A stretch of 64,000 nucleotides of DNA, taken from contig BAAIJX010000001.1 of the NCBI GenBank assembly GCA_054600435.1, forward strand, positions 682,001 to 746,000. The letters run 5' to 3'. The position numbers were made by a program, and so were the translations under genes. Position 1 is the stretch's first letter. Each line of letters begins with the position of its first letter. Positions 1 to 64,000 of the stretch are shown in pieces. The notes beneath the pieces were generated by a model. It saw nothing but the letters and a program-made list of their open reading frames with translations. It made no database searches and had not been told where the DNA came from. Origin of the DNA: Neophaeotheca triangularis (Eukaryota).

Positions 1-12
1 ATACAGTAAGTA

Positions 13-130
13 GGGAAATTCTAATCACTGTCCCACCTGTGATCGGATCTCCCTGCCGATCGGGCCGGGGATCCACCGACCCACTAAAATTGGGAGAGCT
101 TTGCGATGTCGGTCCCGCCAAGGTGGGCGC
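13..130 (+). repeat. Left TIR of MULE element
   Basis: Reverse complement aligns to 37993-38111 with about a dozen mismatches. Confidence 0.95.
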
Positions 131-222
131 CATTGAGTCGCGTCAGGTACGTATCGAGTCGCGCCCGCGACAACATATCACCATATCGCCATACTACTAT
201 ACTACTATACTACTATACCACT

Positions 223-1114
223 ATGTCGTAGGCTACTTACGAGGCTTATATCTTTAACCTAGACGCTCCCCTTAACACTAAGGACAGTCTACCTACGCCT
301 ATACCTACGCTAATAGACCTTACTACTACTTTAGACGATGAAATACCGCTAAATCTTGAAGTAATAGAGGGATTTAAGGACCTACTAGTACTACTACTAC
401 CCCTAGAGGCTACGTATACATCTTAGGAGGCCTATATTAAGGTAGCCTAGGTATAGTTAGTATAAGAAGGTTATGCCTTAGTCCTAGGCTACTAGTATAA
501 GTATAATAAGGAAAGAAAGTAGTACTAGAAGTAGCTCGTCTATATGCACTATAGTAAATATCGCGACTAAAAGGGCTTTAAAGACTACGAGTATAAGTAG
601 TAACGACTAGTACGAGGTTATAAGGCTCTTAATTGTCCTATAAGAGTCCAAATCAATATAGTAGATATTAATAACCCTAGCGGTCTATAGTAGCTTAAAC
701 ACTATGTCTTAGAGTATAACTATAGCCGCTCTAGAGCTCGTAGTTATACTCTTTATTGTCGAGAGGCTCGTCGCCCTTATAAGACTACAATCTACTAGTC
801 ATTAGCTACTAGTATTAGTCCTAACTAGATCTTATAATAGCTTAATGACTAGGGGTGTCTATAGATAGTAAAGGACATTTATAACGAAGGAACAAGAGCT
901 CGTACTACACTCCTTACTAGCTACCCTCCTACTATCCGTCTATTTATAGAGTTCGACCGTCTTAATATTTACTAGCGAAGAGACATTAATCTATCTACTA
1001 GGTAGATCAAGCGGCTTCTTATAGTTAATCTAAAGTCACTAGAGCACTTAAAGTAGTACCCTAATATACTACTCCTTAACTATACCTATAAGACTAATAA
1101 GTATAACTAGCCTT
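223..1114 (+). pseudogene. MULE transposase, N-terminal part (FAR1/WRKY-like domain to start of the DDE domain), RIP-mutated
   Basis: ATG at 223 is in frame with de-RIPed CPMRVQI..WQL...LEHNH and the MULE motif LLDCTYKTNKYNQP (1072-1113), where the Plavaka element interrupts it. Confidence 0.85.
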
Positions 1115-2134
1115 CGTCTAGAAAACCCTCTAGGCGCGTCTTACCGTATCCGCCGCTTCCTACCGCGTAACGCGGTAGACATAGTGGAGGGTTTTAATGC
1201 GACCCCCTATGTAGGCCTTCGCGTTATGTAGTACGCTTCGTGTAACGCGAGACATGTCAAAAAACATAGTTAGAATAACATTTCGCTACCCTTCATAATT
1301 TACATCACCTTAATACCTATACCTTATTAAAGCTATTACATGTCACATCTATTATCGCTAACCTATATACTACTAACACCTTACCCTCGTTCTACTATAC
1401 CCTAATAGCGTAGATACTTCTAGGAACTCTTCGAACTTATTAGTACCTAGTATTTTTCCCTTACTCCCCTTAATATGAGTCCGTGATTCCTTATGAACTA
1501 GTTACTGAACTAGAACCCGAATCAGTTCATAAGTTAGGTACTAGTTCATGAACTAGTTAAATTTCTGGTTCATAGGGTGTTCGACTTCGAAACTACCTAT
1601 ACGTTTTGTGGATTGGTCGTTATTAGGGTTATATAAGGCCTATACTGCTTATAGAGAGGCAATATATTGTTCCTAGGCGTTACTAAAATCAGATCCAAAT
1701 TATATAGTATAGTATTTACTCTTTAGACAATTCATCGTCTATATCTACTTAGTATACCCTTAGTTTCCTACCCTTCACTACATTACCTTTAGCCTAAGAG
1801 TTCTTAATCGACTATAGTAATTCCTTATTAAAAGTAGCTTCCTTCCTCTCGTTAGTTCCCTTCCTGTCCTTTACTACATAATGCTAAAGATATCCCCCTT
1901 CTTCTAGGTCTATAGCCTTATTCAATCGCATTTCTATCGACGTCTATATCCCTAGATCGCGCTTAGAGAAATCCTAATAACCTTAGAAAGTAGTTGTTCC
2001 TTTTATAGTAGAGTCTGTCTACTAAGTGTTCGCTATATACTACGAGCTAAAGTCTAGGCTTAGTAATTATCTAGGGTTAGGCACGAGGCTTGAATTAGGA
2101 ATTAGGTGATCTACCGTTTCCTAGTTCATGTTCT

Positions 2135-2430
2135 AGACCGGGCTGTCTACTTCCTAATCTAGGACATAGTTCGTGTTTCGGTTTGAGTTAGATACTATGT
2201 ACTAGTCCTATAAATCGACCTCCTAGTTTGTGTCCTAGATTAGGCTGTCTAATTCACGATCTAGGACCTAGTTCATGTCTCGGTTCAAGTTAGACACTAT
2301 ATACTAGTCCTATAATGCGACCTCCTAGTTTATATCCCGGATCAGGCTATCTAATTCCTAATCTAGGACCTAGTTCATGTCTCGGTTCGAGTTAGACATT
2401 ATGTGCTAGTCTAGTGATTCGACCTCCTAG
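2135..2430 (-). repeat. Three tandem 102-bp (34-codon) repeats
   Basis: GACCTCCTAG recurs at 2217, 2319 and 2421. Confidence 0.9.
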
Positions 2431-4956
2431 TCTAGGACACGAACCGGGAGATCTAGGAGGCTTAACTAATATGTAGTAGCAATGTTAGGAAGCATTCGTC
2501 CCCTTAGGGTTATAGCTCTATCTACTTAATTAGCGATTTATCTTACTATTAGGCTATATATAGGAACTTATGGGTAAGTGTAGCTACATTACTTTATCGC
2601 GAGCCTATCTTATATAGTAGTATTAAGCTCACTATGTTGTTAGGCATGTCTTCTTCATTAGTAGATTCAAGCCCTTCTAGACTCTCGTTAAACATCGCTT
2701 ACATTATCTCGAGGCTAAGGTCGTAGCCTACTAGTTCCTATACTACTATGTCGTATAAGGATATACTCATAATCTCGAGTATTCTCCCCTATCATTCTAC
2801 GCTCTACGCTATCTATAGCTTCATCTTCCCCTTAAATATTTAAGTAACCTTAAATGCATTTAGTCTTATTGCTTTTAGGTTCCCTAGCTATATGTTTTTA
2901 ATAGCTAATAGAATGTAGTGAATAGTAGTCATAGTGCTAATAAGTAAGAAAGCACTTATGTTAGTAAATAAGTGCTTCATGTATAGCTATATCCCTATCA
3001 CGTTATGCCTAAAGAGCGATATCTGAAGACTATCTAGTACTATTTTCCTTAAGTAACATTTTACCTACCCTAAAGGGTGTTATTAGACCTAAGACAGATT
3101 AAGTAGTACCTTAGGTATATATACTTATAGGCACGTCGTTCTTACATTCGAAGATGTTGTTATGTAGATGCTCTATTACCTATTCATAGGCATCTTTAGT
3201 AGAGATGTGTTTCCTAATAATGTTCGTCAAATCCTCTTGAATTCTTCGCATAATGTTATTATAGTGGTGTCGAACGGACTCCCTTATCTAGTTCTATTAG
3301 CAATATGCTATGAATAAGGGTAGATAAGCTAACCTTCTATAGCTTAGCTATAACTAGTTAATAGAGTATAGTTTCTCTCTCTTTAGGGGAGAGTTCTTAT
3401 TAGATATCGGACTAAGTAATGTTAGCCTAAGCATATACCTATCTATCCTATGATTCGGTCAGGAACATAGTGTTACATAAGGCTGCTCCTACTACTACTC
3501 TAGCGTTCAAAAGCTGCTTCGTTTGCTTATACATCGTCCGTTATCCTATTAGTTCAACCTAATTAGCATTATGCTTCCCTATCCTAGGCGATGTATTATC
3601 GTAGTGTCGGTTCCTATCACTTAATTGTCTACTAGAGTCCTTTTATAGCAATTAACCCTTTTGTCTTTTCGAAGGTAGAGGGGTATTAGAACTATAGTTG
3701 TTAAAGTAGTATACTAAGCTATAGTATAAGGTAATAGACTTACTCGTCTCTCTTATCCCTTCCCTTCTTCTATATACTATGCGATCCTTTACCCTTATAT
3801 ATAGCATCTTACTCATATTCGCTATTACTATTAGACTCGTTATAGGGTAGGGTAGACCTTCTTTAAGGCATAGTCGATTTACTATAGGTATCTACATACG
3901 CTTCTATCTTGATGTCGTTCTATTAATATAGGACACTAGTAGTCATTAGTTTTTAGGTGTGTTCCTATGAGTTCGATTTCAAAAAGGAGCGTAGCTACCT
4001 ATTAATTAAAGTTTACTAGTCTCCCCTCCCTACTCTAGTAGACATACTACTAACTCTCTTAGTAGCTATGTTTAGGAGTATATAGATTAGGTTAGTCATA
4101 AGTTTGTTTTATCGAGACCTGTATCTTACTACAGAATATATATGCTAATGAACGCTATTAGTCGATTACCCTTCATCATACATTCGTTATCTATAAAGTA
4201 CTAGGATTATATGAAATATATTAGTTAATTTCTCTTCTTTTTACGATCTGATAATACCTTACGCTTTATCTAACCTTTCGCCTTATACTCTCTTTCATGC
4301 CTTTATTAAACACCTACACTTTACATATAGTATTCCGAGAAACCCGAGCTTTAATATATCCTAATAGTAATAGCATTTATTATGTCTAAAGTACCTAGGG
4401 CTAGACCTAATTCATAGTAATCGCTAGCGAGCGATCGCTAGGGGGTAGTACACTTACCTAAGGAGGTTCTAGAGTCTTTACTAGTTCATTTCAATAATAG
4501 GTCCTCTATAGAGTCTCTACCCCCTTCGTCGCCTCTAATATAACCATAACGATCTTCAATTCTACCCTTATCACTACTACTACTACGATTACTACTACCG
4601 CGATCACTACTACTACGACTACTACCCTAGCCTCTACATCGTCTAGAGTAACTAGAACGATCTACATTTCGCCCTACTCTCGACATAGGCCCTACCCTTC
4701 CTAGTTTAGATAGCTTCGTTATTATCAAATAACCTAAGGACTAACTATCTACATATAAACTTTAAGGGTTAAGGATATAGTTAGCGACATTAGAGACAAT
4801 AGCTAACTAACATTATAGAGAAGTCGAAGACATATGTCGCGACATCTACTAGCTTCGCATATGTATAATTAGGGGTATAATGGGTAGATAGCTGTAATAC
4901 TACCTAATAACATAGTTCAAGGTATAGTTTCATTTCCGGCCTTATATCCCCTCTTT

Positions 4957-5120
4957 ATCGACGAGATAAGGGAGCTTTACAAACTAGGGACCGAACCGGT
5001 AACTAGTTCAGGTAATAGTATCATAGATTAGGCTTTCGTCGACGAGATAAGGGAGCTCTATGAACTAGTAACCGAACTAGTAACTAGTTCAGGTAATAAT
5101 ATCCTAGATTAGGCTTTCAT
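4957..5120. repeat. Two tandem 81-bp repeats
   Basis: CGACGAGATAAGGGAGCT at 4959 and 5040. Confidence 0.9.
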
Positions 5121-5549
5121 TAACTCCTACTAGCCTATAGGAATGTCCGTGTTATGATAGTAGTATCTATAGGATATAGTTAGAGTATAGGTAGCGAGTT
5201 CGGGAATGTCGTAATTACTACGAAGAGTATATAAGAAGGCTAACCTCTAAGCCTCCTATCCGCCTTTAAATGGTTTCTATATCAAAGGACTATTACTATT
5301 ATAACCCCCATTATACATTAACCTCGTCACGCCATGAAGTACTAGGTGTTATAGTCTTAGTCTTATAGTCGTCACTATTATTACTAATCCTTCTATTACC
5401 ACTAGAATAGATATAACTAGTATTGGTTTTACGATAGTGGTTATAAATGTCCCTAGACTTCCCTTAAATATACTACCTAGACACCTATCTACATAGCATA
5501 TCGGCTTACACTAAAGCGTATGTAGCGGTAGTAATAAGACCCCCCTCCT

Positions 5550-6539
5550 CCCCCCTTAACTAGGAACTAAACTAGGAACTGAACTAGGAACCGAACTAGG
5601 ACATAGTTCGCATGGAATCGTCATAGCCCGGGCGTTTGTCGCTATAGTAGGGCTCGATTCGGTATAGTATCTAGTATCATTCTAGGGTCATATAGAGGGC
5701 GTAGGTTCGAAGTAACTTCGGTTCTATAGTATAGCTTAGATACCTCTCGAAAATCATGGCTATTGTCATCTAATACTAAACATTATAGGTAATGTATTAC
5801 GTAGTATATATGCTATCATGGCCCTCTATTAGTAGTAGTTATTAATAGTAGACACCTTTAACGGGTCTTTTGAAACTTCGTCCTACTAAACCAATATATC
5901 CATATTCCTATCGAAGTTATAGTCATCTTAAAGGATTATTAAGAAGCATTCGAAATTGAGATTGTTAACATCCTATACTATACTAAGTATAGGCCTATCG
6001 TCTATTATCTCATAAAGTCTACAAAGTGCCTTATATTCCCTATCCTTACATGTAAGGGTAATTATTCGCTATAGGAACTCATTAACTATAGGGCTCGGCT
6101 ATAGCGTATCTCTTATAGGTAATTACGTCGCTAGAGTTCCGACCCTAGTAGTATTAGAACTATCACTAGTCATTATAGCCTTTACCATTTTCGAATCCTA
6201 TTAGTTACTACCCTAATGTCGAACTCGCTACTAGTAGTTAGAGCATATCCTATATATAAGTTTGTAGAATGCCGTCTTGCCTTCGCTCGTATAAAGCCTA
6301 GCTACTAGTCATAGAAACTAGGCCGCTATTACCTATATATTTAAAACTAATACTATTAACTCTACCCTTATCGTCTACCTCTATACGATAGAGCGAAAAG
6401 TATAGCTAATCTAACCTTACTATGTCATAGTGTCTTCTAGCCTCACATAAAACCCCTTATATACCGTTTTAGTAAGATCTAAGCCCCTCTAAATGTCATT
6501 TATTAAGCCTAATACTAGTAATAGGGTAGGGATGTTCAT
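5550..6539 (-). pseudogene. Accessory gene X of the Plavaka element, unknown function (boundaries approximate)
   Basis: ATG at 6539 (MNIPAL...). De-RIPed globular-looking stretch NLNFECFLTILQDDCNFDRNMDILVW...W.AMIA at ~5780-5980. Confidence 0.4.
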
Positions 6540-7375
6540 GTTAGTTCGAGTCGGCTTGTTATATGTTTAGTGTTAGGGTTTTTGAGTCAGTTTCATATTG
6601 GGTTTACTTAGTATAGAGGATGTAGGTAGTAGTGTTATTAGTATAATAGTTAGAGCTCTTTTGAAGAGGTAGTCGAGAACTAGTATAGTGTCTAATGTAT
6701 ATAAGTTATGTAGGTAGAAAACTGAAGTACTAGTATATATAGTCATATATCATTAGTACCTATACTATTAGGCTTACTAGTAATCACTAGTAGTACATGA
6801 TCCTTGGCGCGAATTCAACATCACCTCTTCTAAGACGAGACGACAGGATTTCCTGTAGAATTACTAGCTAGTATATGCCATGATACACAACTTTAATACC
6901 TACTGTCATACTATAGCCATTTTCGAGAAAATGTTTATATATAGGATTGACTATCGTCATTTTATCATATCTAACTGTCTAGCGAGGAATATACGAAAGT
7001 TCGTACTACTACTATTACCCTATCTTCTAGATTATTATCGCTATCTTTTAACAATAACCCTATACTGCCTAGATACCTACTAGATTTAAGATATAGTGGT
7101 CACTGAACTAGTCACTAAATCGGTTCCTAAACCGGTATCTAAACTAGGGAATATATTAACTAATCTAGTCATTTGAGAGGTATAGCGTTCACTACCTTTA
7201 TTAATGCCGACTTTACTAATAATCATTCGAAATATCATAGGTACCTATCCTTATACTCGCCGACCTTACCTAGATAAGAGAAGGAGATAAGCGGATACTA
7301 GATGCGACTAACGCTATCTTTAACTAAATTCAAGAAGTATGAAGATAGGGAGCCTTCGCGATCGAGGTAGTTTCC

Positions 7376-7638
7376 ACTAGTAGTTAAAGGGGTAGTAGTA
7401 CTAGTAGTAGCTACTACTACATTAAGGTAATAAGCTTAGTAGGCTTAGCCTCTAACCCCTTTACGAGATCATCGCGTTCCTTAGTAGTAGTATAGTAGGG
7501 GTAGGGCCTAGTAGTAGTCGAAGGGGTAGTAGTACTAGTAGTAGCTACTACTACATTAAGGCGATAAGCTTAGTAGGCTTAGCCTCTAACCCCTTTACGA
7601 GATCATCGCGTTCCTTAGTAGTAGTATAGTAGGGGTAG
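7376..7638. repeat. Tandem duplication, period 134 bp, abutting retroelement A
   Basis: AAGGGGTAGTAGTACTAG at 7387 and 7521; GAGATC at 7465 and 7599. Confidence 0.9.
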
Positions 7639-8057
7639 TGTTACGATCCTATAAGGTAGTCTTATAGGTAGAGCTTATAGTAGAAGAGGAGAGATATCGA
7701 AGAAGGCTAGTAAGGGTGTTTCCTTTATTATAAGGATTTCAAAGATACATGAAGTGTCATTATAGACCTTTTAGTAAGATTGTAACATAAGTTGAACACA
7801 AATCTCTATCTAGGAAATATCGCTAGCTATATATATAGGAGATTTGTGTTAGATTAGTCCTTAACTAATCTATCGTGCTTAGGATTAGACTGATCCTAAG
7901 TGTCCTAGCTTAGACTTAGTCTAAGTCTAAGCGAGTATACTTAGTTAAAGTCTAAGTAAACATCTTAGCTAGTTCTAAGATTATATGTCTAGTAAGCTTT
8001 AGGGTTAGACCCTAGCTTAGACTAGGGATTCTAGTTCTACTTAGCTTAGCTATAATA
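7639..8057 (-). repeat. 3' LTR of copy A
   Basis: TGTTACGATCC...TATAATA, direct repeat of 14362-14780. Confidence 0.95.
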
Positions 8058-8141
8058 CTATCCCCCTTTCAGCCTAGCTTTGTCCTCGAAGCCTAATAAA
8101 GTTCTGTCATTCCCCACATCGTTTTGTTATTAAGTTTCGCG

Positions 8142-8741
8142 ATGTCTTCTACCCTATCCTATAAATAGTAACATCTTAATCTTTTAGCTAAAATCAAGAA
8201 GTCTAGAATAACCTACATAGTACTCTATTTAGCCTACTAATCTACGAGGAAATCGCCTTTAGCTAAACTAGTACGATGTGTAATTAGTACTCGATCTAGT
8301 TAGTGTTCGGAATGTATATGTAAAGGGTATACTAAGTGTAACATAAAGCTTAGTCATCCTAAGTGGGAAAAATAGAGAGATTCATGTAACAAACTATAAT
8401 AGTAGTTAGAGGAGTATAAGGAGGAGGAGCTTGAGCTTTTACAAAAACTATATGAGCATCGTTCGAAAAAGTTATAGTTATGGAAATAGCTTCGTTATAC
8501 TAAGGGTTATATAGAAACCGTAGTGTCTAGAGAGTTAGAGGATTTAGAGTAAGTAGATTAGTTAGAGGAAGATCTCTTAGGTCTAGTTAACACTAGGGTT
8601 AAGGTTATATAGTATCTAAGCTTTATTAGTATTCTAGACATGTCGACATAGGACTAGAGTGCTATCGACAGCTTAGATCTTCCTTCTAAGCTTTAGGATT
8701 TCAGTCTAGATAATATTGTTATAGGGCCTTCTAGTAGTTAA
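8142..8741 (+). pseudogene. Antisense accessory ORF of copy A: Cys6 zinc-binding motif plus coiled coil (~200 aa)
   Basis: ATG at 8142. De-RIPed C-x2-C-x13-C-x8-C-x2-C-x7-C (RCVI..CSEC...KC; four Cys codons still intact), then the E/L/R/K-rich helix EEELELLQKL...LRKQL. Confidence 0.7.
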
Positions 8742-11700
8742 GTAAGTTATCCTTAGGTTCCTAAGTGTTTTCGCTTATATAGTAACCTTTCCATTTCACG
8801 AGGTAGTTCTAACCATCCTTATCTAGAATCTTTTCGACCTCATACTCGGCTTCTTCCTCTAGTAGATTATGGTGAAAGGTATCCTAGATTAGTGTTTTAG
8901 GGTCTACTAGTTTAAGTAAGGATATATAGAAGACTAGGTAGATTCTAGTATCTTTTAGGAGTTAGAGGAGGTAGTTAACTTTTCCTCTTTATTCTTTAAC
9001 TAGAAACGGTCTGACTTTAATATAGTCTAGTTTTCATGTTCGTCTCCTTATCTTCAGGTTTTTCATAAGTAGGTATACCTTATCCCCCTTCTTAAGCTAA
9101 GGTACTGTTTTGGAGTCCTTATGTCTTTATAACTCGAGTTACTACTATAATTATGTGATTTTGTCTTTCGCCTATTTATGTGCTTCCTATAGCTATGAAG
9201 ACGTTTATAGGGCTCTTTCTACGAGTAGTCCTAGCTTTAGTTCTATAAAAATATTTAGATCTTTTCTAAAGTTTACATAGAATAGAGTTATGCCTGTCGT
9301 TTCTAAGGTATTATTGTTAAGTACGAGCTATACTATAAGTAAGAGTGCTACCTAATTATCCTGAGCATAATTAATGTAATGTCGTAAGTATGTTTCGAAG
9401 GATTAGTTCGAGCGTTCTGTCTATCTATCGGTTTCTAGGTGAAATGCCATTAATAGTTTGTGTTTCACTCTAATTACTAAAATCAAGGTCTTCTAGTAAT
9501 TAGATATGAAGAGCTTGTCTCTATCTATAATTAGAACTATTAGAATACTATAGTATTGTACTAATCTGTTAAGGATAAGGTATCTAAGTTCCTCTATAGT
9601 AATTATCTTACTATAGGGAACGAAATGTGAATACTTCATGAGTCTATCGACTATAATTAAGATCGAATCATAGTCCTTACCTGTCGATAGGTCTCTAGAT
9701 CTTAGTAGCTTAACGATGAAATCCATTATAACCTCGTTCTATAGTAGGTCTAGTAGTTCCTAGAATTGTAGGTTTCTATATTTAGCATATCTCGAAGCTT
9801 TATTTTGTTAGTAGCTTATACATTTCTTAATGTACTCTAAGACCTTCTGTCTTATCCTAGGGAACATAAAGTTACGTCTAATGTGTTCCATTATTCTAGC
9901 GATTCCTAGATGTCTATTAGTAGGTCTATTATAGTAGTCCTAGATATACTAGCATTCTTTTTCGTTTAGAACCCTAAATTTCCTATATTCGATAGGGAAT
10001 TCCTTAGTGTTATCCTATAGTACTCATAGTACTAAGTTAAATTCCTAAGGGTTAGTACTTAGGCTACTATCCTTATTAACTTTTAGTATATAGTGTTACT
10101 ATAGAAGGTGTCCTTCTATGTAGTCGCTTCTTCTACTTAGCGTATTAGCGCGCCTATTATCCTTTCTAGGAGTGTAGACTATATCGAACTTATATTGTCC
10201 GAGTAGCTCTAACTATCTACATTATTAGCATAATAGTTCCTTAGTAGTTATGAAATATTATAGGTTCTTATGATCTAAGTAAATAGTTAGTCTAGTTACT
10301 CCTTTATAGTATACTCTCTAGTATTGTAATGCTATAATAATTACGAGTAGTTCTTTGTCATAGATTTCGTAGTTCTATTCTACTAGTGACATCTTCCTTA
10401 AGAAGTAAGCGATAAGGTGTCATTTGCTTTTAACCTCCTACATGAGGTAAGCTCCTATTACTCTATTAGAGGCATCTGTTTCGATTTAGATAGGTTTCTT
10501 AGGATTAAACATCCTTAGTATAGGGGTAGTCGTACATAACTCCTTAAGCTTATTGAAGGATTATTATTAAATCTTTCCCTATATAAATAGTGTGTCTTTC
10601 TTTATAAGGTTAGTTAGAGATATAGTAAGCCTTAAATAATCCTACATAAATTTCCAATTATAGTTAGCTAATCTAAGGAATGCTTAAATGTCCTTAACTA
10701 ACTTAGGTATTAGCTATTCCTCGATTAATTGAGTTTTCTTTAGGTCTATTCAGATCCTAGTAGTACTAATCATAAAGCCTAGAAAGTCGACTTCCTTCTT
10801 ATAGAACTCGTATTTCTCTAGTACTATTCTAAAGTCTACCTTATCGAGTCGTTCGAATACTACATGTACGTCCTTAGTATACTATTCTCATAATCCTTTT
10901 ATGAAGACTAATATGTCATTAATATAGGTAATAATAGTGATGTTAAGTAGGTCTCGTAGGATGTCGTTAATGAGTTACTAATAGGTTACTAGGGCATTCG
11001 TGAGTCCTATAGGTATAACCTAGAATTCGTAAAGTCTGTAGCGTATTCGAAAAGCTGTTTTCTACTCTTCCCCCCTTACTATTCTAACTAAATAGAATGT
11101 ATCTTAGAGATCAATTTTAGTAAACTAGTATGAACTAGTGAGTCGATCTCTTATCTCGTTAATATTAGGTAGTAGATAATGGTTTTTTGTAGTAATTGTA
11201 TTAAGTCATCTAAAATCGATAACTATTCATAGTTTTCCTCCTTTCTTTAGAACAAAAAATAGTAGTAAAGTAGCTAATAAAGTAGAGGGTTAAATCTATC
11301 CTTTCTTTATTTTTTCATCTAGCTATCGTCATTACTCTTCGAGCTCTTTTTCGGATAGCATATAAAGTGGCCCCTATAGTATTTTCGTACTAGGCTAAAT
11401 GTCGATTTAGTAGTCCTATAGTTAATATCTAGGTAGAGTAGCTACTCCTTCCTCTTCCTAGAAAAGGTGCTTCTATTTCCTAAATTCTCTAGGGATATCT
11501 AAAGGTATATAACTTCCTTCCTTAACTCTCATTTATTAGTCTATTTAGGCTAGTTCGGTACCTATAGAGTCCGATCTAATTTGTATTAGTATTATAGTCA
11601 ATTAGCGATATGTTTCATTAATCTACCTTCTCTTATCTACCGTCGATCGCTACTAGCATGTAGGGTAGGTTGTAGTAATGTAACTATATCTATCGAATAT

Positions 11701-14361
11701 GAGAACTCGTTTTCTCTAATCTACTATAGCATTATGTCGTTCTAACTAAGGAGTGCCTAGAATGATGTCATATCTAGCTATAGGCATAACATTTAGGACA
11801 ATTCGCTTATAATGCTTTTAGAAGATAAGTAGTAGTAGTACTGTTTCGCTATCTATATCAGGTAGTGATAAGCTGTCTATAGCTATTAGTTCATACCTAC
11901 TATCTGTTTTCTTCTAGGTAGCTAGCCTATACTAATATATGAACATTTCTAAGATAAAGTTTCTACTAGCTCTAGAATCTATTATAGTAAAGGTTTCGTA
12001 TCTGTCGATAGTACATGTTGTTCGGAAGACCATTCCTAATGCTATTTCATGTTAAGTATTTATGTTATTTAGTTCCTAACGCTCGCTCTTAGCGACAGGT
12101 CCTATTCGTTTTTTGAGAAGTAAGTAGATAAATCTGCTGTTTCGAGAGAGACTTCCTAGTAAAGGGGTCCATCCTAAGGTCTAATCGTAACCTTTCCTTA
12201 GATTATGTGTATAGTAATAGGTCCTTATGTAGTCGCCTTAATATGCCTAAGAATCATCTTTCGGTTAACTAGTAGTAGGAACTTATTATGTAGTATCATT
12301 ATCTATTAGTCTAAAGAATCCTATACTTATTTCTTCATTTCTTAAAGCATGATTTCTTCTTCTCTCTATTACTCCTATATGAGCTAGAATTCTCTATAAT
12401 GATTCTTAACTATCTTAACTCATTATCTCATTATGTATAGGATTCATATCCTATCTAGTATAATGTAGCTGTTTTCTCTATAGAAAGTGCTTCCTATTAG
12501 TAGCCTATCCTAGATAAAGGTAGTAGTATTATATTTGATAGCGACCTTTTAGTAGTCCTAGAACATTACTCGTAATCGTATGAGTATAGCTTCGAATTAA
12601 TTAGGTTCTAAGCGTCATTTACCTTAGATTACTAGGAACACTTCTTCATATAACCGTGCGATGTAGATAACTATTTTCTTGATTAGTCCTAGTCTATACA
12701 CAATGAACTCTACTATGTTATTATCGTCTAGTTCGTCATTGTTAGTATAGTCATATTTAGAGTCGTCTTCAGAATCTATCACTATCATGTCTTCTTATAA
12801 TTCTAGAATTTCTAGAGGCACTAATAGTCTTAAGGGGCTAATCTCTAGTGTTAGTATGATCATAGTAAGTTCCGGTGTCTAAGATATTTCTTCGTTGTCT
12901 AAGTTAGGTGTTAGTAGTACTATTATTAGTAATAGTGCTTAGTTTTCTTATAGTTTATTATCCTCCTATACAAATAGAGGTAGGGACCTTCCTTAGGCTA
13001 TATTGCTATCGTCCCTTAACTACTATAGTAGTTAGCGTCTTGACATTATGTTAAGTTCCTTCTAAGGCTTATATAGTTACTTAGATTCTTCGTCTATTAT
13101 GGCCTTAATCCTATTATTAAGATCTACTATCTGATTAGCTACTTAGATCATAAGGTTGAAGTGTTCTTTAGTCTACTCCCTATAACTAACTAAGTCATTA
13201 TGAAACTCCTTAAGCTTCTAGTATTACTCGATTAGCATATCTGTTCTAGACTTTAGGGTAACTCGTTTAATGACATTTACTTCCTTCTAAGGTCTAATAG
13301 GTATTCCGTTAGTTACTAGTCCCTGATTTTTATGCACTAAATAGTAATCCCTCTTATAAAACCTCTAGTGAAGTTCGTTGTACTCTAGTTCTTCATATGT
13401 TCTAGTAATGTCATAAGCTCTATAGCTCTTATTAGTAGGAGAGTCATTATCCTATTAGGTTAAAATCGCATTGACCTCCTATCGTAGGCATATCTGTTTC
13501 CTATAGTAGTCTTATGTATAGTGCCCTATCTTGTAGTAGTTATAGTATTCCGGTCTATTCCGTTTCTTACCTAGGGCATTCTGTTTACTCCGTCCTCTAT
13601 CCCTACCCTTCCTAGGATGCTATTATATAGAGTCGAGTTCTATCGCATTAGGATCGCGACGTTACTAACTAATAGGCTAGCTACTAGTAGTATAGCTAGT
13701 TCGTCTACGAAATTGTCTAGTGTAGTGTTTTTCCATAAACTATTCATAGAGCGCGTCGTTAACTTCGATCGCTAATTTAATCATTCTAGGGAGAGTTGAC
13801 TAATCGCCTCTATAGTATATAAGTTCGTCCTTCACGTTATCCTTAAGTCCTTAGTAGTACATAGTTATAAGAGCATTGTCGTCCTAGTTAGTCTTAGCTA
13901 AGTATTCCTAAAACTTAGTAGTGTACTAAGAGGTAGATGTTTTCTACATAAGGTACTAAATCATTTAGATAGCAACTTATTAATCGTTACTCAATCTATA
14001 GACATTATAGATAACCTTAACAAAAGACTTCTAGTTTAAGAATAGTCCTTTAGGGTCAATTCGTTCTATAAGGAAATCCGTAAGCTTAGGGCAGATCTAG
14101 TATTAAGCTTCTCCTCGAAGGAAAGAAGTAGTAGTAAGAGGTTACTTCTACTCGCTAACGCTCTCTATAAGAAAGAACATCATCATCTAGTTAACCTAGT
14201 TATCTAGCTTATTACATTCGCTATAGAAGTAGTCTAGTTTAGCAACCTTATTAGTTGTTATAGTCGATACTCCTTATTAAGTGCTAGCGATACTTATGTC
14301 TCGGTTATTAGATAGGGACATACTTACCTATTAATCTCTCTTTCCTAGAGGGTGTTTAAAG

Positions 14362-14780
14362 TGTTACGATCCTATAAGGTAGTCTTATAGGTAGAGCTCG
14401 TAGTAGAAGAGGAGAGATATCGAAGAAGGCTAGTAAGGGTATTTCCTTTATCATAAGGATTTTAAAGATATGTGAAGTGTCGCTATAGACCTTTTAGTAA
14501 GATTGTAATATGAGTTGAACACAATTCTCTACCTAGGAAATATTGCTAGCTATATATATAGGAGATTCGTGTTAGATTAGTCCTTAACTAATCTATCGTG
14601 CTCAGGATTAGACTAATCCTAAGTGTCCTAGCTTAGACTTAGTCTAAGTCTAAGCAAGTATATTTAGTTGAAGTCTAAGCGAATGTCTTAGCTAGTTCTA
14701 AGATTACATGTCTAGTAAGCTTTAGGGTTAGACCCTAGCTTAGTCTAGGGACTCTAGCTCTACTTAGCTTAGCTATAACA
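14362..14780 (-). repeat. 5' LTR of copy A
   Basis: TGTTACGATCC...TATAACA. Confidence 0.95.
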
Positions 14781-15212
14781 ATAGAATAAAGCGGAAGGAT
14801 ATGAAGACAGCCCCTACATTATAGCTATAGCGGTCTCGAAGATCAACGTAGGAGTGTCCTTACTACTAGCTAATGTTATCATGTTACTCGATAGGTTATA
14901 GTTACTAGAAGTAGACACCTAGTTAACTAGTCGAGTTAGGTATAACAAGGTAGTATAAATAGTAAAGCATACTGAAAGTTATCACCTTATCTTACACTTA
15001 TCTTACTATAGCCTTAGTGTCGACTTAGCGAAACGCTATATGAATATAGTAGACATCTATAAAGGTATCGAAGCTATAGCGCTAGAAATGAGGGCATAGA
15101 GGGATATAGATAAGGGAAATAAGGATACTACTATGACGGATACGTGAGGTAGGTTAGGTACTATAGTAGAGTGGTAGCTATCTATTACGTAGACTATAGA
15201 CAGCATTATTAG

Positions 15213-15560
15213 CTAGTAAAGAGATAGAGACATAATCATTAAACCGTTCGATATCTACGAATTAAGTGTACTATAACATTAAAAGGTGTCCTGGTTCATG
15301 AAATACAAACGAACCGGTTACTAGACTAGTATATAGTCTAGGAGGTACTTAAATATAAAGGTATATAACCTAATCAATGTATATATCTAGTAAAGAGATA
15401 GAGGCATAATCATTAAACCGTTTGATATCTATGAATTAAGTGTACTATAAGGTTAAAAGATGTCCTAGTTCGTAAAATACAAACGAACTAGTTACCGGAC
15501 TAGTATATAGTCTAGGAGGTGCTCGAATACAAAGGGTAGTAACCTAATCGATATATATAA
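15213..15560. repeat. Two tandem ~174-bp repeats upstream of the Plavaka transposase
   Basis: CTAGTAAAGAGATAGAG at 15213 and 15387. Confidence 0.9.
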
Positions 15561-18500
15561 CGATGACATGAGACATATAATATTGAAGAGGGAAACTTAT
15601 ACTACAAGTTAGGTTAATGAACTAATAGTATTATTCCTAAAACATGGGTGTTTTTCCTAAACTAGTCATTTAAGACCTAAACTAGGAACCAATTCAGGAT
15701 CTAGTTTAGGATCTATATAACTAGTTCGGTAATAATGACTTCCCCACAAATACATAGGTATATCTAGCGTAATTAAGGACAGATACATAGTAAATCTACA
15801 CTACTATAAATAGATTCTACTATACTAAGCATACCTACACTAAACACTAAAGATGACAACATTAGGAGCTTACTCTTCATATAGTAAGTCAAACTTCAAG
15901 AGGAGGGAAGGCCTAAAATAACATGTATAGGGCTATATATAATAGCGCGAACTAGTATCGTCCTATATAGACATACTATACCTAAGAGAACTCGAAGACT
16001 AAAGGGGCTATGATGATGAAGTTAAAGGTGAGTTTTACTACTCGAGTATATAACTAGTATTAACATGCAATGAATAAGGGGGATACTAACTCGAGGTAGT
16101 TAATGAAGCTAGCGCTATAGACCCTACATTTTCGATTAATAGGGACCATTATATGAATAATAATAGTTATACACTAAGTATATAGCCCTATAACTCTAGC
16201 CCTAAGGTAGACATAGTAATCATAAACGAATCTCGTTCGAACGCTACCCTTCCTTTAGTAGAGAGTAAAACCTAGAAAGACTATTCTACCTCTATAAAGA
16301 CTATATTATGTACCTATGAGATAGATACATTAGGTGTATTCGATGATATATATAGAGTAATAGATGAATTAGAAACGGAGTCTACTACATGTATAGAGGA
16401 CTAAGTAGAACAACTAGTGTTACTAAATGAAGAGGGGGATGTTAAACAAGACAATAGTAATGGTCTGAACCTAAGTACTAGTTCTATACTAATCGGTAAT
16501 AGGCGCCTTTCGTCCTCGATAAACGCTAGTAGTTATAAACATAAGCAGTATTCCGTTTAAACTAGGTAGAAAGCTAGATAATGTTTATATAAGTAAGTAA
16601 GACGTTACTATAATATAGCATTAGATGTAATAACTAGTATCTTTAAGGAACAAAACCGAACTGATACTAGTCACTAATCTAGGACCTAAATCGAGACCTG
16701 ATTCGAGACCTAATCTAGGACCTAATTTAGGACCTAATTCGAGACCTAATCTAGTAGCAAAATCCTGTTTAAGGGGATCGAGCCCTTATAAAGAGGACAA
16801 TATTACAGATAAAGACAGTACTTATAGGGTATTTAAGAGCGCGTTCGATCTAAGTTTCGTACATTAGATAATAGAGGAAAATATATTAGGGAGGGCGATT
16901 ATATGCCTACTTAGTGACCTAAACATAAGCCCCCTTCAAGATCTACTTAGTTAGAAGACAAGCGATAAGCTTAAGGTATATATAAGGACTATAGGCACTA
17001 AGCTAGTAACTAAAGCCTCTAACTAGTTTATGAGAGAAGTAGAAGTAGACTCCTCTCGAAGCGATATAGGAAAGACGAAGTACACACTCTGACATAGGAA
17101 CATCCTAGACAGTATATACTTCTTTATAGACCATAAAGGATTCGATATAGAGCTAACCTATAAGCCCTACTATATGTTTACAATAGGACAACTACCTAAA
17201 CAAATATATACCGATATAGCGTCTAGAGATTAGTAGTAGAACACATAACATAGAATCAACATAGATAGAGTAATAGTAGTGCTATTAATAGTAGTAAGTA
17301 ATAAGACTTAAGTTACAAATCACTTAGGCGACCTAGCTACCTATATAGTATACCTCATAATCGGTAACCTCGATACTAGTATATAGAATGCGAATAAGCG
17401 ACTAAGGAGCATATTGTTAGCGATACTACTAATAGTTAAGGAAGGTAATCTAGAGGACTAAACGAGACTATTCCATGAATGTCTCTAGGTACTATTTAAC
17501 CCTATAAGAGACTATATTAACGATAGTAGCTTTAAAGTAGAGTACACAGATAGTTAGACTAGACAATGTTTCCTAATATTAGCTATAATAGCTATTAACT
17601 ATAAAGAACAAGTCAAAATCATAGAGGTTAAAGCTAACTAGCATTATACAATATACATAATCGAACTAGGTAATAGAGAAGACCTCGAAGCTACTATGCT
17701 ATAGCGCTTACATGCCTAGAGCTAAGAACAGTACTAATAACAATGAACGGGGGCAATTAAAAAGGAAGACGACTTATAGGTACATGACATCAACTGTTTC
17801 GCTTTCGGACATAAGCACATTAACATCCATAAAACCATAATGGTCGATATCCTCTACTAACTCTTAAAAGGGATTATAATACATATATTACAATAGGCCA
17901 TAACTCTATTAGAAGACAAGATGTCTAAGAATGCTATACCCTAAGAGATAACATAATAACATGCCCTAAATGCATATTAAGGCTACTATAAGAAAACGGG
18001 TCCTATTTCTAAAACAAAGATAACTAAAGTAGTAGACAAACATTTTATAGTAGTACCTCCTTACCTAGGATTAAAGGTATTCTGCTACCTTTCGTCTATA
18101 AAGTAGTAGATAGGGAAAGAGAACAAGAATATCCTCTAGTAGCTACTACTAGTACTAACCCCATTACTATTAGAAGTAGGAGAACACGATGTAGTACGTT
18201 TCTTATAGGTAGTAATAGACTTCATATTGCTAGCGATGTACTAGAGCTATGATAAGGACACTCTAGGTTTCATGACCCTAGTACTATTTCGAATGAACTA
18301 GTTTAAGGAAGCATTTAGGAAGTACTACATTACCGTATAGTAGGGAGTCGACACTAGTAAAGGTCACTTTAATTTCCCTAAATAGCATGTTATGGTGTAT
18401 TACCTAGATATAATTCGAATATATAGGAATACCCTAGACCTTAACAGTAGCCATTTCGAGCATAAGCACATTAATTTCATTAAAGACTTGTTTAAGATCA

Positions 18501-18717
18501 CGAATAAGCGCCCTAGCTAGGAGACTCAAATATTCGAACACATAACTAGGTTGTTCTATCTATAAGTATAGTTCGATCTCGGCCTAATAGGAAGAGCTAG
18601 GAGTACTATAGAGCTCGCTAAGGACACTAGCTAGCTAGTATAGCTAATAGAGTTAGTAGAAGTCTATAGGTTCTTTAGATAGCCTACTTAATCGAGGGGG
18701 GTAAGAGCTTAGAATAG

Positions 18718-19136
18718 TGTTACGGCTAAGCTAAGTAGAACTAGAATCCCTAGTCTAAGCTAGGGTCTAACCCTAAAGCTTACTAGACACATAATCTTAG
18801 AACTAGCTAAGACATTCGCTTAGACTTCAACTAAGTATACTCGCTTAGACTTAGACTAAGTCTAAGCTAGGACACTTAGGATTAGTCTAATCCTAAGCAT
18901 AATAGATTAGTTAAGGACTAATCTAATACGAATCTCCTATATATATAGCTAGCGATATTTCCTAGGTAGAGATTTGTGTTCAACTTATGTTACAATCTTA
19001 CTAAAAGGTCTATAGCGACACTTTACGTATCTTTGAAATCCTTATAATAAAGGAAATACCCTTACTAGCCTTCTTCGATATCTCTCCTCTTCTACTATAA
19101 GCTCTACCTATAAGACTACCTTATAGGATCATAATA
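18718..19136 (+). repeat. 5' LTR of copy B
   Basis: TGTTACGGCT..., direct repeat of 32602-33020. Confidence 0.95.
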
Positions 19137-22100
19137 CTTTGAATACCCTCTAGGAAAGAGAGATTAATAGATAAGTATGTCCCTATCTAATAACTAAGAC
19201 ATAAGCGTTACTAGTACTTAATGAGGAGTATTAACTATAACAACTAATAAGGTTACTAAACTAGACTACTTCTATAGCGAACGTAATAAGCTAGATGACT
19301 AGGTTAACTAGATAATGATGTTCTTTCTCATAGAAAGCGTTAGTAAGTAGAAGCAACCTCTTACTACTATTTCTTTCCTTCGAGGAGAAGCTTAATACTA
19401 GATCTACCTTAAGCTTATAGATTTCCTTATAGAACGAATTGACCCTAAAGGACTATTCTCGAACTAAAAGTCTTTTATTAAGGTTATCCATAATGTCTAT
19501 AGATTAAGTAATAATCGACAAGTTACTATCTAAATGATTTAGTACCTTATGTAGAAAACATCTGCCTCTAAGTATACTACTAAGTTTTAGGAGCACTTAG
19601 CTAAGATTAACTAGGATAATAATGCTCTTATAACTATATACTACTAAGGACTTAAGGATAATGTGAAGGACGAACTCATACGCTATAGAGACGATTAGTT
19701 AACTCTCCCTAGAATGATCAAATCAGCGATTGAAGTTGATGACGCGCTCTATGAATAGTTTATAGAAAAACGCTACACTAGACAATTTTATAGACGAACT
19801 AGCTATACTACTAGTAGCCGGCCTATTAGTTAGTAACATCGCGATCCTAATACGATAGAACTCGACTCTATGTAATAGTATCCTAGGAAGGGTAGGGATA
19901 GAGGATAGGGTAAACAGAATGCCCTAAGTAAGAAACGGAACAGACCAGAATACTATAACTACTATAAGATAGGGCACTATATACGAGACTACTATAGGAA
20001 ATAGATACGCCTACGATAGGAGGTCAATACGATTTTAACCTAATAGGATAACGATTCTCCTACTAATAAGAGCTATAGAGCTTATAACATTACTAGAACC
20101 TATAAAGAACTAGACTATAACGAACTTCACTAGAGGTTTTATAAGAGGGATTACTATTTAGTGTATAAAAGTTAGGGACTAGTAACTAATAGAATACCTA
20201 TTAGACCTTAGAAGGAAGTAAACGTTATCGAACGAGTTACCCTAAAGTCCGGAATAGACGCGCTAATCGAGTAATACTAGAAGCTTAGGGAGTTTCATGA
20301 TAACTTAGTTAGTTATGAGGAGTAGACTAAAGAACACTTTAACCTCATAATCTAAGTAGCTAATTAGATAGTAGATCTTAATAATAGGATTAAGGCCATA
20401 ATAAACGAAGAATCTAAGTAACTATATAAGCCTTAGAAGGAACTTAACATAATGTTAAGACGCTAACTACTATAGTAGTTAAGGGATAATAGTAACATAG
20501 CCTAAGGAAGGTCCCTACCTCTATTTATATAGGAGGACGACAAACTATAAGAAAACTAAGCACTATTACTAATAATAGTACTACTAATACCTAACTTAGA
20601 CAACGAAGAAATATCTTAGACACTAGAACTTACTATGATCATACTAATACTAGAGATTAGCCCCTTAAGACTATTGATACCTCTAGAGATTCTAGAATCA
20701 TAAGAAGATACGATAGTAATAGATTCTAAAGATGACTCTAAATACAATTATACTAACGATAACGAACTAGACAACAATGACATAGTAGAGTTCATTATAT
20801 ACGGACTAGGTCTAATCAAGAAAATGGTCATTTATATCATATAGTTATATAAAGAAGTGTTCCTAGTAATCTAAGGCAAACGACGCTTAGAACCTAATTA
20901 ATTCGAAGCTATACTTATATGACTACAAGCAATATTCTAGGACTACTAAAAGGTCGCCATTAAGTATAACGCTACTACCTTTATCTAGGATAGGCTACTA
21001 ATAGGAAGCACTTTCTATAGAGAAAACGGCTATATTATACTAGATAGGATATAAATCCTATACATAATAAGATAATAAGTCAAGATAGTTAAGAATCATT
21101 ATAGAGAATTCTAGCTCATATAGGAGTAATAGAGAGAAGAAGAAATCATACTTCAAGAAATGAAGAAATAAGCATAGGATTCTTTAGACTAATAGATAAT
21201 AATACTATGCGATAAGTTCCTACTACTAGTCGACCGAAAGATGATTCTTAGGTACATTAAGGCGACTACACGAGGACCTATTACTATACATATAATCTAA
21301 GGAAAGGTCATGATTAGACCTCGGGATGGACCCCTTTACTAGGAAGTCTCTCTTAAAACAGCGGATTTATCTACCTACTTCTCAAAAAACGAATAGGACC
21401 TATCGCTAAGAGCGAGTATTAGGAACTGAACAATATAAATGCTCAACATGAAATAGTATTAGGAATAGTCTTCTGAATAACATGTACTATCGACAGATAT
21501 GAAACCTTTACTATAATAGATTCTAGAGCTAGTAGAAACTTTATCTTAGAAATGTTCATATATTAGTATAGGCTAGCTACCTAGAAGAAAACAGATAGTA
21601 GGTATAAACTAATAGCTATAGATAGCTTATCACTACCTAACATAGATAGCGAAACAGTACTACTACTACTTATCTTCTAAAAGCATTACGAGCGAATTAT
21701 CCTAGATGTTATGTCTATAGCTAGACATAATGTTGTTCTAGGCATTCCTTAGTTAGAACGACATAATGCTATAGTAGATTGGAGAAAACGAGTACTTATA
21801 TTCGATAGGTATAGTTACATTACTATAACCTACCCTATATACTAGTAGCAATCAATAGTAGATAAGAGAAGGCAGATCAATAAAACGTATCGCTAATCGA
21901 CTATAATATTAATATGAATTAGATCAGACTCTATAGGTACCGAACTAGCCTAAACGGACTAATAAGTAAGAGTTAAGGAAGGAAGTTATATACCTTTAGA
22001 TATCCCTAGAGAATTTAGGAAATAGAAGCGCCTTTTCTAGGAAGAGGAAGGAGTAGCTACTCTACCTAGACATTAACTATAGGACTACTGAATCGACATT

Positions 22101-23341
22101 CAGCCTAATATGAAAATACTATAGGGGCCACTTTATATACTATCTGAAAAAGAGCTCGAAAAGTAATAATAATAGCTAGATAAAAAAATAAAGAAAGGAT
22201 AGATTCGACTCTCTACTTTATTAGCTACTTCACTACCGTTTTTTGTTCTAAAGAAAGGAGGAAAACTATAAATAGTTATCGATTTTAGACGACTTAATGT
22301 AATTACTACAAAAAACCGTTATCTACTACCTAATATTAATGAGATGAGAGATCGACTTACTAGTTCACACTAGTTCACTAAAATCGATCTCTAAGATACA
22401 TTCTATTTAGTTAGAATAGTAAGGGGGGAAGAGTAGAAAACAGCTTTTCGAACGTGCTATAGACTTTATGAATTCTAGGTCATGCCTATAGGACTTACGA
22501 ATACCCTAGTAACCTATTAGTAACTCGTTAATGACATCCTATAAGACCTACTCGACATCACTATTATCGCCTATATCGATAACATATTAGTCTTTATAAA
22601 AGGATTATGAGAATAGTATACTAAGGACATATATATAGTATTCGAATGACTCGATAAGGTAGACTTTAGAATAGTACTAGAGAAATACGAGTTCTATAAG
22701 AAGGAAGTCGACTTTCTAGGCTTTATGATTAGTACTACTAGGATCTGAATAGACCTAAAGAAAACTCAATTAATCGAGGAATAGCTAATACCTAAGTTAG
22801 TTAAGGACATTTAAGCATTCCTTAGATTAGCTAACTATAATTGGAAATTTATGTAGGATTATTTAAGGCTTACTATATCTCTAACTAACCTTATAAAGAA
22901 AGACACACTATTTATATAGGGAAAGATTTAATAATAATCCTTCGATAAGCTTAAGGAGTTATGTACGACTACCCTTATACTAAGGATGTTTAACTCTAAG
23001 AAATCTATCTAAATCGAAACAGATGCCTCTAATAGAGTAATAGGAGCTTACCTTACATAGGAGGTTAAAAGTAAACGACACCCTATCACTTACTTCTTAA
23101 GGAAGATGTCACTAGTAGAATAGAACTACGAAATCTATAATAAAGAACTACTCATAATCATTATAGTATTACGATACTAGAGAGTATACTATAAAGGAAT
23201 AACTAGACTAACTATTTACTTAGATTATAAGAACCTATAATATTTCATAACTACTAAGGAACTATCATGCTAATAATGTAGATAGTTAGAGCTACTTAGA
23301 CAATATAAGTTCGATATAGTCTACACTCCTAGAAAGGATAA

Positions 23342-23767
23342 TGTTACGAACACTACGCTATGCCTAGCATATAACGAGGAATGCTTAGTGGAACCTATAG
23401 TCATAGGACAGAGCACATTCAGGTCACGTGACGAGCTCACCTCTACTTAGTGCTCACCTTTAACTAAGCACTACTAAGTAATAGAGTAGTGCTTACCTCT
23501 ACTTAGTGCTTACCTTTAACTAAGTATTATGGAGTAACAGATCATGATGATTAGAGATATGAATCTCCTTTATATTTAGGTAGCGACATTTCCTAGATAG
23601 AGATTTGTGTTCAACTTATGTTATAATCTTACTAAAAGGTCTATAGCGACACTTCACATATCTTTGAAATCCTTATGATAAAGGAAATACCCTTACTAGC
23701 CTTCTATAATATCTCTCCTCTTCTACTATAAGCTCTACCTATAAGACTACCTTATAGGATCGTAACA
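23342..23767 (+). repeat. 5' LTR of copy C
   Basis: TGTTACGAAC...CGTAACA, direct repeat of 30073-30498. Confidence 0.95.
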
Positions 23768-26700
23768 CTTTAAACACCCTCTAGGAAAGAGAGATCATTA
23801 GGTAAGTATGTCCCTATCTAATAACTAAGATGCTAGCGTAGTAAGCACTTAGTATGCTTCGCCCTCGTTACTAGTTAAGGTCATAAAGCTAGATTACTTT
23901 TCTAGAGAACATAATAAGCTTGATAACTAGATTAACTAGATAATGTTATTCTTCATCCTTAAAGGAATTAACAACGATTAGAAATATACTCTAACTACTA
24001 CTTCTTTCCTTTATAGAGAAGCCTAATACTAGATTCGCCCTAAGCTTATAGAAATGCTATTGAATCATAATGACCTAGAAGCGATCTTTACTACTTAGGA
24101 AGGGTTCATCACCATTATTCGAAACGTCTATAGACTTAGCAACGATCGATAAGTCGCTATTCGAATGATTTAACATCTTATATAGAAGACCTTAGCCTCT
24201 TAGTACACTACTAAGTTTTAGGAGTACTTAGCTAAGACTGACTAGGATGATAATGCTCTTATAACTATGTACTACTAAGGACTTAAGGATAACATAAAAG
24301 ACGAACTTATACGCTATAGAGGCAATCAGTCAACTCTCCCTAGAATGATCAAATCAGCGATCGAAGTTAACGATGTACTCTACGAATAGTTTATGGAAAA
24401 ATGCTATACTAGACAATTTTATAGATGAACTAGCTATACTACTAGTAGCTAGCCTATTAGTTAGCAATATTGCGATCCTAACGCGATAGAACTCGACTCT
24501 ACATAATAGCGTCTTAGGAAGGGTAGGGATAGAGGATAGGGTAAACAGAACGCCCTAGACAAGAAACGGAACGGACTAGAATGCTATAACTACTATAAGA
24601 TAGGGCACTATACACGAGACTACTATGGGAAATAGATATGCCTATAATAGGAGGTTAATGCGATTTTGACCTAATAGGATAACGACTCTCCTACTAATAA
24701 GAGCTATAGAGCTTATGACATTACTAGAACATATGAAGAACTAGAGTATGACGAACTTCACTAGAGGTTTTGCGAAAGGGATTATTACTTAGTATACAAA
24801 AGTCAAGGACTAGTAACTAATAGTATATCTACTAAACCTTAGAAGGAAGTGAACATTATCGAACGAGTTACCCTAAAGTCTAGAACGGACGCGCTAATCG
24901 AGTAATACTAGAAGCTTAGGGAGTTTCATAATAACTTAGTTAGTTATAAGGAGTAGACTAAAGAATACTTCAACCTTATGATCTAAGTAGCTAATCAGAT
25001 AGTAGATCTTAATAATAGGATTAAGGCCATAATAGACGAAGAATCTAAGCAATTATATAAGCCTTAGAAGGAACTTAACATAATGTTAAGATACTAACTA
25101 CTATAGTAGTTAAGGGATGATAGTAACGTAGCCTAAGGAAGGTCCCTACCTCTATTTGTATAGGAGGATAATAAACTATAAGAAAACTAAGTACTATTAC
25201 TAATAATAGTACTACTAACACCTGACTTAGACAATAAAGAAATATCTCTAACACTAGAACTTACTATGATCATACTAACACTAGAGATTAGCCCTTTAAG
25301 ACTATCGATACCTCTAGAGATTCTAGAATTGTAAGAAGATACGATAGTGATAGATTCTGAAGACGACTCCGAATATGACTATACTAATGATGACGAACTA
25401 GATGATAATGATGTAGTAGAATTTGTTGTATATAGACTAGGTCTAATCAAGAAAATGGTCATCTATATTATATAGTTATATGAAGAAGTGTTCCTAGTGA
25501 TCTAAGGCAAACGATGCTTAGAACTTAATTAATTCGAAGCTATACTCATGCAATTACGAGTAATGTTCTAGGACTACTAAAAGGTCGCTGTCGAATATAA
25601 TACTACTACCTTTATCTAGGATAGGCTACTAATAGGAAGCACTTTCTATAGAGAAAACAGCTACATTATACTAGATAGGATATAGATCCTATACATAATA
25701 AGACAACAAGTTAAGACAGTCAAGAATCGTTATAGAGAATTCTAGCTTATCTAGGAGTAGTAGAGAGAAGAAGAAATCATGCTATAAGAAATGAAGAAAT
25801 AAGTATAGGATTCCTTAGACTAATAGATAATAGTACTACATAAAAGATTCCTACTACTAGTTAACCGAAAGATGATTCTTAGACACATTAAAGCAACTAC
25901 ATAAGGACCTATTACTATATATGTAATCTAAGGAAAAGTTATGATTAGACCTCAGGATAGACCCCTTTACTAGGAAGTCTCTCTTAAGATAGTAGATTTA
26001 CATACCTACTTCTCAAAAAACGAATAGGACCTGTCGCTAAGAGCGAGCATTAGGAACTAAACAATACAAATGCTTAACATAAAATAGTATTAGGAATGGT
26101 CTTCCGAACAACATGTACTATTAACAGATATGAAACCTTTACTATAATAGATTCTAGAGCTAGTAGAAACTTTATCTTAGAAACATTCATATGTTAGTAT
26201 AGGCTAGCTACCTAGAAGAAAACAGATAGTAGGTATGAACTAATAGCTATAGACATCTCATCACTACCTGATGTGGACAGCGAAACAGTACTACTACTAC
26301 TTGTCTTCTAAAAGCATTATGAGCGAATTGTCCTAGACATTATGCCTATAGCTAGATATGACATCGTTCTAGGCACTCCTTAGTTAGAATAACATAATCC
26401 TATAGTAGATTAGAGAAAACGAGTACTCACATTCGATAGGTATAGTTATGTCACTACAACCTACCCTATATACTAGTAGCATTCGATAGTAGATAAGAGA
26501 AGGTAGATTAATAAGATATATCGCTAATCGACCACGATACTAATATGAATTGGATTAGACTCTATAGGTACCGAACTAGCCTAAATAGACTAATAAGTAA
26601 GAGTTAAGGAAGGAAGTCATGTACCTTTAGATATCCCTAGAGAATTTAGAAAATAGAAGCGCCTTTTCTAGGAAGAGGAGGGAGTAGCCGCTCTACCTAG

Positions 26701-29399
26701 ACATTAACTATAGGACTACCGAATCGACATTTAGCCTAGTACGAAAATACTATAGGGGCCACTTTATGCACTATCTAAAAAAGAGCTCGAAGAGTAATAA
26801 TGATAACTAGATAAAAAAATGAAGAAAGGATGGATTCGACCCTCTCCTTTATTAGCTACTTCACCACTATTTTTCGTTCTAAAGAAAGGAGGAAAATTAC
26901 GAATAATTATCGATTTTAGATGACTTAATGCGATCACCACTAAAAACTGTTATCTACTACCTAACATCGACGAGATAAGAGATTGACTCACTAGTTCATA
27001 CTAGTTTACTAAAATCGATCTCCGAGATGCATTCTATTTAGTTAGAATAGTAAGGGGGGAAGAGTAGAAAACAGCTTTTCGAATGCGCTACAGACTTTAC
27101 GAATTTCAGGTTATGTCTATAGGACTCACAAATGTCCTAGTAACCTATTAACAACTCATTAACGACATCCTATAAGACCTACTCGATATTATTGTTATCG
27201 CTTATATCGACGATATATTAGTCTTTACGAAAGGATCATGAGAATAACACACTAAGGACATATACATAGTATTTGAATGACTCGACAAAGTAGACTTTAG
27301 AATAGTACTAGAGAAATGCGAGTTCTATAAGAAGGAAGTCGACTTTCTAGGTTTTATAATCAGTATTACTAAGATCTAAATAGACCTAAAGAAAACCTAA
27401 TCGATCGAGGAATAGCTAACACCTAAATTAGTTAAGGATATCTAAGTATTCCTTAGATTAGCTAACTATAATCAGAAATTCATGAAGGATTATTTAAGGC
27501 TTACTATACCTCTAACTAACCTTATAAAGAAGGACATACTATTTATATAGGGGAAGATTTAACAACAATCCTTCGATAAGCTTAAGGAGTTATGTATGAC
27601 TACCCCTATACTAAGGATGTTTAACCCTAAGAAACCTATCTAAATCGAAATAGATGTCTCTAATAGAGCGATAGGAGCTTACCTCACGTAGGAGGTTGAA
27701 AGCAAATGACACCCTATCGCTTACTTCTTAAGGAAGATGTTACTAGTAGAATAGAACTACGAGATCTATAACAAAGAACTACTTATAATCATTGTAGTAT
27801 TATGATACTAGAGAGTGTACTATAAAGGAGTAACTAGACTAACTATTTACTTAGATTATAAGAACCTATAATATTTCATAACTACTAAGGAACTATTATA
27901 CCGATAATGTAGATAGTTAGAGCTACTCGGACAATATAAGTTCGATATAGTCTATATTCCTAGAAAGGACAATAGGCGCGCTAATACGCTAAGTAGAAGA
28001 AGCGACTACATAGAAGGATACCTTCTATAGTAACACTATATACTAAAGGTTAATAAGGATAGAAGCCTAAGCGCTAACCCTCAGGAATTTAACTTAGTAC
28101 TATAAGTACTATAGGATAACACTAAGGAATTCCCTATCGAACATAGGAAATTCAGGGTTCTAAACGAAAAGGAACGCTAATATATCTAGGACTACTACGA
28201 TAGACCTACTAATAGACATCTAGGAATCGCTAGAATAGTAGAACACATTAGACATAACTTCATGTTCCCTAGGATGAGATAGAAGGTCTTAGAGTACATC
28301 AAGAAGTGTATAAGCTACTAACAAAACAAAGCTTCGAGACATGCTAAATATAGAAACCTACAATTCTAGGAGCCACTAGATCTACTATAGAACGAGGTCA
28401 TAATGGATTTTATCATTAAGTTACTAAGATCTAAGGACCCGTTAACAAGTAAGGACTATGATTCAATTCTAGTTATAGTTAATAGACTCATGAAGTATTC
28501 ACATTTCGTTCTCTATAATAAGATAATTACTATAGAGGAACTCGGATACCTTATTCTCGACAGATTAGTACAATACTACAGCATTCCTATAGTTCTGATT
28601 ATGGATAGAGACAAGCTCTTCATATCTAACTACTAGAAGACCTTAATTTTAGTAATTAGAGTGAAATATAAGCTATTAACAGCATTTCACCTAGAAACTA
28701 ACAGATAGATAGAACGCTTAAACTAATCCCTCGAAACATACTTATGACATTATGTCAATTATGCTCAGGACAATTAGGTAGCGCTCTTACTAATAGTACA
28801 GCTCATACTTAATAACAATGCCTTAGATATAATAGGTATAACTCTATTCTATACAAATTTCAGAAAGGACCTAAACATGTTTGTAGAACTAAAGCTAGGA
28901 CTACTTATAGAAAGAGCCCTACAAACATCTTCGTAGCTATAAGAAGCATATAAATAGGCGAAAGACAGAATTACATAGTTATAGTAGCGACTCGAGTCAT
29001 AGAGACATAAGGACTCTAAAACGGTACCTTAGCTAAAGAAGGGGGATAAGGTATATCTACTTACAAAAAACCTGAAGATAAGAAGACGAACATAGAAACT
29101 AGACTATGTCAAAGTCAGACCGTTTCTAGTTAAGGAATAAAGAGGAAAAGTCAACTACCTCCTCTAACTCCTAAAAGATGCTAGAGTCTATCTAGTATTC
29201 CATATATCCTTACTCGAACTAGTAGATACTAAAACACCTATCTAAGATACCTTCTATTATGATCTACTAGAGGAAGAAGCTAAATACGAGGTCAAAAAGA
29301 TTCTAGATAAGGATAGTTAGAACTACCTTATGAAATAGAAAGGGTATCCTATAAGCGAAAACACTTAGGAACCTAAGGACAACTTACTTAACTACTAGA

Positions 29400-29984
29400 A
29401 GATCCTATAGTAATATCACTAGGAATTAGACTAAGGTCCCAAAACTCGTTAGGTAGGCTGTCTATCGAAGTCTAAGTAAGAGGATTTAAAGCCAGATTAG
29501 GACCTAGTTAATTAGGAGGAAAGTCAGGATTAAAGAGCTTATTACTACCTTCCTTAAGCTCGAGGAGCTCGATATTACGCTCTTTAACAGCTATAGCCTC
29601 TCCCTCCTTCTCCTATAGACAGTCTATTTGTTTCCGAAGATACATTTCCTTAGACAACGAATGATTTGCTTCCTCTTAAGCCTTAGCTATCTTTTACTAA
29701 GTGATAATAGATGTATACTAAGTCTCTTCTATCGCCTTATGAAGATGCTTATAATCATGACGAAGACGAGCGAACTCGTTCTCTATCACTCTTACATCAT
29801 AAGAAGAAATGTTTCGCTATATATAGGCAGTACACTTTCTAGACTAAATGTATACCTTATACACATGACCTACCTCCTAGTATTATGTACATTTTCGAAC
29901 TATGTCGAGAACTATTCTATGCGAATCCAGGAAATTGAATAACTTATAGCGACGAGTAGTAGAAGATTTCTTTATTTTAGGCAT
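29400..29984 (-). pseudogene. Antisense accessory ORF of copy C: Zn2Cys6-like motif plus coiled coil (3' end approximate)
   Basis: ATG at 29984 (MPKIKKSS...). De-RIPed C-x2-C-x6-C-x8-C-x2-C-x7-C, then ENEFARL...KEMxLRKQ...ERNIELLE. Confidence 0.7.
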
Positions 29985-30072
29985 CGCGTTAATAAAGGAA
30001 GATGCTATTAACTATAGAATGAAAGACAAGTAGAGAATAAGCTCAGGACGAGCTAGACTAGGAGAGGGATAG

Positions 30073-30498
30073 TGTTACGAACACTATACTATGCCTAGTA
30101 TATAACGAGGAATACTTAGTAGAACCCACGGTTATAGGATAGAGCACATTTAGGTCACATAACGAGCTTACCTCTACTTAGTACTTACCTTTAACTAAGT
30201 ACTACTAAGCAATAGAGTAGTGCTTACCTCTACTTAGTACTTACCTTTAACTAAGCACTATAGAGTAATAGATCATAACGATTAGAGACATGAATCTCCT
30301 TTGTATTTAGGTAGCGACATTTCCTAGATAGAGATTTGTGTTCAACTCATGTTATAATCTTACTAAAAGATCTATAGTAACACTTCACATATCTTTGAAA
30401 TCCTTATAATAAAGGAAACACCCTTACTAGCCTTCTACGATATCTCTCCTCTTCTACTATAAGCTCTACCCGTAAGACTACCTTATAGGATCGCAATA
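30073..30498 (+). repeat. 3' LTR of copy C
   Basis: Direct repeat of 23342-23767. Confidence 0.95.
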
Positions 30499-31917
30499 GA
30501 TAATAGGCACGCTAACGCGCTAAGTAGAAGAAGTGACTATATAGAAGGATACCTTCTATAGTAACACTACATACTAAAAGTTAATAAGGATGGTAGCCTA
30601 AGCGCTAACCCTTAGGAATTTAACTTAGTACTATAAGTACTATAGGATAATACTAAGGAATTCCCTATCGAACATAGGAAATTCAGGGTTCTAAATGAAA
30701 AGGAATACTAGTACATCTAGGACTACTATAATAGACCTACTAACGGACATCTAGGAATTGCTAGAATAATAGAACACATTAGATATAACTTCATGTTCCC
30801 TAGGATAAGATAGAAGGTCTTAGAGTACATTAAGAAATATACGAGCTACTAACAAAATAAAGCTTTAAGACATACTAAATATAGAAACCTACAATTCTAG
30901 GAACTACTAGACTTACTATAGAACGAGGTCATAATGGATTTCATCATTAAGCTACTAAGATCTAGAGACCTATCGACAGGTAAGGACTATAATTCGATCT
31001 TAGTTATAGTCAATAGACTTATGAAGTATTCACATTTCATTCCCTATAATGAGATAATTACTATAGAGGAACTCGGATACCTTATCCTCGATAGATTAGT
31101 ATAATACTATAGTATTCTAACAGTTCTGATTACAGATAAAGATAAGCTCTTCACATCTAATTACTAGAAGACCTTAATTTTAGTAATTAGAGTGAAACAT
31201 AAACTATTAACGGCATTTTATCTAGAAACTAATAGACAGATAGAACGCTCGAACTAATCCCTTAAAACATACTTATGATATTATGTTAATTACACTTAGG
31301 ATAATTAGGTAGTACTCTTACTTATAGTATAGCTCGTACTTAATAATAATGCCTTAGAAACGATAGGCATAACTCTATTCTAATAAACTTCAGAAAAGAT
31401 CTAAATATTTTTATAGAACTAAAGCTAGGACTACTTATAGAAAGAGCCTTATAAACATCTTTATAGCTATAGGAAGCACATAAATAGGTGAAAGACAAAA
31501 TCATATAGTTATAGTAGCGACTCGAGTTATAAAGACATAAGGACTCCAAAATAGTACCTTAGCTTAAGAAGGGGGATAAGGTGTACCTACTTACGAAAAA
31601 CCTGAAGATAAGGAGATAAATACGAAAACTAGACTATGTTAAAGTCGGACTGTTTCTAGTTAAAGAATAAAGAGGAAAAGTTAACTACCTCCTCTAACTC
31701 CTAAAAGATACTAGAATCTACCTAGTCTTCTATATATCCTTACTCGAACTAGTAGACCCTAAAACACTAATCTAAGACACCTTTTACTATAATCTACTAG
31801 AGGAAGAAGCTAAGTATAAGGTCGAAAAGATTCTAGATAAGGACGGTTAGAACTACCTCGTGAAATGGAAAGGTTACTATATAAGCGAAAACACTTAGGA
31901 ACCTAAGGATAACTTAC

Positions 31918-32517
31918 TTAACTACTAGAAGGCCCTATAATAATATAATCTAGACTAAAATCCTAAAGCTTAGAAGGAAGATCTAAGCTATTAATAGTAC
32001 TCTAGTCCTATGTTGACATCTCTAGAATACTAATAAAGCCTAGATACTATATAACCTTAACCTTAGTATTAACTAGACTTAAGAGATCTTCCTCTAACTA
32101 ATCTACTTACTCTAAATCCTCTAACTCTCTAGACACTACAGTTTCCATACGACCCTTAGTATAATGAAGCTGTTTCTATAACTGTAACTTTTTCAAGCAA
32201 TACTTATGTAGTTTTTATAAAAGCTCGAGCTCCTCCTCCTTACACTCCTCTAACTACTATTATAGTTTGTTATATAAATCTCTCTATTTTTCCTACTTAG
32301 GATGACTAAGCTTTACATTATACTTAGTATACCCTTTATATATATATTCCGAACACTAACTAGATCGAGCACTAATTATACATCATACTAGTTTAGCTAA
32401 AGGCGATTTCCTCATAGATTAGTAGGCTAAATAGGGTACTATATAGGTTGTTCTAGACTTCTCGATTTTAGCTAAAAGATTAAGATGTTACTATTTATAG
32501 GATAGGGTAGAAGACAT
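31918..32517 (-). pseudogene. Antisense accessory ORF of copy B (same ORF as 8142-8741)
   Basis: Reverse-complement match to the copy A ORF; ATG at 32517. Confidence 0.7.
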
Positions 32518-32601
32518 CGCGAAACTTGATGATAAAATGATGTAGGGAATGACGGAACTTTATTAGGCTTCGAGGACGAAGCTAGGCTGAAAGGGAGATA
32601 G

Positions 32602-33020
32602 TGTTATAGCTAAGCTAAGTAGAACTAGAATCCCTAGTCTAAGCTAGGGTCTAACCCTAAAGCTTACTAGATATATGATCTTAGAACTAGCTAAGACATT
32701 CGCTTAGACTTCAACTAAGTATACTCGCTTAGACTTAGACTAAGTCTAAGCTAGGACACTTAGGATTAGTCTAATCCTAAGTATAATAGATTAGTTAAGG
32801 ACTAATCTAATATGAATCTCCTATATATATAGCTAGCGATATTTCCTAGATAGAGATTTGTGTTTAACTTATGTTATAATCTTACTAAAAGATCTATAGC
32901 GACACTTTATGTATCTTTGAAATCCTTATAATAAAGGAAACACCCTTACTAGCCTTCTTCAATATCTCTCCTCTTCTATTACGAGCTCTACCTATAAGAC
33001 TACCTTATAGGATCGTAATA
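32602..33020 (+). repeat. 3' LTR of copy B
   Basis: Direct repeat of 18718-19136, followed by TSD AATAG. Confidence 0.95.
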
Positions 33021-34149
33021 AATAGGTAGAGGACTATATGTGAAGTATAAGGCCTAATAGGTAAACCGATAGGCACTCATCTACGTAAGGCAATCATAGT
33101 GTTCATATGTGAACAAAGGACGCCTACTTATATAGATGTCGCTAGAATGATGAGCGAACTAGTAACTAGACTAGGATATGAATTAGTGACCGGTTCGGTA
33201 AATGATTCATATCCTAATCTAGTTAATGATTCGAGTACTGATCCGGTTAACGATTCGAGCACTAATCTAGTCCACGATCTAGTCTATGATCCGGTCTATG
33301 ATCTAGTCTACGATCTAGTCCATGATCCGGTCCATGATCTAGCGAACGATCTAGTAAACGATCTAGTGAATATATATAAGTAGGAAGCAGATCTAGATCG
33401 TCTCGTCGTAGTAGACTAATAGGTACTAGATCTCTAGGTGAAATTTCATGCTTCCCTATAGTGTTAGAAAAGAAGTAGTAGTAACCTAATAAACCCTAAT
33501 GTAGAGGAACTAGATATTATACGCTATAATCCTAACTAGTAAGGGACGATTAGGAATACAAGGTACGACTAGTTGTGGGTATAAGAGTATGCTACTAATA
33601 TATTAGAACGAGTAGAAGACGACATTGCGTTTAATAGTAGACTACTAGCGTAGCTATACCTAGTACTATTAGTTAAAGACGTTCCGACAACATAACGAGA
33701 GTAGTAACCATTCGATAGTAGTATAAAAGACTATCCTGTATATATAGGTACTTTCGTTAATCTATACTAACTAAAGGATCTAAGAGGTCTCGCTAATAAT
33801 ACCTATAGCATAATGTTAATTATACTAGTACTAAGTTCCCTATAGGCTAGTAAACTAAGAGGCTATTAGATATACGGGCTAACTAATGTATACTATAGTA
33901 TACATGTAGTACTAGTTAATGAGAACAAGGTTAGGGGTAGGGACATGTACATTAACAATATAGCTGACTTCGAGACATACAACATACTATAGAATGCTAA
34001 CTAGGAAGTGAAGGAGGCACGGGATACCTATGATATAAAAGAGCGAAGATTGAGGCGGTCTAGACCCGGCGAGATAGAGATATAAAAGGGGAATAGTAGG
34101 ACATGTCTAGCGAAGCGGAAAAGAACAGGCTAAGAGGGTATATTGGCGT

Positions 34150-35050
34150 TAGGGATAGTATTAGTACTAGGGGGTATTAGGTATAACACTATCCTCGTAA
34201 TTTAAAAAGACCTATATAACCTCTATAGTAACTACATAGTTAGGGTCTCTCTAACTATAACGGTTAGCTAAAGGGTAGATGTTCTTAGACTAGTAAGAGC
34301 TGTTCTTGAAATCTAGCTACTTATAGAGGCCTAAGTATTATATAGAAGATACTAACATAATTGCATTATGAGCGACCTCCTAGTAAGCCTTCCTAGTATA
34401 CTTTACATACTCCTCTACTATAAGAAGGGTGTCATAAATCATCTCCGATATCTCTAGTACATTATCGTCGAACTTATATGTCTAGGTGAATACGATAGTA
34501 GTATTATAGGTCGTGACCTAGGTAAGGGAATATTTCGGCTTTATAATAGGCGATATGTTCTTTAGCTACTACTAAGATAATGTAAAAGCCTCGTCATCAT
34601 AGTAGGAGTATATAGCATGCCTAGTTATAGGTACCGTAACTAGGGGCTCTACTATTATTAGATCGGGCGTCTATTCTAGTAGCTATAGCCTTTTATATAG
34701 TTATATATATAGAACTACCTCTTATAGCTCTTCCTTAAATAACTCTTATGGCATAGTGCGATGCCACTATATAGTAGGCCTTCTCTCTTCTTCTACGAAG
34801 CGCTAGTAATCCCTTTAGAGAGCTACTTTAGCTAGGTCTTATTACATAAACCGACTATATTATATCTCTATGTCGAAGGTTAGTAGATCATAAGATGAAC
34901 CTATCGAAGAGCGATAGGGCCCTTAGGGGACGAGGTATATGTTAGCTTTAGCATATAAAGGTAGTAGTAAGTATATTAATAGCTATAGTAAGGACTTATC
35001 GCTAATTAGGCACTAGTCTATATAGCCTATAGGTAAAGGTAGACCTTACT
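34150..35050 (-). pseudogene. Accessory gene W of the Plavaka element, convergent with the transposase, unknown function (boundaries approximate)
   Basis: Long de-RIPable minus-strand frame (LTFDIEIQYGRF...IVFTWTxKFDDDVLEISEMIYDTLL...WLDFKNS). Confidence 0.45.
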
Positions 35051-35593
35051 ACTTTACTCGATCCTTTAAGTATTAGAAGTGTATAGGTTAAATAGTGTTT
35101 GTTTATAAGGTTATAAGTAGTAGGACCGAACTACAAATAGTAGAGCGTGATGCTATATAAGTATACTAAGGCTACCTACTATTTCCTAATAGAGAACAAT
35201 TACTACTTAAAAGCCCTAACTAGTACCTGAATCATAAACCGAATCATGACCCGAATCATAAACCGAATCATGACCCGAATTGTGACCTGAATCGTAACCT
35301 AGATTGTAGACTATACTATGGCCTAGTATAGTATTGGGTTCGGACTCTAACTAGAGAGGAGCTATAGTAGGCTATAGGATAGGTAGTAACTATATATAAC
35401 GAGCAAAACCCTAAGATATGACAAGTAGGAAGCGAAGCGATGTACTCATATTTTATGAGACTCGAATAGAAGTAGTAGGACGTATATGAACGTAGCAGGA
35501 TATAAAGCCCCTCGATAAGACGTAGCTATTACTATCCTAATGTAGCTAACGTACTAGATGTAGGGGACGCGGATAAAGGGTTTTCTAGACATT

Positions 35594-37330
35594 TACTAAA
35601 TTTTAGAGCTACGTCTAGAGGTAATAATACCCTCTAGTATAGCCTTACTTTATTAAATAGCTAAGACGAGGCTGAATATAAGTAGGTATTAACTCAATTC
35701 AAGTAGATATGTAATAAAGTAGAGGTCAAACAGCCTCGAGTTATTACTATAGACTATAATAGAGCCTTACTCTATGCTCTAGATACTATTTATAACTAGG
35801 GCACATTGTCTATTGTCTACTACTAGTACATAAACAAGGACGTATTAGCTAATGCGCGTAAGCTTAGTGTTATAGTAGGAGTTGTCTAGTAGGGGAGTGG
35901 CTTCCTACCTAGAGGGGAGAGAGTATATACTTCTAGCTATAGCCTTATATAGATAGTCTATCCATCTTTTACACACTATATATACTGACCTATACTGTTA
36001 TACTATGTCACTTAGAGGCGAATAGAAGTAGTAGCTTAGTATAGAAGGGGGGAATAAGAAGGTCGATTTAGAGTATACTAATAGGTTTATAAAGGCCTAC
36101 TACTATGTCATTAACTTACTAACCGAGGAGGTCTTTAAAGAGCGGTATATAGAGCTAAATGAGAAGTACCCTACTATAGCCGACTACCTAGAGACTAAGT
36201 AGTAGCCGTATAAGTACCTTACTATAGACATATAGACGAATAACCTCTAGCACTTTAGTAAGACTATAACCTCACGCATTAAGGGCCTTTATACTACCCT
36301 AAAGAAGTGGCTTAAGACCTCCCGTAACGACCTCCTTAGCCTCTTTAAGAAGGCCGCCTTATAGTAGTATACTAGCTAACGTAGCTATAAGGTTACGTAG
36401 AATAGTACTAATATGCTAGCTATCCTAACTAATAACTACTAGTTCGAGCCGTGCTACTATATAGTGTATAACTATGTACTTATAAAGGTCCGTTAGGAGC
36501 TTTAAGAGATATAGAAGCTTTACTAATAAGGCTACTTGCTAGGGCATAACTATGCCTATTAATAGTACTAGTGTTAAGAGGTTAAGAGTAAGGTTTTTAG
36601 CTACGCTTACTACTACTAGTTACTCTAAAACCTCTACCTTAGACTATAGATTCTACCTACTAACATCGATCCGCACTAGTAGTTTTAGCCTAATCTTTAC
36701 CCCTAATTCAATATAGTATACGAGTATACTCTATATGCACTAGCAACCTACTAGCTACTAAAGAAATAATAGTAATAGTAATAACGCTTCTAGTTATAGT
36801 TATACTAAAGAGGCTATAGAGCTAGTAGTACTATGCGTAGCGCTACGGCTAGCGAGGTAGTAGATTAGAACTTTATCTATAGAAAGAATAGTATATCTAT
36901 ACTAAGTAAAGTTATTAAGAGTAGCTAGAGCTAGAGCTAAAGAGTACCCCGAGGGGCTAAGGCTAAAGTAAAGTAAGAAGAGGCTATCTAGAAGGCCTTA
37001 TAGGAGTAGTTAGAGAAATACTAAAGGGATATAGCTTAGGCCCGTCTTAAATAATAGGAGTAGTAGATCTACTACTAAGAGGAATAACTTAACCTCTAAA
37101 GGGTCCTCCTTATATAGAGTAGTAACTATACCTAGCCACTTCTATAACGACCGTTCATACTACCTCTAGCTCGTTAACTACTCCTACCTCTAGCTCGCTA
37201 ACTACTCTAAGACCTCTAATAACTAGCTTATAACTGTTATTTACCTCCTCTTACTTAGTAATCTAGACTACCTTCTATAATACCTACTACCTAGTACTAA
37301 TACTAGTAGTAACTAGCCTACTAATAGGGC
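35594..37330 (+). pseudogene. MULE transposase, C-terminal part, RIP-mutated (3' end approximate)
   Basis: Frame continues LLNFG... De-RIPed motifs VIATDxDxALLHAL, CxWHMNKDV, HFGETATSRVEGLHATLKKWL and DIDPHW are typical of fungal MULE transposases. Confidence 0.85.
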
Positions 37331-37484
37331 CTAAACCCTTCTTAGATAGGTATAGAAAGAGTATAGAAGCTATTAAGAGGTTATGACTAGGCTAGACACT
37401 ATAGTAACTAATAGTAGGGTAATAAGGTAGCTAGTTATAGCCATGATAAGGTAGCTATCTATAGCTATAACTAAGAGCATATCT

Positions 37485-37592
37485 ATAGCTATGACTAGGA
37501 GTAGGAGTATAGCTATAACTAGGAGTAGGAGTATAGCTATAACTAGGAGTAGGAGTATAGCTATAACTAGGAGTCGGAGTATAGCTAGGAGT
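37485..37592. repeat. 24-bp tandem repeat (~4 copies) in the MULE 3' region
   Basis: CTAGGAGTAGGAGTATAGCTATAA repeated. Confidence 0.9.
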
Positions 37593-37992
37593 ATATATGT
37601 ATATATGTGTAGTTCCTAACAAAAGAGCACTTCATAAGCTGAAATGTAAGGGTACAAATTGCTACCCCTCCTAGGCTAGCATTTCATCACTAGACATAGT
37701 ATACACATAAATAGACCTAGGCTTAATAGGTATAGGTGAGGAGAAGGGCCTCATGTAGTTAGTTCAGCTATAGGTAGTGTATTGCTAATGTAGTAGAGGC
37801 AATTCAATTGCTTTTCATAGTGGTGCATTTTACTGATGAATTTCAGAAGGTAGAGGCAGTGTGCCTTAGGCATAGTGTCTTAGGCCTTAGGCATGAATTC
37901 ACAGCTGTATAGACTAGCGGTACCCTCGCTCTCACTAGTGGCATGACTTCCTAATTAGGCAATGGCAATGACATAGTGTGCGACATGGTATA

Positions 37993-38111
37993 GCGCCCGC
38001 CTTGGCGGGACCGACATCGCAAAGCTCTCCCAATTTTGGTGGGTCGGTGGACCCCCGGCCCGCTCCGAGGGGGTGACTCGATCGCAGGTGGGAGAGTGAT
38101 TAGAATTTCCC
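37993..38111 (-). repeat. Right TIR of MULE element
   Basis: Ends GTGATTAGAATTTCCC and is followed directly by the TSD CAGTAAGTA. Confidence 0.95.
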
Positions 38112-38315
38112 CAGTAAGTACCGGTAATAATAATAATGGAAGTCCACCCGCTTATCTTAACATCAATACATATCAATATCAATATCAATATCAACACGTG
38201 ACCCAGTTCAATAATGCTATGTCTATACGTCTTTGGTTACAATTCCACATGTACAACAGGGGTATCTCGTTTTATACGTCTCCCACTCCACACTGAACAC
38301 GCACATAACGCATCA

Positions 38316-39779
38316 TCAGACAGCACCGTCGCCTTTCGGCTCCGACGTTTCCTGTCCTGCTTCCTCCTCCGCCGAGTTGTCAGCAGCAGCCAGACCATCC
38401 CCTTTCTCCCTCTCACCACTACCACCACTACCACCCGTCCGATCAACCCATCCACTCTCCCCAACAATCTCCACCAGCCAATCCCGCGCCGAAGTCACCA
38501 TACCGTGGTACCCGGGATTCCGCTTGGGATCAAACATGCTCGTATGAGCTTTCAACTCATCCGCCGCCGCCTCATTCACACACTTGACCCAATGCCCCTT
38601 GCTCTTACTAGCATCATCTGCAAACTCTGCAACTTGCTCTCCCTGCGACATCTCCGCTTCCATCCCCTCCGCATCCGGCACTGACGACGACTTTCTCCGC
38701 TTGCGAGGTTGATCCCCCTTCGCGGAAGCGGAAGACGAGCGTTTCGAGCCCGTGGGGCTGGAAGAAGAAGAAGACGAAGAAGAAGAAGCCCTAGGCACGA
38801 CGACAAAAGTGCGCTCCGCCCCTGCCACAGCACCCGCATACTTGCTCGCGTCCGTAGTCTTCTTATCCAATGCGCCGTAGAAATTCGCAAATCCCACGCC
38901 ATGGCTCTTCCTCAGCGCCACAACCTTCTCCACCCGTTTCTGCAACTCCGCTCCCCGTGCCAAGCATCCCACAAACTCCAAATGACTGCCCGCCCATTTC
39001 ATGCCGTTGCCGATCTGGTTCCAGTTCATGTACGCAGCCCCACCGGCCGCTGCCAACGCCGCCGCCGCCCCGCCATACATTGCAAACTTTCCCCAACCAC
39101 CTCTGCCCCCCGTCGAGCCATCCGCAGCCGGCAGTCCCTTGGCCGAAGCGCCGGGCCCTTGCCGAGCCGACGCAGACGAAGCCCCCCCTTTCCCACCAAA
39201 AATGTTCGTAGCATTAGTGTAAGCCTTGTAAGCCGACGACGCCGTATTAAGATGCTCCTCAGCACCATGCGCCAGCACGCCGGGACTAATACCCAAAAAC
39301 GGCGTATCGAAAGCCAGCACGGCCTGAATACGGGGAAAAAACAGCGCACTCAACCCGCCAGACCGCGTCTGCTTCTCCGAAGGAAGCGACGACACACCCG
39401 CCTCGTTGACAGGTTCCCGCCCCTCGCGCCCAATAACCTCCTCCCCCACCACCCCGAGCAAACTCTCCGCCGCCACGATGCCCCCCATCGAATGCCCCAC
39501 CAACACAACTCGCACTCCCGGCTCGACGCTCGGGCTCGCCGTCCCGTTCTCCACTTCCAAGTCCACGACTTTGTTGACCAGCCATTCGCGGAACCGCTCG
39601 ACGCAGTCGCGCAAATCGCCGCGCGTTTCGTATTGCGGGTACTGGAGGTTTTGGACTTGGATGGAGGGCGGGAGGGAGTGGGTGAGCAGGGAGCGCAGGT
39701 CCGAGGGCAGGGCGGAGAAGGTGTCGTCGCTGCCTTTGAAGCCGTGGATGTAGATCAGGAGCAGGGTTTGCTTGGGCAT
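38316..39779 (-). CDS. Alpha/beta-hydrolase (DUF676/PGAP1-like putative lipase/serine esterase), 487 aa, single exon
   Basis: IYIHGFKG, nucleophile elbow GHSMGG, AFDTPFLG, late AHTSMF. Confidence 0.85.
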   Translation of the reverse strand: MPKQTLLLIYIHGFKGSDDTFSALPSDLRSLLTHSLPPSIQVQNLQYPQYETRGDLRDCVERFREWLVNKVVDLEVENGTASPSVEPGVRVVLVGHSMGGIVAAESLLGVVGEEVIGREGREPVNEAGVSSLPSEKQTRSGGLSALFFPRIQAVLAFDTPFLGISPGVLAHGAEEHLNTASSAYKAYTNATNIFGGKGGASSASARQGPGASAKGLPAADGSTGGRGGWGKFAMYGGAAAALAAAGGAAYMNWNQIGNGMKWAGSHLEFVGCLARGAELQKRVEKVVALRKSHGVGFANFYGALDKKTTDASKYAGAVAGAERTFVVVPRASSSSSSSSSSPTGSKRSSSASAKGDQPRKRRKSSSVPDAEGMEAEMSQGEQVAEFADDASKSKGHWVKCVNEAAADELKAHTSMFDPKRNPGYHGMVTSARDWLVEIVGESGWVDRTGGSGGSGEREKGDGLAAADNSAEEEAGQETSEPKGDGAV

Positions 39780-40408
39780 TGTTACTGCTTGCTACTAGTG
39801 GGGTTGGGGTTGGCGCGGTTTGATGGTTGTTGGGGGGTGCGAGAGCGGGTGCTCGGGTTGGAGCGGCGGCGTTTTTGGAGAGGTTTGGTTTACATGGTTG
39901 GGGGTTCGTGTTCGATTGGCGCGCATTTGCTGCTGGAGGTTGTAGAACGCGAAGGCGCGATGACGTAGTTGCTGGACTCGAGCAACACCTCAGGGCATGC
40001 GCAAGTGGCACGCCTACCTACATAGTGCCTTAGTACTAGGAGGTAGTAGCCAGTCACTTGCATTGAACATGATGGACCCTCGTGATGTGTGTCCTGAGCA
40101 CATTCCAACCGCTGGATTCATTGTCGAAGAGCGCGCGTCCGTCGGAAGTAGCTTTGTTCTAACTGTCCATGTCTTCCCACACGCCACCATGGCTCTAAAT
40201 GTGTACTTAGAGAGGATGTTATAAAGCAATATCAATGAGTAGGGTATCTACAACGAACGGGAAGTTGACCATTGGCAATAGAAGCAAGCAAGCAATCGAT
40301 TCCACATTTTACCCCCTCTTTTCCGCCTCAACCCGAGGGAAAAGAAAACACACCGCGAACTCCAGCCCGAAATCACCTCCCACAAGCCCCTCCGTGCCAA
40401 CCAGCATC

Positions 40409-43308
40409 TCACGCCTCAAACCCACCAGCAACCCCCGGAGCCGGCCCCTCCAAATCCACCCTCCCAACTCTGCTGCTGATATCGTTACTCTCCCTTACCA
40501 AATTGCCAAAAAACTTGCGCGCAACCTCGCTCTCCGTCTGCACTTTGACAGTCTCACGCTTCCGCTCCTGCAAGTGCTCGACGCTGCGCTGCAAGCCCTC
40601 ACGCAGTTTGTCGGCCGGGTATTTGAGAGCGCGTCGCACTTCCGAGGAGATGCGGAGCGAATTTGTGTGCGTGTAGTCGAGGGCGGAGAGCTGGGCGGAG
40701 AGTTTGGCGGAGAGCCGTTTGGGTAGGGATGTGGGGATTTGTTGGAGGGTGTAGGAGATTGCGAGCGCGGCTGAAAATGAGGTCAGTTTTTGGGGTGTGA
40801 TGGGGGAGGGCGTGTGTTGTGGGGAAGTTGCTTACCTGCTAAGAAGAGTCCGGGTAAGAAGACTCTTCTCAGGTTGTTGGTGCCGACGAGCTTGGTCGCG
40901 GTCAGGGCACCGTCGATCCAACCCACGCCTCCGAGCATTCTGCCACCGACGACGCCGGCCACTGTCACCGCCATGCTTGTGCCTGCGACTTTCTCCTGTC
41001 TTTCCCAGATGTTTGCGAGATCGAAGAAGTCTGTCAGTTCCGGCTCAAAATCCACCTGTCGTGCCAGCGCGTCTCTCTTGCTCCTGAACATCTTTTCCGA
41101 TCTGAAGGTGAGGTCGACGTATTGATCGCCAAGGTGTAGCAAGCCCAGTGATTTGATGCCCGACACTCCCTCGATTGTTTTCTGTCTGCCGTACTCCTCG
41201 CATTGTCTGACATTCTGGGTGATTTGGTCGAGCATGGCCGCTTTAAGGTCGTCTGCAAAAGCGTATGCGCTGAACAAACCAGGGTATTCTACTCCAAGAT
41301 CGCTCGCTGCGACTTGCGATATCGAAGTGTTGAGAGTGGTGCGGGTGTGGTTGTAGACGTCCTGCGAGGTTTCCTCGATGGTGTTTGCCACGCCTTCGTC
41401 GGCTTCTATTCGCGACTTCTTTGACTCTTCGAACACTGGCTCCAGAGCCTGCAACTCTCTCGTCACTCTATCGAGCTCGTTTTGGGCTACGTCTCTGTTC
41501 ACATTCGCCAGACTGTTGAGATCGCCAAGGACGTTCATGAGGTAGGTCTTTGCCGGCGCAAGCTTGGAACGAGCGCGCTTTTCGAGCACGAAGCGTCGTA
41601 GCGATGCTTCCAACTCGTTGAAATCATCCTCCTTTTCCTTTTGCTTGCCCTTGCCCTTGCCCGGGGGTGAGCCAGGCTCGCCGTGCTTTCCTGTGGGCTC
41701 GTCGTCGTCGCCATCCTTGTCGGGGAAACTGTTGTCGAAACCTGAAGATCCAGAACCTGAGCCGGAGTCGCCGGGAGGACCACCAGGCCCACCATCGCCG
41801 GGTGGGGCTACCGGAATCGCATTGCTCGAGACGAAATGAACCAACTCTGAAGATTCCTTGAAAGTAGCTGGGCTGAGGTGGCCAATCTGCTTCAGTATCA
41901 TTTCTTGACAGCGCTTCTTATCCCTAATGTTGTCGTAGCCATTGACGACCATAAACATGTAGGCTTTCTCTCGCGCGGCGTTGAAGATGAATTCCTTCGC
42001 AGAAAGCGTAAAGTGGTTTGCCGCAGAAACAACGAATACTACCACATCAATTTCTTCTTGTCGAGCGAAGAGGGCTGTTGTCTTCAAAGAATCGTTGTTC
42101 AGGCCGGGTGCGTCGATGAGCGCAATGTCGACAACTCCGTTGTTGAGTAAAGATTGATCCACGCTGCGAATGTCTTTGATGTAGATTTTGCATTGAGACC
42201 ATCTGTCGCCGTCAATCACGATGTCCTCGAGCTGTTTGAGAGCGAACACGGAGTAGGTGCTCTCATCATTGCGGCTATAGGTGGTGCCGTGGGGTATGGC
42301 GTGCACCTCTTCCACACCTCCATTTTCTCGAACATCCAGCACCTCGCAGAAGATGCTCGTGCATGGTTGTTGGTCTTCAGGCAGAACTTTCCTTCGTAGC
42401 AGTGCGTTGCAAAAGGTCGACTTTCCGGCATTCAAATCGCCCGTCACCAAGACTTTGCTGGAGGTGTCTTCGATCCGGTCCCGTATCGAGAACAAATGTC
42501 GTATGCTCTTGTTGATCTGGTTGTCGAGGAGGGAAGCAACCGACTGCTTTTCTAGCGAATGCACAATCTCAGACTGCGCAATACCCTCCATCTTGAGTTC
42601 TATCTTGAGCACCGAAAACTGTTGCGCGAGCTGGGGTGTCATGAGGCGAGGCTCTGCTGCCGGTGCTCGTGCCACCGCATCACTACTCGACTCTGCATCT
42701 GCCGAATGTGTCTCTCCCAGAGATGTGCCTGCTCTTTGCGGTGCTTTAGGTCTTGCAGGAGGATCGACCCTCTGACTCTCGCGGTGGTTGTCCATGGTTG
42801 ATTGTGTATGGTGTAGGCCAGGTCTCGGCTCGTTCCTCAAAGGCGCGTGGGCGGGCGGTGGCGGCCGTTGCACTGTAGGGTAGTGCGCCGGCCACTTTCC
42901 GTTCATTTCCTGCAGTCTCTTCATGGTCTCTACAGTCTGATTGATTGCGCGCCCAAGAGCAGTCTTGTTCTGGTTGTAGAACAATTGATGCACATGGCTC
43001 GCCAATGCCCTCCTTTCATGCTCCGACGTGACGTTTCCTTGCCCATCTCGTCCTGGTGTACTATCAGGTGTGAAGCGATCTTGCGGCGGGCCCGGATGCC
43101 ACGCATTCTCTCCCATCGCTTCCCCAGTTTCACTCCCGCCGTACCCTGAGTCCGCATCCAAAATTGCCTGCAGACGTGATGCGCTTTCCGAAGTCGAGCC
43201 AGTTCCCACGGTCATATAACCAGTTCTTCCAGGTGTTTGTCGATCGCGGGACGAACTTGTACCGCTTGACGAAGAAAACTCGTCGGCAAAAGGGTTATTG
43301 GAAGACAT
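40409..43308 (-). CDS. FZO1: Mitofusin, mitochondrial fusion GTPase (exons 43308-40836, 40770-40409)
   Basis: GDLNAGKST P-loop, LPEDQQPCT, DAPG, C-terminal TM and coiled coil. GTAAGC...CTGAC...CAG intron joins the two ORFs. Confidence 0.95.
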
Positions 43309-43772
43309 GTTGTTGGTTGTCTGATTAAGCTCCGCACATGTCCTTGAAAGGAAGAGGTCGACGTCTTCTCAGGTTTGTAAAGTTCGGTTGCACAGGGAGG
43401 CGACTTTGGTGGTGTCACAGAGGAGAGGCGATGATGGATGGTACTCCTAGGGCTAACCTGACTTTCGGATCTTCGCTTAGATCCGGAAGGTGCTAGCGCG
43501 AGACGTGAGGTGTAGGTGGGCTCGCTTCTTGACGACTGCCTTGCATGTGCAGCGCTATCTGATTCACTTCCCTTCTTCCATTCGCTACTTGCCATCGATG
43601 GCAGGCCACAACCTTTGACTGAAACGAATCAAAGCAGCCTGGAGTTCCTCGCTATTTGACGGCTCTGTATACGGACTGGGACATTCTAAAAGAGACAGCG
43701 ACGGCTCCGTGACACCGCGAACGTGGACATAAGCTAGCATTCCAACAGCCGTTGCTCGAGCAGCTGGCAACC

Positions 43773-44624
43773 ATGAATGTATGCGCCATGCGATCGTACT
43801 GCGACTCTGGGCAATCTAACATCATCAAAAGGTCATCGAATGGGCGTTCGGAAAGCGCATGACGCCGGCCGAGCGATTGCGGAAACATCAGAGAGCTCTT
43901 GAGAAGACCCAACGCGAACTCGATCGCGAACGGACGAAGCTCGAAAATCAGGAGAAGAAGCTCGTGCAGGACATCAAAAAGAATGCAAAGAATGGACAGA
44001 TGGGCGCTGTCAAGGTGCAGGCCAAGGATCTGGTGAGGACGAGGCGGTATATACAGAAGTTCTATCAAATGCGGACGCAGCTGCAGGCTATCTCGCTACG
44101 GATACAGGTAGGACTGCTAGCTTTGATGATTGGAAGGCATGTTATACTGACCTTGAGAAGACTGTCAGAAGTAACGAGCAAATGATGCAGAGCATGAAGG
44201 GCGCGACCGGGCTACTTGGCAGCATGAACAAACAGATGAACTTGCCAGCGTTGCAGCGCATAGCCATGGAATTCGAGAAGGAGAACGATATCATGGATCA
44301 ACGACAGGAGATGATGGACGACGCTATCGACGACGTGACTGGACTGGAGGACGAAGAGGAAGGGGAGGAGGTGGTCAACCAAGTACTCGACGAAATCGGA
44401 GTTGATCTCAACCAATCGGTAAGTGAATCATGAGCCTTCAAGGACAAGCTCCACGCGAACATCACTGACTTTCGTTGTAGCTTGGAGAGACACCGCAAGG
44501 TTTGCAGAGCACTGCAGAGCCCAATGCAAAGGTCGCTCAGGCTGTCGGTGGTGGTAGCGGTGGCGGCGGCGGTGATCCTGGAGACGATGATCTTCAAGCC
44601 AGACTTGATAGCTTACGAAAGTGA
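43773..44624 (+). CDS. VPS2: ESCRT-III subunit Vps2/Did4 (CHMP2) (exons 43773-43778, 43832-44107, 44161-44418, 44481-44624)
   Basis: WAFGKRMTPAERLRKHQRAL...AKDLVRTR; C-terminal DDLQARLDSLRK; canonical GT-AG introns. Confidence 0.95.
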
Positions 44625-45859
44625 CGATGTGCGTGTTATGATATACCATAGTTTTGCGAACACGGCAAGCAATGCCCTTGAAACATTAGCAGCTTTCCTC
44701 TTTCGAAGTCGCCGTTTGCTGGTTTTGATACTCTTGTCATTTCAGTTTGATTGTCTGATCCCGAACTATAGGTACACCTCCTATGCCCGTGTAACTGATG
44801 CTGTCTTGGCGCCGTCCGCATCTGGCAAGAGGCGGGGCACGCGTTCTGGACCTCGACCTTGGGAAAGGACAACACGTGCTTCACTCTGATTTCCAAGGTT
44901 CCCACCTTAATAGCATATGATAGCCGAAGGCGCATAGAAGCCATGAAATAGCGGAACAACAGACAGTCACGCAAACCTCGAAGAATTCACCCCTTGTCTT
45001 GTACTACACAAGGTCTATCGGCGAGATACCCGACCTCACCTTTACCGCAAACGTACCAGCACCAGTACCAGTACCAGGACTACCTACTAGTAACTAGTAC
45101 GTCAGCGCAAAGTCGCAATCCCTGCCGAAACAGAGAGGCCCCGCGACCCAGCAATCGACTCGAGTCTCCTCTCGTCACCTCCAGGCCTGTTGTTGCTCCA
45201 TCACCACCTGCACTCCTGCGCCCACGAGACGCACGACACCATATCGCCGCCGTGACCGCGCCCGCGCCCGTAACTCTTCGACATTCCCCCAAGTGCCCCC
45301 TACCTCGGTGTCATCCTCGCCTACCACCGACACAGCGCTTTCGTCGGCGGCTTCGCCATCACCTGCACAGAGCCAGTCGAGTCCTACCTCACCTTGCCTC
45401 AACATACCGCAAGCTGCACCTCTACTTCAACTTCACCTGAGGCTCTCCTGCACAAAAAGTTGGACTCTTAGGTCGCGCGATTCAGTCCCCTTCATACATT
45501 CCGTTGCAGCTGCAAGAAGCAAGAACAACATCTGCCAAACACCGCAAACTCACTGTCAAGGGGCTCTACTTGCTGTTGAGCGGTCACGGCTTTGTGTGCC
45601 TTGTCACTTTAACGTTTCCTTTGCTGTAAGCCTGCCTTCCCTTGAAATACCACCAAAGCACGGTAGCAGCTGCTTCTTCCAATAATGCCATTTTAAGAGC
45701 TTCTTAGCCTGTTCAAGATAGCTAACGCTTCCGCAACCAGTCCGACGTTCGACGGCCCCACGTTTTCTCTCTTCAGAGAAGCGCAGACCCGACTGAACGT
45801 AGACAAATTCATATTAGCGTAAGAGAATCAGGAGCGTCAAAAGCTCAGTAGGCAATTTG

Positions 45860-47724
45860 ATGAGCGGAACAACCACCACGAAGCCGAAGCACCCTAACAA
45901 CCTGGCCGACAGTAAAAGAAGGAGCTTCTCCAGCCAAGGAGGCTTGCTTAACAGGATGTTTGGAAGCTCAAGTAACGGCAATGGCAAGGACACCGGCAAG
46001 CCCATAACAGATGGCGTCAACAACCCTCCGAGCCCCAACGCCACAAACCACGTCTCGCCCCCAAGCGAAGAGGGCAAACGCGATTCCGAAGTTCGCAGTC
46101 CGACGCGCAGGTCCACTCAGGAAGACCCAACGGCGCCGGGAGATAAAAAGAGAAGAAGTAGCGGGGTCGCCAAAGCACGCGATATCTTCAGCAATGCGAG
46201 ACAGAGTTTTCACAATTTGGGGAGCTCCCCAGAGCACAAGTCCACGGAGAAGACCCCGCAGACTCCTCTCCAGAAGCTAGGCAAGACAGACCCAGCACTT
46301 AGTGTGCCGCAAGGTGCTCTCAACAACTCTGCTGGCGAGTCTTCTCCAGGACCGCGCTCAACTTTCCGCGTTGGCGTCACAGAAGACAAGAACAAGAAAT
46401 GTCGCCGTACTATGGAAGACACGCATTCCTACCTGTACAACTTCTTGAGCACCCCCGCTCCGGCCCTGGGCAACGAAAGTGCCAAAACGCGCGGTTCGCT
46501 TGTCGAGTCTTCGAACTCTCAGCTTTCCCAGGCTAGTAGTCAGGATGTTGTGGAGACGGACAATGGCTACTTTGCAATCTTCGACGGCCACGCTGGAACT
46601 TTTGCGGCGGATTGGTGTGGGAAGAAAGTGCATATCTTGCTGGAAGACATCATACGGAAGCACCCCAACACGCCTATCCCTGAGCTTCTCGACATGACGT
46701 TTACTTCGGTCGACCAGCAGCTCGAAAAGCTTCCCCTCAAGAACAGCGGATGCACTGCAGTCATCGCTGTTTTGCGCTGGGAGGACAGAATACCAAACTC
46801 CAACTCCGCCACCGGCTCCACCGCAATCGCACCAGCCGCAGCCGCAGCCGCCAAGCAAGATGCAAAGGAATCGAACAGTGATGTGTCCCCGGCGCCAAGC
46901 TCCCAGTCTGAAGAAAAGCTCAGAGCTGCTGCTTCTCGTCAACGCGTGCTGTACACCGCAAATGTTGGCGATGCTCGTATTGTGCTTTGTCGCAACGGCA
47001 AGGCGCTGCGTTTGTCGTATGACCACAAAGGCAGTGATGAGAACGAGGGCAAGCGTATTGCGGGAGCCGGTGGTCTGATCCTCAACAACCGTGTTAATGG
47101 CGTTTTGGCTGTAACTCGTGCGCTTGGAGACGCTTACATGAAGGACCTTGTAACTGGACATCCCTACACCACCGAGACCGTGGTACAGCCGGACATTGAT
47201 GAGTTCTTGATCTTGGCCTGCGATGGTGTAAGTATTTTGAGCAGCATATTTCAAACATCTCTAGAAGAGGCTAACATGAAGCACAGCTCTGGGATGTCTG
47301 TTCCGACCAAGAAGCTGTCGACCTGATCCGCGGTACGCAAGATCCTCAAGCTGCCAGCAAAATCCTCGTCGATCACGCTCTCGCCCGCTTCTCCACGGAC
47401 AATCTATCCTGCATGGTCATCCGCTTCGACAGCAAAGCCGTCCAACAAACCGTCGAGAGCCGAGTAGAGCCCATCGGCGTTGAAGGAGACGCAGCCTCGA
47501 AACAAGGCGGTGTCACCGAGGCCGAAGCCATCGTAGCCGAAAACGCCAAGCGCTTGGACGAGACTGGCGAGCTGGCCGACAAAGGAATCCCAGCTGAGCA
47601 GCTTTTGGAACCCCACGAGCAGACCGAGGGACATACAGACGACCCTGGGCCGGAGCTGAATGCGGAAGCTGTGCAGGCTGCAAGGAAGGACGTGAAGCCC
47701 ACGCCCGACCAACCTCAGGGATGA
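45860..47724 (+). CDS. PTC1: Type 2C protein phosphatase (exons 45860-47227, 47287-47724; alternative start 45956)
   Basis: [55 protein letters not shown]. Confidence 0.93.
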
Positions 47725-48467
47725 TGCGGTGCGGGTATGCACTGGAAAGACAACATGGTAAAGAAGTCGAGTCAAGCCGTAGTCTTTGCTTTATCATGGT
47801 GAAGCTCGCGGCTCTTGTGTAGAGACTGATGATGAGATGGAACGATGGCACGACGGGTTTTTATGCGCGGCGGCAACATGGGGAATTACTGGGGTGCGCC
47901 GCTTGAGCAGAGCCGAGCGGTGGGACGCTCGCGTGGTGATTACTGTCTAGAAGGCAGGCTCAGTCGCTAGAACGACAGACGGATTATGTACCTGAAAGCG
48001 ATTGCTTCTTCAAGATTTGGACCGGGAAATTGCCAAGTGATTTCTTCGCAAGTGTCTGTAGGAGGTGAAGTTGCCATTTCACGTGCCGATGTCACCGATG
48101 TGGCTACATATATAGGAGGTATGTATGACCTCGGGATGTACCAGTACCAGTACAACCAGGTACTGTATGTACCGTATGGGTCAGTGGTCACTGCACTGCC
48201 GTGCATTATTGACCCCCCCACAATCTGCCCCGCTGTCTCCCGAACGTCGGAAAGTACTTAGTGCAGGTGGACACCTCCCGGGCGAGCCGGGCTCACCTGG
48301 CAGTGGAGGTTGCAGCCCGCAGGCGTCCAAGCATCGTCATACGACCGAATTTCAACAGCGGCTACCTAGGTTAGGTAGAGGTTACTACTTTCGCCCAACC
48401 CCCCTCCCAGAATACCAGAACTCAATGCATCTGTGCCGACGGTGGGGGAAGAAGAGAAGCCACAGCG

Positions 48468-50230
48468 ATGTCGGGTGAAGCGACTACACCGCGAGACGTC
48501 CAACACCAACAACATCACCAACACCAACACCAACACCTTGAACACGAACATCAAATTCACCGCGACAGCCTACTCGAGCCAAGCACTCCTCACCACCACC
48601 CCGGTCCCGGTCACGGTCGCGTCTACCACCAGCAACCGGCTGCGCCCACAGGCGAAAGCGCAGCGGGTGAGCTACAGGAAGAGCTTGGATCGAATACCAC
48701 CACCTCCACCACTACCGCTGCAGCTGCAACTACCACACGAGCCCCAGGCCGGGAGCATGCTGACACCCCCGTCGACAATAAACACATCAGCACCCCAGCC
48801 AACGCCAAAGCTCACCCGGGTAGCGTGAAAACACCTCCTCCAGCCGCGTCCGCTTCCTCACCTACTAGTCACGAAGCCACAGGTCTTGCTCCCGGTGTCG
48901 GCTTCGTCGCGCCAAGCTCGTATCTCAGACCTTTGGGCAGTGTGCGAGGCAGAAGTTCCAGTCGCAGCAGGTCGAGACACGACGGTCCCGACATGCACGT
49001 TGATTCGGATTTGCTGTCGAGAGCTGGCGGCGGCGGCGGCGGCGACACGATGAAGGCCATGTCGCCTGTGGATAGGGAGCAGATTGAGGGATTGGTAAGT
49101 CTTTCGCTGCTCGTGGTGTTGGTCGTAGTCTTTTGCTGACTCGTTGTGAACAGAGAGCGATACGTGCGTTTTTAAAGGTCCGCACGAGCTATGATGTTCT
49201 GCCGCTCAGTTACAGGTTGATTGTCTTCGATACGGCGTTGCTGGTCAAGAAGAGCTTGAACATTCTCATTCAATGCGGTGAGTACACTTTGAACCTGACA
49301 TTGATGAGCGTGGTGCTAACTTATTGGACTAGGCATCGTTTCTGCCCCCTTGTGGGACTCGAAAACTTCCACGTTCGCCGGCTTACTCACAACATCAGAC
49401 TACATCAACGTTGTACAATACTACTGGCAAAATCCAGACGCCCTGAACCAAGTCGACCAATTCCGCCTCAACAGCCTCCGCGACATCGAGCGCGCCATAG
49501 GCGTCACCCCCATCGAAACCGTCTCTATCCACCCTCTGCGCCCTCTATACGAAGCATGCCGTGAGATGCTCGAGTCGCGCGCCCGCCGCATCCCACTAGT
49601 CGACGTTGACGACGAAACCGGCCGTGAAATGGTCGTGAGCGTGGTAACGCAATACCGGATCCTCAAATTCGTCTCGGTCAACGTCAAAGAGACGCAAATG
49701 CTGCGCAAACCTCTCCGAGACTTGAACGTCGGCTCTTACAAGGATCTGAGCACCGCCACCATGGACACGCCCGTCATGCACGTCATTCACATGCTCGTTA
49801 AGCGCGACATCAGCAGCGTGCCCATCCTCGACAAGGTCACGGGGCAGGTTCTCAATGTTTTTGAGGCCGTGGATGTCATTGCGCTGATTAAGGGCGGCGA
49901 TTACGATAACCTCAATCTCACGGCTGGCAAGGCTTTGGAGAAGCGGTCTGATGTAAGTTTGCAGCTCTCGACTCCTGCAAAACCCACTCCGTTACTAACA
50001 CACTTCCCCCCATCTAGGATTTCCCAGGCATCTACACCTGCACCCTCAACGACCGCCTCGACACCATCTTCGACACGATCCGCAAGTCTCGTGTTCACCG
50101 ACTCGTCATCATCGACGACCAAAGCCAGCTCAAGGGCCTGCTGTCCCTGAGCGATATTCTCGACTATACACTCAACAGCCCTCTCGGGGACGAAAACGAC
50201 AACAACAACGGCGGCGTCGAAGCACGGTGA
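48468..50230 (+). CDS. SNF4: AMPK/SNF1 gamma subunit, CBS domains (exons 48468-49094, 49154-49277, 49333-49952, 50018-50230; start uncertain)
   Basis: FLKVRTSYDVLPLSYRLIVFDT, GIVSAPLWDS, TQYRILKF, IRKSRVHRL, LSLSDIL. Confidence 0.93.
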
Positions 50231-50680
50231 TGTGTTGGTCCCCAACACAGCGGCAGACCAGAATCGTGAGAAAACGAAGGCGAAGCACGAAGAACGAGGA
50301 CGAAAGTAACGTGTTCCATGAAAGATAATCTTTCCTCCCGCGTGTGGTGTGGTGTGGATTTATACCCCGAGGGCGGATTTTTAAAAAGTCGAGTGTGCCT
50401 GACCGTCGGTCGATCGGCAGTGCTTGTTGCTGCGGTGGGCATTGAGGTATGTACTATAGCATAGCATACAAAGACGGACAGTTGAGCCACTTTTCTTTTA
50501 TTAACCCCTTTCGAGTGCCTAAACAATCGGCGTCACGTGTGTGTATGGAGTTGCAATTCCCCACTTGCATTAAAACCACAGCTCACAAAACGCACGAGAT
50601 GGCGAAAGAGGAGAGTGAACGAGTGAGTGAGCAGTACGTAAATCGAACGGACTTGGAGACGGGAGGACGAATGTGCGTAA

Positions 50681-50705
50681 GTGTGTGTGTGTGTGTGCGC
50701 GCGCG
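50681..50705. repeat. (GT)n-(GC)n microsatellite
   Basis: GTGTGTGTGTGTGTGTGCGCGCGCG. Confidence 0.85.
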
Positions 50706-51588
50706 TCTTGCTGCCGCGGTAGGGATGGAATGCCTTTTCCGGGCTTGAGTGGTCTTGTGTACTTGCGTTGTGTACGATATGTATCCCCTCCCCAACCTCT
50801 CTCTCTTTAGGTCATTACGTTACATCCTGTTTCTTCTCTCGCTGTATATAGGCCCTGCGAAGGATGTCGATGGGCCACTCACCGCGAGGCTCGAGCGATG
50901 GGTTACGATGGTCGCCGTGGCTACTTTATGCCGATGGCTCCAGCTTGCTGTACAAGACTGCCACACCCAAAAGCGATCGAGCCTGCCTCGGCTGCTTGGG
51001 AGATGAAAGATGCCAGAGCATGGCGCATTTTACCTCCCCTGTCCGCTTTCGCAACCGTCAGTAGATCTGATCGTAGCCCATTGCCTGCCTCGTTGGGATG
51101 GCAGTGGGTCGGAGAGCTTGAGGTTGCCGACCAACATCAGCACGGCACATTCGTGTTGACGTTCGCAACTCGAGTGATTCTGGCGTCGGCTGAGATGTGT
51201 CGACAGGGATGAGCGATGGGGTTTGCTCGAGTAGTTTCGGTGCGAGGGGTGGCCCTTGAGCGGTCTGAAGTTATGAGGTGGGCGGGAGATGTGGGGATGT
51301 TGTTGATGAGGGCTGGTTCCTGGCGGTCAGAGCTGCTGGACTTGGATTGCCGCGTTCTGGGGGTCCTCCTCCGTTATGGAATGGATGCGGTGCCGTTCTA
51401 TTGGCTCGCGGCACCGAGAGAGCGTGCGTGTTTCTTTCCTGCGAGATGGATCTTTGCCTTTCGCCGCGGGTTCGTTGGCCCGTTACCAAGACCACGCACT
51501 TCTCCCTGACCCCTCCAGATAGCCGCGACGACGTCGTCCCCCTCGCCGCGACGACAAAGCATCCAATCACCCATCACAGCCTCCCCCT

Positions 51589-53137
51589 TTAACCATCCAA
51601 AGGACATGCCTCATGCCCCTCCACAAACCCAGCAATCCCAGCCCTCCACCCACTCACCCACGTCCTAGCACCAGCTCCACTCTTCCCGGCCTCGATCTTC
51701 TCCCTCCCAACCCCCAACCTCCAAGCCTCACTCAAAAAGCAAGTCCCATGATTCACAATCCGCCTCTCCACCTGCACCGTCACAACGGTCCAGGAAAACT
51801 GCTTACAAGCCGCCATGTCCTGGCAAGCGAGCGCGCACGCATCGTAAGTGCGATGTGGGTCTTTGAGTTGGGGGATGCCTTTGTGGGCTAGGGGGGTGCT
51901 TTCGACGGGGGCGAGGTAGAAGGCTGGGTCGTCGGAGAGGTTGTCGTGGTTTTCGCGTTTGAAGGGAAGGTTGGTGGGGTGAAAGAGCTTAAAGACGTCG
52001 CGGTGGAGGAGGCGGTGATGTGGGTGCTGGGCTTGAACTTGGTGGAGGGTGTTTTGGTCGCGGTTCGTTGTGTTGTGGAGGCTGATTAGGGGTTGGCACC
52101 AATTTCCGGGGTTGAAGGGGATCAGATTTGGGGAGCTGGAGGGGGGGGTGGAGGTTAGTAAGCGGGTTGATGGAGATGGGGGAGGGCAAGACTGACTGTG
52201 CGCTGATGGCGCCACCGGCATGGGACATGTTAAGCCCAAGTCCCTGCTGCAATGCGACCTCGAGCAGGCTTTCACCAGAATCAAAGTGCTTAAGCTGCTC
52301 CTCCCACTCTGCCACAAACTCCCTTCCCTTCGCATTCCAGGCTTTGACAACCTCCCCGGACAATACCAACGCACCTGAACTCCCCGTACCCGCCCCACGC
52401 TTTCTCATGAACTCACTATCCCTCCCAACACTTCCATAAAACAACATCTCCCCGGCATCCAACTTGCCCAACCATTCGAGCAAATTCGGCCAAGCGAGAT
52501 AAACATCCGTCTCCAAAAACACATACCAGCGCCTGTCAGGCCGCAACTCCCACGCCGCGCCCAGCATGCGCAGAAACTTCAAGCGATCCAGTTCCCCGGC
52601 GGCCGTCATCAACTTCTCCGAATCCACCTTGCGCAGCTCCAACTCCGGGATCTCGCGCTCGCGGCCCTGCGTCACGAGACGCTGCTGCTCACTGTACAGC
52701 ATGGAGCCGGCTCTGGGCCACTCGGCGGCGGATGAGGGCCCGGAAACAATGTCATAGGCTGTATGCTCGCCCAGCTTTTGCTGCAGGTCCGAGAGGATTA
52801 GGGGCTCGGAGACGCAGGCGAGAGATGTCACGAGCATGGTTGGTAAGCGCTTGTCCAGCTCTGGCGCGGAGGTTTTAACCACGATGGCGATGTCTCCCCT
52901 GTCTGGGTATTTGGTGCAGAGGTCCGTGGGGGGTGGCGGGGGTTCGGAGCGGAGGAGGTAGCCTTGGGCGTGTTTTAGATGGGGTTGTGGGTGGGACCCT
53001 GGCGCATCTGGACGGTGATTGCGGATGGTGAGGAAGGTGATCAGTCCGATTAGGAGGATGAGTGTGAGCAATCCCAGTCGCAGGACTGGCGGATTGCTGC
53101 TTATTCGTCCCCGGGAGAGGGAGAGTTGAGGTGACAT
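51589..53137 (-). CDS. Glycosyltransferase family 31-like type II membrane protein (exons 53137-52197, 52135-51589)
   Basis: N-terminal TM helix, AIVVKTS, LDRLKFL, WYVFLETDVY, WCQPLISLH, C-terminal Cys-rich PAN-like module. Intron GTCAGT...TACTAAC...CAG explains the frame change. Confidence 0.8.
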
Positions 53138-53524
53138 GATTGATGTGGTCCAGAGATGGCTTGTAAAGTATGTTCGCCTCTATGTGGGAGCGACTACCTC
53201 GATAACATGCTGTGGAGATGACGGGAGAGCATAGACGTTCATGTGATGTGAGAGCTTGATAGGAAGAAAAAGTTATCAACGCGGCATAGTGGTGACGGTG
53301 GTTAAAGGCGGTGGCGTGGTGATAACTATGTATTATATACCTTACCATATATGTACCACCGTAAATTATCAAGTCCAATCTTCGCCGAGCATGGCAGAAG
53401 ATGGGGATGGAAGTTTATTCTATATAGCCGAGATGGATCATGAACCGGTCGACTAATATGGATTACCTCCTAACGCCGCTAGACACTCCGCGGGCCTGCT
53501 AACTAACGCCGCCATACAAGTCTC

Positions 53525-53595
53525 TCCACTACTCTACTACCTACTCTACTACTACTCTACCTTACGCCAATGATAATAATAATAATAATAATACA
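53525..53595. repeat. CTACT-type and (AAT)n simple repeats between the GT31 gene and the PP2A-A 3' end
   Basis: CTACTCTACTACCTACTCTACT...; ATAATAATAATAATAATA. Confidence 0.8.
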
Positions 53596-54011
53596 AATAA
53601 CGACTCACCGAGCATGAAGTAGGTAGAATAATTATAAGTGCACGTGGGGAAACAAGTCCTCGCCCAGACACACACATCATTGTTCGCGAGCAAGTGAAAC
53701 AAATGGCTTGACCCGCAAAGACATATATCGTATACCATGCCGCAGCGCAGAAAGCAGCGGCACCTACAATGGGCGTGCAGCAGATAAGAAGATACGCCTG
53801 TCTCAATATGCGCAGTAGTAGCTGCTTACCGCCTCTCGCACCAAAAGAGAAGCCTCACGGTGCGCACCTCCATTCCCACGCAGCGCAACAGCTCTCGTGG
53901 CTCATGTTTTTGCTTCGCCTCGTCTGCAAGTCATGCCGCACCGCTATCTGCCCTCGGCCTACGCGGCACATTTGCCGTCGTAGCAGCGGCTGAGACCCCT
54001 GGAACAACCAC

Positions 54012-56183
54012 CTAAGTCTCCATAGCCTCGCCTGCACCCCCAGTGCCGTTCCATCCCTTGGCAGCGCTGCTGGCGAAGAATCGCACATCCACGTCGTCGT
54101 CTTGCATCAGCTTTTCCAGCTGCGGCAACACTTCTTCCGTCACACACTGTGAGCCCTTTTGCGTCCCCGTCGTATCGTTCCTGCCCTCCTTTTCCAGCGA
54201 CAGCAGCGTTGATGTTTCGTCGGGCAGGCGCTTGAATATGTCGACGAGGACGGCATAGGATTTGGCCACGTTGAAGCGAATGTTGGGGATTGGGTCGGCA
54301 ACGAGCTGTTTGAGGATTGGTAGGACGGATGCGGAGAGAACTGGGAGGGAAAGGGCTGGTGCGAGAGTCTGTGGTGCTACGTTAGCATGTCTCGAATGAG
54401 GTGACACTGCAGGCTTATTTTGGCTCACCGAAACGGCAAAGCATGTGGTCATGCGGTAAAGGTAGTTTGGGTGCTCGGCCATGGCAGCCACCTTGGGTAC
54501 AATGTTGCCGCTCGCCCATTCCACGCCAAAGACTTCTGTAAGCTTCTTCAGGTTGAGCGTGCTAGCCTCCCTTATGCTGAATACAGTGTCTCCGAGCCAG
54601 GACATGCACAGGCCGGCTAGCTTGTCATCGAAGAATTGAACGCCGAGCTGCGATGCCAGGAGGGGAACGTATTGAATGATCGCGAGCCTAACACGCCACT
54701 GCTTGTCCTCGGCGAGTTGCACGATGGCTGGAAGCAGCGATTGCGAAAGCAACTCGATGCCAATGACATTGTTGACTTGCTCGAGCTTAGAAATGATGTT
54801 GAGGCGCACATCGGGGAAGTCGTCTTTGAGCATCTGCAGGAACATGGGGAGCAGAATGTCCGTCGTCTGTTGTTTGCCAAGGATGGGAGCCAAACCGCTA
54901 ATCTGGTTGCCGAGTGCAGCGCGAACGTGTTGAGAAGAGTCGGTAACAAGGTCCTCGACGGCCGGCATAATGTCGCGCACGAGCGCCTCGTGGTCGACGA
55001 GCTCACAGAAACCTGCCATGTTAGAATGCGTAGGAATATGATCTCTCAACATGATCTTACCAGGTAGCTGACCGCACGTCGCGCTCCGGACTTCAGCCTC
55101 GGTATCTTTGAGCAGCTTGACATAGGCAGGCACTAGATCTCTCTCAATGACCTCGTTGTCCACCGCCTTTGCGATCTTTTCGAATCTGTCTGCAACCATG
55201 TACCTGACTCGCCAGCTCTTGTCCTCAAACAGACTTCGTAGCGCCGCGAGGAGCACGCCATGGCTGCTTTGCTGCTCTTTGGGAACGGCCTCCGCGATGG
55301 CGATGAGCACATCAACAGTGAGGAGGCGCACGCTGTCCTGGTCATCTTGCGCAAGATGCTGGAATAGGGGTATCATTTCTTCAATGACGAGAGCGGCTGG
55401 CATGCTCTTGACGAATTTTGCGAGGTTGTTAGCGGCCTGCCTCCTGACCATGGGCGTGTCATCGTGAACGAGGCGTGAGAATTCCGATCTCAGTCCTTCC
55501 TGGGCTTGCGGCCCCGAATGCTGATAAGGTGTGTTGTAAAGGGCGGTGGCGGAGATTTTAGAGGTGAACCAATCGGCTTTTGAGAGACGAATAGTGAGAG
55601 GGATGAAATGTTGCTCGACCTGTTGTTGTGAAAGCTGCTCGCAGATCTTGTTTAGGGATTCGCAGGCCTGAGCCGTGATTAGCACACATCTCGCTGGTCT
55701 TTGAGCAGTAATTGACATGACATACCTTGTCGCGCACGAGTGGCTCTTCGATCGTGGCCAAATTCTCAAGGGGTGACAGGAGCACATGGCCATAGTCTGG
55801 ACCACCGACGTACTCCACAAAGCCGCCCAGCTCGTCGCTGAGGGCTGTGAGCACTTCGTCCTCGTCCTCGATCGATTCTGCGTTGTTACTGTTAGAGTCA
55901 ATTCATGCATCAAGCAATTCAGTAAATTTACCATCTAAGAAGGGAATCAGCTCCTCCCTGGTGCGGTCTGGACCCAAGGCGAGGGCAATGGTGGAGAGCC
56001 TGCGAATGGCATTGAGGCGGAGAAGGACATCGTCGTGCTTTGAAAGTGTCAGCGTATCTGTTCTGAAGCTTCACGAACAGGCCTTGACGCTGGTGGCAGG
56101 CCAACTGAGAGATCGCATACCTTGAGCTCGTCAATGAGCACAGCTATGGGATAGAGCTCATCGCCCTGACCTTGCTCCTCCAT
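54012..56183 (-). CDS. TPD3: Protein phosphatase 2A scaffold (A) subunit, HEAT repeats, multi-exon
   Basis: [64 protein letters not shown]. Confidence 0.96.
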
Positions 56184-56908
56184 GCTTGTTTGTGTACCGG
56201 GTGTGAGTAGCTGGGATGGTATGGGGAAAGCAGAAGTCCAACTCGGTGTCACTGTATGTATCTAGGCGGCGGAGGCGAGGGTAAGTGGGGGAGGGCGGTG
56301 GGTACGACGGTCGGGGAGGGCAGCAGGTTGGTTGAGATGCTACCTAGACAACAGTGTTAGCCTACACTCACGCATATGGTAGCCGCATAGGCAACCATGA
56401 GAAGATTCAGAGGGCCACAGCGGTCCAAGTACCCTCTGCAGGTACCAGGGCCATTGCCTATGAACTTGAAGCTGTCTTGGGCGCGCTGGGGAGTGTTGTG
56501 TACGTACCTTGGCCTTGGCGGTGGTGGAAGCAGACGGAGAATGTGGTGGTGTCGGTGGTGATTGCTATTGTTGTGGTGGGTGTGGGCGAGGGATAGGTGG
56601 TATTGTTGTTGTTGTCGTGGTCGAACGTCGTCAATACTATGCCGGTCTGAAGCTGGGCCTGTTGTCTGCTGTCGGAGAGAGAGATGCCTCTTTTCGTGGG
56701 GCCGGCGTCTCATGCGCCACACCACCACCTGTGGCGGTGCGCCTTTCCCAAAACAGTCATGGGCAACTTCAACTTCACGATTTATTTTGCGCCTGAGTGC
56801 AAGAAACACGACATATCCCGTTTGAGACACGACCCAGGTAACCTCATTACAAGGCGCAAGGGATTTTCGTATTCTGCACTACTCTGCGGCTGAATTTGAG
56901 TCCTCAAC

Positions 56909-58872
56909 ATGCCTACCATCGGCGTGGACAAGGCCGCCTTCTTCAAGGCCTTGGGCAAAGAATACACCCGCGAGGAATTCGACAACCTGTGCTTCGACTA
57001 TGGATTGGAACTGGACGAGGACACATCTGACCAGAAGCGGCCAATCGTGGACGGGGTCGAAGAGCCTCCTCAACTCAAGATCGAGATCCCCGCAAACCGC
57101 TATGATATGCTCTGCTTCGAGGGCATTGCCATGAACCTGAATGTCTTCCTAGGCCGCCAACAGGTGCCCAAGTGGCAACTTAAGGCACCCCCAAATGGCG
57201 ATCTGCAAAAGGTTACGGTACACCCCGATACCGCGAGAATACGGCCTTATTTCTCCTGCGCCGTCCTCAGGGGCATCAAGTTCGATAAGGCGAGATACGA
57301 CAGCTTCATCGCGCTGCAAGATAAGCTGCACGCAAATTTGGCAAGGAACCGCACGCTCGTTGCCATTGGCACGCACGATCTCGACACCATTGAGGGACCT
57401 TTCAGCTACGAAGCTTTGCCACCGGAGCAGATCAACTTTGCGCCTCTCAACCAAACTAAAAGCATGAACGGCAAGGAGATGATGGAATTCTATGAGGTTG
57501 GCATTCGCTGCAAGCGCTACCGACAGCATTGCAACTAACAACTTTGCATTACAGAAAGACAAGCACCTTTCCAAGTTCCTCCCCATCATCCGAGACTCCC
57601 CAGTCTACCCCATCATCTATGACAAGAACCGCCAAGTGCTCTCCATGCCCCCTATCATCAACAGCAACCACTCCAAAATCACCCTCGACACGACAAACGT
57701 CTTCATCGACATCACAGCAACCGACAAGACCAAGCTCGAGCTCGTCAACCAAATCATCTGCGCCATGTTCTCGCAGTACTGTAGCGAACCCTTCACCATC
57801 GAGCCCGTCGAAATCCACTCACCCCACAACAACGAAACCCGGCAAAGCCCCGATCTGACGCCGCGAGCCACCCAAGCCAGCGCCAAATTCATCAACTCCG
57901 TCTGCGGCCTAGACCTCAGCCGCGAAGACCTTGCCCGCAGCCTGGAGAGAATGTGCTACGTCGCCAGACCATCCAACACGGACCCCGACACGCTGGACGT
58001 CGACATCCCCATCACGCGCGCCGACGTCCTCCACCAAGCCGACATCATGGAAGACGCAGCCATCGCCTACGGTTTCAACAACCTCCCGCGCAACTTCCCA
58101 TCAACCTCCTCTTCCGTCGCCGCCGCCCTTCCCATCAACAAACTCGCCGACATCGTCCGCCTCGAGAGCGCCATGGCCGGCTGGTCCGAAGTGATGCCGC
58201 TAATCCTCTGCTCCCACGACGAAAACTACGCCTGGCTGAACAAAGCCGACGACGGACGGGCGGTGCGCCTGCAAAACCCCAAAACCCTCGAGTACCAAAT
58301 CGTGCGCACTTCGCTGCTACCGGGCCTGCTCAAAACCGTCCGCGAGAACAAGCGGCACCCGGTGCCCATGAAGATTTTCGAGGTCTCCGACGTCGGGCTG
58401 CAGGACGCTTCGACGGAGCGCCGGAGCCGCAACGAGCGCCGCTTCGCCGCCTGCTGGTATGGCAAAACTAGCGGTTTCGAGCAGGTCCACGGCTTGCTCG
58501 ATCGCGTCATGTTGATGCTGAAATCCGCTTTCATTACCAAGGAGGAGGGCGTCAAGGACCCGAAGATGCAGGGGTATTGGATCGAGGAAGTCGACGGTAA
58601 GCCAACCCCCGTCCCCGCCCCCGCGCGCCCTACTATCTAGCACGTCCAGTACTCTCAGCCTACAACAAAACTTCTTTTCCGCTAACCTTTCTGTGTTGGC
58701 AACAGACCCGAGCTACCTCAAAGGCCACTCGGCGGCCGTGATGCTGCAGCTCGCCGGCCAGAAAGCCCGCCAGATCGGCGTCTTTGGCATCCTGCACCCG
58801 GATGTCCTCAAGAAGTTCGAGCTGCCCTTCCCCACTAGCACGCTCGAGTTGGAGCTCGAGTGCTTCATGTAG
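56909..58872 (+). CDS. FRS1: Cytosolic phenylalanyl-tRNA synthetase beta subunit (introns ~57497-57554, ~58597-58704)
   Basis: [57 protein letters not shown]. Confidence 0.96.
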
Positions 58873-59356
58873 ACGACTCTGCGAGCGTCGTTCGTTGCGA
58901 AAGAGCGCTTGTGAGAAAAGCGGAATGGCGGTCGCTTCACTCTGCTTCACCCTGAGACCGTTGTCGCGGGATGATAGATGTGTGGGCACTACATTCGTGG
59001 GAAGGAAGGAGGCGTGGAAGAGGTCGAAAGGATAGAAATGCGGGACGTGCAGCAAAAATTGTGGCTTTTTCGTGATTTCGGCATTCGAACGGGGTATATA
59101 GCTAGCTAGATAGCTGAAAAGAATGCCTGGTTCGTGAAGCTACAGATGTCTCCTTTTCGCCCTGGCTTTAACCAAAGCCGAGAGAAAGCTCCAAGTGACG
59201 TTTAAGAGCAAAGACCTCGAGAGTGGAGATGAGCAACCCCTTTCATCCTCGCTGCGGACCGACCAAGTCAAGACCCTTCGGATGACGGATAGGGAAGCAA
59301 CTTTCCAGCAACTGACTTAGGTGCAGATTCAGAAGTGGGTGTGCCGTCCGAATCGT

Positions 59357-61762
59357 TCAAGTCGCGACGTCCAACCCGCTCTGCTCTCCAACTACCACCT
59401 GAGCAGCAATCTGAGGCGGCTCACTGCCACTCTTGCTCTTAGGATCAGCACCCTCCTCGGGCTGCGCACTGCCGATCTTGCGCATGGGCAAATCCACAGA
59501 CTTGGCCGAAGCAGGACGCTCATCCACCTCCATCGCTTCGCCGCCATCTTGCGGAGCCGCGTCCTCCGAGTCATCATGAATTTCCACGCTACCCTCACCG
59601 CCCGCTCCGCTGCTGTTCCTCAAGACCGCCCGCTCCTTGATCCGAGCAGCCTCGCTCTCCACCCACCTCATACGGTCGCCGTTGCTCGAGAGTTCCTCAC
59701 GGACGTGGTCGACGCAGACCTTGGTCCACTCGGCGTGTCTGGCGCACTTCTTCTTGTCGCAGACTTCGTAATCGTTCAGATCCTCCTGTACCTCTTCACC
59801 AACGCCATTGTCCTTGTTTCCATCCGCCATCTCAGTGTCCTCGTTGGTGCCGTTCGCACTTCCTTCCGTCGCCAATGTCTCCAGTTCCATCGCCGTCTTA
59901 CCTTGTGGAGTGTTCAGCCACTTGCTGAAAGTCTTCTCGGTCCATTCGAGCCTGGAGTCGTAGCCGCAGAAGTCCTTTGGCTTGAGCTCCTTCTCTACTG
60001 CTGCCGCCGAAGCCGCTTGTTTGATCATGTTGACGAACTTGATGCGGTCTTTGAGCAGCAAGTGACGGTTGCGGGCACGTTCGCGGAGGGAAGCGATCTC
60101 CTGCAGTGCGGCAGTCTCCTCGAGGTTGTAGATGGTCTCGTCCTTTTCTCCTTTACCATCAGGGGTCGCTGGAGGACTCAGAACGCCCTCCCCTAGCTTT
60201 TTGAAGTCGTCAACCGTCTTGGAAGCGTGGAGAAGAGTTTTGAGTTCGCTGGGCGCGAGAATGCCGCCGCGGGCTCCAGATTCGTTGTCTTCTGCCTCGC
60301 TTGGAAGATGTGCGCCGTTCTTCCTCCTGGTACCTCTGTTTCGAATCTTCTCCTTGGACGCCTCGGTCTTTGCCGTAAGATCCGCGAAATAGGCGATCCC
60401 ACAGGCCTCGGAGCAATACTTGCTGTTCTTGGCGCCCTTGCTCTTGCCTACTCTAGCTGGCTGCCTACACCCCTGCTTCCGGCACATTGGCTTGAAAGTC
60501 GTCTTGCCGATTTCAAGCTTCTCGCAGTTCGGGCAGATGTACTTGTCGATCAGGTTCTTGTCCTTCTCTTCTATGCCAACGCACTTGCCATGGAACCAAT
60601 CGTCGCAGGTGCCATCGCATCCAATCATGAAAGTGCCGTTATCAGGTTTCTTGCAGATGCAGTAGAGGTCGCTGTCGCCGTCTCGCTCCTCATCCATTTC
60701 CTCCATCTCTTCATCTTCATCAGAGTAGGAACGGGTTGATGGCGCAGGTGAGGAACCAGCGGGTGTGCCTCGGCTGCTGCCTGCCTTCAGTGTCGGGGCC
60801 TTTGAGCTTGGCTCAATTTTGCGCTTCTTGGAAGCGGGAGCCTTCTTGACTGCGTTTGCGGTGCCCTTTTTCTTGGAAGGCGCAGGACGCTTCTTCGGGT
60901 TCGGTGCAGACATCTCGGTGGATGGGAGCGGAACTGAAGAGTCTCTGAGCGGCGACTGTGTTCGAAGACCGTGCTCGTTCTTCAGCGAAGCAATGGTTTT
61001 GGTGTTGTGACTCTCTCCAGCAGCTTGTGGGTCAAATGTTCGACCTGCTTCTGCGGGGGAGGAAGGCAAAGGAGTGGTGGTGGGTTCTGGTTTCACGGTG
61101 GCAGGTGAGGGGGCTTTTGCGTTGCTGTCACTAGTGTTGGAGATGGTAGTGGTAAGCTGAGTTTGAGAAGTATGAGAACCCTGGGTGACGTTTGAGGTTG
61201 CCTCTTCGAGTGATGTAGGGTCTAGGTGAGGTTGCTGGCTAGAAGTGAAGCCTTGAATGGGAGGCAAAATGTAAGCGGACTGTGTGGTGGAAATAACCGA
61301 GGCGCGTCTCTGCGCTTCTGGAGATCGCGAGGCCATGTGATAAGCTTCGAGGGTAGGTGAATGGGTCTGAAGCGCAGGCGCAGTGCCTCCAGACGAAGAA
61401 CTTGGCCTTGGAAGCTCCATTGGCGCATTGTGTCCGTTGCTCGCTACTGCTTCAGATGCGCGCCGTCCATTATACTGGCCTGCGCTTGGTGGTCTGCCGA
61501 ATCCGTCATGGCGTGTAGGCGGCGATGCGCTGCTGCCGGCAAGAGATGCTAAAGCTCGCGCGGCTTCATCGTCGGCGGCGCTGCTTTTGCGGTGTTGTAC
61601 ATTGCTCGGTGGCTGCCATTGCGGCAATGGAGGATTCTCTTGTCTCGGCGACTCGCTGATGGCCGGCGCTGGTATGGATTCTCTACGCTGCATCGCCGCT
61701 GCTTCCTGCGCGCCGTCTCTAGAAGGCTCGGGATTGAGCAAAGAGGATAGGCTGAAGGACAT
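59357..61762 (-). CDS. SPP1: COMPASS/Set1C PHD-finger subunit, 801 aa
   Basis: [31 protein letters not shown]...[16 protein letters not shown]-terminal FCGYDSRL...[11 protein letters not shown]. Confidence 0.9.
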
Positions 61763-62203
61763 GCTTGCTGGACTCGCGCGTCCTGTGAACGCGCTATGGA
61801 AAGGTTTTTGTGGTGATATGGCCAGAATTGACGGTGCTCATGCCAAGAAGTGAGGTTGAAGGATGAGGAGAAAGACCAAGTGAGGTGGATTTGAGGTGAG
61901 GTGAGGTGAGGTTGAGGTTGCAAGGCAACAGTTGCATCGCGCAAAGGAAAGCACGTCACGGTCGTAGGAAATGGAAAGCGCGAATGTTGGCCGAGTTAGG
62001 AAGTGGTCCGTGCAGCCGTAAATCGCGGGGCCTGGATGCATACACGGGTACACGGGTAATCATTTGGAGTACTCGGACTTTGACATCCTTCCCCGGGACA
62101 GTGAGGTGAGGTGAGATCAGTCCCGTCACGTTACCCTCGAGTCCGACACGCATCGGTACAGACAGTGCAACTACAGTTGGAGGACCACACTTCTCCGTCC
62201 ACG

Positions 62204-63240
62204 ATGGACTCAATCCTTGTACTCCGCATTGGCTATCTCAGCGCAGCACTCCTCGTAAGAAACGACGCCAGCATTTTGCGTATACCCTACCACAACACGG
62301 GCTGATTGAAGGTTTAAACCTACGGTAGGTATTGCTGGTTGCTCTGGTACCGTCCCTCAACAGGCGGTTTCTAGCATACGGTGCGCGTTCCAGTGATGGT
62401 ACCAAGTCAAAGACGGAGGACAGCAGCAGCAGCAGCAGCAGCCAGACAGACGAGCCCCCCTGGCTGGCGAAACCACTCGATCTTCTAACGAGCATCACGG
62501 TGCCGCACAGCTGGTTTACTTCTTTCTACATCACCTTGGTAATATGCTGCTTCTTCTGGGGCCAGCAAGTTCTCACCCATGGTCATTTTTTCCTCGCCGT
62601 GGCAGACAACACTTCGCACGGTCAAGCTTCCATGACCCCCAGCCAGATCAAAGTCGTCTTTGCTGGTCTCACCATCCAAGGCGTCCGCCGGGTGAATGAG
62701 AGCTTCGCTATAGCCAAGCCTTCAGCCTCCCGCATGTGGATAGGGCATTGGGTGTTGGGAATTGGTTTCTACCTCGCCACCAGCATGGCCGTATGGATTG
62801 AAGGGGTCCCGGTACTACGAACACATAACTACGGTGTCAATGACCTGACCTTCGCCGGTCCCAGTTTCCGCAGCTTCGTGTCTATGCTGCTTTTCCTCGT
62901 GGCTTCCGGGATACAGCACGACTGCCACAACTACCTGACTTCCATCAAGCCTGCATCGACAAGCTCCAACCGCCCCGCCAACGAGTATCGTGTGCCCACA
63001 CATCCGGCATTTGCGAGGCTGATCGTGCCACACTATTTCGCTGAGTGTGTTATATATCTGTCTCTTACTATTGCCGCAGCGCCCAAGGGGTATTGGGTGA
63101 ACTGGACGATGGCTTGCGCGCTAGTCTTTGTTGTGGTCAATTTGGGCGTTACGGCTGAAGGGACGAAACGCTGGTACGAGAGCCGATTCGGGCGACATGC
63201 GGTGCAGGGGAAATGGAGGATGTTGCCATTCATCTTCTAG
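62204..63240 (+). CDS. DFG10: Polyprenol reductase / steroid 5-alpha-reductase family (exons 62204-62254, 62329-63240)
   Basis: LAYGAR, TVPHSWFTSFY, RRVNES, QHDCHNYL, PHYFAECVIY, NLGVTA, WRMLPFIF. Confidence 0.88.
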
Positions 63241-64000
63241 GTTGCCTGTCGATGTAAGCAAGGGCACACAAGTTTGATCTATCGCCACAGCCGTGGGTGC
63301 TCGTGCTGTATGGAGTATTCGAACAGTGTGACGGCGCGGCGGTGGCTCTCGACCGCAGCAACTCGAACACGACAACATTCGAACATGGCGTGTGGCTGCA
63401 AGAAAGTCTCATGGCACGGGTATCTCGCTGCAATCGAGCAAAGACGTGGAAGCAGTCTGAACGAGTTCGCTGGCCGAGTTCAGGAGGCATGCCGAGGCCA
63501 TGGCATTATTGTAGATAGACAAGTAGAAAGGGTTGAGCAGACTCCTTGGCTAGCGCATTTGGTATGCCACGAGTCACGACCTTGCACAGCCTACCCTGCC
63601 AATACGTCCATCATTACGCCAAGCAGTTCGCTATTGCTAAAAGCTGATGATGATTATGAAGCCTGGTGAAGGTCTGTCTTTCTTTAGGCGAGTCAAACAA
63701 CAGCATCAGGAGAGGCAGCACGAGCAGAACGAAGCCCGCGTTGACGATTACTAGGTACTACTGACTGGACCAACCCCGTAGCGACGGGTAGCGCCTTTGA
63801 CAGAAGAGTCATTTGCCACCAACCCAGATGCAGATCATACGTACGCGTCCAGACCGCCCATCCAACAAGACACTACTACCTACTAACCCATAGCCTCGAC
63901 GCCTCAACGGACGACACTTGCCAATCAAGACGGAGGCAATCAAGTGCAATCTCGTCGAATTGATAGAGACAAGGTGGTAGGTACCTAGCATCTACCCCTG

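Follow-up and report, generated by a model that had tools for sequence, protein, structure and literature searches.

We have located a Plavaka-type DNA transposon in a 64,000-nucleotide stretch of the Neophaeotheca triangularis genome (the window; contig BAAIJX010000001.1, positions 682,001 to 746,000). It forms a single insertion at 1115-35591 with inverted ends of 26 bp, flanked on each side by TT as a target duplication, and lies in a host Mutator-like element (MULE) spanning 13-38111 (Table 1). The host fungus is a dothideomycete, and the gene flanking the island has 100% identity to a protein of N. triangularis. Three LTR retroelements of one family are contained within it, one on its own and two one within another. 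Without them, the body amounts to 6524+3937+2566 = 13,027 bp, in agreement with the ~13.0 kb originally predicted. The whole island is RIP-mutated. Its TpA/ApT ratio is 1.6-2.25 as against 0.66 in host DNA, its (CpA+TpG)/(ApC+GpT) ratio is 0.33-0.48 as against 1.22 in host DNA, and 492 of the 524 differences to other copies are transitions. RIP itself requires a second copy of the sequence.

Table 1. Features of the Plavaka insertion and its host element (positions in the window).
Feature	Position	Strand	Basis or remark
9-bp target duplication of the host MULE, CAGTAAGTA	left 4-12, right 38112-38120		read directly
Left terminal inverted repeat of the host MULE	13-133; partner 37990-38111		repeat search, 88-90% complementary
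TT target-site duplication	left 1113-1114, right 35592-35593		letters and MULE contiguity after excision
Left terminal inverted repeat, 26 bp, CGTCTAGAAAACCCTCTAGGCGCGTC	1115-1140	+	21/26 identical plus 2 transitions against the reverse complement of 35566-35591
Left arm, tandem repeats at 2119-2431, 4958-5118, 7378-7638	1141-7638		~6.5 kb inside the ends
LTR retroelement 1, LTRs TGT..ACA	7639-14780	-	repeat search; minus-strand coding signal
SNF2-like ATPase C-terminal remnant, ~80-119 codons, 4 stops	14785-15141	+	family HMM, tblastn, RIP-tolerant alignment to 15141
Transposase N-terminal part, zinc-finger-like region, phase 0	15826-16671	+	17 stops/282 codons; alignment to L001, coding scan
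Transposase core, phase 1, Pfam Plavaka domain 17039-17890	16832-18717	+	45 stops/627 codons
Two nested LTR retroelements, inner ~23340-30590	18718-33020	+	perfect 5-bp duplication AATAG
Transposase C-terminal part, phase 2, end coordinate approximate	33026-34150	+	22 stops/368 codons; colinear with P0002 to its end
Right subterminal region	34151-35565		no detectable coding signal
Right terminal inverted repeat, 26 bp, ending ..TCTAGACA	35566-35591	-	pairs with 1115-1140

The left terminus, CGTCTAGAAAACCCT at 1115-1129, and the right terminus, AGGGTTTTCTAGACA at 35577-35591, match in inverted orientation at 14 of 15 positions, as the original prediction had described. The match reaches 26 bp and takes in the CGCGTC similarity that had been noticed further inside. 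In a chance control, 14/15 was reached by 22 of 2,000,000 random 15-mer pairs drawn from the AT-rich part. The TT predicted on each side is present, and the MULE domain that the insertion interrupts defines both the ends and the 2-bp duplication independently. On the one hand, the left-flank translation ends with ..ILLLNYTYKTNKYNXP at 1113, and these 16 residues occupy MULE profile positions 1-16 by count. On the other hand, the right flank reads LLNF.. from 35593, and its first residue is position 17 of Pfam MULE PF10551 (E=1.3e-4; 0.01 in another search). The insertion splits the domain exactly between positions 16 and 17; accordingly, only the removal of the element together with 2 bp keeps the frame and the domain, and a 3-bp duplication would break the frame. 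The earlier claim that excision with one TT restores the host frame thus holds.

The transposase gene extends over ~15826-18717 and 33026-34150; on either side of the 14.3-kb LTR nest, it follows intact relatives in the same order. With its stops (84 of 1277 codons) read as X, it matched Pfam Plavaka PF18759 at 102.4 bits against a gathering threshold of 26.3 (E=3.8e-29, profile positions 30-322 of 325). Its closest relatives, P0002 (E=6e-146) and Polychaeton citri P0003 (E=3e-137), both carry PF18759, and the predicted Plavaka type is confirmed by these matches. All four transposase motifs named in the prediction are present in RIP-mutated form (SNKT..VYLIIGN, NYKEQ, DILYXLLKG and FNFPKXHVMVYY), and the two intact relatives show no difference in these motifs. 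At the columns where the relatives read HCTMC, the window reads HYTIY, the C to Y change being expected from RIP; C to Y changes typical of RIP also occur in the zinc-finger-like region. The N-terminal part aligned to L001:1525-2259 with a plain score of 66 at 16315-16551 (null 30.5+-2.3) and a RIP-tolerant score of 322 (null 208+-12), and the N-terminal exon with its change from phase 0 to phase 1 is common to the window and L001. The C-terminal part contains an expanded DLV-type low-complexity insert.

The window gives direct evidence of an SNF2-like ATPase gene inside the terminal repeats of a Plavaka element. The remnant matches positions 749-830 of the 856 positions of the family HMM (E=5e-11), and tblastn matched it to an ORF of L001 (E=7e-10) and to P0005 (E=2e-8). 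Gene Z of the original prediction is therefore real and on the strand of the transposase, but it is truncated to this C-terminal remnant; the first ~750 residues of the ATPase were undetectable within the window. LTR retroelement 1 is flanked by GGTAG and ATAGA, without the 5-bp duplication that its family makes, and the LTR nest is flanked by a perfect AATAG duplication (18713-18717 and 33021-33025). Considering these mismatched flanks, LTR retroelement 1 is probably a recombinant that removed adjoining DNA, and the N-terminal ~750 residues were probably lost together with it. A possible alternative at this site is a 4-bp match, GTAG/ATAG, which keeps phase 0 across the LTR element.

In the two closest relatives found, L001, which has a Helicase_C ORF in this place, and L002, the SNF2-like gene (HMM E=2e-82 and E=4e-125) also precedes the transposase on its strand, at a spacing of ~2.0 kb as in the window. 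L002 is also degenerate, with in-frame stops. The link between the ATPase and Plavaka refers to three loci, the window, L001 and L002, and the HMM matched just 2 of the 22 Plavaka loci examined. At L004 (37% identity), it had no match in the 1.3 kb of upstream DNA before the N-terminal ORFs. The family is small, with 22 representatives at E<=1e-3 among 1.84 billion, and 8 of the 10 members scanned were SNF2-related in Pfam, 7 of them above the cut-off. A sequence search of the family against solved structures gave no match; the predicted model of P0005 (pLDDT 67.8) matched the ATPases of BAF, Mot1, Ino80, Chd1, Rad5 and Rad54 with E=1e-15 to 1e-12. With these Swi2/Snf2 ATPases (BAF/Brg1 and the others), the relatives share SNF2-rel_dom and Helicase_C, the motifs MGLGKT, DEFH, SATP and GRVxR and, in the predicted model, the two-lobe fold, whereas the identity is just 11-14% and the family is not placeable in any subfamily. 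The window keeps only the last part of the C-lobe.

About four accessory genes had been predicted, with Y and X on the minus strand before Z and the transposase, and W on the minus strand after them; only Z is supported. Since the transposase reaches ~34150, there is no room for W, whose space is partly the transposase C-terminus, the remainder having no coding signal (R/Y coding scan <=0.7 from 34226 on). The right arm contained no Pfam family in six frames at E<=1. X and Y yielded no Pfam match, homologue or robust coding signal: the left arm likewise contained no Pfam family in six frames at E<=1, its minus frame 1501-4701 had no homologue, and the R/Y coding scan gave no robust signal. The best left-arm window scored 11, where shuffled nulls gave a maximum of 7.4+-1.8 (max 11.4), and sits on a low-complexity run. 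The same genome has a second copy of stretches of the left arm, diverged by RIP, with 32/409 differences at 2733-3141, 32/414 at 3633-4046 and 47/445 at 5572-6016. The left arm may hold further cargo.

Taking these results together, we consider, with a probability of about 80%, that 1115-35591 is a single long-dead PlavakaA-like cut-and-paste transposon with an SNF2-like gene, now mostly missing, upstream of its transposase, and with a left arm of unassignable content. That the ends are coincidental and the Plavaka fragment belongs to a scrambled RIP island, with no element definable in it, would suit the single copy seen with these ends and the weakness of a TT match alone in AT-rich DNA. However, an inverted match of 14/15 at two fixed positions has a chance of ~1e-5, excision leaves the host MULE domain without gap or overlap, and the ends resemble those of PlavakaA in the accessible part of PMC12730594, so we regard a coincidence as extremely improbable.

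The more serious alternatives concern the content of the body. The 13-kb body could be one cargo element with about four real accessory genes, among them X and Y, on the minus strand in the left arm, and W, in the right one, considering that the left arm sits inside the inverted ends, that minus frame 1501-4701 has fairly long open stretches, and that weak minus-strand R/Y coding runs occur at 3301-3900, 4201-4650 and 5551-6150. The motif AACTAGT, chosen post hoc, also occurs at 2.8/kb in the left arm and 3.8/kb in the middle as against 0-0.8/kb in LTR/MULE DNA. Nevertheless, neither arm gave a Pfam family although the equally RIP-mutated transposase scored E=4e-29, and with the near-null coding score, the frame without a homologue and the signal-free right arm beyond the transposase, we find this unlikely. 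A larger but still minor chance is left to the idea that ~1300-7638 is one or more unrelated nested repeats, and that Plavaka proper consisted, before the SNF2 loss, of the left end, 14781-18717 and 33026-35591. The second copy of left-arm stretches agrees with it, as do a 12-mer sharing between left arm and middle no higher than with the MULE flanks, the undetectable SNF2 N-terminal part, which is expected left of 14785, and the size of only 7.3-9.8 kb given for PlavakaA in what is accessible of PMC12730594. Against it, the left arm showed neither bounding inverted repeats or duplications nor a transposase, RT or other Pfam domain, and the second copy may be another copy of the same Plavaka element, as RIP requires.

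In the preferred reading of one PlavakaA-like element, a DDE transposase of ~1300 residues would have bound the 26-bp inverted ends, with their TGTC-type termini, cut the element out and inserted it elsewhere, duplicating 2 bp of the target, by analogy with the Plavaka family. The present copy inserted into a Mutator-like element's transposase gene in a dothideomycete and was afterwards invaded by the three LTR retroelements, and RIP has destroyed everything in the island. The bulk of the SNF2-like gene was probably deleted via recombination between two LTR elements, leaving the last 80-119 codons.

The original prediction saw in the element the best candidate for an undescribed mobile system, of a kind whose termini are seldom defined, but PlavakaA ends and 2-bp duplications are in print. 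According to the part of that report accessible to us (December 2025; Kojima 2025, PMC12730594), PlavakaA belongs to the CMCT clade (EnSpm, Mirage, Chapaev, Transib, Plavaka), and its families have termini 5'-TGT..ACA-3', ends TGTCGGAAAAATCC../..GGATTTTTCCGACA and 2-bp duplications that include TT. The Agaricomycotina elements PlavakaA-1_LB, -1..4_SLL and -1_CCO share with the window the Plavaka transposase with its zinc-finger-like N-terminus, the 2-bp duplication, seen here at one insertion, and the right end ..ACA; the window ends, (C/T)GTCTAGAAAACCC, are like TGTCGGAAAAATCC at 10/14 positions by eye. The window differs in its left end CGT, which has C in place of the terminal T, in its SNF2-like gene, in its 13-kb body, larger before the deletion, and in its host, a dothideomycete with RIP and not a mushroom-forming fungus. 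From the ends and the duplication, we tentatively place it as PlavakaA-like rather than PlavakaB. As described there, PlavakaB or TET-positive Plavaka (Agaricus bisporus, Gymnopus) has the same transposase family and an accessory gene thought to act on chromatin/DNA marks, but CATCA..TGATG termini, 2-3 bp duplications and a TET/JBP dioxygenase as that gene; in the three body segments, translated in 18 frames altogether, no TET/JBP family was matched at E<=1. The idea of cargo-carrying Plavaka elements is already in print with the red-algal giant elements of 17-19 kb (bioRxiv 10.1101/2025.02.11.637652). These come from a different kingdom and carry three accessory genes, PAG1-3 (N6-adenine methylase/SET, ParB-like/2OG oxygenase and one of no known kind), and the accessible part of the preprint makes no mention of an SNF2-like gene. 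EnSpm/CACTA elements of the CMC superfamily have a DDE transposase of a related kind, in which C(2)C and His motifs occur, as well as short subterminal repeats and often a second gene; an identity with them is ruled out by the window termini CGTC../..GACA in place of CACTA/CAC..GTG, and by the 2-bp duplication in place of a frame-breaking 3-bp one. Starships have a tyrosine-recombinase captain (DUF3435) at one end and no inverted ends of the present kind. This identity is also rejected, as the window has no DUF3435 Pfam match and has a DDE transposase with inverted ends instead.

The window copy is an ordinary dead transposon, whose role is limited to marking a RIP-mutated repeat island adjoining host genes; SNF2-carrying Plavaka is a modest novelty. 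The locus provides a PlavakaA-like element of a dothideomycete with exactly known boundaries, where the complete families in the accessible part of PMC12730594 are from Agaricomycotina, and a pointer to a very small, unnamed SNF2-like family seemingly tied to Plavaka transposons. The ATPase gene, which precedes the transposase on its strand, is in the preferred reading a conserved companion in this Plavaka sublineage. We give about even odds to the stronger form, in which a sublineage in dothideomycete-like fungi is a two-gene element that always has its own rare, dedicated SNF2-like ATPase. This ATPase may remodel chromatin or DNA, aiding excision or integration or countering silencing. Transposon-borne chromatin and DNA-modification genes are of current interest, with TET/JBP, the red-algal PAG genes and the VANDAL anti-silencing factors as examples. 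An ATP-dependent remodeller would, if true, be a new kind of transposon helper and an analogue of the TET/JBP and PAG genes in other Plavaka lineages. P. citri has a fragment of the SNF2-like ATPase in addition to its transposase relative.

We fixed the ends of the Plavaka element from one insertion, which lies inside a complete Mutator-like element (MULE) and thus allows an independent check on them. The element starts with CGTCTAGAAAACCCT.. on the left and finishes with ..AGGGTTTTCTAGACA on the right. Positions 1115-1140 and 35566-35591 form a 26-bp inverted match with 21 identical positions and two transitions, and the CGCGTC similarity noticed further in from the proposed 15-bp termini falls within it. 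Between random pairs of 15-mers of the same DNA, a 14/15 match occurred in 22 of 2,000,000 trials. As the original prediction had it, a TT dinucleotide is present at both flanks, and excision of 1115-35591 plus one TT gives CCT TTA CTA and preserves the frame of the host MULE; with a 3-bp duplication (CTT/TTT), this frame would be lost. At the protein level, the left flank of the MULE terminates ..ILLLNYTYKTNKYNXP at 1113 and its end matches a related ZSWIM1-3 RNaseH-like profile (E=0.017), while the first residue of the right flank from 35593 (LLNFRATS..) aligns at profile position 17 of Pfam MULE PF10551 (E=1.3e-4; E=0.01 for a longer stretch). By count, 16 left-flank residues (ILLL..NXP) fill profile positions 1-16, and they agree with D5, T7, Y8, N11, Y13 and P16 of what we take to be the PF10551 consensus. 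Considering the inverted ends, the TT flanks and the uninterrupted MULE frame and domain, the ends and the 2-bp duplication of this one insertion are therefore well fixed. Among the 22 Plavaka loci fetched from metagenomes, no terminus motif was found with fewer than two mismatches or positioned as an end; the sequences of the two closest loci do not extend as far as their ends.

Coordinates of the features recognized in the window
Feature	Coordinates	Remarks
Complete MULE	13-38111	Inverted ends of ~120 bp; perfect 9-bp duplication CAGTAAGTA; with flanks 4-38120
LTR element 1	7639-14780	Flanks GGTAG and ATAGA
SNF2-like remnant, family HMM match	14785-15030	Profile 749-830 of 856; E=5e-11
Upstream transposase exon, zinc-finger-like stretch	15826-16671	Phase 0; counterpart L001:1525-2259
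Transposase gene	about 15826-18717 and 33026-34150	84 stops in 1277 codons
Second LTR nest	18718-33020	One element within another of the same family; perfect 5-bp duplication AATAG
Mitofusin host gene	40786-43368	Product matches an annotated Neophaeotheca triangularis protein at 100% identity; other best matches from Dothideomycetes

The Plavaka identity of the transposase was confirmed by Pfam. With stops read as X for the profile search of frames altered by repeat-induced point mutation (RIP), the Plavaka family was matched in one of six frames of 14781-18717 (nt 17039-17890, E=3.8e-29; 102 bits, cut-off 26.3). When the protein collection was searched with the window transposase, two matches came back, the metagenomic protein P0002 (858 aa, E=6e-146, 41% identity) and P0003 from Polychaeton citri CBS 116435 (E=3e-137). 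On either side of the 14.3-kb LTR nest, the alignment to these relatives continues colinearly: part one stops at 18712 (..FFRXPTXSRGVRA), and part two restarts at 33027 (XRTICEVXGLIGKP) and reaches the P0002 terminus at about 34150. The four transposase motifs named in the original prediction are invariant between P0002 and P0003 and read SNKT..VYLIIGN, NYKEQ, DILYXLLKG and FNFPKXHVMVYY in the window, where every change is a RIP-type transition. The window transposase also carries in-frame low-complexity expansions, DLV/DPV repeats at 33140-33380 and LGPN/SRP repeats at 16660-16745, which are absent from P0002 and P0003. The 22 Plavaka loci were obtained by scanning metagenome contigs with these two relatives, and one of them, L001, has the switch from phase 0 to phase 1 in common with the window transposase. 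In more distant loci, a DUF6532 ORF lies 5' of the transposase and points the other way (L005:1228-2145, L006:1286-1981 and L022:2334-3098; minus strand), which hints at another companion gene for that lineage.

Accessory genes X and Y had been proposed on the minus strand of the left arm (1141-7638), and W in the right arm (from 33026). Since RIP makes transitions only, the purine/pyrimidine (R/Y) pattern outlasts it, and we scanned this pattern for coding sequence with a three-periodic Markov model of fifth order, for which host ORFs and those of the fetched loci served as the training set; stop-codon density per frame does not tell frames apart after RIP. The scan found all transposase parts in the correct phase, plus 14781-15300 in phase 0, and gave no signal from 34226 to the right end. 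The best left-arm window scored 11 against a shuffle-null maximum of 7.4±1.8 (max 11.4) and lies on a low-complexity run, and weak minus-strand coding runs were seen at 3301-3900, 4201-4650 and 5551-6150. A plus-strand phase 0 frame at 4051-5300, suggested by simple purine periodicity, was not adopted; the Markov model favours a minus frame there and the stretch is of low complexity. Six frames each of the left and right arms contained zero Pfam families at E<=1, and the left-arm minus frame 1501-4701 had no homologue at E<=0.01 among 7999 candidates of the protein collection. X, Y and W are thus unsupported, and the place of W is partly occupied by the transposase. The multi-gene cargo layout was not supported, and there is one real accessory gene, which is SNF2-like.

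This gene was recognized through the metagenome loci. In L001, ORF 3-632, located 5' of the transposase on the same strand, matches window positions 14800-15018 (E=7e-10) and is Helicase_C in Pfam (E=1.6e-6, over the cut-off), and L002 has a whole SNF2-like gene 5' of its transposase. With the L002 ORF as query, only 22 proteins were found at E<=1e-3 among 1.84 billion representatives. A family HMM built from eight members matched two of the 22 loci, L001 and L002, the pair closest to the window transposase; besides the remnant, it had no match in six frames of 1-7638, 14781-18717 or 33026-38100. The spacing from helicase match to transposase match is ~2.0 kb in L001 and in the window alike, and P. 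citri, from which the transposase relative P0003 comes, contains a fragment of the SNF2-like ATPase too. The family keeps the motifs MGLGKT, DEFH, SATP and GRVxR; Pfam lists SNF2-rel_dom in eight of the ten proteins scanned (seven over the cut-off), one having a weak ResIII only and one nothing. A sequence search of solved structures with the L002 helicase ORFs yielded nothing useful. The predicted model of the family member P0005 (mean pLDDT 67.8) resembles the ATPases of BAF, Mot1, Ino80, Chd1, Rad5 and Rad54 (E=1e-15 to 1e-12, 11-14% identity). The evidence, from three loci, suggests that in this Plavaka sublineage the element contains a gene for a rare SNF2-like ATPase. The family is very small (P0004-P0025); nine of the ten clusters looked up hold metagenome or run assemblies only, and the lone named match is the P. 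citri fragment. Two paralogues, P0014 and P0020, each lie on a 41,004-nt contig, possibly one and the same.

A gap of 4 bp separates the remnant from LTR element 1, whose flanks are not one 5-bp duplication even with RIP and match only over 4 bp (GTAG/ATAG). LTR element 1 looks like a recombinant, and because of this position and the missing duplication, the likeliest history is that two LTR insertions were followed by recombination between them, which would have removed the first ~750 SNF2-like codons. In a context-restricted RIP-tolerant alignment, which recovered its controls, neither P0005 (205 against a null of 172±15, max 203; not significant) nor the family member P0006 (177 against 171±10) could be placed in the left arm. 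An initial version that allowed any T-from-C or A-from-G reversal had a very high shuffle null and is useful only where plain scores are already significant.

Contigs of the public run X1, probably the source of the window, cover the left arm and also carry a second version of it at 2733-3141 (32/409 differences), 3633-4046 (32/414) and 5572-6016 (47/445), and over all X1 pieces mapped (9 of 138 pieces listed), 492 of 524 differences are transitions. Therefore, parts of the left arm, at least, are present twice in that genome, both RIP-mutated. The second version may come from a further copy of the Plavaka element or from an unrelated repeat; X1 has no second-copy cover at 1115-1275, and such holes prove nothing on ends. 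The motif AACTAGT, picked post hoc, occurs at 2.8/kb in the left arm and 3.8/kb in the middle segment (14781-18717) compared with 0-0.8/kb in MULE and LTR sequence, which weakly supports a common origin of left arm and middle; 12-mer sharing between body segments is uninformative on origin. In the runs X2 and X3, which have the same organism label, window positions 1-7640 were matched by only 43 low-complexity bases (in X2), which is no proof of absence; a true absence would make the entire repeat island strain-specific.

Both element and ends are real, and the assignment to Plavaka was right. The description of the element as an undescribed mobile system did not hold: element kind, termini and duplication are already described in passages of Kojima 2025 (PMC12730594). 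These divide Plavaka into PlavakaA and PlavakaB, both in the CMCT clade. PlavakaA elements make 2-bp duplications, have 5'-TGT..ACA-3' termini with TGTCGGAAAAATCC../..GGATTTTTCCGACA as their ends, and measure 7.3-9.8 kb in Laccaria, Serpula and Coprinopsis; PlavakaB elements are bounded by CATCA..TGATG and bring TET/JBP with them (PMC12730594). Red-algal Plavaka elements reach 17-19 kb with three accessory genes, and TET/JBP is the sole accessory gene known in basidiomycete Plavaka, according to passages of bioRxiv 10.1101/2025.02.11.637652. Compared with PlavakaA as these passages portray it, the window element is alike in its 2-bp duplication, right terminus and look of the ends, but differs in its left terminal base, C. 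Literature listings showed no apparent Plavaka-helicase link. No paper linking Plavaka with SNF2 was found in the searchable literature, and an earlier mention may exist in Iyer et al. 2014, reportedly the first Plavaka paper. What is new is modest, namely a dothideomycete Plavaka member and the three-locus evidence for the SNF2-like gene inside the element.

The window is AT-rich over bases 1-38100 (GC 32-40%), and the remainder has a GC content of ~55%. RIP indices are extreme across all repeat segments, with TpA/ApT of 1.6-2.25 versus 0.66 in the host part and (CpA+TpG)/(ApC+GpT) of 0.33-0.48 versus 1.22, and this copy of the Plavaka element is dead. RIP is heavier in the MULE (TpA/ApT 2.1-2.25), whose own length is ~3.6 kb, than in its guests. 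The three LTR elements of the window belong to a single retroelement family and are 90-93% alike, and a 24-nt tandem repeat of ~6-7 copies (37436-37611) lies in the right part of the MULE directly before its inverted end.
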